In this document: one piece after another, positions 1 to 64,000 of the stretch
Position numbering within the stretch: the stretch's first letter is position 1
Layout: each line of letters begins with the position of its first letter
From: Obrimoposthia wandeli
Lineage: Eukaryota
Direction: 5' to 3'
DNA: 64,000 nt
Assembly (NCBI GenBank): GCA_977020255.1
Contig: CDROCS010002180.1
Coordinates: forward strand, 124,001 to 188,000
Translations under genes and position numbers: made by a program
Notes under the pieces: generated by a model
Seen by the model: the letters and a program-made list of their open reading frames with translations, nothing else
What the model was told of the DNA's origin: nothing
Databases searched by the model: none

Positions 1-137
1 GTAATACATTCATTAACTTATAAGAGTGAACTTTAGTTTAAATTTCACATAAAATAGTGTATGTGTGTGTTAGAAACCACATTTCTTAATTGATAAGTGT
101 GAACTTTATCCTAAATTTCTATTATGGACTAGATCAC

Positions 138-410
138 AAAAAAGAAGGGTGGAGACTAAGCCACTTGACCCTTTGAATTAGTGGTTAACCAAAAAGAAGG
201 GTGGAGACTAGATCACAAAAAGAAGGGTGGAGACTAGATCACAAAAAGAAGGGTGGAGACTAAGCCAATTGACCCTTTCATAGTGGTATATCACAAAAAG
301 AAGGGTGGAGACTAAGCCAATTGACCCTTTCATAGTGATATATCACAAAAAGAAGGGTGGAGACTAAGCCACTTGACCCTTTGAATTATGGATGACCATA
401 GATTATAGCC
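138..410. repeat. Tandem array with 26/52-bp periodicity (core aaaaagaagggtggagacta)
   Basis: Core 20-mer at ~139, 191, 217, 243, 295 and 347 (spacings 52, 26, 26, 52, 52); degenerate 7th copy at 411. Confidence 0.9.
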
Positions 411-414
411 AAAG

Positions 415-621
415 GAAGGATGGAGTCTAGATCACTTGACCCCCCCACCCCTCCCCCCTAAAGGGTGTCACACCATAAGGATGTCTTGCCACACCATACG
501 GGTATATGTTGCCTCACCGGAGGTGAGGCAACATATACCCTTATGGTGTGGCAAGACATCCTTATGGTGTGACACCCTTTAGGGGGGGGTCAAGTGATCT
601 AGACTCCATCCTTCACCTACT
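415..621 (-). mobile_element. Putative Maverick/Polinton-type terminus: ~200-bp palindrome plus terminal AGTAGG
   Basis: Arms 415-518 and 522-614 around a 3-nt loop (gga); cctact at 616-621 reads AGTAGG on minus, like the 35422/37410 termini. The palindrome is certain; the Maverick assignment is inference. Confidence 0.6.
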
Positions 622-1399
622 CCTTATCAAGCCTACTCTTCCCCAACACCATCCCGACAATATATATATGTGTGTGTGTGTTTTGGTTTGACCTTAACAA
701 TACCCTTCATAATCAGGACGACTTCGGCAAGGCTCTAGACTCAATGCGGACTGACAATAAGGTGACATTGAAGACCCTCTCTAAGACGAACAACCCGATT
801 CTGAAGAAGAGACAAATGAAAACAGCACCTGAAGCTATTCTTGAGTGATTTCAGCGGGAAACCCAATTATAATTCCTGGATCCTTAGACTCACTTTACTT
901 TGGCTGGGGCCAAGATAGGGGTGTTAACTCCCTTTGAATGATGTCTAAATTGTTGAACATTTAAGAATTTCGTTCCGTTTGGGGATCTAATGCTCCTATA
1001 TCATTCTGTTAATTTTTTATTCCATTTGGATGTTTTTTCCCTGTTACTGTTCACTCAGAATCATGCGAACTTTGTTTTATAGAAGAAGGCCTTAGCGCCA
1101 TTTGAATTCATAGACTTTCTCAAGTTTGACTTTTCAATTATTAATTCACGAGCATTGATGCCTTTTTCCAATTACACTAGACTTTTTCGTGATCCTCTCA
1201 TATGTTAGTAGAAAAATAAAATTATTATTGAATATCTTTAATAAACATTGGTTTATCATCAAAGTTATTATTTCTTTAAAACTGTATTGCTTTAAAGAAT
1301 CAACAAAATCCAGCTTGGCCGAGCAACTCTCGGCTTTATACGAATAGCATTCCAATCAAAAGAACTTCAATTGACTAGTCAGAATAATACTGCTGCTGC

Positions 1400-1860
1400 C
1401 ATACCGTTATGCAAACTCATCCCCGTTCATTATTTTTATCCCAGATTAACACCGCATTTCCTTTTATCAACGGACGTTTCTCTTCAAACCACTTTTCACT
1501 CCTTGAACTCTCTTCCTTCTCGGTTGCAACCGTCTTGGTGTGTCTGATAAAAAGCAACAAAAATCTCCGGTTTCAATTACAAATTATTAGTCCACAAATT
1601 ATTAGTCCATTCTCTCTGTCGAAACCTGATCACTTCGACTGGAACCCAGGTAGATTTCTCCTTCAACTGCAATTTGCGTGTAATATTAAGACTTACATAA
1701 CTTGTGGTGCTTGTGTCATCTAAAAGAGCATTTACTCGAAGAGCTCTTCCATTACTTTCTAATATAATTGATACCGTCTGCAAAGCCACCACTCCATCCA
1801 TTTCTACTTGAGTAACGAATATTGCGTCATCATAATATTTTTGACCGACATTCATGTTCT
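1400..1860 (-). mobile_element. Bel/Pao LTR retrotransposon remnant (aspartic protease joined to DUF5641-like C-terminus)
   Basis: VNALLDDTSTTSYV (Pao protease motif) at 1577-1855; then in another frame KWFEEKRPLIKGNAVLIWDKNNERG*, resembling the Pao post-integrase domain. Confidence 0.7.
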
Positions 1861-2457
1861 CTTTGACTAGATGCGTTAACCATTTGAATTACTGCTTTTC
1901 TATACATCTTGTCATATCTATCGCCTTTATTAAGTAATTGAACTCATGACATAAGTTTCTCTACTATTCGATTTATCTCTCAATAAAGGCATTAAATATG
2001 GAACATTATCTCTCATATTCTTTAATTTTACTTCCGAAATCGGAATAGTCAACTTTTTAATTAAAATATTTGAAATTACTTTAAATTTGGTATTCATTGA
2101 AATTATTTTGATGAATTTAGAAAACACATTGAATATAAATTAGTTTTAATGAACTCAAATTGAAATTTGGTTAACATATTAAGGTCAGTATAAAGAGAAT
2201 TTCATTAGAATACAAAAATATAGAGTCCATAAATGGTACACCCAAAGTCCGAGTTGACAAATTAAAAATAATCTTCGCCAATTATAACAGTTTAACTAGG
2301 AAATATGGAACTCTGTTGACGTCGAATTTATTCTGAAACAAAAGCAGCCTGTACGGATTAGCTGCAGTAACTGCCAGATAATGTAAAACACGATACTAAA
2401 ATATTTGTGTTTGTTTTGAAATATAAACAATTTTGAAGATATGAATTGTGTAATATA

Positions 2458-4383
2458 CAGTAATACCCCGAATAGTGCGGTTAATTTGTGCCAGAATTGT
2501 CCCGTACTGTTCGGAACCGCACTGTTTGATGCATTATAGAATGGGTTTAATAGTAATTCGTTCCGAACTGAATAAATATCTATACGTACATACGATAAAA
2601 TAATGAAAAGTTATTAAATGCATTAAAAACGAGCATTAACAGAGATAATGAAACAAGATTATAATTAAATATTTATTGAAACAAAAAGAATACTGAAAGT
2701 TTTTTATTGTTTAGAAAAATATTTAAGCAAATAAGTTTGCACTGATTTCTTCTTCGTTTTTATGGCATAAAGTTCTCTGTAGCATCGAATACTTTCTTCA
2801 ACAGTGTTTCGCACTTGGATGCTGCGTTCGACTTTTGGGTCTCCATTCATAATAATTTTGGAAGTTTCATCATAAAGTGAAAATAATTTGTCCATGTCAG
2901 CAATGCTAAATTCTTTAATTTCAACTGGATCATCATTTGATTATTTTTCTTCCTCTTCTTCATATGCTCGTTGCTGATCAATTTCTACGAGAGTTTCGTC
3001 TTTGAGCTCACCAGAATGAGAGTCGATGCATTCATGCACATTAGCATTATCTACATTATTAAATCCAAGCTCTTTCCCGATCTGAACAATATTTTCTACA
3101 ACTGCTTGAACTTGAGGTTCAAAAACCCCAAAATAATTTGCGCAGCTTTTCCCTTACAGCTCTCATGTTGCTAATAGTAACTTCACGTTATTCTGAATCA
3201 ATATTTTCAATTGCAATTCTGATATTATAGTTTTTCCAAAAATCAGTTAATGAAATGGCATTTTCTCCTATAGTAATTTTAAATGCTTGAGAAAATACTT
3301 GTCTCATATAATAAGCCTTGAATGTTGCAAACACACCTTGGTCCATCGGCTGTAATAACGAAGTTGTGTTTGGCGGTAAAAATACAATTTTAACATTGTT
3401 ATTTAAATCCCAAAGTGCAGGTGAATGTCCTGGTGTGTTGTCTAATAACAAAATAATTTTAAATTCAATGTCATTTTCTTTACAAGATCGTTCAATTGTG
3501 GGACAAAAATAATTTGTGAACCAGTCTTCAAATAAATCTCTCGTAACCCATGCCTTTCGATTTGATTGCCAAAATACTGGGAGAGTATTTTTGGCATTGC
3601 CTTTTAAAGCTCTTGGATTGTTTGCCTATTAAACAAGCTTAAGCTTCAATTTAAATTCATCAGACGCATTGCCACCTAACAAAAGAGTCAGACGATCTTT
3701 TGTAATTTTATACCGGGGTTGTGGTTCTTCTTTTTCAGCTAAATATGTTCGAGCAGGCATTTTCTTCTAAAACAATCCTGTTTTATTCACATTAAATATT
3801 TGATGATCACTTTAATTACCATCTTCAATAATTTTTTATAATTCATCAGGATATTTTGCGGCTGCTTTTACATCAGCACTAGAAATTTCACCAACAATAC
3901 TAACCTTACGAATTTTTGTACGTTCTTTAAAGCGATTGAAAGCTGATCGCATTTAAAGATTTTTCTTCATTTGTATCTTCATTTGTAGTCGCAGAGGTAT
4001 CCCCTTCATTTTGAGTAGTAACTGTGCTAAAAAGACTGTGTTTTTCTTGAATAATAAGTTGACTGAGTGGAATTCGTTTTTCATTAAAATCTTCAATCCA
4101 CATTAATAAAAGTCGCTCCATTTTCAACATGTTTTTGTCTCTATTTTTTGCAATTGTTTTTGACATGTATGATGCAGTAGCAATTCCATGATCTTTATAT
4201 TGTTGTTTTTTCTTTACAAGGGCACACACAGATAACTCATTTATTTTATAATCGCGTGCAAATTTAGCCAATGGTGCATCATATTCATGACACTTTCTAA
4301 CATCAAAATTTATTTTCTAATGTTAGCCACTGTCAATTTTTTGGGCCAACATTGTCTGTGCTTCCTTTTGTTTGACTTGACAT
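2458..4383 (-). mobile_element. Tigger/pogo DNA transposon with disrupted transposase (HTH + DDE_1); one TIR
   Basis: ATG at 4383; CENP-B-type HTH (MERLLLMWIED); DDE_1 motifs LLDNTPGH and FLPPNTTSLLQPMDQG; C-terminal DPKVERS; TA|CAGTAATACCCCG TIR start at 2458; stops and frameshifts present; second TIR not found. Confidence 0.9.
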
Positions 4384-5809
4384 TTCAATACAATCTGTTT
4401 TAATAATAGTATTCTGCAATATTTACTCGGAAAAATATCACATAAAAGAATAATTTCTAAAATGTGAGTTTTAAGAATATTAAATAGATCTTGAAATCAA
4501 TATTGATATTTTTAAAGGATTAAATATAGTTTTATTCTATATATTATTTATTTACTAATATTTTACGAAATCCGCACTTTTGTTAAACCTACACTGTTTA
4601 AAACCTCACTGTGTTTAAATAAAAATAAAAATTTTCATATTTTTTGTTGTAGTTTAATTTTTATATTTTTTGTTTTAGTTTAATTTGAATAATTTGGAAA
4701 CAATAAATATTTTTGTGTTTCTACATTTATATTTATTAGTTATTTCATATTAGATTTTTAAATTTGTTTATTAATATTGTTTTTTAAACTATATATTAGT
4801 AACATAAATAGTATTTATTAAAATCACATGTTAATGAATTTAAATTATTATATGATTTCTCTCAAAACAGTATCTTTGAAGGTTTATCAAATTGTCCAAA
4901 AATATATATATTTAAATATCAAAACATAAAACGAACTAAATACGATTTATAAAAATAAAAAATGCAATTTAAATATGAACATGCAATTATTTGTTAAATT
5001 GATACATTTCACAAAATTTTATTGTAATTAAATGATATCAATATTATTGTGTAATGTCAATAAAAAAATTTAAATATGTTAATAATATAGTAGTCGACAA
5101 AATGTTTGCCACACCTTATGTTTTCAGTAAAATTTTATTATGTTAGGGTTATGTAACCTTTATTTATATAAGATAAATATTTTAATTATCTAAAATTAAT
5201 AAATACATTTTTAAATTGGATAAAATAAAATGGTATTTACATATTTTAAGTATACATTCCCAGTATTTGGAATGAATAATAACAGATTATTTATATTTTC
5301 ATTAAATTTTAACGCCTTGAAATGTTTAAATACTCTTGGGAATTATAGTTTTAAAATATATTTTCTCATTAACATCAATTTTTGTACATTTTGACTTTTT
5401 AAAATAATATTATTATTAATGCCATTAATTTTATCCATTATTGATATTGTAATCCTCTTTAATTGACAACCATGTTATTATTATTCATTAATTTTCTATC
5501 GCAACATATTTCCATTTTCAATATTTTTGCATAAAATAAGTGACATAAATAAGTGTACATTTTACTAATTCACTAATTTAAGATAAAATAATTTTAAGAA
5601 ATAATCAAAGGAGTATATTAAATGCACTTCAAAATGAATTCAATACAAATCTAATATTAGAAAGACTAATAAGACGTATGTTAAGGAATATGTCCAAAAC
5701 CTAAAGAAAAAAGTCAAACATGTTGTAAGAAATGTGGATTTTGATGTCTATTAACATGATTATGTTTAAATACATACAGTGGCAATATAAAAGATGATCT
5801 GGCAAATAA

Positions 5810-6056
5810 CAACATTCTTAATTTCCAATAGCCATCTAATAATTCGGATCTTAACCTCATCAAGAATTTATGGAGAACTTTATGTTCCTTGGTATATTGA
5901 AATATTTAATATTAAAAAAATAAAGCTGCTTTAACTTCAGTCATCATAGAAAACTAGTCAAATATACCTCTAAGGATCTTGAAAGCACTGTGTAATAGTA
6001 TGCATCATAGATTGTTCGCTGTTATCAAAAATAAAGATAAATTTACAAAATATTAG
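5810..6056 (+). mobile_element. Tc1/mariner transposase C-terminal fragment
   Basis: *PSNNSDLNLIKNLW (WPSxSPDLNPIENLW-like) and SMHHRLFAVIKNKDKFTKY* (Tc1 C-terminus). Confidence 0.75.
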
Positions 6057-7186
6057 CATATATAATACTTAGTTTTTTTTGTATAATTAGATAATAATAG
6101 TTGCATCCAGAGTCTTTTATTGTTTTTTTTCATTGTGAGTAAATGTGCCAATATTTTATGTTACATTTAATTTCAATAGTATTTATAAAGGTATTTGTAT
6201 TTAATTAGAACTACAATCATTATGATGTATTTCTTTATTAAATTAAAGCATCAGACAAAAATGAATAAAAAATTATTCAAAAGTTATAAATAAAAGGATC
6301 TTTCAAAATAAGTATTTGTTCAAATTTTAATCTTACAAACTGCATAATCCTACTGTATTCTTGGTTCACAGTCAATGACACTAAAATATAAATTGTTTTT
6401 TATTTTTATTGAAAAAATAACTTTTAATAAAATATTTCTTTGAAACATATTTTTTCTAATTATAGTCATATTTTTTATAATTAGCTAAAGTATTATTTGA
6501 TATTTTAAATGGTAGGATTTCCATGTTATAAACCCATAGATTATTAAAAATTCACTTCGAATAAATATTTTGTTAAGAGGTTTCACGTTTAATTTTAAGT
6601 ACACAAACAATTTTGAATATTTAGAGGTGAATCCTAAAGAATAAATTTCAAAATTTATAGTGGTAAATAATAATGAAAATAAATGGGGAAAAAGTCAGTA
6701 TATGTGTTTATGTATTTTTTAATTAAATGAAATATAAAATTGCTTTATATATTTAAATATAGAAGACATTTTATTTATAATTTAAAATAAACTTTTTCAT
6801 TTTAAATGATAATCAAAATAATGATTTTGATTAATTTTATTTTTATATTTTTAAAGTAAGAAAATGAATTTTAATATCCTTTTAAATACTATAAAAACTA
6901 TTAAATACTGCATAAACTATTATATGAAATGAATCCATATTCTCAGAAGTAATAATCTAGTATTTCAAATTTCAGCTGCATTTAATTCATACATTTTTGT
7001 GCATTGTATATAATATAAGAAAATTTAAAATACTATTTATACAAATTAATTTAATAATTCATAAACTTTTAAGTATTGCGCTAAGGTTGATTATATTTTT
7101 AATTAGTTATTACAATGGAAACAAAATTAGATTTATTAAAAGATGTAATTTTTTGACATTTTGCTGTATTTCATTCATCATTTTAG

Positions 7187-7315
7187 ATAGCATTTTTAGC
7201 CTTTCTTGATGGAAATGAATCGGGCAAAGATGCACTTAAATTATTCACCGGATTAAAAATATTTGGTAAAACAATGAACATGATATCTCATCAAAAAGAA
7301 AAAGAAATTCTCCGT
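7187..7315 (+). CDS. Possible isolated exon encoding an RRM-like C-terminal half
   Basis: ttttag acceptor, 129-nt open phase-0 segment IAFLAFLDGNESGKDALKLFTGLKIFGKTMNM..., gtgagt donor. It is AT-rich, unlike the other host exons here, and no partner exons were found. Confidence 0.3.
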
Positions 7316-7859
7316 GTGAGTTAACCGAAATTTTATTTTAATGAAACATTTACTGGATAGTTGTGTATAACCAAACGGCAAATATAGATTGAGTACTTCA
7401 ACTTCTATAGTTTGCTGGGCAATCCTAATTTAGAATATTAGACGCATTATTTTAACTATCTTCAAAGTAGTTTTCTATAGGTTCTGATAGAAAATTGAAT
7501 GTTTTAATTTCATTCTGTACTGTCAGTTTGTTTTTCATCTTCATATAAATTTTTATTTTTTATTGATGTAAGCTGGGTTTAAGCTATCAATTGAAATTGT
7601 GTCTATTTGATGGTTAATGTAGACTACAAATTATATATTATATAAAATATATTTAAAAACATCTGAAATGCATTTGACATTTATTAAACTAACTCATTAG
7701 ATTAAGCAATACACGCTTTGATATTTATCAACATGAATATGGTAAATTTTTATTAACTGTCTCAATGTCAAAGAATGAATTTATTGGCTGTTGAGATTTA
7801 TGTACGTTTCCACATTTGAAACAAGTATAGTTAATTTCGCAAATCCTAAATATATGTAA

Positions 7860-8285
7860 GAGCCACTTGGAGACCCAGGCCAGGTAATATATGTGGCCCC
7901 CTTTATACTGAAAAAAAATTGTATGTTGTACTCAAGGCTTATTATTGTTTTAAAATTTTCTTATATAACGTACCGCAAAATTTTATATGTAAGAAAGTTT
8001 TGCAGATTTTGAGTTCTAAACGTAAAATTTATCAAATCAAATTTGTGTCAGCAGTTAGTTGTTCAATGAAAAAAAAATATTTGAGGCAAGTGAAAGTAGA
8101 ATTACGCCAAAAATTAGGGCCTCATAGTTGTATTAGATTTTATTATAAGGATATTTTTTGTTGCTCTATGTAAAAGTATTAAATAATTTTTTTAAAAGGT
8201 TTGCATAGTTTGCTATAAAATTTTTATCTAAATTTTGGAGGCCCCATGTCAAACGACCCATTGCTCCCCTTCTTCCAGGGCCTGT
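7860..8285. mobile_element. Possible truncated hAT-type MITE
   Basis: GC-rich ggagacccaggcc/ggcccc motifs at the left, ggaggcccc...cagggcctg at the right, AT-rich interior; left TIR and TSD not found. Confidence 0.3.
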
Positions 8286-8988
8286 ATATATATATAAGCA
8301 TAAATCGGTCTTTAGTGTTTTCTAAAGCGTGAACGTCAAAACCAATGATCAGTGTATATTGTAACTAATCTTCAACATAATTCCGGATTTATTTCACTTC
8401 ATCAAAAATTTAGATAAAATCTCAGTCAAATTTTCCGAAAATGCACTCAGCAAGACTTATTTTCCTTGTTAAAATTACTGCTGGATATCATTAATTGATC
8501 AGAATAAAACTGGTATAAAAACTGGTATAAAAACCGCTTTCAATTTACGACCTCGTTCTTGAAGGTGAATTATTTGAATTTCTGAAATAGGTATTGTCAA
8601 AGTCGCAGTTTGAATAATTATATTTATTTTATTCCAAATATTTAAACAAAACGGTTTCATTTGTAATTTGAAATTAAATCAACTTTTCTGCTATTTCCAA
8701 GGTCACCACAGATCCCCTCCCAGTGTATTAATACACGAATAAATGTGGTTAATTTGGCGATGCGAGGAAGCTGATATAAGTTAAGGAATCAACAATCATT
8801 GACTGGTCATTTCGATTCTCCTGGTATAACGGTTCAGTACAGTCAGAAACTCCATTAACATCTTCAAGGTTATCCATGTCGTCTAGAAAAGCGGGCTTGA
8901 GTCGATCTATGGACACCGTGTCTGTTCGGCCATTGATGTCTAAAACATAAAACTTCGGACTTCTACTTATAACTTTGTATAGACCTAC

Positions 8989-9573
8989 CTATGGGCATTG
9001 TAACGAACTGCGAACACATTCTACTCGAATGAAAACGTAACGTGAACTAGCCAGTTGTTTAGGAATACTCACATTTGTTTTGACGTTGTGCGCAACCGGT
9101 GCCGCTCTCAATTTCGTAATATGTATTTTTAATTGTTGGAAGAAGATGGAGGAATTGTTTTGCTCAATTTGACTTGGTGAATATTGGAAATATTCTCCTA
9201 GTAATTTCAGGATAGCTCCGTATACCAATTCAGCTGAGGAGAATTCCAAATCCACTCTCGGTGCTGATCTAATGCCTAACAACACGATTGGTAGTTCATC
9301 TACCCAATTTTCGTCAGAGAGACAAGCCTTTAAGGATGTTTTTAACTGACGGTCATATCTTTCTTCCATCCCATTGGCTTGTGGATGATACGAGGTAGTA
9401 CGTGATTTCGTGCAGCCGAGTAGAGTGTTGAGTTTTGACCATAAATCAGATTCGAATTGTCGTCCACGATCGATGACAATTGACTTAGGTACGCCAAAGC
9501 AAGAAACCCAACCTGATAGTAATATTCTTACACAGGTTTTTGCCGTCGCATCTGGTAGTGGTATGACTTCCAC
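8989..9573 (-). pseudogene. Gypsy integrase core (rve)
   Basis: FGVPKSIVIDRGRQFES, RTTSYHPQANGMEER, LPIVLLGIRS. Confidence 0.9.
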
Positions 9574-10069
9574 CCAGCGTGTAAATCTGTCAATTATAGT
9601 GAATATATAACGGTTACCTTGTGAATACGGTATTGGTCCTACTAAATCGACATGTAGATCTTGATATCGTCCTTATGGGAGAGAAAAGTTGTTAAAACCA
9701 CTCCGGGTATGTCGGTGTACCTTTGTAGTTTGGTATTGTAAACATTTCTTAACCCAATCTCCGACATCTGTGTTCATACCATCCCATACAAATCGACTTG
9801 AAATGAGCTTTCGAACTCCTGGGTGTGATAGGCTGTGCAAACTGTCAAATATCTGTCCTCTCCTAGATTTAGGGATCACCGGTCGCGAACGCCGCGTACT
9901 TATATTGCATGTGACTGTAGATTAGGATCCAATAATCGGGATATCTGTTAAAACTAAACCACTGTCTGGATGTAACTGACTCGTATTATTTGACGCACAG
10001 TCGGGCTTTCTACTTGAGGATGTCTAAGTGCAACTAATTCGGCTAGGGCTGTCTTAGATCTATTGAAGG

Positions 10070-10845
10070 CTAGTTCACATTCAGGACTGCACTGGAAGTC
10101 TTTCTTGGCTTTCTTAAGACCATATGATAGTGGTGAAAGAATGTCGACAGCATTACGAATAAATCTGTGTTAAAATTGATCATACCAAGATATTCCCGTA
10201 ATTGGCGCTGTGATTGTGGTCTAAGAAACTTTTTTATAGCACGTATTCTCTTTGTAGGCGGAAGAATCCATGTTGCATCGATAAGATGCCCGAGAAAGGT
10301 GATAAATATTTTTCCAAATTCGCATTTTGCTTTGTTTATTATCAGACTATTATCGTTGAGTCGGCCAAACAGCTTCTTAATATGATTGACATGGTCTTCC
10401 TCAGATTGACTAAATACTAATATGTCGTCCAAATAGACGTAAACAAAATCCAGGCCATGACAAACCTTATCCATCAGTCTCTGAAATGTTTGTCCTGCGT
10501 TCCGGAATCCAAATGGCATCCTCAAATACTCGAACATCCCAAATGGTGTTGTTATAGCCGTTTTAGAAATGTCGTTCGGAGCAATAGGAATTTGATGATA
10601 TCCTCTGATAAGATCGATTTTCGCAAAAAACTTCATCCCGGCTAGCTTCTGGTTGCAATCTTGAATATGAGGAATGGTATATATATCGGGAGTAGTAGCT
10701 TGGTTCAGATCGCGGTAGTCTCCACATGGTCTCCATTCCGTTTTTTTAGATTTCGGAACCATATGAAGAGCTGATGCCCAAGGACTGTTAACACTTGGAG
10801 TTATTCCTGTCTCTAGCATATAATCAAATTCCTTAATTGTTTCTG
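10070..10845 (-). pseudogene. Gypsy reverse transcriptase
   Basis: [61 protein letters not shown]. Confidence 0.95.
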
Positions 10846-10859
10846 GTTGCATCATTTTG

Positions 10860-12013
10860 TCTTGGTTATCCGTCGCTGTTTTGACATTTCTTCGATTGCA
10901 GTTTTTCCGATAATCAACTGTACTTGTTTGCCTTGTATCACTAGCTCTCCGAATCCATCCTAGGCTGACAAATATGTTTTATGTCCTTCTTTGTATTCGA
11001 TTATCACTCTCTTACTTCAATACTTTCGGGTTTTCTATGACATCTCCGTCGAATATATACGTTGTACCTTTTGTATCCATTTCTTTTTGTATCTTTTTCG
11101 TTAATTCGGATATTTTTGTTCACATCCTGCAAACGTTTATGATATTTTATCGAGTGTGCATTGTCGGTCAGCTTCGTAGTCCATTCAGAATAGACCCAGT
11201 TGTTTGTTTCACGTGTAATATATCGCTTCGCTTACTATGTTATCCAATATCCTTCTGTCTAGACAAATAAGTACTTCCACCGTTGGTCCATTTGGTCTTT
11301 TCATTTTCACATACTGGAATCGTTCTGTGCCATTTTTTATGAGTCGAAATAATTCAACAATTCCAATAATATTTCGGACTTCAACGTTAAAATAAGTTAA
11401 ACAATACTTCGCACTCGCATTGTTATAACAACTCAAATAATTTAGTACCCTTATCCCTCCGCTACTGTCGTCTAGAATCCTCTGTACTGTTGCTTAGGTT
11501 TTGTTGAAGTTCTGGTTCAGGATTTCTGTAAATGGAGAATCAATTTCGATTCTTAATTATAGTGACTTACCGTGGAAACTGGTTGGATGCAGGCTGACGA
11601 GACACGAGTTAACTAATGAAGTTTCTCCGCTGCTGAGACACGAATTGACTAATGGATTTTCTCCTAGCGTCGGGATGTTTCGACAGGTGCTAATTTTCCA
11701 CAACTAATTGATTGTTGGGTTTGTAATTTGAGTTTCGACTCGCGGCTTTCACCAGCTGCTAATTCCCACAACACAAATTTCTTTTTTCAATTAATTACAT
11801 TTTTTCTTGTTTTTGCTTAACTAAAACTTTAATTATCTTATATAGTTTTCCCCATGACCTTCCAAGGTCCTCCTAATTCATTTAATTTATCATTTCAATT
11901 CCAAAATTAACTTATTTTTTTAATTTTATTTTGACCTTTAAGTCAAGGGTTTAAAATTCTAGTTTAAATAATTATTATTTTTTACTTTATTTCTTAATTT
12001 CCTAATTCTAACA
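10860..12013 (-). mobile_element. LTR-family sequence (5' part of a long LTR) with ORF-like remnants
   Basis: Begins TGTTAGAATTAGG at 12013 on minus; shares the gacc..caaggtcc..aatt block and cagctg..ttcccaca motif with the solo LTR at 25273-26769. Confidence 0.5.
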
Positions 12014-12039
12014 CTTATAAATTTTAGTAAGCCGAAGTT

Positions 12040-12800
12040 TATTGAAAAGTTAAGGAGTATTATGGGTCTTGTGAATTCTTACCGAAAGTTATAAACCGTT
12101 ATTCGAAATGCCAGTAGAGATTAGAAAATTTATAAACTAATAAAATTTAAGATGCTTGTTGGGACAATTGATTAGAAATATGCCTTTGTAGAATTAAATG
12201 CGAAATTATCTGAAGCTCATCTGTTGGCATTCCCAGATTATACGAAGCTATTTATCATTGTTACATATGGAAGTTTGAATCGACTAGAAGCTGTATTGTC
12301 ACAATTATATTAGAAAATAATAAAGAAAGAGTTGCTTATGGATCTTATGCTATGTCAGAACAAATCACAAAGCAATTTATGATTAAAAACAAAGACGTCA
12401 ATAATTGTACAATTCCAGAGATGGATAAATTATTTAAGTAGTCTGGATATAGAATTCCATTATCAGAAAGGAGAAAGCCACATAAATGCTGATTCATTAT
12501 CAAGGAGTGAATGTTTAACGTGTGTTCAATGTCAGACAATTCATCCAGAAAATAAGAATATTGGGTTTAGTAGCAGAAGATGGAGGTGAACTATGAAACA
12601 AGATAATTATTCAAATAAAGAATAGAATCAGAAGGATTAGATGATTTTGAGATTGAAAGAGAGAAAAATAAGATTACCAGAAAAGAGCAATAATTAATTT
12701 ATTTGGAAATATCATCAAGATTGTGTCATGTGGGTAGTAAATATTTAAAAACCATTTATATTTGAAAAAAGAGAAATTCAATAAAAAAGCAATCGAAAGC
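12040..12800 (+). mobile_element. Degraded Gypsy RT-RNase H fragment
   Basis: LAFPDYTKLFIIVTYGSLNRLEAVLSQ (PDxxKPFILxTDAS...GAVLSQ-like) and HINADSLSR. Confidence 0.7.
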
Positions 12801-13759
12801 AGTCAAGGTTTTCAAATTAAAAACATATACAGATCAAACTTAGAAAAACTTTATAAGACTCATAATATTAATATGTTTTGTCGATATTTGTGTACAAAAT
12901 ACTTCTCACGAACCAGTACACTCATTAAATGTTTATTTTTTCAAGAACGGTTATCCTTAATCCTTCATTCGTATGTTTTTCATGTAGACGTGATTAACAC
13001 ATTAACTACCGAGCCTAGAAAAATGACAGAAATAAAACGACTTTCTGCTGTAATTTATTTAGACCAAACTGGAAATATTTGCCAAATATGATAACTGAAT
13101 TTCTGATGTAGTTATAGGCACGTACAGATTAAAACAAAACTGAAAAAATCAACAAACAGTTATTTATGTAGTGTTGCGAAAACGCAACATTGGCGGTAAA
13201 TGGGTTAAGAGACCAAATCCTGAGAATCCAGTGTACTCTAAGATCAAATCCATAAAACCCTTACGGAAAAAAAAATCTACGGATAAAATTACTATTGATA
13301 CTATAAAAGCCAAACGTGAGTTTTATTTTACTGTTAAATCTTTAACCAAGGATTTAAAACTAAACAAGGTCTAATATTACACCAGAAACCTAAAGTCTAC
13401 TGCGAAAAGTGTGGTTAAGGGTTTGAAACAATAATTGAATGATAATTTGAAACCTTTGATTTAGTCATAATTTGGGAAAATAATTCAAAATTATATGACT
13501 ATTGAATAATTGTTATGGAATATCCGAATTCTGCTATGAGAAAGAGTTCACTTAATAATCCGCGCCGAAATGAGTGAAAAGAACGATGATTACAATTGTG
13601 GAATTTGTGCAAATTCAGTTAGTTAGTTATAAAAATATACATTTAAATAGTAATATTCATGCAAGAAAAAATTGATTACAAAAAATAATAAAAATAATGA
13701 GTGTTTTGATACAGAGGGTAAATAGATAAGACATCTTTATTGATTTAAACTTTAAATTT

Positions 13760-14000
13760 TAAACTTCCATAGCAACTTTTTTCAATAATAACCAATCTTT
13801 GTCTCCAACCGAGGATTCTCAAGGTCATTTTTAAAACTATTTTAAACAATTCTGCATTTCGCTTATCGAATTAAAACTTTTTATAAACCTTCATCGCTAC
13901 TCTCACTACCCACCCCACCGTCATTGCCCACTATTTAATTTATTTTACTAATTTAGAATATTTTAGTTTTTAATTCCATTTAGTGATAATAATTAATTCT
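13760..14000. repeat. Diverged dispersed repeat related to 28290-28520
   Basis: Shared aaggtcatt...aaacaattc...ttttata(a/g)accttc..cgctact..cactacccaccc...ctatttaatttatttt blocks. Confidence 0.5.
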
Positions 14001-14885
14001 TCAACAAGGAGGATTGAAGAATTATTTTTAAATTATAAGGTCATGTTGATCAAAAAAATACACATACTTTAGGAGCGCGTTGGAGAAGACTCACGACAGT
14101 TTACGAGCTATGAACTACCAAATTCTAAAGTGATTTCTGCGTTATTGAAACAATATACAACAGAAAGATATATCCTAGAGAAATACATCTCAAATGCTAT
14201 TCAAATTGTGGCCCGTTACTAAATATTATATATCGACATTTAGTAGATGTGAACTTAATTGATATAAAAAATCTCAAATAAAATAAAAAAATAAAAGCTT
14301 TATTTCAATTCCTCAAAAAGCTCAATAAATAATAAATCATGAGCCACCTGAAATTGAAAAAACAGAAGAATTAAATAAACATATTCTTAAATTTCAGAAG
14401 ATTGACAAAAATAACTTTTATGTTGCAACATGGATATCAAACATAAACGAATTTAAAAGTAATTGTTCATAGTAAAAATGATAGTAATAGATAAGTGGAG
14501 ATACCCTGATTTTCATTATATATTTTCAAAGTACCTGTTTTTCAATATTTTATGTCCACCTGCGATGTCTTTTTACCATGAAGAAATTGATAATAGAATA
14601 TTTTGTTCAAAGACTTGTTTTATCAATTATTTAAACTTTTTATTTAATAAATTATTCATTTTATTAAAAAAGATAAAATAGAAAACAAACAATTAAAGAA
14701 ACAAAAACATTAAATCAGATTTTAATCGAAAATTATCTATAAATGAATTTGTCTCTGAAGATTATCAATATATTCATTGCCTTATTACATATATAAAGAC
14801 TAGATTTGGGTGAATATATGAAGATGTAAAGGCAAAGTGGGTCATACAAATTAAAGTAGATACAAGATTACAAAATAAACATTTA

Positions 14886-15020
14886 TTATGCACAAAAGTT
14901 GCAAACATATTCAATATCAGGTTGTGTACACAATATGTCTGGCCACAAACTGCACTGGACCCATTCTTCACTGTTATTCTAAATTGCACATGGTTCTCAA
15001 GACATTGCAAACTACTTGTT
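14886..15020 (-). pseudogene. PHD-finger remnant like those at the C-terminus of pogo-like transposases
   Basis: LQCLE..[frameshift]..EEWVQCSL...LC...YVCNFCA*. Confidence 0.5.
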
Positions 15021-15375
15021 CTTTTTTTCTTGTCCTGATCTAATTTCAGCTGAATCAAATAATGAAAATATTTTCAATTTAAATCTTATAATTTAAATAA
15101 AAAGTCTGGATAAAGAAAATAATTTACTATATGTTGAGGAACCCTAATTAATCATGGGTTGTTTTGGTTACCTGATTGTGGATGGAAAAATATTAAGAAA
15201 TATTATATATTTTAGAGAGATGCATAAAAATATGCAACTGATAGGATTTTTTTTTTTTGGAGCTGGTTTATCAATACGTTGATTGTTTAAATCTTCACAT
15301 ATTTTCGGTATATTCATTATAAAATCCATTGAGATACTTAACATAACATTAGACAAAACTTTATTCTCTATTACA

Positions 15376-15470
15376 TGCGTAAATTCCGTCTAAGTCAAAT
15401 CGTTCCATCAAATAACTTAAGTCAAATTGTTCCATCAGATAACATAAATCAAATCGTTCCATCACCATAA
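15376..15470. repeat. Three ~30-bp direct repeats (aagtcaaatcgttccatca), resembling DNA-transposon subterminal repeats
   Basis: Seen directly. Confidence 0.7.
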
Positions 15471-16949
15471 CATTTTTTCCCATAAAATCGATACAACTAA
15501 ATTCAAACTTGTTTTCACCACAACACATAAGTTTTTGATAAGTTTTAACAAAGTCTTTCTAACACTGATAGACATAAATGAAATTTAGGATCCCAAAATT
15601 TCCCTTTTTATGTAGAATGGCGGTATACCATAGGTTTGTGGGCTTTTTTATTTTAATTATAAATTAACATGTTTACATCTTTTTACATTGATCAATCTGC
15701 AATGTATTCCGAAAAAGTTAAGAAAACTAGAATTTGCAAATAAATGTTTTTCCTCTGTTTTTGGTAGAGTTCATACGGAAAGTAGGGTGTGCAAAAAAGG
15801 AAATGTCACATATTGCCATTTTAGAATTATATATTCTATTGGGTTTGTCAGTTTTTTAAAAAATATTTGTGAATCATATTTACTTTGTAAGCATTTAAAA
15901 CAGTACGTATCTAATTTTTATTTAGAAATATATTAATCATAATTAAAATGTTCAATGTGTAAGCTGTATAAATTATAAATTTAACGCATATTGGGGAAAA
16001 TATCGGCCTGCTTTGCACTATTCAAAGGTTAATATAAATAGGCTGTAAATATTCTAAATTATTTTGGAATCGTTTAAACGAAATCTGTCTTGTATAATAT
16101 ATAATAAAACGAAGACAAAATGTAACAATATAAAATACATGTTAGAGACAAACAATATTAAATATAGACTGATGAGGACATTAAACTCAATAATAAAATG
16201 CCGAAGCACAACAACATTTCAAATAGAAAAAGAAATAAAGTTAAAATATAGAAGTAATAATCACTACTGTATTATAGGATAACAATTAGATACTATTTCA
16301 GAACTAAAAATGAAGGTTTCATAATAATTTAAGATTATAATTAGCATTCGTTTGACTGGTTGCGGTTAATAACTAGGCTTTCTGTTTTAAACTTTATCTT
16401 CGTAAAATTTTGAAGTTTCTTTGATCTTTATTTATCTTTAGTCTTGTTTTTACTGTCCAACATTTATTAAAAGTTCTACTTCGTTTGCAACTTAGAAAAT
16501 GAATTAAAACTTCAATAGATCGTTTTGTATTTTCACACGCAATGTTGCTCTTATTCACATCTAAAGTGTAAAATTTGTCAACCATTTCCCTAAACTTATT
16601 TGAATCAAATATGTGGTGATATGAAATATATTCTCTAATTGTTTTTATAAATTCTGATGCATTATTCACATATTGTCCAGTGATGATTCCAGCTTTCACG
16701 AAAACTTTGGTGATAGATGAGACTGATACCTTGTCACAGGCATCGACGATTCACAGGTAGATAGAGGCGTAATTAGCTCGGCATTGCCTCCCGCATTGGT
16801 AAAGGTGCGCTCACCTTCTGTCATCTACTGCTCCCACGTGGCTCGCGATTTAATCTTGAATGATCTTTAACACTAATATCTTGCGGTTGGACTTCTTTGA
16901 TTAACCCTCCCGGAATGATGGCGAGCTCTGAGTTAGTTTATCTGTAACA

Positions 16950-17560
16950 TGTTCGGCTTTCAGGTACCGTACACTCACGACTCATATGCTCCTCCTTACC
17001 ATAACGATAACATCTACATGTTCTTGTCTCCTTCTCATTATACGGAATATTAGTTGTTGACACACATCATCACCTGTCTTCATAAGGGACCTCGCTTGTC
17101 CTTCGCATCCATTGTATTGATTGAGCAAGCAGCCCTCAATTGAGACTTCACTGCACCTGGCAACCTCGCAATGGACGCGCATTTAACAAGATTATCACTA
17201 ACTAAACATGGGTCCATGAGATTCAATAGTCTGTTTAGTTTTGGCAAATAAACATAAACGCTTTCGCCAGGTAGAGGCTTACGTTTCAACATTTCTTTGT
17301 ACGCCAAGCATGGATCAGATGCAAAGGCACTGACCAATGCGGATTTTATCATATTGTAGTCCTACATCTTGTATTCCCCGATATACGGCAAAAGCACCGT
17401 CAGAACTGAAGTGAAAAACTTAGATAAATTCTTCATACCTTGCACTCTTGCGACGAGTTCCAACTTCTTCATGCAATCTCACACATCATTGCTTCTTCCA
17501 TCAAATTGTTTAATGACGTCGCTTAATTTCATTGATGCTATTTATTCCCGGTCGTAATGG
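16950..17560 (-). pseudogene. Gypsy gag remnant with zinc knuckle
   Basis: LSDVIKQFDG...KKLELV; IKSALVSAFASDPCLAYKEMLKRKPLPGESVYVYL; CYRYGKEEHMSREC. Confidence 0.75.
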
Positions 17561-17849
17561 CTTGTAATGGCAAAAGTAAGAATACGAAGTCGAACACTAA
17601 TATATTAGACTAAATCACAAATCCAATATTTCGTTTTATTCAATTCTCCGCGTTCTTTTCTACGTATTTAAACAAATTGCCAATCACATTGGACTCAAAA
17701 AATTTCATATTCTATATGGGCCTTCATACTGGTCACTATGCTTGCTTCTTTTAATTGGATCCTTTTTAAAAAGCACCTTTTCATTAACTACAAATATTCT
17801 TTCTCATCTTTTATTATCTAACTTCTAACTGTTCAGTTGTGATTTGTTG

Positions 17850-18230
17850 GTTCTTCCTTACATCTTTAATGATATATTTTTTATTGTTTGTTGTTGCACT
17901 TGATGCTTGAATTTTCGTTTTCTTCTATAAATTATTTCAAACAGTGAATAATATGAAGATTGTTGCATTTATAGAAAATTAAATTTGTGGCAATAAATCG
18001 TGCCAACATTTTCCTATTTTAGTATACACTAATGTTAATAAGATGTTGTTAGCTCCTGTTCAATACCAAATTTTCGTAGCCAATTCTGAAAATAATTTTC
18101 AGTAAATATTCGTTCTCTATTAAAATGGTCTTAGGTTTCCCAAATTTATATATCTAATTTGTCTCGAGTGCTTTAGTAATTGTTATTTCATCTTCTTTTG
18201 TAGTTCCTGATAGTGATACCAGTTTAAAAA
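17850..18230 (-). pseudogene. Gypsy integrase fragment
   Basis: YKFGKPKTIL...FTENYFQNWLRKFGIEQELTTSY across frameshifts. Confidence 0.6.
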
Positions 18231-18890
18231 ATTTCAAAAATTCTAAAAATAATTTTTCAAAATTTTAATACTTTAGAAATTTAAAAAAAATTTCACAAGA
18301 AAAGTTTTTACTCAGAGATATTTTAGAAATTTTACAAAAAAGACAAGACAAAATGGATACAAATATTTATTAGACAAAAGAGAAAAAATTAGGTACAATA
18401 AATTTGTGACATAAATTCAAATATACAGAAACAATCATTCAAGTGAAAAAACATCTGGATATCGGTGATGTCCGTAGGCAACTTACCGGTTTTTCTCTAC
18501 CAATTTTCTCTTATCATCATTGCTACTCAATGCGATCTTACTCATATTTACGGTATAGAGCTGGTGATTAATTCAACTAATGCGTTGTTGTTGCACTCGT
18601 TCAATAACCTAACTCATATTGCAGCTAAATAATGCACATGGCGTAGCGCAGTCTGTTTAAGGCTAATTCCCTTTGCTCTCATCTGGGACTATCCGTATAT
18701 TGTTTCTAAGCTATATGATTTCGGGCGTAAAAATACCCGTTACTTATATCTACAGACACCCTTACTCTAATCCTTAAACTTGACTATCGCAATATTGGCT
18801 AAAGTAAATAAAGGATAATTTATAGGGAGTTTCGATGTGTCTAATAACCCATCCGAAATCATTGCTGGTAACAGTGTAGCTAGCACATCT
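18230..18890 (-). mobile_element. Maverick-type pPolB 3' fragment; inverted paralogue of ~36200-36800
   Basis: Roughly 90% nucleotide match by eye to the reverse complement of 36200-36780, including KDE, KIALSSNDDKR and the downstream non-coding sequence. Confidence 0.9.
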
Positions 18891-19690
18891 AGTTTTTGTT
18901 GTTGCACATTTAGTTGTAAATGTTCGCTTAGCAGAGGGTTTGTGACCTCTAGAAAATGTATATGTTCGGCTAAAATCGTAGGGCTATTCTCTAGGGTTTT
19001 AATCGTCTACGTTTACTTTCAAAATAATTTTATCCGAATCAATATTTTATTATGATGACAAATATAACTAAAAATTATACTCAAAATCTAACCAATACGA
19101 ATGCCTAGTGGGCTATTTTTGGTTTACAGAACTGGCAATGTGGTATAAAACAAACATTCAGTTAAGGTGTTTGGTTCATTCCACATTGCCAGTTCTGCTT
19201 ACACAAATAAGATTTATTTCATTTCCATTTATTGTTGTAGTTTTTTAAAGTTTAAATTTATTTAATTTTTATTGCTTATATTAAGGCGGCATAAATTAGT
19301 TGATTTTTAAATGCGTCATTAATTTGTCGGACTGCTTAGCTTACCTGCAGATTTTGATACGGTAAATAATGATATTCTACTACGTGAAGTAAATAAGCCC
19401 TTAATGAGTCAGACGTCGTTTATAGAAAACAATTAGTGGTGATGGGAAGTATTTTTAAAAAGGAGTACTCTAAATTGTTGAAATCGTGGATTCATTTATA
19501 TGTTTAAATTATACTATTCAATTTTAGAAGATATTCAACAAACATGTACCTAAATTCCACTTTTATACTTATGATATTCAAATGTACATATAATTCGATT
19601 CGGAAGATAGTATTCGATTATTTGCTCAATTCGAAAACCATATGAATATACTGAAAAAATAGATTCTAAGAATTAAATGAGAGTAAAATA

Positions 19691-21660
19691 TGTCCAAACT
19701 ATTCTTAGAATCCTCATATAGAGGCCCCAATGTGAGTTTTATAGATATACGACTTAGATGTATCCATAGCCTAACTTGTTCAACGTCAGTTTATCAGCAA
19801 TATCTCCAAAAAGATTATAGTGTGTTGTAAGTCTTATGGGCAGCCGGTTAGGCCAATTCCTAGTTTGTTTTAAAAATAGTCTGACTGAGTCTAGACCACA
19901 GAAATTGGGAAGTTATGAGCCGAATGACATTATTTCAACTTTTCCCTTGTATAATATGAGTCGTTTTCAAGCAGGTTGAGTCTGAACCTTTCTATAAATG
20001 TGAAGTTTATTTTCTAGTAACCCTTGGGGTGCTTTGATTCGCAAAATGAGTTTCGGTTGAGTGGGGATTACTTTCCCAACCATACTCAATAAATAAACAA
20101 TTGAGCAATGTATTATTTTTAGTAGCGATTTATTTAAAACTGTAACAACTGTTACAAATGGACTATTATAATACGATTTACTAGGCTCATATTGATGGGT
20201 TGCTAATATTGAGATCTATCGGCGTTTAGTGGACTTCTTGATTTTCCTCCTCGATACTTCTCTATTCCGTTTACCGTCGATGTAGGCTGTTTGAGTTGAC
20301 TGCTTCACGCATGAATTTGCGAAGTTTTGAATGTAAATTGCCTTATTAATTATATATTTCGGGCTGTGTCTTTTATACCTTCCTATGCGTATATTCTCGT
20401 CGATGATTGACAAATGGACTTTTTTTGTTGACGACTGGGGATGGTACTAACTGATTCATCTGGATACCAGATATTTTGTGTCGTGTGAGTTTTTCGTAGC
20501 TTGGCTTGGTCTGACGATTGTGGTTATTCGTCGTGTTAGTTTTGCCGTAACAATCACAATTTGACTTGGTTGAGGATTCCTATTTATCTACGTGCGAATT
20601 TTTCGCTTCAATAATTGCTCTAATTGGGGATCCTTCGTTGCACTTTGTGTACAATAATATGGGCTCTTTATACCTGATTCGTTTGTCAACACCACAATTT
20701 GACTATAGAATATATAGAATCGATTATAATATTTACCTATGCTTTGTTGAAAATGTAATGTTAACACATTCTGTAGTCTTTTAGATTAGACTACTGTAAT
20801 TCAAAGCCCTTCAACTTTTCAAATAAACGGATACATTGCTTACAAACCATTCTGAATAAATATGTAAGATTTATCTTGAAATTAAAGGAAAATGTATCAA
20901 AAAATAACAAATTACGCTGGATTCCTATGAAAGCACAAATAGAAGAAAAAGTTTGTATGCTAATACAAACGGCTTCATATTTAAAGAACCCAGATAATTA
21001 AGCAATTTGCTTTTCATAGAAACACCCAATAATCAAATCAATATCCGAAAGAAGGATTAATAAACAGATTACACTTAATTTGAGATCCAAAACCTTCAGA
21101 ATATTGCTTATTAAATATATAATTCAAAGATATATAATTATTTGTTACTTCGAATAAGAAATTGCATAAAGTTTTGATACCAGCAAGGGAGTTTTAAAAA
21201 GTTCATGTTCAAGAAGTAGTATGTCGAATTTTTGTTGAAAGAATTAGATGTACAGTAAAAACAGATAACTCATCTACTCGAGAAAAGAAGAGAAAATGAC
21301 GAGTTAAGTAAAACTTCAATTTTAGGGGAAATTCAAAATCTAACAATCATAAATATATTGATATTAAACGGGAGTAGATTCATGAATAATATGGATTGTA
21401 AAGGATAAATAAGATAACTAAATTTTTTAAAAATAATTTATAATATGGACAGATTTCATAGTTATAGATACATGATATAAAGCATACTATATATATATAT
21501 ATATATATATAGATATTTATTAAAAGGTTTTTGTTTTAGTAATTCTTCAAAAAGGGTTATTTTATGCTGCAAAGGTTTTAACGAATGTTCGTTTGTCAGC
21601 TTTGATGTCAACTCGCTAATTTTGAATTCATTAAAGTTGATATTATGTTGAGCCATGAAT
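19691..21660 (-). mobile_element. Degraded, internally deleted Gypsy-like element (gag start, pol tail, LTR ~19691-20156)
   Basis: LTR-end motif actcacattggggcctc shared with 25290-25345 and 49330-49398; TGTAACA at 20156; KGPY-like and RxxRxxPxY-like pol tail. Confidence 0.45.
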
Positions 21661-22149
21661 TTTTTTATTCGTCTTCTACGTCTGTATTTGGAGAGCCTGA
21701 TGTGACACTCATTATTGTTAATTTTGTGGTGATTTGATGAAAAATTGAATGTTTGACAGATTGCATTATCGGGATAAAAATTGTTTGTTTATTTTAAAGT
21801 TAAATAAATTAAAAATCATTTGACTCCATGTTTTCTATTTCTTCTTGCCCTCAACCATACCCAAAATTTTGGTGTTCACTGTTCTACAATAATTACTGGC
21901 TGTCACAACTGGAGGCAAATACAGAGAGATGGTCAATTAGTTCAAACCTGCTGCGAAAGTCAACATCAAAGATTGTCACATCAGGATCTGTACGAGCTTC
22001 TTGAGTTGAACATATAAAATCACATTGCTTTCAACAGTTGGCAATTGTTTCTGATTTGACTATATTCTACTCTTGTGTTATCAACTGAAGTTAATCTTTT
22101 AATATAGGCTTAAACTAATCTTAAGCGCCAGGAGCTTTCATCATAAGAA

Positions 22150-22400
22150 GAAGCAAATGGTGTTTATAATGAAATTTCAAAAACTCATTAAACATCCATC
22201 GGTTAGGCGGACGACTTAAGACGAACAGCTTCAAGATAATCTATAGTCGGGAGTGCCGAACCATTATCTACAAGTAGAAGCTCTTTTCGCTTTTGCATTC
22301 CCATATCAAAACACTTCATCGAATAAAGCGCTTGCCACCCATGTTTTATTGCCAGTATATGTAACCGGCAAATATTTCACGCCAGAAAAAATACTTTGTC
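22150..22400 (-). mobile_element. pogo-family DDE_1 transposase fragment
   Basis: KTWVASALFDE, LLVDNGSA, *PMDV..VF. Confidence 0.5.
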
Positions 22401-22419
22401 ATAGCAAACTGTCTGATTA

Positions 22420-22950
22420 CTTTACATTTTTGATTTTTCTAACCACCCATGTTCGCCATAAACAAAATTGTCGCTGATTGCTTGCCTTATTGGCCACAAA
22501 TACATGCATAACCTTTCTTGGAGACATGGGAGAATATCCCCATCCAATAAGTTTGAATATTTAACATCATTCAATGTCCCATCGAATTGTCTAATTTTCA
22601 TGTATCCATCAGAAGAAATGACACCATGTACCATGTAACATAACACCAACACCTCAAGACATCTTAAATCACTTCTACTACTTTTCTCCTCGCAATCTAA
22701 CCAAGCGTCATCCGTGTAAACCACATTTAAAAAGTCTATTTTTACTTAGACCACTCTTTAACTGTTATCTTTCTGTAAGTTAGCTACTTGATGTTTTCCC
22801 TAATATTACGAAATATAAATTCCCTACAAAATGTAAGCATCCTTTGTAGACTTCTTAGTCTAAGATATTCAGAGATAGAACTTTAGACATCGACTTTCGT
22901 TGCTTATACTTTTTAATTTTTTGATGGATTTTTTTAATCTAACATTTTAA
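22420..22950 (-). mobile_element. Tc1-like DDE transposase fragment
   Basis: VYTDD, MVHGVISSDG...GTLNDVKYSNLLDGDILP. Confidence 0.65.
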
Positions 22951-23590
22951 TAATCTTACGGAATGTGTCCTCTGTCTTTTGGGAACTTCATCTTTAATAT
23001 TTTTTTAAAATTTTGTGCAGTTGGTTTACTTAACTTGAACTTTGTGCTGCTGTGAATACATATATATTTTATTGTAATTCTTCTTTCGCTGAATTTTTGA
23101 AATAATTAAGATTTAATTTTCCAATAAATTGACTCATTTAAAATAAAATTTAGTAATCAAAAATAAATTTTTTACTAAACACTAATTTTATATAATAAAT
23201 TATTATAAATTTACCAAGAAACTCCAAAGTTTAAAAGGTATTTTTCGTGGACTACATATTTAATAATATGTTTCTTTTATGAGACATTCTCAGAAATAGT
23301 TATATTATTTCCCAAATGAAGTAAAAAATAAAATTTTAGAATAAAACATTAAATATAATGATCTCTTAATACAAAAATCATAAATTAAGTCTGTTCAACA
23401 CAGCTGAATATCAATTACCTAACTCAGGAAAGACTTTTAAATAAAAATAATAAAATCGTCATAAAATGTTTTACACAATAATTTAGTTGATAGACGAAGC
23501 TAATGTCAACCTGTCAACGCAATTCTAAAATAAAAAGGAACTTGTCATTATAAAGATTTGATTCAACATTAAACATCAGGTAAACAATAT

Positions 23591-24370
23591 TTATATTAAA
23601 GTGCAAATAGGTCCAACATAATTATACTGGTTTTCAGTTTCAATTTCCTTCAAAATATCACCAATGCAAGGACAATAGCTTCTGTGGTAATGGTAAAGTT
23701 CGAAGAACTGTTTCTTCAATTGGCACAGAATCTGTGTAACATTTCTCAAAAAATTATCGTCACCAGTATCGGAATCCAGACAGTACTTGACAATCTCCTC
23801 CAAGCCCATATTCGTCCATGCCGGATCGAATTTGACAGCATTGTTTCCCTTGTAAAATGTATTTCTCGACAATTTATTTACCTCCCGCAAAGGTGCAAAT
23901 TCCGGTGCTACTATCAATTGATCTTCCATACCAACCCACTCTGTCACACGATCGTCCACAATCACGAACAGATCTAGCAGTTCATGAGGAAACATGGCTC
24001 GAAAATAATGGCTTTTATTTAGGTAACCCTGAAAATCTGACCGACAAAATATTCGATTGCCGAAGTTCACTCCTAGCGGATCGATAAACCCCAGAACGTA
24101 GTTCGCGTAATCGTGGGTACCCTTGGTAGCTACACATAACTCGAAATCGTCACTCAATTTTTCAATTGTCGTTTGCAAGAATGGCCTTTTCACTAACACG
24201 TCGCCTGTGTTTTGCTTGTTATCAAACTCGACGCGTTTGTTGCAGGTGTCAACCTTAAGATCAAAGATGTTAGCATAAGAAACTAAAGTTTCGTCAAGGT
24301 CCAGTATCAGAATCAACTTTTTATTTTCAATGTAATAAGACTGGCTATGAAAAAATTGCTGAGGGAGCAT
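23591..24370 (-). CDS. Intronless FCP1/CTDP1-like HAD phosphatase (FCPH domain only), copy A, 259 aa
   Basis: KKLILILDLDETL (DxDxT), KRP, ATKG, FGNRIFCR, NK, VDDR, DDNFL...FF; no BRCT; ORF intact. Confidence 0.9.
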   Translation of the reverse strand: MLPQQFFHSQSYYIENKKLILILDLDETLVSYANIFDLKVDTCNKRVEFDNKQNTGDVLVKRPFLQTTIEKLSDDFELCVATKGTHDYANYVLGFIDPLGVNFGNRIFCRSDFQGYLNKSHYFRAMFPHELLDLFVIVDDRVTEWVGMEDQLIVAPEFAPLREVNKLSRNTFYKGNNAVKFDPAWTNMGLEEIVKYCLDSDTGDDNFLRNVTQILCQLKKQFFELYHYHRSYCPCIGDILKEIETENQYNYVGPICTLI

Positions 24371-25272
24371 GCTGTATTTTGCTATGAATAATTTTAGTTT
24401 ATTTTAGATTATATGTGAAAATATTACTTCAAAAGTATTTAATAGAAAGGAATACATTATGTAATTTGTATTATAATATATTTCCCTAAAATATCTACGT
24501 CACCGAATGAAGATTAGTTACGTTTACTGTTGTTGGGTTTTTCTTTAAACTGTTTTTGAAGCCTCTCTCAATTGGGGTTTTCTGAAGGCTAAATTTGTTG
24601 TGTTGTGTGAATTTCTATGTAAAATGTGATAAAAATCGTAACACATTCAAAATCTGGTGTTGTGTAGAGCTTTGTTGAATAGTCGTTTAGGCGTATGAGT
24701 TAAGGCTTTAATAATAGTCTTGACTGTGATTAGGAGATTTGGACAAACCAAGAGCAATTTAGAGCCTGTAGCGTATAACGATTACTGTATGAGCTCTAAA
24801 CAACAAGAGTCAATGTCACCAAGTCACTACACTCACAGTAAGTGCAGATCCAAAAATGGCTGTCTAGTCCTACTAGTTGGTTCTTCTCGAATGAGTTGTT
24901 TTAAAATTTTAAGATTAAAATGATTAAAGTTTAGCTTATATCAATAAAATGCATAGACTATACTCTTCTACATTTGCTATTAAATTTTAACATTTTCTGT
25001 ATATTTTTCTGTAGTCAATTTGATGTCAATTTGGGTGAACAAAAATATATCAATAAATAAAATAAAAATCCATTTGATAAGTTATAAATACTCAAAATCG
25101 TCAACTAAAATGACAACAATTCTTGGTTTCTTAAAGTACCAATAGTTGCTCTTTTGGGCCCTTGCAGCTTATCCAGGTTCAGTTATTTGGATATATTGTT
25201 CTGTTTAAAAATCAAATATTGTAGCCACTCAAGAAGTGTAAAGTGTCGGTTCGAAAATAATAGCACACAAGG

Positions 25273-26769
25273 TGTTGGGGTTTCAATATGAAACTCTCAG
25301 ATAGATCCTCTGATGGAGGCCCCCAACGTGAGTTCTATAGACTTGCAATAGTTGTTTGTGGCCTACTTAGATTGTGCTTACCTGTCTCAATTCTTATCTG
25401 AAGGTTTGTTATGTCTAGGTGTTGTGAGAATGTAAAGACGCTGTTTAGTTGTAGGAAATCTTTATTCTTTAATACACTAGTTACGTTCTAAAATACGTTC
25501 TAAAAATGACAACAGCTAATCCTAAGTACTTTTCACAAAGTCTTTACACAAGGGGGAACGTTTCACGTAATGATTTTAATTGTTGGTTTTAGTTCAACAG
25601 AGTATTCACTCTAAAAATATAGGCGATGTATTTTAGTTAATTTTAGTAGAGTTATTTACTCTAAAATATGGGCAAGTTAGTTTGGTTTATTTTGTAGAGT
25701 ACTCACTCTAAAAATATGGGCGATGTAATTTAGTTAATTTTAGTAGAGTTATTTACTCTAAAATATGGGCAAGTTAGTTTGGTTTATTTTGTAGAGTTAA
25801 TTAATTCGCAACAATTATACTCTTTTTAATTTAATCAACGAAATTTAGAATACTTTTCTTTAAATTCTCTTAACTCAATCAACGAAACTCAAATACTTTT
25901 CTTTAAATTCTCTTCAATTCAATCAACGAAACGAAGTGTCCTCGGTCTGGCTGGTCTCGTACGGTCAAGTTGGCCTTCCAAGTGTTGTCCGTTAATATTC
26001 GTTCGCGCTCCTTCCCGTCTGAAAGTCGAAATAATAGTTGAGTCCTGAAGTCTGATTACCTTTTCTTTGCAATTTGATTGCTTCGTGCCTCTTCACGGAT
26101 AATGCGTATTTTCTGGTTTATATCGGAATTTTAGCTCAGTTTCTGTAATCCAAATTTCCGTCGCGCTCGGATTTTATTAATTAATTTAATATGTTGAAAA
26201 TTCCGTTTCTCGAATTCTGCTACAATTGTTTTGTCTTTAGGATCGGTATGAGTCTGTTCTGCTAACATTTTCAAAGTAATTTTCTTATATATTAAAATTT
26301 ACTTTCGATAAGAGTCGATGAGAAAGGCCTTTTTGTTGATCAGTCGAAATTCCTATGCGGCTAATTGACTCCTGTCTGAGCTCGTCGCTGAATGCTATTA
26401 TCGGCACTAAGTACTACCTGCTACTTGGCTCCCATTACGAATTTGTGATGCTGACTCCTCCTCAGCAGTGTCGTGATAATGTGCAGCTGATTCTTCCCAC
26501 ACTGAATTTGCTAATTATCCCTTCTTGCAGATTTCTTCTGTCTTCTTAATTAGCAACTTTAATAATTGAGATTCTTGGGGGCAATTTTGTAATTTTTTAA
26601 AATCCTTATATACTTACACAAGAAACATGACCTTTTAAGGTCCTAATTTTATTCAATCCCATTTTATTTACTTTACATTTTTTAATTATTTGTTTTCTTT
26701 TCTTTAACCTTACTTTCGAGGTTATCTTTCTATATATATATATTAATTAAATTTCACTAAATCCTAACA
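25273..26769 (-). mobile_element. ~1.5-kb solo LTR inserted in the Maverick TIR
   Basis: TG...CA ends; 4-bp TSD aagg (25269-25272, 26770-26773); one end matches the LTR end before the PBS at 49398, the other resembles the LTR start after the PPT at 48078. Confidence 0.9.
25590..25800. repeat. ~47/48-bp alternating tandem repeat inside the LTR
   Basis: agagt(a/t)tt(c/t)actctaaaa(a)tat(a/g)ggc recurs 4-5 times. Confidence 0.85.
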
Positions 26770-26849
26770 AAGGCACCCCCTAGAACAAGGAACGAAGAAC
26801 AAAGTACCTCTGAATATGCATTGGATACTTTAATACTTTATTGCTCTAT

Positions 26850-27430
26850 GTACTTGCTTGTTTAATTTCTACTCTCAGAAATAAGTAAAATTGTAGTAGT
26901 TGTGAGTGTATGACGTAATTATTTTTATCCTCATGGGTCATCAACAGTTTTGAAGCTTTTGAGCCTGATGGGAATTCTATATTAGGCGTAATCGGTAAGT
27001 CATCATGTTTATCATGGATACTAATAGGTATGTGTAAATCAACCTCCAACAAGTATCCATGTTCTTTAAGACTTAAGTTCTGCATATTACCGTGAATATC
27101 CCTCTGTTAAAAGCTCATTTGTCGCTTCAAAACCGTCATATACCCATGTAATATCTGTATGAGGTAACGGTTGACCAGCCATATAGGTTATTGATGTCAA
27201 TGTATATGAGGAATGTTTCATCTGTTGTTTTAACGTAATGTTTGTTGATGAAAGTAATCCCTGTCCGGATCCCCGCCTCAAACATGTTATACATTTCGGG
27301 ATAATGTAATAAATCCACGTCATAACGTTTTTAATGCACTAGCCCGGCAGAAATTGAGAAATTGGGCGCCTCTAGATTATCACCATCCCTTACTTTCTGT
27401 CTAAAGGTCTCAAAAACATCACATAACAAA
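26850..27430 (-). pseudogene. Protein-primed DNA polymerase B (Maverick/adintovirus type), central fragment
   Basis: DVFETFR, GIRTGITFI, YIDINNLYG, YLLEVDLHIP..IHDKHDDLP, KLL...DKNNYVIH. Confidence 0.9.
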
Positions 27431-27961
27431 TACAATCATAGCATTTTGTGCATATTGTGGGTGGGTTTCAACTACAGTATTATTTATTGTTATATCTTAT
27501 ATTGTTAAATATACATACAAGAACATGTTTGAACTTGATATTCAAAATTGTAGCGGTCAAATGTGTAAAAATCATTTAAATGATTATACCGTAACAAATA
27601 TATATTTTTGCTTTAATTTTCAAAATGACTACTATATCATTTTTGATATTTTAATTTAATTTTAGTTTTAATTTTAATTTTCAAAGTTTACGCAAAATTT
27701 GATATATGTACATAATGTCTACGTTAATTTGAAATTTGACACAAGTCCAATCTCCAGGCTGGAATACGTAAAGTGTCGGTTCTAAAACAATAGCACACAA
27801 AGCACCCCCTAGAACAAAGTACCTCTGAATATGCTTTGTATTTTCTGAGGTATTTTGTTCTTCGTTCCTTGTTCTAGAGTGGATTTGTGTGCTATTGTTT
27901 AAGAACTGACACTTTACACTTCTTACTCATTATCACGCTTTTTAGGATTCGATCCCCTTGA

Positions 27962-28260
27962 AACATCAAAAGCCAATACATACAGTCCATATCAATAAAA
28001 CTTTTATACATATCACATACGTATGTGCCGGCAGAATCTAACATCAAAAGCCAATACATATATTCCTTCATATCACATACGTATGAGCTGGCAGAATCTA
28101 ACATCAAAAGCCAATATATATATAGTTATTCATATCACATACGTATGAGCTGGCAGAATCTAACATCAAAAGCCAATACATACAGTCCATAACAATAAAA
28201 CTTTGATACATATCACATACGTATGTGCCGGCAGAATCTAACATCAAAAGTCAATACATA
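27962..28260. repeat. Minisatellite with ~55-bp conserved core and variable 60-78-bp period
   Basis: aacatcaaaagccaata at 27962, 28040, 28100, 28162 and 28240. Confidence 0.9.
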
Positions 28261-31026
28261 TATCACTTTTTTTAAATTCAAAAACTTTCCTAACAACCTT
28301 GTTCGATACTTCGATTTTTTATTCAAACTTTTAAAACCATCCATTAACAACCACTTTCATTAAGGTCATTTATTTTCTTTTTAATTATTTAAAACAATTC
28401 GTTTTTTTTCTTTTAACATATTAAAAGCTTTTTATAGACCTTCTACGCTACTTTCATTACCCACCCATCATCGTCATCCTAATTATTACTATTTAATTTA
28501 TTTTAATATTTAGTTTTATTTTATTAGATAACCACATGCTTTTTTATTATTTGGCATGTGATTATCTACATAAATCACTTCCATTCCAAAACAACGCTCT
28601 TTATTTTGTTAGAAACATTTTCTTAAAATTTCTTTGACTTAGTCCATTTTTCCCCATTTTCAAAAGGTTGTAGCCGATAGATTTTTATCTCAATATAAGT
28701 ACCTTAACAACTGTTGGATTGGTAATTGTATAGCTTTGATTTCAAACCTTCGTATTTTTTTTACTAAGACGTATCAAATCATGGTTTGTGCGATGACTTC
28801 CTTATTCATTTCTTCAAATTATCTTCTACTTGATTAATTTAATTTTTGATGGAAATGACTAATAGTAATGATAATGAGGGTTTCTTTCTTGAGTCTTGTG
28901 TACCCATATAGATTACAACAGAGGTACCATCAATTCTATAGGTGTATTTGGCTGTGATGAAATGTATTTTTCCCCTGAGGTCTAGGATCCCAACTTCCAT
29001 TTATCTAGTGGTTGGTGTGTCCTAGATTTCAGAAAATAACTTCATAACTAATTGAAATTAATCAATTCTCAACAGTTTCTGAATGCATCAAATTAACCAA
29101 TGAAAATAAAATATGTAAATATTATTCATATTGAAATACTTTTTTGTTTTTTATCTTGGATAAAGTGCAGCTTGTAACAATCATATAGTTGGAGAACATC
29201 TAAAGCATACACACAATATGCAAGTAACTTATTTTTATTTTTAATAAAATTGATTCCCCTCGATTACATTCTTTAGGGTCATGTTAAGGAAGTTGTATGA
29301 GAGTAGATTTCAGATAATAACTCATTCTACTGAATCAGCTTTATGAATATGCTAATGATATGGGTTGAGGTCTAAATTTTCTAAATATTTTTGTTTCGGT
29401 TGCTAAATTGATTTATAGGGTGTGAAAATTGATCGATTAGGTGTTGGAAATTGTGAAAACAGAGTTTTTGAATGAATATTTTTCAATTTTTTTAATGAAA
29501 TTGTAAATAAACACACAGCATTATTGACTTAAATGTTTCTTACAACCTTTCTATAAAGGCATTTCGCCCTGTATAAAATTACACTTCTGGGTGTACTGTA
29601 TATAATAAACTTCCTATTTTGATGTTACATTATAATTAAAGAAAACAGTATGATTAAGTTAAGACTCATGTCTAAACAAAAAGTAGTTCTACCTGCTCAC
29701 ACGCTTGTTTAAATGATTTAATTTATACATTAATCAATTTTATATTAAAGTAGGGAATCCTTTTGTCATTGCTTCCGTGTTTTGTATCTAGACGCGGTGT
29801 ATCGAGAATATATGTCAGTTCATCAAATCGAACCCATCATCGAGTCCGGATCAACAAAAGGAATTCATTGAGGCCGAAATTGTCAAGTTCTGTGTAGCAT
29901 TTAAACAACTCTGACCAATCAGGCTAACCTGTCTGTGTGCTTGGTGATTAAGTTGACGTTTTGTCGTTTCCTTTCTCTTCATATAAAATATCTATTATTA
30001 ATACATTCAACAACGTTTTCTTTGTTTCAGTTATCAGTCCACACTGCGACTTCTCGAGGACGTCTTAAGCATGTGAAATTGATTTCCAGAACTAATTCTC
30101 TTTGTAACAAATAACATTAAAATTAACGAATTTCAAAACATTTTAAATAAAATATGATCCATTCTTTCCAATTACCTTTGATAATATTTATAGAAGGCTT
30201 TGTGGAGCTATTTTAATGTCTTGTTCAGATAACGTATTCAATACTTTAATAATTTCATGTTAAAAGCTCAATGCTTTCATAATTATAATTTTCCGTTTAA
30301 ATTCTATTTGATGATATTCCCTAACATTGCGGTTTGGGAATTTGGTGGCCAAAATATATAATCACTATTATTTTCATCCCACTTTGAAAGAGTGTATTTT
30401 CCCACATGAGTCATGGGAATATCTTGTTGAAGGTAGAATTATGTGGCATGCTTTCTAAGATTCTCCATTAATAAATTGACGTTTTTCTAATTATTTAGAT
30501 TGACATCGATGCATGATATTTTCATATCTATCCGATATCATGTCCCATGTCATTTAAGAAATTAATAATCGGTTTAATAAGAGTACATTAAACTGGACAA
30601 TAACAATTTTGTTGATCACAATTTGAAATATGAAGCCAATTTTATTTATTCAATTGAGATAAACGTAAACTATGTATTACGCCCCTTTTGCAATGCTTGA
30701 CTTATTTAACTCCAGTCCAAAATAATGGAGGCTTGAGGCCTCCGGTGTTGCTATTTTGTATTAGGTATATGATTTGGATATACATTTGTCGTTTTTCGAT
30801 CTATTTCAATCCGATACCGATGTAAGACTGCGGTTAAACTATGTGTAGGCACGATATTAATCGCTACATACTGAATAATATTTGTAAAATATGTATTTGT
30901 AAGGTATAAAATTTGCATTAAAGCTTTAGAAAATGTTGTACTATAATGACTAAAAATATACGCGAATGGAGAAAAGTTAAAGAAAATTTATAATATAATA
31001 CACTCATAAACAGATAATTTTTTCTT

Positions 31027-31312
31027 TCTCGAGTGTTCAGGATATCATCAATGTGAGGAGTCACTTCTCCGTCTTTGTGAATTATGTTAAAGAATTCTTT
31101 TTTCAATTGGGACAGAATCTTTGTAACATTTGTTAGAAATTTGTCGCCAATATCGGAATCCAGACAATTTTCTACAATCTCTCCCAAGCCCATATTCTTC
31201 CATGCCGGATTAAAGCGTTTACCCAAATATATATGTTCACACAAATGGCATACCTCTCGCAAAGGGGCAAATTCCGGTGCTATTATCAATTGATTTTCCA
31301 TACCAGCCCAAA
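31027..31312 (-). pseudogene. 5'-truncated FCP1-like paralogue (copy B, A-type)
   Basis: GMENQLIIAPEFAPLREV...FNPAWKNMGLGEIV..CLDSD.GD.FL aligns with the copy A C-terminus; the catalytic N-terminus is absent. Confidence 0.85.
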
Positions 31313-31404
31313 AATTAATTAAAAAAATTAATTTTTCTTTTAGAAACTTCTAATGTAATCGAATATAAAAAACACATATTTTCAAAATTTTATATATGTT
31401 ATTA

Positions 31405-31634
31405 ATAAAATGATAACTCAATCCAGTAATATCGATATATATTTTCCAATTTATTTGAATGTTATAAAATGATAACTCAATCCAGTAATAACGATATATA
31501 TTTTCCAATTTATTTGAATGTTATAAAATGATAACTCAATCCAGTAATAACGATATATATTTTCCAATTTATTTGAATGTTATAAAATGATAACTCAATC
31601 CAGTAATAACGATATATATTTTCCAATTTATTTC
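31405..31634. repeat. 59-bp tandem repeat, ~4 copies
   Basis: ataaaatgataactcaatccagtaataacg... at 31405, 31464, 31523 and 31582. Confidence 0.95.
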
Positions 31635-31887
31635 AAGATTTTCAATAATATATTCGAACAATCAGTTTTATAATATGATTTTTTTGTGTTTAAGAAAATA
31701 TTGTCGTTGCTATTTATAGCAAGTGTATAGAAATGTCAACAAGAGGAAAACAGTGCCACACAAAAACAGGCAAATCACAACACCTCCATAAATACTATGT
31801 AAATAATAATAAAATGCATGGCATCATTTTGTACATGCTGACATCTCCCGGTGAATTTAGAATGGCAAAAATAATCATCTGAATCAA

Positions 31888-32250
31888 ATGTGGGTGAGAT
31901 TAGACCCATCTTGTTTTCGGGGCAAAAGTCCATGCGCGTCTGTATGTATTGATGTGTATATGTATAGACTGCACACGCGCACATCAGGCAGCACAAATTC
32001 TGCACACAGAGTGACAATCAGGACAAAATTTTGGAAGAGATGCAGACTGAGAATTCGTGTCTGTCTGCACGCAACACATGTCCATGTTCTGTTAAGGCTA
32101 CTGAGGGGAGGAATGGAAGAGGGATCACGTAGCACAGTACTCCATTTCTCTGCATCTCCACATCTGTAAGTCATGCCCACACATATGAGAGGGAAAGGGA
32201 GACGGATGCAGCAGAAAGAGAGAGGGCATCATCAGTGTTGTAACTGCATG
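31888..32250 (+). pseudogene. GC-rich island; tentative degenerate ubiquitin-like domain plus eL40-like zinc finger
   Basis: HVLLRLLRGG; alternative frame DKILEEMQT (compare GKQLEDGRT); downstream ICKSC-x10-C-x4-E-G(H). Requires several frameshifts. Confidence 0.3.
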
Positions 32251-32599
32251 TCGGGGATCCGGATGGCAGTATCTGGGCGGCAATTTCCAGTCGAATAAAA
32301 AATGACAATCTACACTCGAGATAAACTAGCCGCCTTCCTGAAGAGCCTGGCAAGGCGAAACGGGACCACCCCGTCAGAGGCTGAATTTGAAAACCTCCCA
32401 AATTGTTGGCACTTTTGATAACTTATTAAATGTCAATTTAAATTGACTTTGATTTTAATTAGTTTTAATTAAACCCAACATATATATAACAATTTAATGA
32501 ATTTTGATTAAAGTTTCTTTCTTTCAAATTTTACATCATTGTAAACATAATCAGATTTAATTTTCGATTTATATTCAAAAAATATTCAAGACTAAACTT

Positions 32600-33060
32600 T
32601 GAACTGGCCATATTGGTTTAACAATTTTTATGAAATTGTGTTTCGTACTAAGTGTTACAACAATCCCAACATAAGTATCGAACTTAACTTATTCTATTAG
32701 ATTTGCTGTTCCCACAAAATTCAACTCGTTATCCGACAACAGAAATGTTGGCCTTTCTCTTCTTCCCATGAACCTTTTAAACGCTCTGACGTATGCATCA
32801 GTGTCCAAACAATGGTAAAGGAAGAATCATAAAACTATAGGTGTAATTTTTGCGAAATATTCAAAATAGCGTAGAAGTATTATATGTGCCATGAAAGTTT
32901 AGAACATTCTTAGAGAAGTTGGTCAACGTTATTTGCTTTACAGCAGTACCGGATGAGGATGAGGTTGTCTGATCACAATTTTGGCAATTTACAGATTTGT
33001 GTGGTATTTTAGTTTACTTAGCGCATAGCAATGTTGTCTCTCTTCTGGTTCCTTTGATTC
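32600..33060 (-). mobile_element. Bel/Pao integrase fragment
   Basis: AFKRFMGRRERPTFLLSDNELNFVGTA (RFxxRRGxPxxIxSDNGTNFVGA-like). Confidence 0.75.
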
Positions 33061-33968
33061 TTTAAGTCTACATTAGTGCACTCATATAGAATTCACATGA
33101 ATCAATATAAACATTATTATAATAATCGTTTGTTCCAATTGTTTGACATCGTATTTCTTCATTTTGAGATTGTGTAAAAAACAATTTGATCTTTTCTTCC
33201 ACGTAAAATTGCTACATAATAAAAAATTATCTTGAAATACGATTAGTATCTGTTGAATTTTGAAAGATTATTAAATGTTTACGAGTAATTTTTTACAAAT
33301 CTTTTAGACTAATTTAACCACGTCTTTTAATTTATATTGTCAAACTCCTAAATTACTCGTATTATTTGACACACAATATCTTCAAAACACACCACTGACT
33401 TCAATTTCAACAATTATTAGCTTTGACTGGAAACTAAACTGCGGTATTCTCCCAGAATTATATATTATTTTAGCTCTACTCTCCTCCAATCAATTATAAT
33501 TAGTTTTGAATTCACTTTCTTTGTCTCTTTTGTTGACTACAGTATAAATCATATTCTGAAAGTTACTTACTTTAATTGGCTCTTTAATCCAATGTACTTT
33601 TAACAGGATTTTTAAAATTTTCATGATTTTGAGTTCATTTCACCTTTCTACTATCTGATGATTGAATTTTAACTATATGTGTAACAACACGCTGTCTGCA
33701 AAGTCCCTTCTCTGTTTGAAAAAGCAAAAACTCAATAATTAAGCAAGACATTTGCTCCAAATAAAATGCAAAATAATGCACAATCAATCGATGTTATTTG
33801 GACATATTGTTAATGCAATATGTATTGAAAATGAAGCCATTCTGGTACTCCACATAATGCAGCGTTTCATTTCGAAACCTTTGTTTTTCTTGAGCAGAAA
33901 TTGACTCAGAATGTTGACTCCAAGAGATACTGGAAACATGATTAAGTTGAGATTTTTTATGAAAACTC

Positions 33969-35062
33969 TTCAACGTTAATAACATCATCGTCATTTGCAC
34001 TCGGCCATGAGCTGCACGAGTTTTACTCGTTCTTTCAATGAAAACATTTCCAATCTATAAATAAGTAAAAAGCGTCACATGAGTGTATAATTTTGATGTA
34101 TTAGTTCTGTAAATATAAATTTTAATTAAATATTTTATTGCGTTTTCAAATAGGAAAGTGACTTTTATGACCTCCAGTATCATGACTATTTTAAAATTTA
34201 TTTCCGTAAAAATGTCGCCATATGCGTAATAACAATACATTTTTGGATACAAAACTACGAACATCAGAGCTAAGTTCATATATGATGTTTCAAAGTTTAG
34301 CACATTATCTGGAAACTGAGAAGTTGATCTTGATGGTGGATCTCGACGAGACACTGCTTTGCAGTGCTGATCTATTTGACCTTGACGTCGTTATCAATGA
34401 CAGGGAGGGTGTGTTTATTAGCAGAAGTGATAACCACCAGACAGTGACTGTGTTGCGTCCTTTCATGGCGGACAGTCTCTGGCAGCTCAGCCAGCATTTT
34501 GAGCTGTGGTTGGCCACAAACGGTGGACGGCAATACGCTATGAATATGTTGAAAATCATCGATCCGAATGCTGACCTATTCGGAAACCGGGTGTTGACTC
34601 GCTCGGATTTCGGGGCCAAGCAAATGAATAAGATGCAAGCAGTGGAAAGGCTTTTGCCACACGAGCTCAGGAAAATTGTTGTAGCCCTGGACGACAGACT
34701 GGACGTGTGGAGTAACTGTGAGTTTGTGCTACAGATAGCTCCGTTCTCGCCGCTGGTCAAACTGAATAGGGAGATTATGAACCGGTTTCTGAACACAAAC
34801 TATCCGGTCTTTCTGGAGCCAGTCTGGCGCCAACTGTCGCTGCAGGACAAGCTCTACCACTCTCTGAACGATGAATGCTGCAGCCAGGACAGATTCCTAC
34901 TCCATGCTACCATGAAACTAGTCAGTATGAAGTGCGCCTACTTTGATCTGGTGAGGCGTCAGCAAAACGAGCTTCCTTACGTAAGCGACTTCCTGATAAA
35001 TGTGCAATGATAATTATACATTTAGTGTACTTTCATATTTTGCCTCATTTAACTACAATTTC
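33969..35062 (+). repeat. Segmental duplicate of 46303-47396 (contains the FCP1-like gene)
   Basis: Collinear at a constant 12334-bp offset, roughly 95% identical by eye. Confidence 0.95.
34282..35010 (+). CDS. Intronless FCP1/CTDP1-like HAD phosphatase, copy C (ORF open from 34222; MMFQ start preferred)
   Basis: KLILMVDLDETL, VLRP, ATNG, IDP..LFGNRVLTR, NK, LDDRLDVW; GC-rich part begins near 34282; no BRCT. Confidence 0.9.
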   Translation: MMFQSLAHYLETEKLILMVDLDETLLCSADLFDLDVVINDREGVFISRSDNHQTVTVLRPFMADSLWQLSQHFELWLATNGGRQYAMNMLKIIDPNADLFGNRVLTRSDFGAKQMNKMQAVERLLPHELRKIVVALDDRLDVWSNCEFVLQIAPFSPLVKLNREIMNRFLNTNYPVFLEPVWRQLSLQDKLYHSLNDECCSQDRFLLHATMKLVSMKCAYFDLVRRQQNELPYVSDFLINVQ

Positions 35063-35639
35063 CTAATCTGCAATCCAATGAAATTAAATTTTGTAGACAA
35101 ATATGACACTCGCTTTAGTATATATCGTTGTCACTATTAAGCATTTACCAATAATATACAAAAGAGTTACAAATATATTTTTTTGTTTACTATCTATATT
35201 CTATTAAATGTATTGTTTCTATATTCTATTACTATTGTTAAGATTAGAAATTGATATAAAATAAAATAAATTAACTATTATAGGAAGAAAGTGAATCTTG
35301 AATAAAAGGTTAAAATTAATAAAATATTAAAATTGTTTAAGAAAATATCTAAAATAAAATTAGGACCTTGAAGAGGTCTTGTGTGTTGCTTTATGTGTAT
35401 AAATAATTTTATTAAGCGGGCAGTAGGGGGAAGTGGGTCTCAAAAAAAAATCTTAAAAATTTCAAGAAAACTTAAAACTTTCAAAAAAATAAATATTATA
35501 ATTTTAAAAAAATAAATTTTTTACAGAAAATAAAATTGTTTACAAAATTTATTATAGTTTAAAAATAATATTTAACACATAATTTTTTACAATATTTTTT
35601 AAGTTTAAAAAATATAATTTTACACAGAACTTTTATACA

Positions 35640-35811
35640 AGGAAAGAAACATTAATGAAATATTTTAAACAGACAAATAAAATTATCAAAGAAAATATTC
35701 AGAAAGGTGGAAAAGTTTTAGTATGTGGTCATTATGGAATACATACTGCTGTAGGAATTGTTATAGCCTACTTATCTCTTTCTATGTCTGTTAGTGCTGC
35801 TAATGTTTTTG
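35640..35811 (+). pseudogene. Dual-specificity phosphatase-fold fragment, STYX-like (Gly at the catalytic Cys position)
   Basis: YFKQTNKIIKENIQKGGKVLVCGHYGIHTAVGIVIAYL, compared with the STYX-type GGKVLVHGNAGISRSAAFVIAY. Confidence 0.65.
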
Positions 35812-36664
35812 CAAAGTATATTGAGGATAATTCCGCGAAAACGGCTAGTTATTCGAGAATATTATTAATTGAATGTTAATTATCTGTTTGGTAAGTTAAT
35901 AGAGAATTTAATGAAGAGAATTAACCTCCGTATTTGTAATACGCCACAAAAGCTTGTTACCTATTGTAGTAAGGCCCAATTCCGTAGGACGATGGAAATC
36001 GACACAAACGTAATAGCTGTTTTACTAAATATGCAAAATGTCGTTTTAGATCGTCCTAGTTATATTGGTCAGGCAGTTCTGGATTTACGTAAGTTAAGGA
36101 TGTATGAGCTTCAATATGTTCAATTAGAGAAATATAGATGTCAGTTTAATTGCGACATTCGAATAATTGCTGGTGACACTGACAGCTTTTTTCTAAAGTG
36201 TGGTAATGTAGATGTACAAGCTACACTGTTGCCAGCAATGATTTCGGTTGGGTTATTAGACACATCGAAATTCCCTATAAACCATTCTTTATTTACTTTA
36301 GCCAATACTGCGATAGGCAAGTTTAAGGATGAGAGTAAGGGTGTCTGTAGATATAAGTAATGGGTATTTTTACGCCCCAAATCATATAGCTTAGAAACTA
36401 TAGACGGAAAGTCCCAGGAGAGCAAAGGGAATTAGCCTTAAGCAGACTGCGCTACGCCATGCGAATTATTTAGCTGCATATATGAGTGGGGTTAGTGAAC
36501 GAGTGCAACAACAACGCATTAGTTAAATTAATCACCAGCTCTATACAGTAAATATGAGTAAGATCGCATTGAGTAGCAATGACGATAAGAGAAAATGGGT
36601 AGAGAAAAACCGGTCAATTGCATATGTACATCACCGATATCCTGATGTTTTTTCACTTGAATGA
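35812..36664 (+). pseudogene. pPolB C-terminal third (Maverick/adintovirus type)
   Basis: LFGK..EN, SYIGQAVLDL.KLRMY, AGDTDS, GKFKDE, RPKSYS, KG, ALSSNDDKR; has a stop and frameshifts. Confidence 0.95.
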
Positions 36665-36779
36665 TGGTTTTTGTATGTTTGAATTTATATGTCACAAATT
36701 TATTGTACCTAATTTTTTCTCTTTGGTTAAATAAATATTTGTATCCAATTTGTCTTTGTCTTTTCTAAAGTATAAAAAT

Positions 36780-37045
36780 TCAGTGTAAAATTTTAATTCT
36801 AAAGTATAAAATTTTAATTCTAAAGTATAAAAGTTCTGTGTAAAATTTTATTTATAAAGTTTAAAAATTCTGTGTAAAATTTTAATTCTTAAGTATAAAA
36901 TTTTAATTCTAAAGTATAAAATTTTAATTCTAAAGTATAAAAGTTCTGTGTAAAATTTTATTTATAAAGTTTAAAAATTCTGTGTAAAATTTTAATTCTT
37001 AAGTATAAAATTTTAATTCTAAAGTATAAAAGTTCTGTGTAAAGT
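36780..37045. repeat. 21-bp (aaattttaattctaaagtata) and ~110-bp higher-order subterminal repeats
   Basis: Seen directly; aagttctgtg at 36831, 36941 and 37030. Confidence 0.9.
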
Positions 37046-38247
37046 TATATTTTTAAACTATTAAAAAAATTGTAAAAATTATGTGTTAAATATTATTTTT
37101 AAAGTATAAAAAATTTTGTAAACAATTTTATTTTCTGTAAAAAAAAATTTTTTTTTAAATTATAAGATTTTTTTTTTGTTGGAAAATATTAAGTTTTTTA
37201 TCTGAAAATTTTAAGAAAATTTGATTATTAAAACAAAATTTTGACCTTGACACGTGCCGTAGTTGCCACGGCAACAATACGTACATGTGGCAAGTGCCAT
37301 GACACGTTCCATGGTGTGTACGTGCCATGACACATGACTTGTTGCTAGGGTCTTCTGGCTGACTTGCACACAGGGCGGGGGGTGAGCCAGAAGACTCACT
37401 TCCCCCTACTGGAGGCCAAGAAATAAATAGTAAGACAAAATAAAAGTAAGAAGAAAATAACTTAATTGGAAATCAGAAAATTATAATTGAAAAGACACTA
37501 AGGAAAGGAAAAAGCAGCAATTAAATGAAGCGCGTGAGAAAATCTTCACCTGGGACTAAGTGCAAATAAAAGGAAGCACTCAGACAGTGCGTAAGAAAAT
37601 TAACAGAAAAATCGCCAGCTTTAGTCGATGAGCAATATCTCTGGGCGGAGAGTGATAATGTTTGTTCGAGCGTGTGTGTGTGTTTTTTGAGTGGAAAATC
37701 TCATACACGCAGATTTTTTTCTGGCCAAGCTCATTTTAAATCTTCTCGAACAATCATCGAGCTTCTGCTGTGTCTGTGTGTTCCTAATAGTGAGGAAGTT
37801 TCCACGAAAGTCTATTAGTGGTCGTAAGGTAATTTTATATAGTACTAAGTTATTACAGAACTGTATTTGAAATTTCAGAAAATTCAATAAGAAACACAGA
37901 AGTAAATGATTGTATATAATTTGATCAAAGATTTGATTTGCGTATTAATTGGAATAATTAGGAACAAGATTTGGAAGAAGAGTAGCGTAAATTTTGATAA
38001 TTAAAATCTGATTTTTAGAACTGTATTATATTCAGAATTGAATTATCTCAAGTTAAACGGATATATATTGACAGGAGCACAAGTGAAAATTGGAAAATTG
38101 TTGGAGGAACTTGGATTACATTTTAGACCATATTATTATAATGATTTGAACCAAATCAGGATATTAATTTGAAACTGGTGAGGCTAGTAGAGATTTGATT
38201 TGCGTATTAATTGGAATAATTAGGAACAAGATTTGGAAGAAGAGTAA

Positions 38248-38469
38248 CGTATTTCGTGTATACATTTATCTTAAATTGAATTGTGAATTAACATATTTCA
38301 TGTATACATTTATCTTGAATTGTGAATTAACGAATTTCGTGTATACATTTATCTTGAATTGTGAATTAAAGAATTTCGCGTATACATTTATCTTGAATTG
38401 TGAATTAACGTATTTCATGTATACATTTATCTTGAATTGTGAATTAAAGAATTTCATGTATACATTTAT
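38248..38469. repeat. 39-bp tandem repeat, ~5.5 copies
   Basis: gtatacattt at 38258, 38302, 38341, 38380, 38419 and 38458. Confidence 0.95.
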
Positions 38470-39904
38470 ATTAAATCGTTAGACGGGTAATAAAGCACGG
38501 GGAATAAGTTGAAGGGTGATTATAGCGAAAGGCGTATAAAGGTATACACATAAAGAAAGTGTCAACCCCATTTTTATTCCGTAATAGTGTTTGGAATTTT
38601 TACTTTTTAAGTCAAATATAGTTATTTTAGAAAAATCGACCGGAAGACTTCTTTAGGACCAACTTTCTTGCGAAAGTCATTTACTCCTAAAGTATAGGCT
38701 AGCCGAGGGAGAACACACGACAAGTGCTGACAGATTCAGATGAGTATTTTCTGTGTCCAATTACCAATTACAGACCACCACACCAATCACAAAATCTTTT
38801 CACACGTAATCATAACAAACCAACTAGTGAAAACCGCCTAGAGAAGATCCAAGAAACAATTTACTAAATTTTAGACCCAACTAACACGTAACGCAACACC
38901 ACACTTTAGACACAACCATACACACGACAAAAAACCCACTCTAGAAACCTTTCACCATATCCCAACACAAATTATAATCACACACGCAACACATACGAAA
39001 ATTATGTACTATGTTATTATCACAAAACATTCGGATCCCGAGCCTACAAATGCGAAAAAAATGTGCATATTCAAAAAAACATGAAACAAGATACACCACA
39101 TTACGCTGATCTAAACACCATATTCAAAGTGCACCCTTCAAACACATCGTACAGCTTTCTTATAGACTCAGGTGCCACGATTTCATTAATACCCAAATAA
39201 ATATGCTCACAACATAAATACAGGACCCAAACGTAGCCGCAAACAATTCAAAAATTAACACATACGGCGAAACAAAGTTGAACCTCATTATAGATGCATA
39301 TCGTACCACTGGAACTTCATAATTGCAGACATCAACCAACCCATACTAGGATCAGATTTTTTAGGAAACTTCCACTTACTAACTGATTGCCACAATAAAA
39401 AAATAATATCACGACATAAACTACACACTACCAAGCTTTGCAAACCAACACAATTTAGACAACATAATTACGAAATTACACCCACAAACACTTCAACAAC
39501 CGTAAAAACTTACAAAAATAAACGCATTCCTAATTTACAAATTCAAGACCCAACAACACCCACAAAATCCACAACACAAGGAAAAACAAACACGACTACA
39601 CACAAAATAGTAACTACGGGATATCCATGCTATACAAAAATTCGACTTTTACCACCAGATAAGTTGGCAGCTGCAAAAGACACTTTCAACAACCTCATAA
39701 ATGACAACACTATCAGACCATCAGATTCACCATGATCATCAAATACACCAAAATGCCATTTGGCTTAAAAAGCTCCGCCACTTTCCATTGATTTATGGGC
39801 AACATTTTCTGAAACACAAATAACGTCATAACCTATATAGACGACATCCTAATAGTGAGCACAAACAGAACACGAAACAGACATATGCAATACCTTACTT
39901 GTAT

Positions 39905-39956
39905 TTGCATTCATACTTGCATTCACTTGCATTCACTTGCATTCACTTGCATTCAT
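39905..39956. repeat. 10-bp microsatellite (ttgcattcac)n
   Basis: About 5 copies seen directly. Confidence 0.9.
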
Positions 39957-40799
39957 TCTTGTATTAATTCATACTATCGATAATTAATTTTATGTGTTCT
40001 TACAAGACATTTTAATTATTTTAGAAATTCGAATAAATAATAGAAATACCAAGTTGATAATCGAATATGTACATAATTTCATTTATTTACATATAAAACA
40101 ATATAATTAAAGATTTGATATTCTAATTTATAAGATTTCAGTAAGATATGAATAATATGTGTTTAATATAATGTATTAAAGATAATTTTGAATATTTAAA
40201 GTTTAAATCGAATAATGTTAATACTCAAATTATATAAATAAACATTTCTTTATCCAAGTTCTTTAAAAATAAAGAATTCAAATTTATCAGTTTAAAAAAA
40301 ATCAATTATGGAATGTTATTAAATCAGTAAAGGAATTTTTAATTATTTATGTGTGTGAATTGATCATTATAACATGTGAAAATTATATGTGAGAAAAAAA
40401 CGCACACACTCGAAAATTTACATATTAATTAATATAATGTAAAAATATTATAATTGTTATTCATTGGTTGTTAGTATTAATTTGATAATTACAAATTAAT
40501 AATAGCAAATGATTTCTCTTTATATATATATTTTTTTATTTTGGTTTAAAATTATTTTATTTTAATATTTTCATCATTATTTTAGGCATAAATTACAATC
40601 ATAAAATTATGCAATTTTAAAATTAAGAAATATTTAAAATATTTAATTTAGAGTTATAATAAATAGGTTTGTATTTGTATATACATTTGTTTAAATCAAC
40701 ATTTATCAAAAATGATAATATAAAAATCGCAGTAATTTAAAAATATGTTAGAATTGATCATTTTTTCAGACTTTTATCAAAATTTAATTGATTAAAATC

Positions 40800-41299
40800 T
40801 AAAGGTCATGACCATATCTTAAAACCTTTAAGTCAAAACTGACTCTGACCCTTTCATCTATGGTCGATCACAACCCTTTAGATATGATGGCCAACCATAG
40901 TTGACCTCAACTATACATTTAAACATTCAAGTCAAAACTGAGTCCAACCCTTTCATATATGGACGACCACAACCCTTTAGATGTGTTGGTCAACTATAGA
41001 TGGTCATGACCATACCTTCAAACCTTCAAGTTAAAACTGACCCCGACCCTTTCATCTATGAACAACCACAACCCATTGGGTATGTTGGCCGTACATAGAC
41101 GGTCACGACATACCTTCATAACCTTTCTGAGCCAGACCCGTATGGTGTGGCTAGACACCCCTATGGTGAGTTAAAATATACACTCACGGTGTAACATCCT
41201 ATGGTGAGGGAACATATACATTTATGGTGTGACACCCTTTAACATGGTATGCGCATACAGGGGGACCCCAGTGGTATAGACTCCATTAAAGTACTTACT
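40800..41299 (-). mobile_element. Second terminus of the 138-621 family: ~100-bp tandem array, tatggtg units and AGTAAG end
   Basis: Units at ~40800, 40900, 41000 and 41100 containing gaccctttcat; tatggtgtggc.agaca.cc.tatggtg, gacacccttta and agtg.t.tagactccat match 542-610. Confidence 0.65.
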
Positions 41300-43599
41300 C
41301 ACATACAATAGAGAACCTCTCGTCATCCACCAAGCCATAAAACACTTCGAAAACATTTTAATCGTCAAAACATTCAACACATCACCGACCACAAGCCACT
41401 CATTCATGCAATCATAATTAAAAACCCTTCACCGAGACAGTCAAAACAACTCAATTACATTTCACAATTCAACACATCGATAAATTATATTCCAGGCTCA
41501 TCCAACATAATAGCCAATACACTATCCAGACCACCTGAAACAATCAACAACATAGGACAAATCTTCAAAAGATACGAAATAATAAACAGACAAAACATAA
41601 ACGAACTTCCTCCAAGATATTTCGACATTACAAACTCGAACAGAATATGGTACGACATAACAACCCCAGGACTGATCATAACTATTTTACCAAAAGAATT
41701 TAGACATAAATGCATTAAACACTACCATGACACTCATCACCCAGGAATCAAAGCTACATTCGAAATCGTTAGACAACATTACATTTGGAAGAACATACGA
41801 AAAGACACTTAGAACTATGTCAAGTCATGCATACAATGCAACCTTTATAAATCACAAAAACATTTAAAAACCAAAAAACTACACATAACATGTGATACTC
41901 CTTTTTCACACAATCCACATTGATTTAGTTGGTCCGTTACCTCTACATGACAAATACACACACTTGTTAACAATGATAGACAACAAAATTTGGTGCACAG
42001 CCACCCCAATTAAAAAAGCATCTGCAAAAACAATTATAAACAAAATGAAAAAACATTGGTTTAATGTCTACGGATATCCTTCCAAAATAATTTCAGACCA
42101 AGGTAGACAATTCATAAGCGATACATTCAACGATTTTTGCAACATACATGATATCAAACATATCACCACCACCAATTCAACGGGTAAATAGAAAGAATGC
42201 ACCGATGCATTAAAGAAGGCCTATCTTGCTACGAAAAACCGCAAAACTGGCCAGAAAACCTAGATAAAGGCATGATGGGAATACGCAACACACCACACAA
42301 ACAAGATAACAGAAGTCCAGCACAACGAACACTTTAACACATTCCACTATTAAACTACACCAAAACAAATAAACCAAGCCTCATATCCATTCTTAAATAC
42401 AAACAAGCTTACATAAAACTACATAACACAAGACAATTAGAGCCAAAATACGAAGGCCCATACACAATTGTAAAACAAAACGACAACAATACAATATTAA
42501 TCAACAGAAAAGAAAACCCAACACTAATAAACAACCGCAACGCCAAAATAATCTCACCACCACCAAAATTTCAAAAACACACAAAGTTCAGAAGCAACAC
42601 TGAAACAATCAACAACTAAACTCTCAACATCACAAACACCTTACAAAAAACCTATCAAAAACTTCATTGTAGTGGACGCAGATAACCACTATAAAAACAC
42701 ACAGCACCATCCATCAGCGTGAACCAGGATAACCACCATATAACCTCTTATCTAATTCAACCCAAACAACCACTTTTTTTTCTTGTACATGTCCGATACC
42801 TCGTGTTAATCTGTTTCATTGTTTCTTTCAATCTCTCGTTACACTCTTTCTCTGTTACTCCGTAAAATTGACTATTATTGGTAAATGACGGCCTGGCCAT
42901 ACAATCAACCATTGTTTGATCTCACAAATATAAAAGAAAAAATAATTAATTAAGACAAATTTGTTTACATTAAATGTTGTGATATAAAATAGTTAATTAA
43001 ATAGTTAATAGTCAAATTCAAATCGCAAATCGAAGCTAAAACAAATCAAACAAAAACTAATAAATCAAAGCCTCAACAACAAACTCAACAACAAACTCAA
43101 ATCCAACAACAAATCAACTATAAAACAAAAGCCAACCCAAGAACAATCATCTGAAAACATTTGTGATCCCATTACTGTTGTGATTATTTATTATAATTAT
43201 TGTTCCCCTTACAAGATACCGATACCACAATAGTTATGGTAAATGGGTTTCTTTGTATGTTTTTATTATTGCTATATTGACTAGTAATTAGCAGCTAAAC
43301 TGCATAATTGAAGTTTGAATTTAATAAAAAATTGAATAATAAAGAATCATAAATCTTTATCGCTTCCCAACTTCTCAACTACCACAAATAAATCTAACAT
43401 ATAGTCAAACACTCAAATACATAAATGAACATACCTCGGATTTGTTTTTGTGGCCTCGATTCATTTTTTACATATGGCTTTTCTGTCTCAACTTTTCCAA
43501 TACATATCCATTTTAGTGGAGTCTTTCTAGTCTCCAATTAATAGCGTTTACCTCTTCTGTTCAGACCTTATATATTTCTTAGTTTTTAAATAATAATGA

Positions 43600-43900
43600 T
43601 TTCATTAATATTATACAGAAAATGAGTGTAAATCTGTATTTGCTGAAAGATTTATTTTAACATTAAAAATAAAATGTGGAAACATTTTACTGTTCAAGGA
43701 AATCCAAAATGGAATAATGAATTATTACAAAAGTTAGTAAATGAATATAATAATAAACCCGACAGTTCAATTAAATTTATGCTTTTTAAAGCTAGTGAAA
43801 ATCCTAAATTTGTTGAAAAAATAAAAAAAGATAATAATAATGATAATGATGATAAATCTATAAAGAAACCAAAATTTAACATTGATGATATGGATAGATT
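43600..43900 (+). pseudogene. Maverick-type retroviral-like integrase, C-terminal fragment
   Basis: YTENECKSVFAERFILTLK[frameshift]KMWKHFT...KW...LVNEYNN...KPKFNIDD. Confidence 0.75.
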
Positions 43901-44410
43901 TTTTTTAATTTATGAAACATTTTGTACTGTAACTTCTTTAACCCTTTATGAATTGCATTAAAAAAAGTATGATAACAAATCAATAGTCACCTGACAAGCA
44001 TACAAATAGTTGTTTTTGAAAAGGTTTCTGTGCATAGTTTTTTAAATCATTAAAGTTTGTCACATTTTCTAGTTGCAAAAATATATTTAAATTTAATCTA
44101 ATGTACCGAGAATATATTAGACACGGTACATTAGATTAAATTTCATTCATCATGAGTAAGGACTGCAAAAAATGTTAAACATTTCGAAAAGAAATTAAAA
44201 TTGTTAAATTATTTTATTACTATTGTCTTTGTTTTAAAATATGAAAAAAATGAATATATTTAAAATCTGTCTCTAAGTACATATTTTTTAAATTTAGCAA
44301 AGAGCAGAAAACAATTGAATAATTATGAGCTTATATGATGTTAATTGTGCGAAGTAAACAATATTTTTAAAATTCAGGTTATGAATAGTTAATATTCAAT
44401 TACTCTAAAA

Positions 44411-44733
44411 CAGCGGTTTCCAAAACGTGGGGCGCGATCCCCATGAAAGGCTACTGATTTTCTGAAGGGTCGCGTTAAAATATCTTTAGATATTTTAAAT
44501 AAAATTATTGAACATTACCATGAAAGAGTAATCTTCAATAATTTTAAGAAGCTATTTTTTTAAGTTAGAAATTTTAAAATAAGTAGGCCTTGAACCTTTC
44601 GAGGATTTAAATTTGTTTATTAAAAATAGCTTGTGAATTAATAAATATAATTACGTTACTAATTTTTTGAAGAATATGCAAAAGTTTTCTCTTTTTTTAC
44701 TGGATTGCCTTCCAAAATGTTTGGAAACCGCTG
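44411..44733. mobile_element. hAT (Charlie-like) MITE
   Basis: TIRs CAGCGGTTTCCAAA; perfect 8-bp TSD ctctaaaa (44403-44410, 44734-44741). Confidence 0.95.
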
Positions 44734-45866
44734 CTCTAAAAGATTAAAATTGTGTCAGGAATATAAACTACAAAAATTGTTATATAAATAAGATAAAAAA
44801 TCATAAAAATGACCAAATATATATTTAAATTTTATTCCAATTTATTAAATTGTGTGAACAGCACTTTAGCAATGTTAGATTCACTGAGTTGCATCATTTG
44901 ACTGAAAAAATAAGCCTATATTTTGAAAAGGATCTTTCCACATCAGCTCTAGTTAGTGGAAGAAATCGTAATTTGATCGTTCTTTTTACAATCATGGTAT
45001 TTAATCTTCTCAAATTTGGCTTTTTATTTATAGCTCATTCTAATTTCTGTAATTTCTGACTAAAATTATCATCAGTCCAAAATATGAAGAACTCAGAAAG
45101 TTCCTGAAACCCGAGATCTTCGAGTTTTATGACACTAAATACCTACAATTCTATATGACTCCAGAAGTAATATTTCAGTAATATCTTGTTGAAGACTTTG
45201 AAATAACTTAAATTGTTCACAAGTAGTGTAAAGTGTCATTTCTCACACATAATCAGATCCTTGGCACAGACGCCCCTGATGAGTTATATGCTGATCTGCG
45301 AGAATTCGGGATTTCTTAACAGCTGCAACAAAGTACAAGTGACTTGACCTTTGTTCGCCGCTAATAAGGAATCCTGCATTTATGCACTTAAACACACAAC
45401 TCATCGGGGGCATCCCGGCTAAAGATCTGTTTATGGGCACCTTACACTACTTATGAACAATTAAAGTTTTACAGGAACATTGAATTTTAACAAACAGATT
45501 ACCATTCAAAATCATTCATTTTTATTGATTATTACAGAAGTTGTTCACTATAATTGTACTTACAGATGCAATACAAACCGGATGCAATTACAATACAAAA
45601 ACATTTAAATACTAACAAGCGCAAATGCCTACAATCCTAACTTCCTTGTGTATGATATATATTACACTAATGATTTCTGATTCCTATCAATTACCCCACT
45701 TGTCAAAGTATAACAGGCTAACTCCATTTTGTCTAACCCTTAGGTTTGGTTTTCATTCCCAGTAACCCAAAGTTCCTGAATAGTTGATGTTTCCTGCGGG
45801 AAGACTTTTCAACCAAATTTGGATATTGTCGGTGAATGAAATTATGAATAAAGGAATCATCATCTA
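44549..45866 (+). repeat. ~1.3-kb segmental duplicate of 52884-54200
   Basis: Collinear match starting inside the hAT MITE and spanning the micro-element. Confidence 0.95.
45222..45451. mobile_element. 230-bp micro-element with AGTAGTGTAA(A/G)GTG Maverick-like termini
   Basis: Terminal sequence is nearly the same as mini-Maverick 1; GC-richer interior; no direct TSD. Confidence 0.6.
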
Positions 45867-46302
45867 TCCCAAGTGAGGGCAAACATTTCTCCAAAAGGGC
45901 CACATAGAACATCGGTTGGGTTTCCAGACGGCCACAATAAAAAACATTGAAAGTTATGATGATGTAAGTTCTTACATACATGAGAACAATTGGAGACCAG
46001 TAAATTAAAAGCAATATTAACAAACTAAAGTTTTTATTGAACTAATACAAAATAACCAAAACATAAAAATTCAGTAGATATAAAAAATAGATACAGAAAT
46101 TCTAAGTAAAAAATAAGAAATGAAGACTAAATAACTAAGGATATCTATTTTAGTGCGATGAGTGCAGCTGCTTGATATCCTTAATCATTTTATCCATATC
46201 CGGTTGAAATTTTGTATTTGAAATTCTAAGACTTTAATTAAGATGTTGATCTGTTATAGATGTTCGAAGTTCACTTTTATTTATGTTCATTATTTTATTA
46301 TG

Positions 46303-47396
46303 TTCAACGTTAATAACATCATCGTCATTTGCACTCGGCCATGAGCTGCACGAGTTTTACACGTTCTTTCAATGAAAACATTTCCAATCTATAAATAAGT
46401 AAAAAGGGTCACATGAGTGTATAATTTTGATGTATTAGTTCTGTAAATATAAATTTTAATTAAAGATTTTATTGCGTTTTCAAATAGGAAAGTGACTTTT
46501 ATGACCTCCATTATCATGACTATTTTAAAATTTATTTCCGCAAAAATGTCGCCATATGCGTAATAACAATACATTTTTGGATACAAAACTACGAACATCA
46601 GAGCTGAGTTCATATATGATGTTTCAAAGTTTGGCACATTATCTGGAAACTGAGAAGTTGATCTTGATGGTGGATCTCGACGAGACACTGCTTTGCAGTG
46701 CTGATCTATTTGACCTTGACGTCGTTATCAATGACAGGGAGGGTGTGTTTATTAGCAGAAGTGGTAACCACCAGACAGTGACTGTGTTGCGTCCTTTCAT
46801 GGCGGACAGTCTGTGGCAGCTCAGCCAGCATTTTGAGCTGTGGTTGGCCACAAACGGTGGACAGAAATACGCAATGGATATGCTGAAAATCATCGATCCG
46901 AATGCTGAGCTATTCGGAAACCGGGTGTTGACTCGCTCGGATTTCGGGGCCAGGCAAATGAATAAGATGCAAGCAGTGGAAAGGCTTTTGCCATACAAGC
47001 TCTCGAAAATTGTGATAGCTCTGGACGACAGACTGGACGTGTGGAGTAACTGTGAGTTTGTGCTACAGATAGCTCCGTTCTCGCCGCTGGTCAAACTTAA
47101 GATGGAGATTATGAACCGGTTTCTGAATACAAACTATCCGGTCTTTCTGGAGCCAGTCTCGCGCCAACTGTCGCTGCAGGACAAGCTATACCACTCTCTG
47201 AACGATGAATGCTGCAGCCAGGACAGATTCCTCCTCCATACTACCATGAAACTAGTCAATATGAAGTGCGCTTACTTTGATCTGGTGAGGCGCCAGCAAA
47301 ACAAGCTTCCTTACGTAAGCGACTTCCTGAAAAATGTTCAATGATAATTATACATTTAGTGTTCTCTCATATTTTGACTCATTTAACTACAATTTC
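46303..47396 (+). repeat. Segmental duplicate of 33969-35062
   Basis: See partner copy. Confidence 0.95.
46616..47344 (+). CDS. Intronless FCP1/CTDP1-like HAD phosphatase, copy D
   Basis: Same motifs as copy C; ORF intact; about 17 aa differences from C by manual count. Confidence 0.9.
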   Translation: MMFQSLAHYLETEKLILMVDLDETLLCSADLFDLDVVINDREGVFISRSGNHQTVTVLRPFMADSLWQLSQHFELWLATNGGQKYAMDMLKIIDPNAELFGNRVLTRSDFGARQMNKMQAVERLLPYKLSKIVIALDDRLDVWSNCEFVLQIAPFSPLVKLKMEIMNRFLNTNYPVFLEPVSRQLSLQDKLYHSLNDECCSQDRFLLHTTMKLVNMKCAYFDLVRRQQNKLPYVSDFLKNVQ

Positions 47397-48092
47397 AAAC
47401 TTAGGGAACTTTTCCCTTTATGATATTTCGACTTCTAAATTCAAAATCAACTTTTTACTTTATGATAATTCTTCTTCCAAATTTAAAATCAACATTTTAC
47501 TTTATGATAATTCAACTTCTAACTTCAAAATCAACTTTTTACTTTATGATAATTCGACTTCTAACTTCAAAATCAACTTTTAATTTATGATAATTCGACT
47601 CTAAATTCACAATTAACAAAATAATTCAACTTCTAACTTCAAAATCAACACATCACACTACATTAGTTGGAACCTACACTACACAGCTGGGTAGTTTCCA
47701 CGCTTCAATGGATTCCGCGTCTGAGACTCGATGTCAGCTGGTTTGCTTCCGAGTGAACGTTTGTCGTGATAATTGATTTTTCTTTATTAATGAATTTTCT
47801 TTGTAATCTAGATACTTTGGCCTTTCCTCGATATTACGTTTTCGTGTTCTTAATTATTATTTTCTGGGACCCTTTGTCTCAATTTAACTTTCTTTATATG
47901 CTACGCAATACACACGACCTCTTCAAGGTCCTAAATTATTTTAATTTACTATTTTTTAATTTCAACAATTTTTAATGTTTTATTATTTAAATCCTATTTT
48001 AACCTTCAATTCAAGGTGTACTTTTTTCCATAAATAATTATTATTTGAATTTATTTTTCTCATTTTCTAATCTTAACATACCTCCCTTGTTT
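47397..48092 (-). mobile_element. 3' LTR (truncated) with polypurine tract
   Basis: Minus strand reads aaaacaagggaggta|TGTTAAGATTAG, with the LTR starting at 48078. Confidence 0.8.
47416..47650. repeat. 42-bp tandem repeat, ~5.5 copies
   Basis: tttatgata at 47417, 47459, 47501, 47543 and 47584. Confidence 0.95.
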
Positions 48093-48293
48093 TGAAATGG
48101 TTACATCCTCGAAATTTATTGATTTTAAAGGTCATCCTTAGTTCCTATCATACAGGCCTATCTGCATCAAGTTGTAGATATCTATAAAACTTATTCAAAC
48201 CTTGTCAAAAATCGGTAAACTCATCAAAATACGGATTTGTCACGCAAATATTAAATATTAAGCTTTACAATTTTTATTCCGTTTAGAAGATGG

Positions 48294-48870
48294 TTAGGAA
48301 GAAGGTGAAAGAGAAGGAAAAGGTGATGTTTCTGTTAAGTCAATAGTTTGTGATAAACTGTTCGGCTCCTCCTGGATCATCATCACCCTCTCCAGGGGCA
48401 ACGTCGGAAAGACGCGAACGTCGCCGAGATATATCCCAGTTGCTGGAGTACATTGAGTTGCGGGTTCTGATGAAAGATCGGTACGGCCTGGATGTTCAGA
48501 ACGTGTCGCTCTTGAGTGTTGAGCCACACATTCTGTGCGTTTTGCCAGGAGTGTCAATCGCGACTGGAACACTCCACTTCTTTGGCACGCCAGTGCACGT
48601 CGTGACGACGCATTGGGCCTGTGGAGAATGCAGCTTGCGGAAGAGGGTCTGCCCACGAACCGGCCACAGCATTGTACTATTCAATGTTCAAATGGAGTTT
48701 GACACATTGGGCAGATAGCGATGATGGCTGGCCGTGATTTGGCCCGTGTACAGCCCCCCCTCATGAAAACGGTGTGTACACTGTTGTGGGATTGCTGACT
48801 GGTCTCGGAGTCGGTTGAGGCATACAAGGCAGACTATTCTGTTGTTTAGGGTACCTCTTCTTTTGTCAGT
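48294..48870 (-). pseudogene. RING-H2-type E3 ligase-like ORF with C-terminal SIM-like motif
   Basis: CLVC-x13-CTHRFHEGGC-x12-CPMCQTPF at 48702-48831 after removing one G from a 7-G run; one TGA at 48681-48683; then open to ...QTIDLTETSP...* at 48294. Confidence 0.75.
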
Positions 48871-49406
48871 TATGAAATTAAATCCTAGTATTTTAAGTTA
48901 TTACCGAATTTTGCTTTATTACTTGAATACGTTTTGTGAATTGAATTATCGGAAGAATTATCATAAATAGTTGATAGAAAGTTATCGTTATCGTTGAAAG
49001 AAAGAGAGGGTTATCTCTTGGTTACGGTGTGTTGACATAATTTGTTGTTAGACAACCTACTTGTCAATTTGTGAAAACCTTTTTAGTTAGCGTAATAATA
49101 TAGTTTTTCCTACAGTTCAACTAGAATTATTTCAGGTACTCACATATAGCTGTAGAGCACTACCAACCAAGTTACACATCACACTTAATTAGTGGGAACC
49201 ACATCAGTTATATTTGTGAAAAAACTCTTTACACATCTTACAAAATATCTGCATAAACGTTCAGATTGAGAGTAAGTTAAGTAAGACAAAACCTAAATAG
49301 GCCACATCCATATGTAAACCCTATTGCTACAGAACTCACGTTGGGGGCCTCCATAAGAGGATCTATCTAAATCATAGTTTTAAATAGAAACCCCAACATA
49401 TTAAAT

Positions 49407-49421
49407 TGGTGCCCGAGTGAC
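49407..49421 (+). promoter_or_regulatory. Primer-binding-site-like sequence TGGTGCCCGAGTGAC
   Basis: TGG start 9 nt after the LTR CA; cognate tRNA not identified. Confidence 0.55.
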
Positions 49422-49949
49422 GATAGCTCGTCGGACACAGCGAATTCACGTAGAATAAGACAGCGAATTGAGAATAAGTTATAGAAGAAGAATATATAAG
49501 TAAATTGAGATAAGAGAATTGAGAATAAGTGTTTGAATCGAGTTGATAAGTTTCTCGAAGTAAGTAATTTGAATAAGTTTGATAAATTGAGTAGATAAGT
49601 TCCTCAAAGAGATAAATTGAATATATTTGTGAATCAAGTAGATATGTTCCTCGAAGTAAGTAAATTAAATAAGTTTGTAAATCAAGTTGATAAGTTCCTC
49701 GAAGTAAGTAAATTGATATAAATTGTAGAATCGAGAAGATAAGTTCCTTGAAGAGATAAATTGAGATAGAAATTCGTAAAATAATAGTTAAGAAATAAGA
49801 GATAAAAGTAATAAGTAAATCGAAGTCGTAAGAATAAGCAAACAAATAATTGATAAGACGACGGACCTGCGTTTAATACTAGAAGACAAAGTCAAATTTC
49901 CTGAAAATATATAAATAATAATAGTCAGAGCCGAGTTGAACAGATTCCT

Positions 49950-51430
49950 CTAGCAGATAAAGAAGTATTAGAAGAACTTAGAGTCGAAGAAAACGTATCA
50001 GAAAGAGACGTTAATCAGTCAGCAGTTTCAACTGACAGTTTTGAATTGGCTGACTTGTTTGGTGAAGTAAACCAAGAAGAAGTTGAAGTTGTTGAAGTTG
50101 TGAATCAAGGAGATATTGAAATTGCCAATCCATAAGGAATTGAGGAAGTTAATTTGAATAATATCGAAGAAATAGCTGGAAATATGGCTCACGCAGGAGC
50201 TCATCAAGAAGATAATGCAGGAATAATGCAGGACATACTGTAGGTAATATGAATGCAGAACAGTTGGCACAGGTATTGAATGCGACGTTGAAACCCAACT
50301 TTTGGGGATCATTGCAGATCACAAAGTTAAAAGGAGATGAGGAAAGTATTTGTGACTTCCTCGCGGAATATTCGAGTTGTGCAAACGTTCAAGGATGGAA
50401 CGATAGAGAAAAATGTGTCCGTTTACAGGCAAATTTGACAGGATTAGCACTTGAATTGTATAAACACATGACAGCAGCAGAACGTGAAAATTGGGCAACA
50501 TTGGAAAATGCTTTTATAGTAAAATTGGTATTGGGAGATTTTGCAAAAGTGAATAAGTGAATTTTGAGAGAACGAAAACAGAAACAATATGAGGACATGA
50601 ATGAATACGCGTATGTTTTAAAAACCTTGGCACCACGAGTGCATCCAAGAAAAATATTGAGAAATCTTGCAGGCGAACCTGTAGCAGCAGATGTACAATT
50701 AGCGGAAGATAATCGGAACTAAAATGAAATGGCAGAAGTTTTGCTGGATATATTCAGAGGAGGACTGAAAAAAGATAGTAAAGTGTTATTGGCAAATGAT
50801 TTTGACAACGCCATGCGAAAGGCGGGAGAAATTGAGAAGAATATAAAGATTAATGCAGCATTATCAATTTATGCAGTAACGGAAAATTATGATGAAAAGA
50901 CAAAAGTGTTTGTGAATAAGACAGAACCAAGTAATTTTCAAAATCGGAATTATTGACAAAATGAGTTCAAATACAGCAATAAGTTTGAGAAAAGAGATGA
51001 ATTTAGAAACGGAAATATAGATAATTTCAGAAGTAGAAATAGAGATGATTCGAGTGGTAGAAATAATAATGATTCGTGGAATAGAAATTGACACGATCCG
51101 AGAAATTGATTTAATTCAAATTGAGACAATTCAGGAAATTGCTTCCCTGAAGAGGAGACGATCGGAATTATAATGTGAACAGAGGAGAGCGAAATGACTC
51201 TCAATTCAGAAATAATGCAGGAGATAGTGATGGAAGATTCAATAATCGATAAGCGGTTATGAATCAAATTTCCGAAGAAATGATTTTAGAGGACGCTATG
51301 ATAATAGACAGAATAGTCGTCGAGTACAGTTCAAAGATAAACAGAATAAAATAGATATCCGAGGAAGAATAATGTATTATACGTGTAAACAAATGGGTCG
51401 CTACTCGAGAGATTGTACAAGAAGTAAGGA
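49950..51430 (+). pseudogene. Gypsy gag (capsid plus degenerate zinc knuckle)
   Basis: DFLAEYSSCANVQGWNDREKCVRLQANLTGLALELY; FRGGL; YYTCKQMGRYSRDC. Confidence 0.85.
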
Positions 51431-52171
51431 ATTCGGAAATAGTAGATTCAGTAATAATAATTTTGGATATAATTCACCCCACTATGGAATAGATGTGGTA
51501 GGTATACCCCGCCGCAATGGAGACGAATAATCATTACATAGATAGACAACAGTCGCCAGGAAGATATAATAATTATGCAGACAGACAGCAAGGAGCTGAG
51601 AGATACAATAATTCAGGAGGATATAATATTAATGTTGATAAAACGAGATAGTCGGGAGAGCTCATAAAATTCAAAAATAAATTTAAGCTTCATAAATGAT
51701 GACAGTGATAGTTATCGTGAAACAAAACTTAGACATGAAATAGATTTTGAAGATAATGATAATAAATTCGAACAAATGTTAGGAATAATTGAAGATTCAC
51801 CACATACAAAGATGGAAAATTCATCTACATTGTCACGAAAAGGAAAAAAGCATCACACTAGAGAAGATCTTAATGATTTAATGAACCGAGTACTAGAAGC
51901 GTACGAGACACCAATAGAAAATAGTTGTAACGCACAAATAATGTCTGGTCATGTAAAAACAGCAAAAATTTCAAAGAAATCAAAAATGCAAGCGAAATAA
52001 TTAGTGAAGCTAAAGAAATATTGAGCCAATCGCTAGATGAAGCAAGTGAAGCCTCAGAAGACTTTATTAAATTACAAAAAGTAAAATCGCACAAATCGAA
52101 AGAATTACGAGCAGAACTGGTTAAGCACAGCCATGACAACCTGACCTACAAAGACGTAGCGCGAGAATGAT

Positions 52172-52540
52172 ATGAAAGGATATGGTCGTTATGTACAGAG
52201 AGCAAATCAAAAGGAGACGATAAATATTTCACTCCGATTAATTAATGGACAAATTATGCTTGAGAAACTTAACGTGTTCCAAACAATGAAGATTATCCGA
52301 AGAAAAATAGCAGACAAACTCGGAATATACGGAATGAATCTGTTGTTTCATTATAACGGAAGGTCACTGGACGACGAGGATGTACCGGTCGAGTGCGGAT
52401 ATCCGATAGAAAGTGAATCAGAAAAGAAAATTTATGTGATTACTTTAAGACAACAGGAATTAGTAGATAATGAAGGACTGTCAGAAATATTGAATCCTGC
52501 ACCAGACATGATAAAAAACCCTTATAGAAATCTTAGATAG
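52172..52540 (+). CDS. Ubiquitin/SUMO-like domain ORF (122 aa)
   Basis: INISLRLINGQ...TMKIIRRKIADKLGI..MNLLFHYNGRSLDDEDVPVECG follows the beta-grasp pattern; no di-Gly. Confidence 0.6.
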   Translation: MKGYGRYVQRANQKETINISLRLINGQIMLEKLNVFQTMKIIRRKIADKLGIYGMNLLFHYNGRSLDDEDVPVECGYPIESESEKKIYVITLRQQELVDNEGLSEILNPAPDMIKNPYRNLR

Positions 52541-53556
52541 TTCAGCTTAACAAAGTGACAGTGGAAACACTGATATAACTGAAGTTTAGAACAAGACACC
52601 CACACCTGAGGTGAACGAAAATGAACCACAAATTGTCGTACCGAACAATGAGTTGACAAATTTAGTAGACGAGGTACAACCACAACAAGTAATTAGTCAA
52701 ACTGGACAGGACCAAATCACGAACGCAGCCGAACCTGTTAGAGAAGATGAAATCTCAGAAATTGTAGACCTGGATTCACCAATTTGGCATGTCGCATACA
52801 GAGACAGACAAGCTGATCAAACGGCACGACAAAGTGAAGATATACGATATAGCGATGAGCTGTATAATCAAGCAGATTTTTCAAAGCTATTTTTTAAGTT
52901 AGAAATTTTAAAAAAAGTAGGCCTTGCACCTTTTAAGGTTTTAAATTTGTTTATTAAAAATGCTTTTGAATTAATAAATATAATTACGTTACTAATTTTT
53001 TGTAAAGAAAATGCGAATGTTTTCTCTTTTTTTTACTGGAGTGCCTTCCAAAATGTTTGGAAACCGCTGCTCTAAAAGATTAAAATTGTGTCGGAACATA
53101 AACTACAAAAATTATTATATAAATAAGATAAAAAATCATAAAAATGACCAAATATATATTTAAATTTTATTCCAATTTATTAAATTGTGTGAACAGCACT
53201 TTAGCAATGTTAGATTCACTGAGGTTGCATCATTTGACTGAAAAAATATGCCTATATTTTGAAAAGGATCTTTCACATCAGTTGTAGTTAGTGGAAAAAA
53301 TCGTAATTTGATCTTTCTTTTTACAATAATGATATCTAATCTTCTCAAATTTGGCTTTTTATTTATAGCTCATTCTAATTTCTGTAATTTACGACTAAAA
53401 TTATCATCAGTCCAAAATATGAAGAACTCAGAAAGTTCCTGAAACCCGAGATCTTCGAGTTTTATGACACTAAATACCTACAAGTCTATATGACTCCAGA
53501 AGTAATATTTCAGTAATATCTTGTTGAAGACTTTGAAATAACTTAATATGTTCACA

Positions 53557-53786
53557 AGTAGTGTAAAGTGTCATTTCTCACACATAATCAGATCCTTGGC
53601 ACAGACGCCCCTGATGAGTTATATGCTGATCTGCGAGAATTCGGGATTTCTTAACAGCTGCAACAAAGTACAAGTGACTTGACCTTTGTTTGCCGCTAAT
53701 AAGGAATCCTGCATTTATGCACTTAAACACACAACTCATCAGGCTAAAGGTCTGCTTATGTGCAAGAAGTGACGCCTTACACTACT
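53557..53786. mobile_element. Second copy of the 230-bp AGTAGT-ended micro-element (inside the segmental duplicate)
   Basis: Same termini and flanks as 45222-45451. Confidence 0.6.
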
Positions 53787-55234
53787 TATGAACAATTAAA
53801 GTTTTACAGGAACATTGAATTTTAACAAACAGATTACCATTCAAAATCATTCATTTTTATTGATTATTACAGATGTTGTTCACTATAATTGTACTTACAG
53901 ATGCAATACAAACAGGATGCAATTACAATACAAAAACATTTCAATACTAACAAGCGCAAATGCCTACAATTCTAACTTCCTTGTGTATGATATATATTAC
54001 ACTAATGATTTCTGATTCCTATCAATTACCCCACTTGTCAAAGTATAACAGGCTAACTCCATTTTGTCCAACTCTTAGGTTTAGTTTTCATTCCCAGTAA
54101 CCCAAAGTTCCTGAATAGTTGATGTTTCCTGCGGAAGCCTTTTCAACCAAATTTGGATATTGCCGGTGAATGAAATTAGAAATAATGGAATGATCATCTA
54201 ACCAGTTTGTATCTCTTTTATCAAAGTACTGCTAGACGTCTAAATTGTTGCGAGAAGTAGATCTTATGACTCGGCGAATCAAGTGACTCAAGTATCTTCA
54301 GGGTATCCCTCATATAACTCGAGTTACTATATAGAATTTTCCTGCCACACATGACAACGAAATAAAAGCCAATATTATAACAAAATTGGCAGATTAGCCA
54401 GTTGTGGGTAACTCTTCTTTGTTCCACAATACTATTTGGCGTTGTGTGGTAACATTTTAAATTTATAGCATCTCCAAAAAACATATAGTCGATGTTTGTC
54501 ACCCGGTTTAAAGAGAAGAGTTAAGTATACATTTAATTAATAATTATGATGGACCAAGACCCAGAAATAAGCAGTTGTCAGGGAGGTTGCCGTAGTAATG
54601 TTTGGGAACAGTCGATATTACCTTATAATTACTGAAGTTCATTAATGTCTTTTGATGAAAATTTCTTCATATCACAAAAATCGAATGACATTGCCAAATT
54701 CACTTCAGAAAAATTTAAATCAGGCAGAAAAATATCGATACATTCATGACTTCCGAAAACTAATTTTAGTTACTATGTCTGTATCTATATATTTTCTACA
54801 CATTTTATATTCTGATTTTCAAGATTCGATTTTGAATAAAAATTATCAATTTAATGGGCTTCAATGGGATAATACTTTTGAGAAAAATATAATAAAAATT
54901 TATAAAAATAAACAAAAAAATAAAATTTGTATAAATCTCTTCATACTATATACACATGTTTGTTGTTGTGAAAATCGAATACTACATCATCAACATCGCT
55001 GTACAAAGATAGATAGAGAGAGATAAAGAAATGGGTGCTAGAATCAGATATTGCACATAGATCTAGAGTGCTTCTAAGGCGTTGTCTAAAAGAGGGAGCA
55101 TGGTTGGTCACAATGTTGCTCCCTCTCGAGTCGATAGGCAGCGCCATGACCCCAGTAGCTGCATTGAATGTGCGAGGCCTAAAAAACATGAATAAACATT
55201 TAATCATTTTAGTATACCATTTACTCTCAATCTC

Positions 55235-55800
55235 ATTGATTTTTAATCACTATCTATCATTACCTAATTTCTATACACTCTCTCTTACTCATTAACTCGA
55301 GGAATCACTCACTCACTTTCTCAATATCTATCATTCCCTAATTATTATACACTCATTCTCAATCATTAACTCAAGTAGTCACTCACTCACTATCATTCAC
55401 TAATGTTTATACACTCACTCTCACCCATTAACTGGAGTAGTAGCTCGCTCACTTCCTCACTACCTATCATTCCCTAATTATTATACACTCACTCTCACTC
55501 ATTAACTGGAGTAGTAGCTCGCTCACTTCCGCACTACCTATCATTCCCTAATTATTATACACTCACTCTCACTCATTAACTGGAGTAGTAGCTCGCTCAC
55601 TTCCTCACTACCTATCATTCCCTAATTATTGTACACTCACTCTCACTCATTAACTGGAGTAGTAGCTCGCTCACTTCCTCACTACCTATCATTCCCTAAT
55701 TATTATACACTCTTTATCACTCATTAACTCGAGTAGTCACTCACTCACTTCCTCACTATCTATCATTCACTAATGTTTATACACTCACTCATTCACCCAT
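55235..55800. repeat. 74-bp minisatellite (~8 copies), probably 3' of the cullin-5 stop before the Maverick insertion
   Basis: attaact at 55427, 55501, 55575, 55649 and 55723, with degenerate outer copies. Confidence 0.95.
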
Positions 55801-56375
55801 TTCGTCGCTTTCATTCAATCGGTCATTCAATTAGTATATAGTGTGGGTACCAACACTATAGTCCTTAAAAACGTCTAAATGTCGAAAAAGTACTCAAAAT
55901 TACTCATCAAGTCCTGAAATCAGGCATACTAATTCAAGGCAATAGGTCCCCTGAGGAGGTACCTTTTACTACAAAATCTATTTGAGCCAGTATGCGTTTT
56001 TTACAGACTTATCCAAAATTTAATCACGAAATCGCGCATAATAACTCAATTCAATAGACCTCCCCGGGGTACCCTTTGCTGCAAAACTATTTTTAACGTA
56101 GTATGTACGATTTCAAGTATTTTTTTAAAAACGCACTATTTCTCACAGATTAAAACAAAATTAGTTTAAGTAAATGATTTTAAGTGACCAAATTCTCCTA
56201 AGAGAGGAGTCCTTCACCCGAAGACCGGGAAGCACCTTTGACAAAGAATATATTTAGAATACTTTTGTTTATAGAAAAAGTATTATATACAAGTGAATGA
56301 ATAATAATAATATACAAATTATGATATACATTAAATAACAACAATAACAAAACTATATATTTTATTTAAAAATTA

Positions 56376-58630
56376 TTAAGTTAAATTAAAATGACCATAA
56401 GCAAGGCTTTTGTTCTTACTAAACCATCTCATTTTATCGTCAAAACATTTTAAAGCAACTTTAGAGGTAAATGTTGTATGAAGCTGATGGTTAACCGATG
56501 CTATACGTGACTGGTTAACACTAATAATTTCTTCATTTTCATAACAATTGAGGTAGTCTTGGTGTCTTAAATTAGTTTGTTTTAAAGAAATACCTTTAGC
56601 CCTTAATTAATTTTGAAGTGAATAACATTTTGGTTTTAACAAAACTCACTCATTATAATCAGTACCCTCACTTTCATCTTTAAATTTTCCAATTACAGAT
56701 TTAAAGTTTTTTTAATACAATGTATGTGTTTTAGTGTAATTACTCGAAATAAATACCCATCCTTAATCATTTCGTTGAGTAATTTATCCTTATCAATATT
56801 CAAACACTCAAGGAAATAAGAATCAGTGTCCATAGTTACAATTCGAAAACTACAATTAAAAGTTTGCCTATACCGTTCAAGCTCAACATATTGTAATTGA
56901 TACATTCGTAATTTAGATAGATCAAGTACAGCTTGGCCGATATAGGAAGGCCGATCTAAACAAATTTCCTGTTTCTGCATAAAAACTAAATTTAAATCAT
57001 CATTTATTTGACTATGACGTTTAAACCAAGGAAACGAAACTAAGTTTTAAACCCGTTTATTGTTATTACATAATCTAATATCAAGCCGCATCTTAAGATT
57101 CTCAACCGTTTTACCGAAAACGGAATTATTTTTAATTTGTAAAACTCATATTAAAACTTATTAACACTAGTTGCCCGTTTGTTTGAATTAAAATCTATTA
57201 TTGTTTTAAAACGGGCGCTTGTCTAAACCGAATAGCCCTATGAATTTTCAAGATTTCAGCACGATGAAAAACATAGAATTGTAGTAAACGAAAAGAGTAT
57301 TACATAATGCTCTTTATCATTATGTATTAAAAGTAATTTAGGAGTTTTTTAGTTTGGTGGACACATTTTATGTGGTTCAATAGGTAAGTCATCAACTCTA
57401 TTATGTATACGATCCGGAATATGTAAATCTACTTCAACAAGAAAAATCATGCGGTTTTACTCAAATTCTTTTCACTTCCAACTAAATTCAAAATATCATC
57501 AAAATTACGATGATACAGTTCGAAAACCAAAAAGACATTTCTGACGTCAGTAAAGGCGTAAACCATAGCTATGACAATTAAATAATCTATTTAAATGAAT
57601 ACCACAATAATGATAAGTGTTACGGTCTTCTAACAAAAGTAAATTAACAATTTGATTACAATCCCGTAGTTTTATTCGGTAAATTATACTAAAATCAGGA
57701 TTTTTCACCACATCTTTAATCGGGTATTTACTTTTAATTTCAGAAAACTGTAATTGCTATATGGTTATCACGTTCAAATTGAGGTATTGAGGCTAAGGAC
57801 ATAGGACCTGGTGGACATATTAACTAATTTAAATATTGATCATATGAAGATGATCAATCTCTATTTTGAACTTCATTATGTTTTAAAACGCTAAGGATAG
57901 CCTAGAGAAAACATTTGTTATCCTCGTTTCTTACATTGATTATTACCCTTTTATTTAAAAATTTAAGTGGTGATGGTATATATGAAGAACCTGAAACACT
58001 AGATAATTTAGTTAATTTAAAGGAAATTTGTAATATTTTATGGATTGACCAACCACCATTCAATTCCGAGAACTATTCAATACAATTATTTAACTTGTCA
58101 GTTCTAATAACAATAAAATCATCATAGAAAACATCAGCCTTATAACTAATATGTCATATTTTAAATTGGTTTTCTATGTTTACAAATTGAGCTTGAATAT
58201 CAAATTGGATTTTACAAGGTCAAAATGGATTAATTTTATTTAATAACTCATTTTTCATATCATTATTAACAACCAGTTTTAGCATATTCTGGTTAGATGC
58301 AGTATCAAAAATAAGATTATCTTGAAGTGCACCACCATTTTGAGTATCATTATTTGATATTGCTTCAAGGCCTACAGTTTCTAATAATTCATTATAAAAT
58401 TCATCAACAAATGGATTTGCATGTGTATAAAGTAAATCATTAAAACCTGGAGATTCATTTAAATACTTATCTAATTCATTATCCTGGAAATCATTTAAAA
58501 ATGTAGTGAAATCAAAAATATTATTAAAACTATCAACTGGTATTATATTATTAATTGTTTCTAATTTTATAACTTTATTACTTTTTGATGATTTACGCTT
58601 ATAATTTGATTTCTTGATATTAAAATAAGT
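56376..58630 (-). pseudogene. Protein-primed DNA polymerase B with internal deletion
   Basis: SGSSYIP...IINVRNEDNKCFL; EVDLHIP; YKLKNNSVFGKTVEN; SYIGQAVLDLSKLRMY; MDTDS; FKDE; KPKCYS; AKGI; ALKCFDDK. Many stops; no exonuclease-region motifs recognised. Confidence 0.95.
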
Positions 58631-59007
58631 GATTTTTATGATTAGAATAAAAATCTAAATATTTTATGTTTGTGAACAATATATCACCCGAGGGACATAT
58701 GTACCCGTTTTTAAACTTATAATATTTTTTCATAACATCATGAAAATTACTAGTACAATAGTTATAAAGTTTACATGGTAGGGAACCACAAAAATTTAAA
58801 AAAACACACTAATTAAAGCGTCATTAAACAATAAATCACCTAACCTATCATCAAAGTTGAATGATGTACATAATCGACTAAAATATAATGTTCGGGTTCC
58901 ATATATTTAGTAAATTTTCAGTCTTTTATCAGAGCATCTTGTGAAATTTTAAAAACTTTAAAACAATTTGTGTTAATATTCATTAAACGATCATTATAAC
59001 TAGAATT

Positions 59008-59221
59008 AACACCAAACATTTTAGGAAAAACAGTGACAACTTGTGCTTCGTCATATAAGACATCGCTAACCTTGTCACAACAATTAAAAGACTTCCCATT
59101 TTGTTTAAAATATAATTTGCGTGAACCAAACGCAATATAAATTTTTTCAGTCAGGTCTCTAATCAGGTCCAATTTTTATTTGCTTAACGGAATGCAATAA
59201 ATCAGCATGAATTGTTAACTG
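59008..59221 (-). pseudogene. Ubiquitin-like domain (one frameshift) inside mini-Maverick 3
   Basis: QLTIHADLLHSVKQIKIGP[frameshift]DLIRDLTEKI..FG..KLYFKQNGKSF...VSD....AQVVTVFPKMFGV. Confidence 0.55.
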
Positions 59222-59993
59222 TTCTAGCTCCTTTTTAGTTTCTTTCTTTTTAAAGCGTCGTTTCAGCTTATTCTTAAGGCGCTTACCCCGTTTACCTAAC
59301 ACTTTAACTTTGGTTATTGATTCAACATTTATATTATCTCGTGCATCACGATGATAATTTTTGTATGGAGTAATCCCGTTTACTAAAATGACTTAAATAA
59401 TTAAAAGGATACGTGTTTGGGCTGCCTATTGATGTAACATGATAAGGTTTTTTAAATGAAAAATATTAAGTGTTGTTATTGTAAGTAGATGATAACACCT
59501 CCATTACTCCTAAAGCTGGGAGCCATTATCCGAAGACAGGGCAGTGTTACCATTACCTCTTAGGAGGCTCCGTACGGGAGACTTTGGTCACTTAAAATAA
59601 TTTACTTAATCTAATTTTGTTTTTTAACGATAAATAACGCGATTTTTGAAAAAATACTTGAAATCGTGTATACTACGTCAAAAATGGTTTTGCAGTAAAG
59701 GGTTAGTATGCGCGATTTCGAGACTAAATTTTGGTCAAGTCTGGAAATCACGCATTCTGCCTCAAATAGATTTTGCTGTAAAAGGTATCCCCTCTGGGGG
59801 ACCTATTGCCTTGAGTTAGTATGCGCGATTTCAGGACTTGATGAGTAATTTTGAGAACTTTTTCGCCATTCTGTCTACATTTAGACGTTTTTAAGGCCTA
59901 TAGTGTTGGTACCAACTAAAAGGAACAGAGCCTCCTGGGAGCTTTGTTCCTTTGAGTTGGTACTGACACTATATACTACTCAATCACTCACAT

Positions 59994-60315
59994 TCAGGCA
60001 ATATAGATAAAGACGCTGGAGTCAGAGGGATCTCTCCGGATGTATTCTTCCTCTATCAGCCAGTCCAGAACCTCCTTTATCAGCCTCTGGCTTGGCTGGA
60101 ACAGATTGCGTAGCAACGTCAGCAGCTCGCTACACAGCTCGGCGTGTCTAAGACGCCTTCGCGACTTCATCAGCTTTATTATGCCTTCCTGTGTCCGGAA
60201 CTTGCGTAGTTCTACAATCGCGCTTTCGTCTTGTTCCTGTGTCTTCTTGTCTAGCGACAGCGGCATCCGGCCGATCAGGTTCAGCTTGCCTCGATTCTGC
60301 AGTCGACCTTGCTTC
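59994..60315 (-). CDS. CUL5: Cullin-5, last coding exon (winged-helix/neddylation domain)
   Basis: QNRGKLNLIGR...LRKFRTQEGIIKLMKSRR...KEVLDWLIEEEYIRRD....FIYIA*; ctgtag acceptor; phase-2 join to the upstream exon restores ...FCLVKQG. Confidence 0.93.
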
Positions 60316-60802
60316 CTACAGACAAGTAGCAACTGGGTCACAGGGTCATTCGCACGTGCATTTGTCCACGAGACCACATTCAAGAAAATAGGACAAACCG
60401 CACTTTTTAAAACGTAATCTTATTTATCGAGTGGCGTTTTGAGAAAACTGTTCTGAACTTTAGTAGCTATTTAGAATGCTACTTAAATTGTCATCAATTG
60501 CTAATAAAAATGCAGCATAAGAGCAAATTATCAAAGTAACAAAATAAAATCCAAAAACATAACATTTTTATAGAACCCAATCTTTTCTTCTTAATTAGTG
60601 TCGATGAAACCTCTCTAATTTAGGCAGCTTTTACATTCTCATTAGTTACTGAAACTCTTTAGAATATGAAAACCTTTATTGAAAGCTGAAGTGACCATAT
60701 TTAATAGTATCAATTACTTATAGAAATAGTTAATTGTGTAAACTTATATTTGTATATTTTTAATGAAAATCCCATTTATTAAACAATTTCTATCCCCTAC
60801 CT

Positions 60803-61735
60803 CAGGGCTTTCCAAAGTGTGTTCCGCAAAAAATTCTAAACATATTTATAAGAAATGTATTATGCAGATTTTTCTATGTTGTTCAATGTGATATATAATA
60901 AAATAAATGTAATAAAAAATCTATGATTAAACATAATTTCAAAAATTAAATATTTCATCTGATTATTTTTTCATAAATATTTTGTTAATTTAATAGGAAA
61001 TAGTTTAAGATTTTCACGGAGACAACTTTTAGAAATTAATTTTTCGTTTTGCAGTTATTTATTAAAATGTTTTGACCCGTTCCATATGAGCCAAACGGTA
61101 ACGCAAAGGACAAAGGATACGCTTTTTAACATTTGAATTAAAATATATACAATTCTTTCGTTAACAAACAATCCCTGAACAAAACATCTTTGATCTCCAA
61201 TCCAGTATGACAAAGTATTTTCCTCCAGTTGCGGACAAAAACACTGGGCTTGAAATCCTTTTCAAATCACAGCAAAATAGGTTAATTTCACATCACAAGA
61301 ATAATATTTTAATTGACTTATTTTCTGATTCGTAATTACAACAAAAGTTTACAGATTTTCATTAAATATTGTTTGGTGTCCCTTGTTGGAAGAGTACACA
61401 AATTTAATACAAATAAAAACCAAATACCGAAACAAACTTGACACTGCAGCAGGATTATCAGTTCAAATTTACAAACCCGTTCGTCCCACTAAAACCTTAA
61501 CATGATTTACCATTATATTTTTATAAGACCATACAAATTTTGTTAATATTAGTCTCTACTCTGCTTTTGTTATTAATTGGTTTCTGCGAATTTTTTTCTA
61601 CTTTGAGCGAAGACATGTTTTTTATTAAAGACTACATGTATTTTCGGATTACACTGCTATCAATTACCTAAAGCCATCAGCGCATTTTTAGCGTTCCGTA
61701 GGTAATGACATAGCTAAACAGTTTGGGAACCTCTG
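60803..61735 (+). mobile_element. hAT (Charlie/Buster-like) remnants in the CUL5 intron
   Basis: CAGGGCTTTCCAAA at 60803; tttgggaacctctg at 61735; IKTKYRNKLD dimerisation-region motif; no matching TSD. Confidence 0.6.
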
Positions 61736-61913
61736 CGATGGTCAATGGAGAAATAAAGAAATCGGTTCCCATATAGTAGATTTGAGCATTTAAACACATA
61801 TGTATCTTGTGTTATTTTAAAACTGAAGTAAACGACCTTCAATGTGTAACATTGAGAGTAAAGGTATAGAAAATATCTAATTATAAGTTACAAGGCTCAA
61901 AGGAATCACTTAC

Positions 61914-62032
61914 ACGAGACAGAACTTGTGGTTAATGTAGAACTCTGTACTGTCGCTGAATTCTTCCGGGGATTTGGCACGCGGTTCGTACAGCAAGATC
62001 TGCTGTTCCAGTTTGCCATGTTCACAGAGACT
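61914..62032 (-). CDS. CUL5: Cullin-5, penultimate coding exon (119 nt)
   Basis: ttttag|SLCEHGKLEQQILLYEPRAKSPEEFSDSTEFYINHKFCL(V)|gtaagt, resembling the CUL5 segment SLVAFPKLKRQVLLYEP...; earlier exons probably lie beyond the window. Confidence 0.92.
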
Positions 62033-64000
62033 CTAAAAGTTCAATTTGGCCGTTACCGTATTTCTCCGAATGAAAGTCGCAGTTCAATCAAAACTTCCCA
62101 AACACTAAAAGTGAATAAAAGGTATGTCAAATGATTAAAATATAACATACAATTACATGGCTTAAAACAGTTAATTGAAATGAATCTGCGTGATAAATGT
62201 TTGTATGTTATTCCAGTTGATAAAAGCTCCTACATGATCTTAAAATATCCTTAGACTAATTGACAATAATGAGGGACATATATAGGCAATGGGCTAGAAC
62301 CCCAATGCCTGTCTAAACAAATAAGTGTTTCTCAGAAATTACACATGGCATTCACCAATAATTGATCAACGTTTACAACAATTTTTTGATTACCGAATCA
62401 TACTTTTGTCCATTTTAGAGAGATTATCTTGCAAACAGGACAAAGTCTTAACCTCTTATATGGAATTAGGAAGAATGCTCTTCGTGTAACGATGGATGTT
62501 GTTTCCATTGATTAATCAGCCAAATCACAGTATCTTCGTGACAATTAAAATCTTCACAAAACGAATTTATAAACTTCATTTCATTTCTTCAGCCAGCATT
62601 TTAATAATGGAAATTATTAGAATTAGTGATTGTTTTTAAGTATATGCTTTTTTTACATTCTTTATTTCTTGTGTAAATTCAACCTTTATCATTAAAATAA
62701 TTTCAAAAGCAGTACATGTTGCTAAAATTGATAAAGTAAGTGCCATTCAGAAAGAATTGAACTCTGTACATAATATTTTGAACCTATCATTTTTAAACTT
62801 TTCCATCGACGAAACCTTTTGGATTTAGTAGACAATCTCACTAAATTTGCAAGATTGTCGATTGTGCCAAATTGTTAGAATTATGTATTTAAAAATTCTT
62901 GTGGCACGTGAAAGATCACTGAAAGCTAGAGAAAAATAAAAAATGAAAATATAATCTATTATGACTTTTATAAGAAGTTTAAATGAATGATTTTTCTGAC
63001 ATTAAACTGTTTTTATAAAGATTAGGATGACTCATTTTATAAAACAATTTTTAATGATATTTGCCACTATAATATTAAATCATTTTATTTTTTGTCATAA
63101 CCCTAATTTACAGACATAAATTAAGGTAATGAAAAAAATGTGTAAACTTGTATTTCAATTACTGATTTTATAAATATAAAAATACAATTTAATTGATATA
63201 AAATAATTAATTAACTATTTTAAATTTTATAAACGTTTGCATTAAAAATCATTTGGGACAATTTTCATGGATTCAGAAAAAACATACATTTATTTCTTTG
63301 ATGGACCTTTTTTCTTTTAATTTTTATAGAAACTCTACTATTTATGTCGCAAAAAATAATACGGAATGAAATATAAATAAAAATAAAATTAACATATATT
63401 TAATAAAGCGCTCATAAATATATGATTTTTTCCTCAGAAGTTTTGAAGTTCAACATCTTTATGAATTTTTCAACACTCTTACAGTTTATAATATCATCAG
63501 TAAGTTGTTGTAAAGATTCGAAACGTAAATTTCGAATATCCCATCCATTTGTTTGTTAGGTGAGAATTTGTTGACCAATCTGCAGTCGTTATTGTTGTTC
63601 CTACGATATTTTGCTCACTGCACTAGTATCGAGAAAATCATATAAATATTTGGGCTTCTGTGAGAGAATGCAGTTTGTAAAATGATATCAAATCAATTCT
63701 AGCGCTTAGAGTAAAATTTCATAGATTTATTAGATATTAGCTCTATATTATTGTTATTTATATAAAAAAAGAATGCGTTATAAGATAATATTTAAGAAAA
63801 TATTATTTTAAAAATTGTAAAATGTTAATTTTAAAACAATCCAATTACATTATCTTATCAACTAAACATAAACCAGTTCAGCGGTAATTTCCACGTTAAT
63901 ATGTGTAATACACGTTGTGTATTCTGGATGACAGCAGATTCTAATTAAAATATTTCGAAACTAAAAATGCATTACATATTAAATAAAGGTTATTTTTATT

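Follow-up and report, generated by a model that had tools for sequence, protein, structure and literature searches.

Palindromes beside the terminal hexamers of decayed Polinton/Maverick remnants in a 64-kb genomic stretch

The window, by which we mean the whole 64-kb stretch of DNA analysed here, contains three decayed Polinton remnants, referred to as B, C and D, and a truncated relative of C, referred to as G:

25232-27923: element B, remnant of a decayed Polinton, flanked by CACTCA and TACTCA
25232-25272, plus strand: left end of B, hexamer AGAAGT and the first piece of a single arm
25273-26769: TGT...ACA insertion of about 1.5 kb, solo-LTR-like, with a 4-bp AAGG duplication, splitting the left arm of B
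26770-26824, plus strand: left end of B, second arm piece, stopping at about the hairpin apex
26825-27435, minus strand: pPolB fragments of B, about aa 820-1015 of homologues
27768-27917: right palindrome of B, 150 bp, imperfect, directly abutting hexamer 27918-27923
35422-37410: element C, remnant of a decayed Polinton, flanked by GCGGGC and GGAGGC
35422-35638, plus strand: left TIR of C, missing a GC-rich subterminal stretch of about 150 bp
35730-36637, plus strand: C-terminal pPolB fragment of C
36773-37127, plus strand: AT-rich tandem array in the right TIR of C
37245-37397: right GC-rich subterminal block of C with short hairpins, including a 13-bp stem at 37348-37397
18229-18907, minus strand: element G, a relative of C, truncated and without its terminus; pPolB C-terminus, 87-92% DNA identity
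55830-59980: element D, remnant of a decayed Polinton, flanked by CATTCA and CAATCA
55837-55860: left end of D, leftover 24-nt palindrome, about 50 nt gone between GTACCAAC direct repeats
56382-58775, minus strand: pPolB fragments of D, from the N- and C-terminal parts, lacking about aa 493-952
59899-59973: right palindrome of D, 75 bp, set 1 nt in from hexamer 59975-59980

B, C and D are old Polinton/Maverick copies with internal deletions, and their assignment to Mavericks in the first-pass annotation is upheld by pPolB fragments, end motifs and 6-bp flanks. The pPolB fragments of B, C, D and G are 30-62% identical to PF03175-type homologues, and the TIRs (about 190-220 bp in C, about 370-400 bp in D and about 90 bp in two pieces in B) fit the 100-1500 bp of Polintons. 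Of the Polinton end motifs, (AGT)2 and (AG)3, the former is exact (AGTAGT) at the right end of D, and the other ends are one-base variants. The TSD-like flanks are imperfect (5/6 in B and in D, chance 0.009 each; 4/6 in C, chance 0.06); among five lengths, 6 bp fits best in B and D and ties in C. Animal Polintons, as described in PMC8097293 and PMC10748475, likewise combine pPolB with a 6-bp TSD, an (AGT)2-like end and TIRs a few hundred bp long, and 96% of the vertebrate loci reported there are eroded as B, C and D are. None of rve integrase, ATPase, protease or capsid was recognised in the scanned ORFs, including those of B, C and D, an absence expected of deleted copies; ORF 58921-59175 of D had no Pfam match, and its Atlas leads were all sub-0.9. 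Part of the insertion in B is similar to 49255-49398. Each of the three elements is single-copy within the 64 kb, with stops inside the pPolB pieces and a TIR divergence of 9-11%; we therefore read these short elements as ordinary decayed copies, and the non-autonomous mobilisation system suggested earlier is unsupported.

Two further ends with a terminal hexamer, A and E, are probably of the same kind as those of B, C and D, and no pPolB is in view for either:

130-414, plus strand: inner tandem array of A, 26/52-bp units, the array itself at 130-388
415-614: palindrome of A, 200 bp, near-perfect, 3-nt loop
616-621, minus strand: terminal hexamer AGTAGG of A, a right end whose partner lies beyond the window, with neither gene nor TSD in view
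40804-41299, minus strand: end E, hexamer AGTAAG at 41299, related to A

The first-pass annotation had described palindromes just inside such hexamers, within 0-7 nt. Long ones are confirmed in A, B and D, and the insets, measured from the hexamers ending at 621 (A), 27923 (B), 59980 (D) and 37410 (C), are 1, 0, 1 and 7 nt, respectively. The palindrome of A has 92 paired positions, 1 mismatch and an 11-nt indel; that of B has 56 paired positions, 9 mismatches and 16 gap columns; and that of D has 31 paired positions and 4 mismatches. A, B and D take ranks 1-3 among 109 AG(T/A)AG(T/G) sites (palindrome scores 30, 24 and 20; a score of at least 15 at 1/400 random positions). The stem of C is present (12/13 paired), but taken alone it is marginal (score 11, rank 7/109; 5/400 random positions as high). 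Folding of 230-nt windows gave z values of -27.0, -8.3, -7.1 and -4.2 for A, B, D and C, and as low a fold was seen in 0, 0, 0 and 2, respectively, of 150 control windows with a GC of at least 0.30. In the predicted folds of A, B and D the last 6-7 nt beyond the stem are unpaired (P 0.73-0.99). Under our own version of Halocafeteria-type palindrome settings (arms of 20+ with at most 4 mismatches and a gap of at most 10), A, the inner part of B, and D pass and C fails; the whole window gives 15 matches, and the 4 with GC >0.3 all lie <=250 bp from these ends. Searches of Rfam and of a phage collection gave no match.

Chance, or a fold-back artefact of assembly or amplification, is a most improbable source of these structures. 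The near-perfect arms of A would suit an artefact, but the arms of B and D show 11-14% divergence as well as indels and are similar to the far end of their own element, and the statistics are far beyond chance.

The four termini were first taken to be independent, with the architecture alone conserved. This does not hold for B and D, which have a common terminal core: of 4851 null pairs, 0.9% reach their similarity score, and the motif AAGGAAC.AAG occurs 3 times in the window, each time in B or D arms. A kinship of A and C, suspected by eye, is unsupported, as 38% of null pairs reach its score. The tandem arrays reported inward of A and C were found at 130-388 and 36773-37127. The units of the A array are outward-facing, diverged copies of the first 28 nt of the palindrome (19/21 to 23/28 identity to the arm start). 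E has the same units in direct tandem, with a 99-bp array inward and without a long palindrome; it crosses the position of the A apex in direct tandem, and 6/150 controls fold as low. Altogether 8 ends from 5 elements are recognisable, of which 3 have a long palindrome, 2 a short one and 3 none. The end at 41299, the 24-nt palindrome at the left of D and the insertion splitting the left arm of B had previously been overlooked.

Several other loci were considered. Two fold-backs, F1 and F2, are found between E and D:

45205-45468: F1, old palindrome, 260 bp, B-type terminal core and hexamer at both ends, no TSD
53543-53799: F2, copy of F1, within a 1.3-kb duplication

ORF 43647-43958 resembles by eye what we take to be the motif of a Polinton integrase C-terminus, but Pfam gave nothing and a homologue search 0/64 candidates; since this reading failed, the palindrome at 44087-44145 was left out of the count. 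A scan for copies elsewhere, in a collection of genome contigs, returned a sole locus from 36 pattern matches, and it was rejected, with no pPolB match, TIR or match to the window.

In B, C and D, as first noted, the opposite TIR has lost or halved its palindrome (3/3). All three breakpoints lie inside the palindrome: at the apex in B, in the outer arm with GGTC microhomology in C, and between the GTACCAAC repeats in D. Moreover, the palindrome survives on the pPolB-3' side in C and on the pPolB-5' side in B and D, so there is no fixed polarity. Because the breakpoints fall within palindromes and polarity to pPolB is not fixed, the asymmetry is best read as decay by deletion. The right palindrome of D includes about 40 nt without counterpart at the left end, and was therefore not copied from there.

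The left arm of B bears on a parvovirus-like rolling hairpin, self-priming and resolved into flip and flop forms. The ends of parvoviruses and AAV are imperfect terminal palindromes that reach the extreme end, self-prime, need Rep and occur as flip and flop. B resembles flip/flop, in that its left arm agrees with the inner arm at 9/10 diagnostic substitutions (two-sided p 0.021), but a palindrome at the extreme end and self-priming are not found in A, B or D: the hexamer outside the palindrome leaves an unpaired 6-7-nt 3' tail, which cannot prime. The flip signal comes from one element, a 14-nt indel in the B left arm sides with the outer arm (giving 9:2), and gene conversion between the left and inner arms of B explains 9:1 as well; the apparent flip sites of C and D were rejected, each being a single site at a deletion junction. 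No Rep/HUH gene was seen. Although a model of this kind is put forward for virophages and PLVs in a preprint (bioRxiv 10.64898/2026.07.28.741278), we regard it as very unlikely here.

We tentatively favour, at a little under an even chance, an inherited TIR palindrome that was cut down after integration and that folds on the displaced strand, leaving the hexamer tail for protein priming. The active parents can fairly well be inferred to have had TIRs with the hexamer and then at once an imperfect palindrome that stayed self-complementary through family divergence. During strand-displacement replication by pPolB, the 3' end of the displaced strand would fold into a hairpin and so rebuild a duplex copy of the terminal core next to a single-stranded 6-7-nt tail, and this tail would be the template for terminal-protein priming. 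The hairpin would locally take the place of the long-range panhandle, in the manner of the folded 3' overhang at protein-capped Streptomyces telomeres and unlike the self-priming hairpin of parvoviruses. After integration the palindrome probably became a deletion hotspot, cut down at one end to give the present asymmetry.

In line with this priming role, the arms of A, B and D end 0-1 nt from the hexamer and the tail is unpaired when folded. The TIRs of B and D do not align in the self-BLAST of the window and their pPolB DNA is 67% identical, yet their arm pairs are 86-89% matched. Since self-complementarity lasts in families with otherwise non-aligning TIRs, an inherited cis-feature, part of the conserved cis-element originally proposed, is plausible; its function is inferred and its role in mobilisation is unsupported. 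Transition mismatches place G.T on the 3'-end-bearing strand in 7/8 cases (one-sided p 0.035), a small, post hoc bias in which one site is perhaps common to B and D or due to CpG decay, and in which the count for B depends on the alignment (3:1, or 1:2 under another setting); the fold-backs F, at 6:9, have no clear bias. Both this 7:1 bias and the flip-like 9:1 of the B left arm lend weak support to the priming role. The pPolBs of polintons have a terminal-protein domain fused to the polymerase (PMC11161782), and 3'-overhang hairpins direct protein priming in Streptomyces (PMC4513846). Against it, the A-related end E is without a long palindrome, the C stem is marginal and 7 nt in, and the arms of A are near-identical, as in a recent fold-back. 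No intact element or second copy is at hand, so that no active parent is seen with a palindrome at each of its ends. The arm divergence of D equals its TIR divergence, both 11%, so that its arm mismatches may be plain decay. The Halocafeteria palindromes occur mostly with non-pPolB elements (bioRxiv 10.64898/2026.07.28.741278).

It is possible, if somewhat unlikely, that the palindromes are by-products of a polymerase that made a U-turn near the end, by template switch to the displaced strand or to the other panhandle arm, and then returned, so that the terminal segment was duplicated in inverted orientation; neutral fold-backs of this kind would arise repeatedly at a hotspot and be deleted later. 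This would suit the near-perfect A beside its unfolded relative E, the match of the inner arm of B to its left end at 9/10 sites, as a panhandle switch would give, and F as a fold-back taking in hexamer and flank. The same preprint offers accidental annealing after single-strand breaks as an alternative, and a reference title names, for the kalilo plasmid, a hairpin deletion derivative. A by-product does not, however, readily account for the dedicated inner sequence of the D palindrome, not found at its other end, nor for a boundary that is identical in three families; moreover, the outward-facing arm copies in the A array are 10-20% diverged, and the outward copy is therefore old.

A role of the double-stranded form is unlikely, either as a dyad of protein sites, for integrase or for an auxiliary origin, or as a cruciform that an EndoVII/HNH-like domain inserted in pPolB would cut. 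AACAAAG recurs as inverted pairs in B, D and F arms, and GTTGCC..GGCAAC inverted pairs occur in A and C only; these motifs presumably resemble SOX and RFX sites. PF02945 is found in 15/65 homologues and a DHxH..CN motif in 22/24 long ones. Dyad sites, however, need no continuous 35-95-bp arms, and the G.T strand bias is not predicted. The EndoVII/HNH-like domain falls in pPolB parts deleted from B, C and D, an EndoVII segment sought in the window was not found, and such inserts are treated as homing-endonuclease or intein relics in PMC11161782. Quite doubtful, too, is a hybrid end in the pPolB Polintons of animals, with a protein-primed hexamer and a flip/flop hairpin opened by the EndoVII/HNH-like domain; if true, one element would join protein-primed and hairpin-transfer replication, and that domain would gain a job.

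That the architecture is undescribed, as first believed, is weakened by the preprint. TIR palindromes adjoining TSDs are reported there for Halocafeteria seosinensis virophage subtypes 1, 2, 5 and 6 and PLV subtype 4, that of virophage subtype 5 being 52 nt (bioRxiv 10.64898/2026.07.28.741278). Like A, B and D these elements have a palindrome in the TIR, and the preprint contains the same hairpin-priming hypothesis together with a by-product alternative. They are, however, complete protist virophages and PLVs, preferentially non-pPolB, whereas B, C and D are pPolB elements of animal type with no capsid gene seen, and in A, B and D a free terminal hexamer lies beyond the palindrome, differently from the Halocafeteria ends as described. 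For animal pPolB Polintons, no report of TIR palindromes was found in the literature outside Repbase/Dfam and the 2006 founding paper; 'palindrom' has 0 matches in the main texts of PMC8097293 and PMC10748475. Casposons (PMC4046053) are also self-synthesizing PolB elements, some with internal palindromes in their TIRs, but they are prokaryotic and use a Cas1 integrase. Streptomyces telomeres (PMC4513846) share a protein-primed end and a single-stranded 3' end with hairpins beside the priming template. This is an analogy only: they have an internal origin, end patching by Tap/Tpg, several short palindromes and no integration, and B, C and D are no members of that system.

Replication, excision and integration of Polintons are still inferred from models. 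If the palindromes are by-products, they would still be a record of polymerase slippage at ends, of modest interest. A fixed end of hexamer and hairpin would name a concrete cis-element and a testable step, namely panhandle-free re-initiation on the displaced strand. The 2026 virophage/PLV observation would also carry over to pPolB elements, most of which lack the feature according to that preprint's suggestion, and the lopsided decay of TIRs would be explained.

Five elements, A to E, possess ends or remnants of the Maverick/Polinton type (probably so for A and E), with the terminal hexamer AG(T/A)AG(T/G) in A to D. The window is AT-rich eukaryotic DNA and probably comes from an animal, as judged from a cullin fragment closest to Cullin-5, genes for NIF phosphatases, RT/integrase pieces of retroelements and remnants of DDE transposases.

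End at 621: element A; palindrome 415-614
25232-27923: element B; palindrome 27768-27917
35422-37410: element C; palindrome 37348-37397 (13-bp stem)
55830-59980: element D; palindrome 59899-59973
40804-41299: element E (end at 41299), related to A, no long palindrome
18229-18907 (-): fragment G, truncated relative of C

Among 247 candidates, 65 proved homologous to the ORF at 35869-36357 (46-63% identity, mostly with PF03175), and the 24 exceeding 1100 aa were used to map pPolB pieces, interrupted by stops, in B, C, D and G. The TIR pairs have diverged by 9% in C and 11% in D, and the 6-bp flanks match at 5/6 positions in B and D (chance 0.009 each) and 4/6 in C (0.06). Vertebrate Mavericks, in the available text of one survey, have an (AGT)2 end motif that fits the ends seen here, and 96% of their loci are degraded (PMC8097293). 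Taken together, the interrupted pPolB pieces, diverged TIRs, flanks and (AGT)2-like ends therefore identify B, C and D as decayed Polintons. The Maverick identity proposed in the first-pass annotation thus holds for these three, while A and E, with neither gene nor TSD in view, are assigned from end motif and mutual likeness (E-value 4.5e-5). Every short form is single-copy within the 64-kb window, which leaves the mobilisation of such forms, as suggested in the first-pass annotation, a conjecture. D appears to be arranged as TIR, pPolB, small ORF and TIR, and its parent may have been naturally pPolB-only; ORF pieces without assigned identity lie upstream of pPolB (58918-59392, -).

Several neighbours were also recorded. 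A cullin C-terminal coding stretch (59994-60419, -; best match Cullin-5) stops 14 bp from the right end of D, and a 74-bp tandem array (55247-55790) lies immediately outside its left end. Diverged NIF/FCP1-like phosphatase ORFs are clustered (23591-24403, 30918-31349, 34210-35010 and 46529-47344), and 33969-35062 is duplicated at 46303-47396 (96%). A sub-cutoff Pfam match to the TcdA1 domain family (E 0.004; 16394-16750, -) is probably due to chance. The 71-nt hairpin at 19127-19197, of pre-miRNA-like size and 220 bp from G, has no match in Rfam.

All four reported palindromes are present where the first-pass annotation placed them. Hexamer-anchored arm scores rank A, B and D first to third (30, 24 and 20) among 109 AG(T/A)AG(T/G) sites, a score of 15 being attained at 1/400 random positions; C scores 11, equalled at 5/400. 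Fold z values over 230 nt are -27.0 (A), -8.3 (B), -7.1 (D) and -4.2 (C), with equally low folding in none of 150 control windows for A, B and D and in two for C. Settings modelled on the Halocafeteria preprint (bioRxiv 10.64898/2026.07.28.741278) give 15 palindromes window-wide, and all four with GC >0.3 lie <=250 bp from the A-D ends. The arm-to-hexamer gap is 1 nt in A and D, 0 in B and 7 in C. The palindromes are real and non-random, they belong to elements of a known type, and an artefact seems very improbable. Among all eight recognisable ends, three have long palindromes, two short and three none; 4/5 elements have one at some end.

The four palindromic ends are not all independent, as had been supposed. 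B and D are relatives: they share a terminal core, with a score that 0.9% of 4851 null pairs attain, as well as another motif in the arms. The layout of hexamer plus palindrome is shared by A-D and does not extend to the related end E, where A's repeat units run in direct tandem through the position of A's apex (the hairpin middle) and 6/150 controls fold equally low. E is flanked on both sides by parts of a retroelement pol, and its other end was not found in the window. GTTGCC...GGCAAC dyads, presumably resembling an RFX site, are confined to the ends of A (508-532) and C (37262-37275); AACAAAG pairs occur in the arms of B, D and F. That the palindromes act as a duplex dyad site or cruciform appears improbable.

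Two further copies of a 260-bp palindrome, F1 (45205-45468) and F2 (53543-53799), carry AGTAGT at both ends and a B-type terminal core (18/19 nt). Some 16 nt of flank are inverted too, there is no TSD, and the arms are 21-23% diverged; they may derive from a Polinton end that folded back long ago, or may represent a MITE-like unit. The idea that the palindromes in general are a recurrent fold-back by-product is rather unlikely, though it is the most probable of the alternatives. Nearby, 44410-44733 is a MITE-like unit, which we take to be hAT-like, with short inverted ends and, by eye, an apparent 8-bp flank duplication. A hairpin at 44087-44145 (28-bp arms) lies near an ORF (43647-43961) that we assume, from a motif seen by eye, to resemble a Polinton integrase C-terminus; Pfam and homologue searches gave no confirmation of this identity.

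The left ends of B, C and D are all reduced, as the first-pass annotation had noted for the opposite TIRs. The B left arm is interrupted by a TGT...ACA insertion and stops near the apex; this solo-LTR-like insertion (25273-26769) is flanked by a 4-bp duplication, contains arrays of 49/97 and 44 bp, and partly resembles 49255-49398. In C, about 150 bp are gone, starting at a microhomology, GGTC, that lies in the outer arm (nearer the hexamer), and in D about 50 nt are gone between GTACCAAC repeats, leaving a 24-nt palindrome. The sequence missing from the left end of D is present solely at the right end, which makes loss likelier than gain. The parent elements would have been symmetric. The palindrome is kept on the pPolB-3' side in C and the pPolB-5' side in B and D. 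Hairpins promote deletion, and the asymmetry probably reflects decay at an unstable structure rather than design.

Some patterns, considered post hoc, are weak hints of function. When the 3'-end-bearing strand is folded, the last 6-7 nt are unpaired in A, B and D. Transition mismatches become G.T pairs on this strand in 7/8 cases (B 3:1, C 1:0, D 3:0), a count that changes to 1:2 for B under local alignment and includes one site possibly shared or due to CpG decay (CpG o/e 0.87). The B left arm agrees with the right inner arm at 9/10 diagnostic substitutions (p 0.021; 9:2 counting an indel), a pattern compatible with a flip of the palindrome, with template switching at a panhandle or with gene conversion. 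A rolling hairpin is quite improbable. An EndoVII/HNH-like motif occurs in 22/24 long pPolB homologues, and PF02945 in 15/65 homologues of ORF 35869-36357; this part is deleted from B, C and D.

Kapitonov and Jurka reportedly described, in 2006, non-autonomous Polintons whose inverted arms are very long. The available text of the preprint cites that work for accidental annealing, describes TSD-adjoining palindromes in the TIRs of mostly non-pPolB elements, namely four subtypes of virophage and one of PLV, and puts forward the same hypotheses as here (bioRxiv 10.64898/2026.07.28.741278). Some casposon TIRs also contain palindromes, according to the accessible part of PMC4046053. The string "palindrom" is absent from the main texts, as far as available, of PMC8097293, 10.1101/2022.07.12.499685, PMC6431247, 10.1101/2024.01.15.575659, PMC11161782, PMC5499653, PMC8502044, PMC11296320, PMC10748475 and PMC12220804; in the available texts it occurs once, unrelated, in 10.1101/2022.07.28.501842 and once, as a figure-legend label, in 10.64898/2026.10.13.758929. 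No report of palindromes in animal pPolB Polintons was found in the partly available, non-subscription literature searched.

As the likeliest reading, at somewhat less than even confidence, we tentatively suggest that the palindrome was inherited as part of the TIR. On the displaced strand it would fold so that terminal-protein priming could use the hexamer as its single-stranded template, with a duplex copy of the core adjoining this template. A terminal-protein domain is fused to pPolB in the available text of PMC11161782, and Streptomyces telomeres, as partly described in PMC4513846, may serve as a working analogy for such a hairpin end.

What the first reader, a model, noticed from the sequence alone, without database searches (positions are those of the whole stretch)
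48079..48870. RING-H2 plus SIM-like ORF (STUbL-like) immediately upstream of a retrotransposon PPT and 3' LTR
Seen: a C3H2C3-type ligand set, ~120 further codons ending in TIDLTE, in sense orientation ~200 bp before the PPT; only one stop and one homopolymer indel disrupt it. It is not apparent from the ORF track. Known: RING plus SIM defines SUMO-targeted ubiquitin ligases (RNF4, TOPORS, viral ICP0-like), and SUMO pathways silence TEs. Inference: an LTR element carrying an anti-silencing E3 ligase in the env/extra-ORF position.
Basis: partly seen in the sequence, partly recalled or inferred. Interest (0 to 1): 0.72.

Follow-up and report, generated by a model that had tools for sequence, protein, structure and literature searches.

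The report
Giant retrotransposon carries SUMO-aimed ligase gene
This is a dead copy of a gene that a giant jumping element of a likely planarian flatworm keeps under selection in many copies; the gene is predicted to encode a ubiquitin ligase with a SUMO-binding tail, which would let the element destroy SUMO-tagged host proteins, possibly those that silence it.

Summary
The RING-H2 plus TIDLT remnant is real, on the minus strand (48837 to 48294), about 215 bp before a true LTR start at 48078. It is RING-C, the last of three tandem RING-H2 genes at the 3' end of a 21-23 kb Burro-like Gypsy element (gag, env, BIR-RING, pol, dual-specificity phosphatase). At least 150 copies exist; 56 of 62 examined lie just upstream of the LTR. 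Among 26 stop-free copies dN/dS is 0.21, and the IDLT core is near-invariant (pN 0.05, pS 0.73) while its flank drifts (pN 0.39). So it is selected element cargo, not chance juxtaposition. Corrections: the window copy is far more broken than stated (lost start, three frame-shifting deletions, two stops), the 'PPT' is not a purine run in relatives, and the piece is inverted against the rest of its LTR. A STUbL-like function is plausible: one PIAS-type motif, intact E2-binding residues, weak model support for SUMO binding (0.37 vs control 0.01). Activity, expression and anti-silencing are untested. The scan already found this element, with its three RINGs, on other DNA; the selected SIM-like tail is what this adds.

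The parts
48294..48837 (-). RING-C remnant: decayed RING-H2 + Cys cluster + helical C-terminal region + TIDLT (pseudogene copy)
   Evidence: 64-76% DNA identity to 6 intact relatives
48702..48837 (-). RING-H2 ligand set, split by a frameshift
48333..48347 (-). TIDLT, SIM-like motif (PIAS/SIMb-type IDLT core)
48079..48095 (-). short purine-containing element at the PPT position, directly before the LTR
47407..48078 (-). 5' part of the LTR (head from TGTTAAG, U3-like part, 42-bp tandem repeats)
48934..49398 (+). 3' part (tail) of an LTR of the same family ending ...CCCCAACA; with 48078-47407 it tiles one LTR, so 47407-48933 is inverted against it
49407..49421 (+). primer-binding-site-like TGGTGCCC motif, as after 5' LTRs of full copies
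49864..52833 (+). decayed gag region of the same element family, truncated
   Evidence: 60-88% aa identity to copy C5134

Best explanation
The window holds a dead, inverted copy of RING-C, the last of three RING-H2 accessory genes that a 21-23 kb Burro-like retrotransposon keeps under purifying selection just before its 3' LTR, and intact RING-C is likely a ubiquitin ligase whose C-terminal IDLT tail is predicted to bind SUMO. Shown: architecture, linkage, copy number, selection on RING and motif, decay of this copy. Inferred from known RING chemistry: the RING recruits a ubiquitin-charged E2. Inferred, weakly modelled: the tail docks in the SUMO groove, steering the ligase to SUMOylated nuclear proteins in the manner of viral STUbLs (ICP0, ORF61). 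Speculative: the targets are SUMO-dependent silencing or restriction factors acting on the element.
For: Full copies with paired LTRs (96.6%, 94.5%, 90.1%; 3 of 8 copies fetched) and 4-bp target duplications in two; domain order gag-CCHC, Monjiviricetes fusion protein, protease, BIR, RING-HC, protease, RT, RNase H, integrase, DSPc, TM ORF, RING-A, -B, -C. LTR head downstream in sense in 56 of 62 distinct copies, 55 of them within 137-327 bp. dN/dS 0.21 (codon bootstrap 0.16-0.27), 17 young vs 9 older stop-free copies. All 8 ligands intact in 19 of 26; E2-contact positions conserved (Trp 25, Pro 24, Arg after last Cys 26 of 26; their role is recalled knowledge). IDLT: D and T 26 of 26, I and L 25 of 26, six different Leu-position codons; pN 0.05 / pS 0.73 against pN 0.39 in the six residues before; motif in 53 of 62 copies including decayed ones; chance of [IV]DLT in shuffles 0.15%. 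VIDLT is PIAS1's high-affinity SIMb core, VDLT the RNF4 SIM2/3 (PMC3901395, passages). Complex model of residues 140-176 with a flatworm SUMO: weak support, 0.37 vs best of 3 controls 0.01, runs agree in at least 62% of contacts, partner pLDDT at least 73; that mark was reached by 51 of 78 solved and 2 of 108 mismatched pairs, at 0.60 or under by only 5 of the 78 and by all 4 mismatches that passed. SUMO is required for piRNA-guided silencing in Drosophila (10.1101/533091, abstract).
Against: Only one SIM-like motif, whereas RNF4 needs tandem SIMs for chain avidity (PMC3901395). The residue before IDLT is Thr, not Val/Ile, and older subfamilies have a Ser/Pro tail, not an acidic one. Two other C-terminal blocks (132-143, 153-162) are as constrained (pN 0.10, 0.06), so IDLT could be part of a folded domain. 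The model pass is in the range where passes are more often wrong than right, used a Macrostomum SUMO as stand-in, gave no interface, and SIM-SUMO complexes are solved, so it may be memory. An IDLT motif can bind Ubc9 instead (adenovirus E1A EVIDLT; PMC5030357, passage). The element's other cargo (BIR-RING, phosphatase) points to cell death and stress signalling, not chromatin. No expression data. The pairwise dN/dS values are not independent and the copies were chosen as stop-free.
Confidence: 0.45

Rival explanations
1. RING-C is an ordinary virus-like RING E3 in the element's survival and signalling toolkit (with the IAP and the phosphatase); IDLT binds Ubc9 or SUMO only for localisation, or another partner, and does not select SUMOylated substrates.
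For: Three RINGs in a row, all selected (RING-A 0.31, RING-B 0.37 in frame, 0.7-1.6 off frame), two without an IDLT; nearest look-alikes by features are RING proteins of large DNA viruses and Preplasmiviricota (scores 0.90-0.91); E1A EVIDLT binds Ubc9 (PMC5030357); Burro1's RING-BIR protects stem cells from apoptosis (as cited in PMC13465017).
Against: The motif matches the best-known SIM class and sits at an exposed C-terminus; weak model pass with SUMO.
Confidence: 0.3
2. IDLT is conserved because it is a structural strand that packs on the orphan helical C-terminal domain; it is not an interaction motif.
For: Neighbouring blocks are equally constrained; no homologue of the C-terminal region was found to show otherwise.
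Against: The six residues between the last helix and the motif vary freely (pN 0.39), the motif ends the protein in the young subfamily, and D and T, typical of SIMb, are the invariant positions.
Confidence: 0.13
3. The tail binds the element's own ubiquitin/SUMO-like domain in the Gag-linked polyprotein, so RING-C acts on particle assembly or turnover, not on host silencing.
For: Burro polyproteins carry a Ubi2/SUMO-like domain (PMC6431247 section 7); a ubiquitin-like stretch is seen by eye at window 52172-52522.
Against: Pfam gave no hit on the matching ORF of copy C5134 (protein 4); binding not modelled.
Confidence: 0.1
4. Chance juxtaposition of a host RING pseudogene and an LTR.
For: The window copy is broken and rearranged.
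Against: 56 of 62 copies LTR-linked; present in full elements with paired LTRs.
Confidence: 0.02

Closest known systems
Burro / GYPSM1 giant Gypsy elements of planarians (PMC6431247 section 7, read; Burro1 B-IAP as cited in PMC13465017, passages; the two primary papers were not held)
   Same: Over 20 kb, long LTRs with tandem repeats, fusion glycoprotein between gag and pol, BIR plus RING, flatworm host, high copy number.
   Different: Shorter (21-23 kb vs over 30 kb); a 3' cassette of dual-specificity phosphatase, TM ORF and three RING-H2 genes, none described in the passages read; MATH, BCL2, ankyrin and dUTPase not detected by Pfam here.
Cellular STUbLs RNF4 and RNF111/Arkadia (PMC3901395, PMC5030357, passages)
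   Same: RING plus a SIMb-type (V/I)DLT core.
   Different: One motif, not a tandem array; RING is N-terminal and H2-type with the motif C-terminal; no sequence similarity found beyond the RING.
Viral STUbLs ICP0, VZV ORF61, KSHV K-Rta (named in PMC5030357)
   Same: Encoded by a genomic parasite; N-terminal RING with downstream SIM-like sequence (layout of ICP0/ORF61 recalled).
   Different: 176 aa, RING-H2, retroelement-encoded; no homology shown; function untested.
Additional 3' ORFs of LTR retrotransposons (PMC5408684, PMC7264820, term search; AlkB cargo in PMC12786077, passage)
   Same: Extra genes between pol and the 3' LTR, some thought to counter host control.
   Different: Neither of the two papers searched contains the words RING, ubiquitin or SUMO.

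Membership tests
STUbL | RING domain with zinc ligands and E2-contact residues | tested here: met
   Intact copies: zf-RING_2 over cut-off; 19 of 26 with all 8 ligands, Trp/Pro/Arg conserved. Not met in the window copy.
STUbL | SIM consensus sequence | tested here: met
   IDLT core in 53 of 62 copies, selected; preceding residue is Thr, not the Val of PIAS1.
STUbL | Physical SUMO binding through the SIM | tested here: inconclusive
   Weak model support only, 0.37 vs 0.01, no interface given.
STUbL (RNF4 type) | Tandem SIMs for poly-SUMO avidity | tested here: not met
   One [IV]DLT motif in the alignment of intact copies.
STUbL | SUMO-dependent ubiquitination of substrates | not testable with these tools
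   Needs biochemistry.
Burro-like giant Gypsy | Paired LTRs, target duplication, over 20 kb | tested here: met
   21.4-22.6 kb, LTR pairs 90-97%, 4-bp duplications in 2 of 3.
Burro-like giant Gypsy | Fusion glycoprotein between gag and pol | tested here: met
   PF24664 E 2.5e-68, upstream of protease and RT.
Burro-like giant Gypsy | BIR plus RING (IAP module) | tested here: met
   PF00653 and PF13920 in one ORF of copy C2108.
Burro-like giant Gypsy | BCL2, SUMO-like, MATH, ankyrin, dUTPase motifs | tested here: inconclusive
   No Pfam hit at E 0.01 in 42 ORFs; the paper used HHpred, which is more sensitive.
Burro-like giant Gypsy | RT groups with Burro1-4 in a tree | not tested
   No Burro reference sequence was available from a tool.

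The most novel reading that the evidence does not exclude
A retrotransposon encodes its own SUMO-targeted ubiquitin ligase, an ICP0-like counter-defence evolved independently, that degrades SUMOylated piRNA/heterochromatin silencing factors so that the element can be expressed in planarian stem cells.
Probability: 0.22. Interest if true: 0.85.

Novelty: new variant of a known kind. Interest (0 to 1): 0.58.

Why it matters
Viruses attack SUMO-dependent silencing with STUbLs, and SUMO is needed for piRNA-guided transposon silencing in flies, but my searches found no paper reporting a transposon-encoded STUbL (library limits apply, and the two primary Burro papers were not held). A 176-aa natural protein with one removable motif makes the question 'do animal retrotransposons encode anti-silencing ligases' directly testable in an RNAi-tractable group. 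Even under the main rival, a selected three-RING cassette adds to the known Burro toolkit.

Tried and rejected
Plus-strand reading of 48079-48870: no RING in three frames. Taking the plus-strand purine run near 48997-49010 as the PPT, or the LTR tail at 48934 as the LTR start: rejected, the LTR begins at 48078 on minus. Homologue search with intact RING-C: 0 of 35 candidates at E 0.001; profile search gave 330 hits, the 150 listed all centred on the RING, none reaching past profile position 106, and only 2 of 150 hold [IV]DLT. AlphaFold model of RING-C: pLDDT 40, unusable, so no fold search. Expression: no RNA holder listed; no evidence either way. No contig shown bridges the inversion joint at 48934, so real inversion versus assembly error is open. 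The 226-codon open frame overlapping RING-A/B: dN/dS 0.7-1.6 off frame over the RINGs, so probably not a gene. NIF phosphatase genes as element cargo: DNA search finds only the local duplicate. Generic SIM cores elsewhere: expected in 64% of shuffles, ignored. Three of 29 stop-free ORFs were dropped before the selection counts because they were internally out of frame. No off-frame control was run for RING-C itself. PMC13047482 and PMC5797480 were not held; their figures and supplements may already show 3' RING ORFs in Burro. PMC13238120 passages added nothing. Scan look-ups by sequence and by words gave nothing.

Full report
Observation. The plus strand of 48079-48870 shows no RING. On the minus strand the ligand set is present but split: first Cys pair at 48837-48820 and C-x-H-x2-H at 48780-48763 in one frame, the last Cys pair at 48713-48702, a stop at 48683-48681 and TIDLT at 48347-48333 in another, ending at 48294. 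The LTR starts at 48078: loci chosen for the LTR alone, and window positions 35236 and 12013, begin their similarity at this base with unrelated flanks, whereas RING-linked copies share the upstream sequence. The purine tract before it is mostly AAAACCCCGGAGGTA-like in relatives, so the position is right but 'polypurine tract' is loose.

State of this copy. Pairwise alignment with 6 intact relatives shows the window copy 2 nt short near 48746-48751, about 20 nt short near 48627 and 1 nt short near 48435. One public contig (X1) is identical to the window over 48334-48904; another of the same sample (X2, depth 5) has one base fewer in the C run. The copy is dead whichever is right. Window 48078-47407 (minus) and 48934-49398 (plus) together tile one LTR in loci such as L020, L009 and L165, followed by a PBS-like motif and decayed gag, so the 1.5-kb piece with RING-C is inverted against the rest of the LTR; no listed contig bridges the joint.

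The element. A DNA search with the RING region gave 349 candidates and matches in all 40 places scored; a protein search gave 14,820 candidates, 150 scored, all at E below 1e-53, about 60 without a stop (hand count). Of 8 young copies fetched, 3 showed both LTRs: 96.6% over 1,667 bp (21.9 kb), 94.5% (22.6 kb), 90.1% (21.4 kb), with 4-bp target duplications in the first two. Pfam on 42 ORFs gives the order gag-CCHC, Monjiviricetes fusion glycoprotein, protease, BIR, RING-HC, protease, RT, RNase H, integrase, DSPc phosphatase, a TM ORF, RING-A, RING-B, RING-C. The host SUMO exon's named nearest relatives are flatworm proteins. Env between gag and pol plus BIR is the Burro layout of planarians (PMC6431247 section 7, read); Burro1's RING-BIR protects stem cells (as cited in PMC13465017). 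Earlier notes of this scan reached the same element and its three RINGs on other pieces (seen after my own).

Linkage and selection. Of 80 loci examined (best hits of two searches and 20 hand-picked stop-free copies), 62 distinct copies matched the C-terminus; 56 have the LTR head downstream in sense, 55 within 137-327 bp. Among 26 stop-free copies (29 found, 3 dropped as internally out of frame) dN/dS between 17 young and 9 older copies is 0.21, codon bootstrap 0.16-0.27; pairs are not independent. All eight ligands are intact in 19 of 26, and the Trp, Pro and Arg that contact E2-ubiquitin in RING ligases (recalled) are kept in 25, 24 and 26. RING-A and RING-B are also selected in frame (0.31, 0.37) and not off frame (0.7-1.6).

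The motif. IDLT has D and T in 26 of 26, I and L in 25 of 26, with synonymous change near saturation (pN 0.05, pS 0.73), while the six residues before it vary (pN 0.39). It is found in 53 of 62 copies; of the other 9, six alignments ended before it, one is shifted at it and two have one substitution. A match to [IV]DLT arises in 0.15% of shuffles. VIDLT is the high-affinity SIMb core of PIAS1 and VDLT the core of RNF4 SIM2/3 (PMC3901395, passages). Against: there is one motif only, preceded by Thr; two nearby blocks are as constrained; and E1A's EVIDLT binds Ubc9 (PMC5030357, passage). A complex model of residues 140-176 with Macrostomum SUMO gave weak support: 0.37 against 0.01 for the best of 3 controls, runs agreeing in at least 62% of contacts, partner pLDDT at least 73; the mark was reached by 51 of 78 solved and 2 of 108 mismatched pairs, at 0.60 or under by 5 of the 78 and all 4 passing mismatches; on eukaryotes by 39 of 65 and 2 of 126; like complexes are solved, so it may be memory, and no interface was given.

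Relatives outside. No protein matches beyond the RING; look-alikes by features are RING proteins of large DNA viruses and Preplasmiviricota at 0.90-0.91, a lead only. The structure model was unusable. No RNA run was listed.

Mechanism. Most likely (0.45): intact RING-C is an E3 whose tail binds SUMO and so works like a small viral STUbL; membership of the STUbLs is unproven, and the tandem-SIM feature of RNF4 is not met. That its targets are silencing factors (0.22) rests on analogy with Drosophila, where SUMO is needed for piRNA-guided silencing (10.1101/533091, abstract). Rivals: a general survival or signalling E3 with another use of the motif (0.3), a structural strand (0.13), binding to the element's own ubiquitin-like domain (0.1), chance (0.02).

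Novelty. The element is a variant of a known kind. Searches found no report of a transposon-encoded STUbL by title and abstract listing, and two papers on additional ORFs lack the words RING, ubiquitin and SUMO; the two primary Burro papers could not be read, so the cassette may be figured there. Interest 0.58.

Noticed in passing
window 23591-24403 (-), 34210-35010 (+), 46529-47344 (+); fragments 31143-31310: Three intronless NIF/FCP1-like phosphatase ORFs (PF03031, E 1e-15 to 1e-19); the DNA search finds only the local duplicate, so a local gene cluster rather than element cargo.
   Followed up: partly
L104 1954-2688 and 49 other copies: RING-A and RING-B lie in one frame, separated by a single TAA in 44 of 50 copies: read-through or re-initiation could give a double-RING protein.
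   Followed up: partly
L118 (minus-oriented 6326-7000), L119 1-900, L107: A different repeat next to three copies encodes an acidic ORF with repeated YIDLxSQD/E SIM-like motifs; unidentified.
   Followed up: no
P0001 residues 57-81: A second conserved Cys cluster (C57, C70, C76, C78, C81 in 23-26 of 26 copies) follows the RING: a possible extra zinc site with no known match.
   Followed up: no
window 44541-45869 and 52876-54203: 1.33-kb direct repeat (94%) with an internal imperfect palindrome, flanking the 7-kb block that holds the finding.
   Followed up: no
window 10834-11361, 11853-12013, 35236-35415: Further scattered fragments of the same element family (3' region and LTR heads).
   Followed up: partly
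window 35869-37400; L052, L056, L064: Polinton-like pieces (DNA polymerase B; capsid-like ORFs by eye) lie in the window and beside or inside several element copies.
   Followed up: no
L153-L159: A high-copy ubiquitin-like domain fused to a gag-like ORF of another retroelement family.
   Followed up: no

Follow-up and report, generated by a model that had tools for sequence, protein, structure and literature searches.

The interval 55830–59980 of the window (the whole 64,000-nucleotide stretch of Obrimoposthia wandeli DNA analysed) is almost certainly a decayed Maverick/Polinton remnant of 4.15 kb, and its right end carries a 75-bp subterminal hairpin that we lean towards regarding as a putative functional, cis-acting end element. 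The element is a remnant copy belonging to an abundant, high-copy Maverick family. Its decay and the deletion at its left end are ordinary; the hairpin is of more interest than that deletion because such ends have been reported mainly in related viruses without pPolB.

The element was delimited by its TIRs and target site. The left TIR (369 bp; 55830..56198, forward strand) begins with ATTAGT and the right TIR (404 bp; 59577..59980, reverse strand) with AGTAGT, giving the end motif (AGT)2//(ACT)2 exactly at the right end and with one mismatch at the left; contigs place the right terminus exactly at 59980. An earlier note on this DNA had described the TIRs as collinear for about 350 bp. They are collinear, but not gap-free (gaps of 51, 11 and 27 bp, plus four of 1–4 bp), and differ by 35 substitutions in 338 aligned columns (10.4% divergence; K2P 0.112). 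The putative TSD copies CATTCA (55824..55829) and CAATCA (59981..59986; both forward strand) match at 5/6, as that note had it, and the left copy terminates a tandem repeat with a 74-bp period. Taken alone, this match is weak evidence, its chance being 0.8% window-wide versus 5.8% in the local repeat (in the tandem-repeat flank on the left, 36 of 625 positions agree with the right 6-mer in at least 5 of 6 letters). To the right lies a host gene outside the element, cullin-5-like, represented by the C-terminal part of its coding sequence (59994..60316, reverse strand; Cullin-5 match, 5' limit approximate); its stop codon is 13 nt from the right terminus, and the nearest AATAAA beyond it on the gene's strand stands at 59180.

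Mavericks/Polintons, reportedly the subject of Kapitonov and Jurka in 2006, share with the element (AGT)2//(ACT)2 ends, a protein-primed PolB and TIRs several hundred bp long, and have a 6-bp TSD like the putative one here; in the accessible parts of their descriptions the majority of genomic copies are likewise degraded fossils. The element differs in its length of 4.15 kb, in lacking a detectable integrase, capsid, ATPase or protease, and in a TIR that opens with a 75-bp hairpin. The available text of a vertebrate Maverick survey gives (AGT)2//(ACT)2 or (AG)3//(CT)3 ends with a 6-bp TSD (PMC8097293).

The coding remnant is a Maverick protein-primed PolB (56388..58733, reverse strand), recognised by similarity to a 1242-aa relative and collinear with it in blocks corresponding to residues ~1–38, 143–415 and 869–1226. 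Its identity was taken from a homologue search, since Pfam scans of the broken frames (stops read as X) returned no PolB family. That search yielded 380 relatives, the best 57–60% identical over the best block; PF03175 was present in most, and PF02945 was also found among them. A PolB profile gave no match to solved structures, and a single-protein scan found no relatives in viral contigs. The deleted PolB of the earlier note was borne out by an internal gap of ~450 codons (57445..57519, reverse strand), which takes in the endonuclease-VII-like domain of the relatives. Equally, neither integrase nor virion genes were detected: no rve integrase was found in the element by Pfam or other searches, and Pfam, PHROGs and 864 non-PolB ORFs from 89 related loci gave no match to a capsid, packaging ATPase or protease, a search that is weak for divergent capsids. 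Upstream of PolB, two stretches free of stops, 77 and 85 codons long (58921..59392, reverse strand), had no relative among 1.84 billion representatives (0 matches) or 37 candidates (0/37); atlas scores did not exceed 0.84, and one PHROG was hit at E 0.01. The earlier note had named the element a mini-Maverick. For a mobile class of that kind no 4.15-kb copy of the same structure was found, and the PolB is broken by 16 stops and at least four frame switches. With no integrase found, the element is classed as a deleted remnant and not as an autonomous member of the Maverick family.

The right-end hairpin was confirmed by fold calculation at 59899..59973 (75 bp, nt 8–82 from the terminus; −26.1 kcal/mol with DNA parameters, z −7.9). 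None of 200 shuffles was equally stable, and 3 of 6392 sampled 82-nt windows folded at least as well. The palindrome is imperfect, with a loop of 5–9 nt. In the one element that allows the comparison, a 13-nt bulge lies in the outer arm at both ends, with no flip seen (n=1). CpG decay was considered as the source of the arm mismatches and dropped on the CpG observed/expected ratio (0.96 in the element, 0.87 in the window). A self-complementary word in each arm gives the two arms an 8-bp direct repeat in common, GTACCAAC. Counted from the right terminus, its outer copy stands at nt 18 (59956..59963) and its inner copy at nt 69 (59905..59912; both reverse strand), 51 bp apart.

The left end reads as the earlier note gave it, a 24-bp palindrome with one mismatch (55837..55860), which is what remains of the hairpin after loss of its interior. 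The 8-bp repeats invoked for this deletion are present; its size is 51 bp, not about 52 bp. The breakpoint is not fixed within the repeat, as had been suggested, for placements outside GTACCAAC at nt 13–16 fit better (3 mismatches) than those inside it (4 mismatches). Contig evidence, from four runs of one sample, bore on which end is older. In all four runs, contig depth was 15–19 times higher in the bin containing the long hairpin than in the bin of the left end, and 101 contigs (run X2) continued past 59980 into unlike flanks, with agreement of 0.4 behind that position. By this evidence the long hairpin is more likely to be the usual form in the family, and the long end is very probably ancestral and the short end derived, the direction proposed earlier. 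It is highly improbable that the short end is original and the long one gained 51 bp by insertion or duplication, with 8 bp of target duplicated, or that the short end is an assembly error: the flanking 8-bp repeat can be read as a TSD and no contig covered the short end (55830–55891) among the matches listed, but contigs of the family accumulate at the long end and stop at 59980, where many flanks begin, the hairpin of a related element is longer and shares the motifs at base and apex, and the adjoining part of the left TIR is confirmed letter for letter by a 288-letter contig (55892–56179, 0 differences). No 51-bp skip was seen among the 15 contig joints listed (300 more lie beyond these), and no contig spanned the whole element among the matches listed. 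One contig departs from the window sequence beyond 57507. The depth minimum, at 59390–59533, adjoins the right TIR, as would suit one decayed copy or a subfamily of few members.

The short end had been attributed to cruciform collapse, a reading that the product does not single out: the palindrome is imperfect with a 5–9 nt loop, and slippage or microhomology break repair yields an identical product. Imperfect arms and loops of this size disfavour cruciform extrusion. A bypassed hairpin, or repair on microhomology, is the probable origin of the deletion in preference to a true cruciform, and slippage past a single-strand hairpin is a more likely route than cruciform collapse. The accessible part of PMC4948707 describes palindrome-stimulated slippage as well as deletion by cutting and annealing, and cites Bzymek and Lovett 2001 for deletions that take out precisely the interior of a hairpin between short direct repeats, the outcome found here. 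As far as that text goes, there is no essential difference from palindrome-stimulated deletion; the repeats here derive from the self-complementary word that the arms contain.

The explanation that we somewhat prefer as a whole joins decay, end deletion and a hairpin acting as an end element. A Maverick inserted itself in a tract of tandem repeats, 13 nt past the cullin-5-like stop codon, apparently making a 6-bp TSD; decay would then have removed most of the body and the ~450 PolB codons whose gap is visible, together with integrase and virion genes, as the family suggests. In the family the TIR opens with the palindrome, beginning 7 nt inside the AGTAGT terminus. At the left end, the inner stem may have folded on a single-stranded template and been skipped by slippage, leaving the product described above; alternatively it may have been cut out and the end rejoined on the 8-bp microhomology, taking off 51 bp. 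The hairpin would fold on a displaced single strand and be recognised by the element's own replication or integration proteins, and the free AGTAGT tip would still be available for priming by a terminal protein and for processing by the integrase. For Mavericks generally, exit from the chromosome and the onset of replication are described by a model only, that of a panhandle and a terminal protein.

Hairpins at other ends were compared with this one. A second TIR element in the window (25232–27923) has a hairpin at 27768–27917, with four two-sided changes in 18 basal pairs relative to the right-end hairpin. The outer nucleotides are unpaired in both elements, the last 6 in the second and the terminal 7 (59974..59980, forward strand) in the first. 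The base motif is common to three independent window loci (9 matches versus 0.88 expected, with a pattern drawn from those loci), and AACAAAG or its complement, a word chosen after the fact and occurring at 0.31/kb in the window, lies near the apex at all three. Hairpin lengths range from 75 to 230 bp. The 230-bp palindromes of the window are gene-less, with a fully paired tip; one of them reaches 17 bp past the AGTAGT motif on both sides. In the fetched loci, 1 of 11 putative Maverick ends had a hairpin: locus L043, an independent PolB+rve Maverick whose terminal hairpin of 84 bp (z −8) leaves no base of the tip unpaired. The hairpin is thus dispensable for Mavericks in general, the other 10 putative outside ends lacking it. 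The element's PolB and that of L043 are separate in a PolB tree (74 rows, 123 columns), with which a single origin of the hairpin in both may nevertheless be compatible.

Several further candidates were set aside. An end-motif scan of viral contigs gave 8 loci, none with a terminal hairpin fold, and these were taken as chance; a paired-terminus scan gave 114 loci, none with a PolB match, the best folds reaching −24 kcal/mol. Contigs L052 and L065 have palindromes at their extreme ends that may be assembly artefacts, and that of L078 lies outside its terminus. Nor was an association of the EndoVII-like domain with hairpins seen: the domain was matched in 9 of 9 PolBs scanned, including all 6 scanned PolBs with hairpin-less putative ends.

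Telomeres of parvoviruses and poxviruses are imperfect terminal hairpins of 75–150 nt, in which a paired 3' end primes synthesis and flip and flop forms occur. The element resembles them in having an imperfect terminal hairpin of similar size and differs in its unpaired terminal 7 nt; as to flip and flop, the one element that allows the comparison has the same orientation at both ends (n=1). Priming from a folded 3' end as in these viruses, with the hairpin or four-way junction reopened by a nuclease, possibly the endonuclease-VII-like domain of PolB, is distinctly unlikely here. Such priming has been proposed for virophage and PLV ends in the accessible part of 10.64898/2026.07.28.741278, the L043 end is paired to its last base, and every scanned PolB has the EndoVII-like match. 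In both window elements, however, a conserved tip would need to be trimmed before the 3' end could prime, and of the ends compared, those of L043 and the 230-bp palindromes alone have a paired 3' terminus; the bulge sits in the outer arm at both ends, without a flip, in the one element that allows the comparison, and the EndoVII-like match recurs where putative ends lack hairpins. In the part of PMC11161782 available, such nuclease inserts are read as homing-endonuclease or intein invasions.

The hairpin could also be a functionless by-product, formed when a nicked end folded back and was copied, the palindrome having since been carried by TIR copying. This is rather doubtful. Its patchy distribution (1/11 outside ends) and variable length would suit such an origin, as would the overshoot of AGTAGT by the 230-bp palindrome, which is expected of fold-back copying, and accidental annealing is offered as an alternative in the accessible part of 10.64898/2026.07.28.741278. 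Against it, the arms change in step across two diverged families, the apical motif is common to three hairpin lengths, and the long form has been kept across a large family though it is deletion-prone. Two-sided stem changes can, for their part, arise without selection when one arm is copied onto the other, and the free-tip geometry is not constant, the tip being fully paired in L043 and the 230-bp palindromes. A functional end element remains our preferred reading. Unlikely, in our estimate, is a joint version in which several pPolB+integrase lineages use folded ends, a hairpin or four-way junction formed after TIR pairing a few bases from the tip, as an origin or excision signal that is processed by the endonuclease-VII-like domain of their PolB and can on its own mobilise gene-less palindromes like those of 230 bp in the window. 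A palindromic end module makes the two ends direct repeats as well, and within this joint version the element body could be released as a circle.

No description of terminal hairpins in pPolB Mavericks was found in the literature, and the supplement of the 2026 preprint 10.64898/2026.07.28.741278 may list pPolB cases; 'palindrom' is absent from the available text of PMC8097293, and both 'hairpin' and 'palindrom' are absent from a nematode Polinton preprint and an adintovirus paper. In its accessible part, 10.64898/2026.07.28.741278 describes terminal palindromes in Halocafeteria seosinensis virophage subtypes 1, 2, 5 and 6 and PLV subtype 4 as 'preferentially associated' with non-pPolB replication genes and calls for a wider survey. 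Those palindromes, like the present ones, lie within TIRs beside a TSD and are comparable in size (subtype 5, 52 nt). They differ, as far as described there, in belonging to mainly non-pPolB elements of a protist, where the present hairpins are on pPolB Mavericks of what is probably an animal, two of which leave the tip unpaired. Family 1 casposons are also self-synthesizing, with pPolB and internal palindromes in some TIRs, and are prokaryotic, use a Cas1 integrase and are unrelated by descent, according to the available part of PMC4046053. With hairpins present on pPolB Mavericks from two lineages far apart, the link between palindromes and non-pPolB replication becomes weaker. A free tip of 6–7 nt and a fully paired tip make opposite, testable predictions, protein priming and self-priming respectively, and the very large family, with natural end variants that include the left-end deletion, allows a computational test of whether hairpin-less ends spread.

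The TIRs also vary internally. The left TIR contains two sub-repeats of ~105 bp (55895..56114, forward strand), and the number of units differs between family copies, contig joints showing skips of 92–104 bp at the homologous place in the right TIR.

The Maverick/Polinton remnant at 55830-59980 ended on the right in an imperfect 75-bp hairpin (59899-59973; nt 8-82 counted from the terminus at 59980, the outermost 7 nt being unpaired). Folded as DNA, this hairpin had a stability of -26.1 kcal/mol (z -7.9; equalled in 0/200 shuffles), and just 3 of 6392 sampled 82-nt windows were at least as stable. The left end (from 55830) was reduced to a 24-bp palindrome with one mismatch. The flanks CATTCA (55824-55829) and CAATCA (59981-59986) formed a 5/6 target site duplication (TSD). 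The architecture recorded in the earlier note is real and was mostly correctly described. Matches of 5/6 arose at 0.8% of window positions and were frequent in the left tandem repeat (36/625 positions), so the TSD backs the element boundary only weakly.

In a global alignment of the terminal inverted repeats (TIRs; 55830-56198 and 59577-59980), 35 of 338 columns were substituted (16 by transition and 19 by transversion; p 0.104, K2P 0.112). The TIRs were collinear across these columns, as claimed, but with gaps of 11, 27, 4, 2, 1 and 1 bp beyond one of 51 bp in the left copy. The latter matched the spacing of two GTACCAAC words (8 bp; nt 18 and nt 69 of the right end), which exist as direct repeats because each hairpin arm holds a self-complementary word. 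The proposed loss of ~52 bp between repeats therefore stood in its spacing and was corrected to 51 bp; its breakpoint was not exactly placeable, the best fit being at nt 13-16, outside the repeat (3 mismatches, against 4 within it). An imperfect palindrome such as this one, with its loop of 5-9 nt, folds easily on single-stranded DNA and extrudes poorly as a cruciform. Cruciform collapse, the route first suggested, is possible but unneeded, since single-strand folding is favoured and two other routes, slipped mispairing past a hairpin and cutting then annealing, are described (PMC4948707, available portion). The deletion product cannot separate these two routes. Both the decayed copy and its 51-bp deletion are ordinary.

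With a 153-codon query in which stops were read as X, 380 of 589 candidates proved to be relatives (best 57-60% identical), most with PF03175 (DNA_pol_B_2) and many also with PF02945 (endonuclease VII). The PolB remnant (56388-58733, minus strand) covered residues ~1-38, 143-415 and 869-1226 of a 1242-aa relative, with 16 stops and at least four frame switches. As had been noticed, it was internally deleted: ~450 codons were missing between 57444 and 57520, and the EndoVII-like domain (residues 543-582 of the relative) fell inside this gap. Two stop-free stretches upstream of PolB (59392-59162 and 59175-58921, minus strand) were without relatives. Among 864 ORFs of 89 related loci, matches to the element were confined to PolB; integrase and virion genes were therefore undetectable at the sensitivity of this comparison, in agreement with the initial reading, and the element, with no detectable integrase or capsid gene, is classed as a Maverick remnant. 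Further PolB C-terminal fragments were present at 35854-36634 (within 35451-37216) and 18465-18907 (region 18229-18891); these two regions were 87% identical in inverted orientation. Both had tandem arrays of 21/34 bp in addition to AT-rich inverted repeats, and in neither was the AGTAGT motif present.

A cullin-5-like coding stretch (within 59981-60316, minus strand, as PolB; best match Cullin-5, E 1e-28) was followed by the element 13 nt past its stop codon; an upstream exon was recognised by eye near 61915-62105. A Cullin-5 gene suggests that the host is an animal. The intact hairpin faced this gene, and a predicted read-through transcript would have a 3' UTR opening with an RNA hairpin of -44 kcal/mol. 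Three intronless NIF/FCP1-like phosphatase ORFs were also found (23591-24370, 34222-35010 and 46556-47344), two of them within a 1.1-kb segment repeated at 96%.

A second Maverick remnant (25232-27923; AGAAGT ends, 5/6 TSD) carried PolB pieces of the same kind (26825-27591) and, from nt 7 inward, a hairpin of 150 bp (27768-27917); its left TIR was interrupted by ~1.5 kb of other DNA. The hairpins of the two elements showed four simultaneous two-arm differences in 18 basal pairs. Two gene-less 230-bp palindromes (45222-45451 and 53557-53786) had the same base and end motif and an apical AACAAAG, their inverted symmetry extending 17 bp more at either side; both lay inside a 1.3-kb segment that recurred at a distance of 8.3 kb (94%), and represent one event, duplicated. 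AACAAAG or its complement, a motif chosen post hoc (window rate 0.31 per kb), occurred close to the apex in all three hairpin types. The hairpin is a lineage feature. That folded ends are processed origins, able to mobilise gene-less palindromes too, is unlikely. The TSDs of the two elements were alike (CATTCA/CAATCA; CACTCA/TACTCA at 25226-25231 and 27924-27929), a possible target preference in two cases. Additional strong hairpins were located at 19127-19197, 44089-44143 and 415-614, the last including near-perfectly paired 66-bp arms (453-587).

Four public sequencing runs, all of a single sample and perhaps those from which the assembly was built, contained the stretch, and run contigs were aligned to the window at 80% likeness (8,000-15,000 records per run). 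One run (X2) yielded a contig that matched 55892-56179 without a difference, at a depth of 47. Over the interior, summed contig depth, which is not copy number, ranged from 4,000 to 390,000, and the family is clearly a large one. At least 101 X2 contigs continued past 59980 into dissimilar sequence (agreement 0.4), fixing the terminus at 59980 and indicating many insertion sites. The long-hairpin bin (59822-59965) had 15-19 times the depth of the short-end bin (55790-55933) in 4/4 runs, both bins being wider than the hairpin, and no 51-bp skip appeared among the 15 joints listed (there being 300 further joints). At least 71 contigs departed the right TIR before 59556 into sequence resembling, by eye, 56198-56250, which makes the right TIR the better match for the PolB-side ends of other copies as well. 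We read the long hairpin as the family norm; no piece among those listed covered 55830-55891. At 3/4 comparable TIR positions the left TIR agreed with other copies and the right differed, and both ends thus have private changes. Because depth was lowest at 59390-59533 and one contig was unlike the window past 57507, multiple copies of this exact structure, which the earlier note had proposed to look for, were not established. TIR sub-repeat number varied among copies, contigs skipping 92-104 bp at 59699-59805 in many variants.

A profile of 25 relatives retrieved 75 metagenome and 14 viral loci. In eleven (one duplicate left out; two pairs near-identical), an inward-pointing end motif lay ~350 nt or less from the contig end, giving putative ends without TSD confirmation. 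Ten were without a terminal hairpin; the eleventh, metagenome contig L043 (2-5177; PolB 2-2965, rve integrase 2925-4064, AGTAGT end at 5177), had one of 84 bp (z -8.0), paired up to the final base. In the block compared, its PolB was 43% identical, and it fell outside the well-supported clade of the element; among the closest relatives no contig extended to a terminus. The short tree is compatible with one origin of both hairpins. It is tempting to see the EndoVII-like domain of PolB as a resolvase, but a match was present in 9/9 PolBs scanned, six of these from loci with hairpin-less putative ends, and such inserts are interpreted as homing nucleases in the available part of PMC11161782.

According to the same source, polinton protein-primed polymerases (pPolBs) have a terminal-protein domain that serves in priming. 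Together with the tandem AGT tip retained in the element and the unpaired tip of both TIR elements in the window, this favours a hairpin that would serve as a folded or dyad recognition element next to a protein-primed origin, a reading we moderately prefer. A functionless fold-back by-product is unlikely. Hairpin priming, in which the end self-primes replication, is ill-suited to an unpaired tip and quite improbable; it is offered, beside accidental annealing, for palindromes within TIRs adjoining TSDs in Halocafeteria virophages and one PLV subtype, which are "preferentially associated" with non-pPolB replication genes (10.64898/2026.07.28.741278, accessible sections). Some casposon TIRs likewise contain internal palindromes (PMC4046053, in the part available), and Mavericks of a vertebrate survey resemble the element in end motif, putative 6-bp TSD and prevalence of degraded copies (PMC8097293, excerpted). 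The terms "hairpin" and "palindrom" were absent from the text of 10.1101/2023.08.22.554363, PMC8502044, PMC8363768 and 10.1101/2025.02.07.637071, and the available portions of PMC6431247, PMC3014272, PMC11296320, PMC12747079 and PMC12220804 held nothing on Maverick end hairpins; a literature search, with the founding papers and Repbase outside its scope, returned no description of terminal hairpins in pPolB Mavericks. The hairpin-capped TIR on pPolB Mavericks is a new version of an architecture that was first reported recently; it offers a testable handle on replication start or excision. LTR retroelement fragments (reverse transcriptase and integrase) were also present at 8989-10855.
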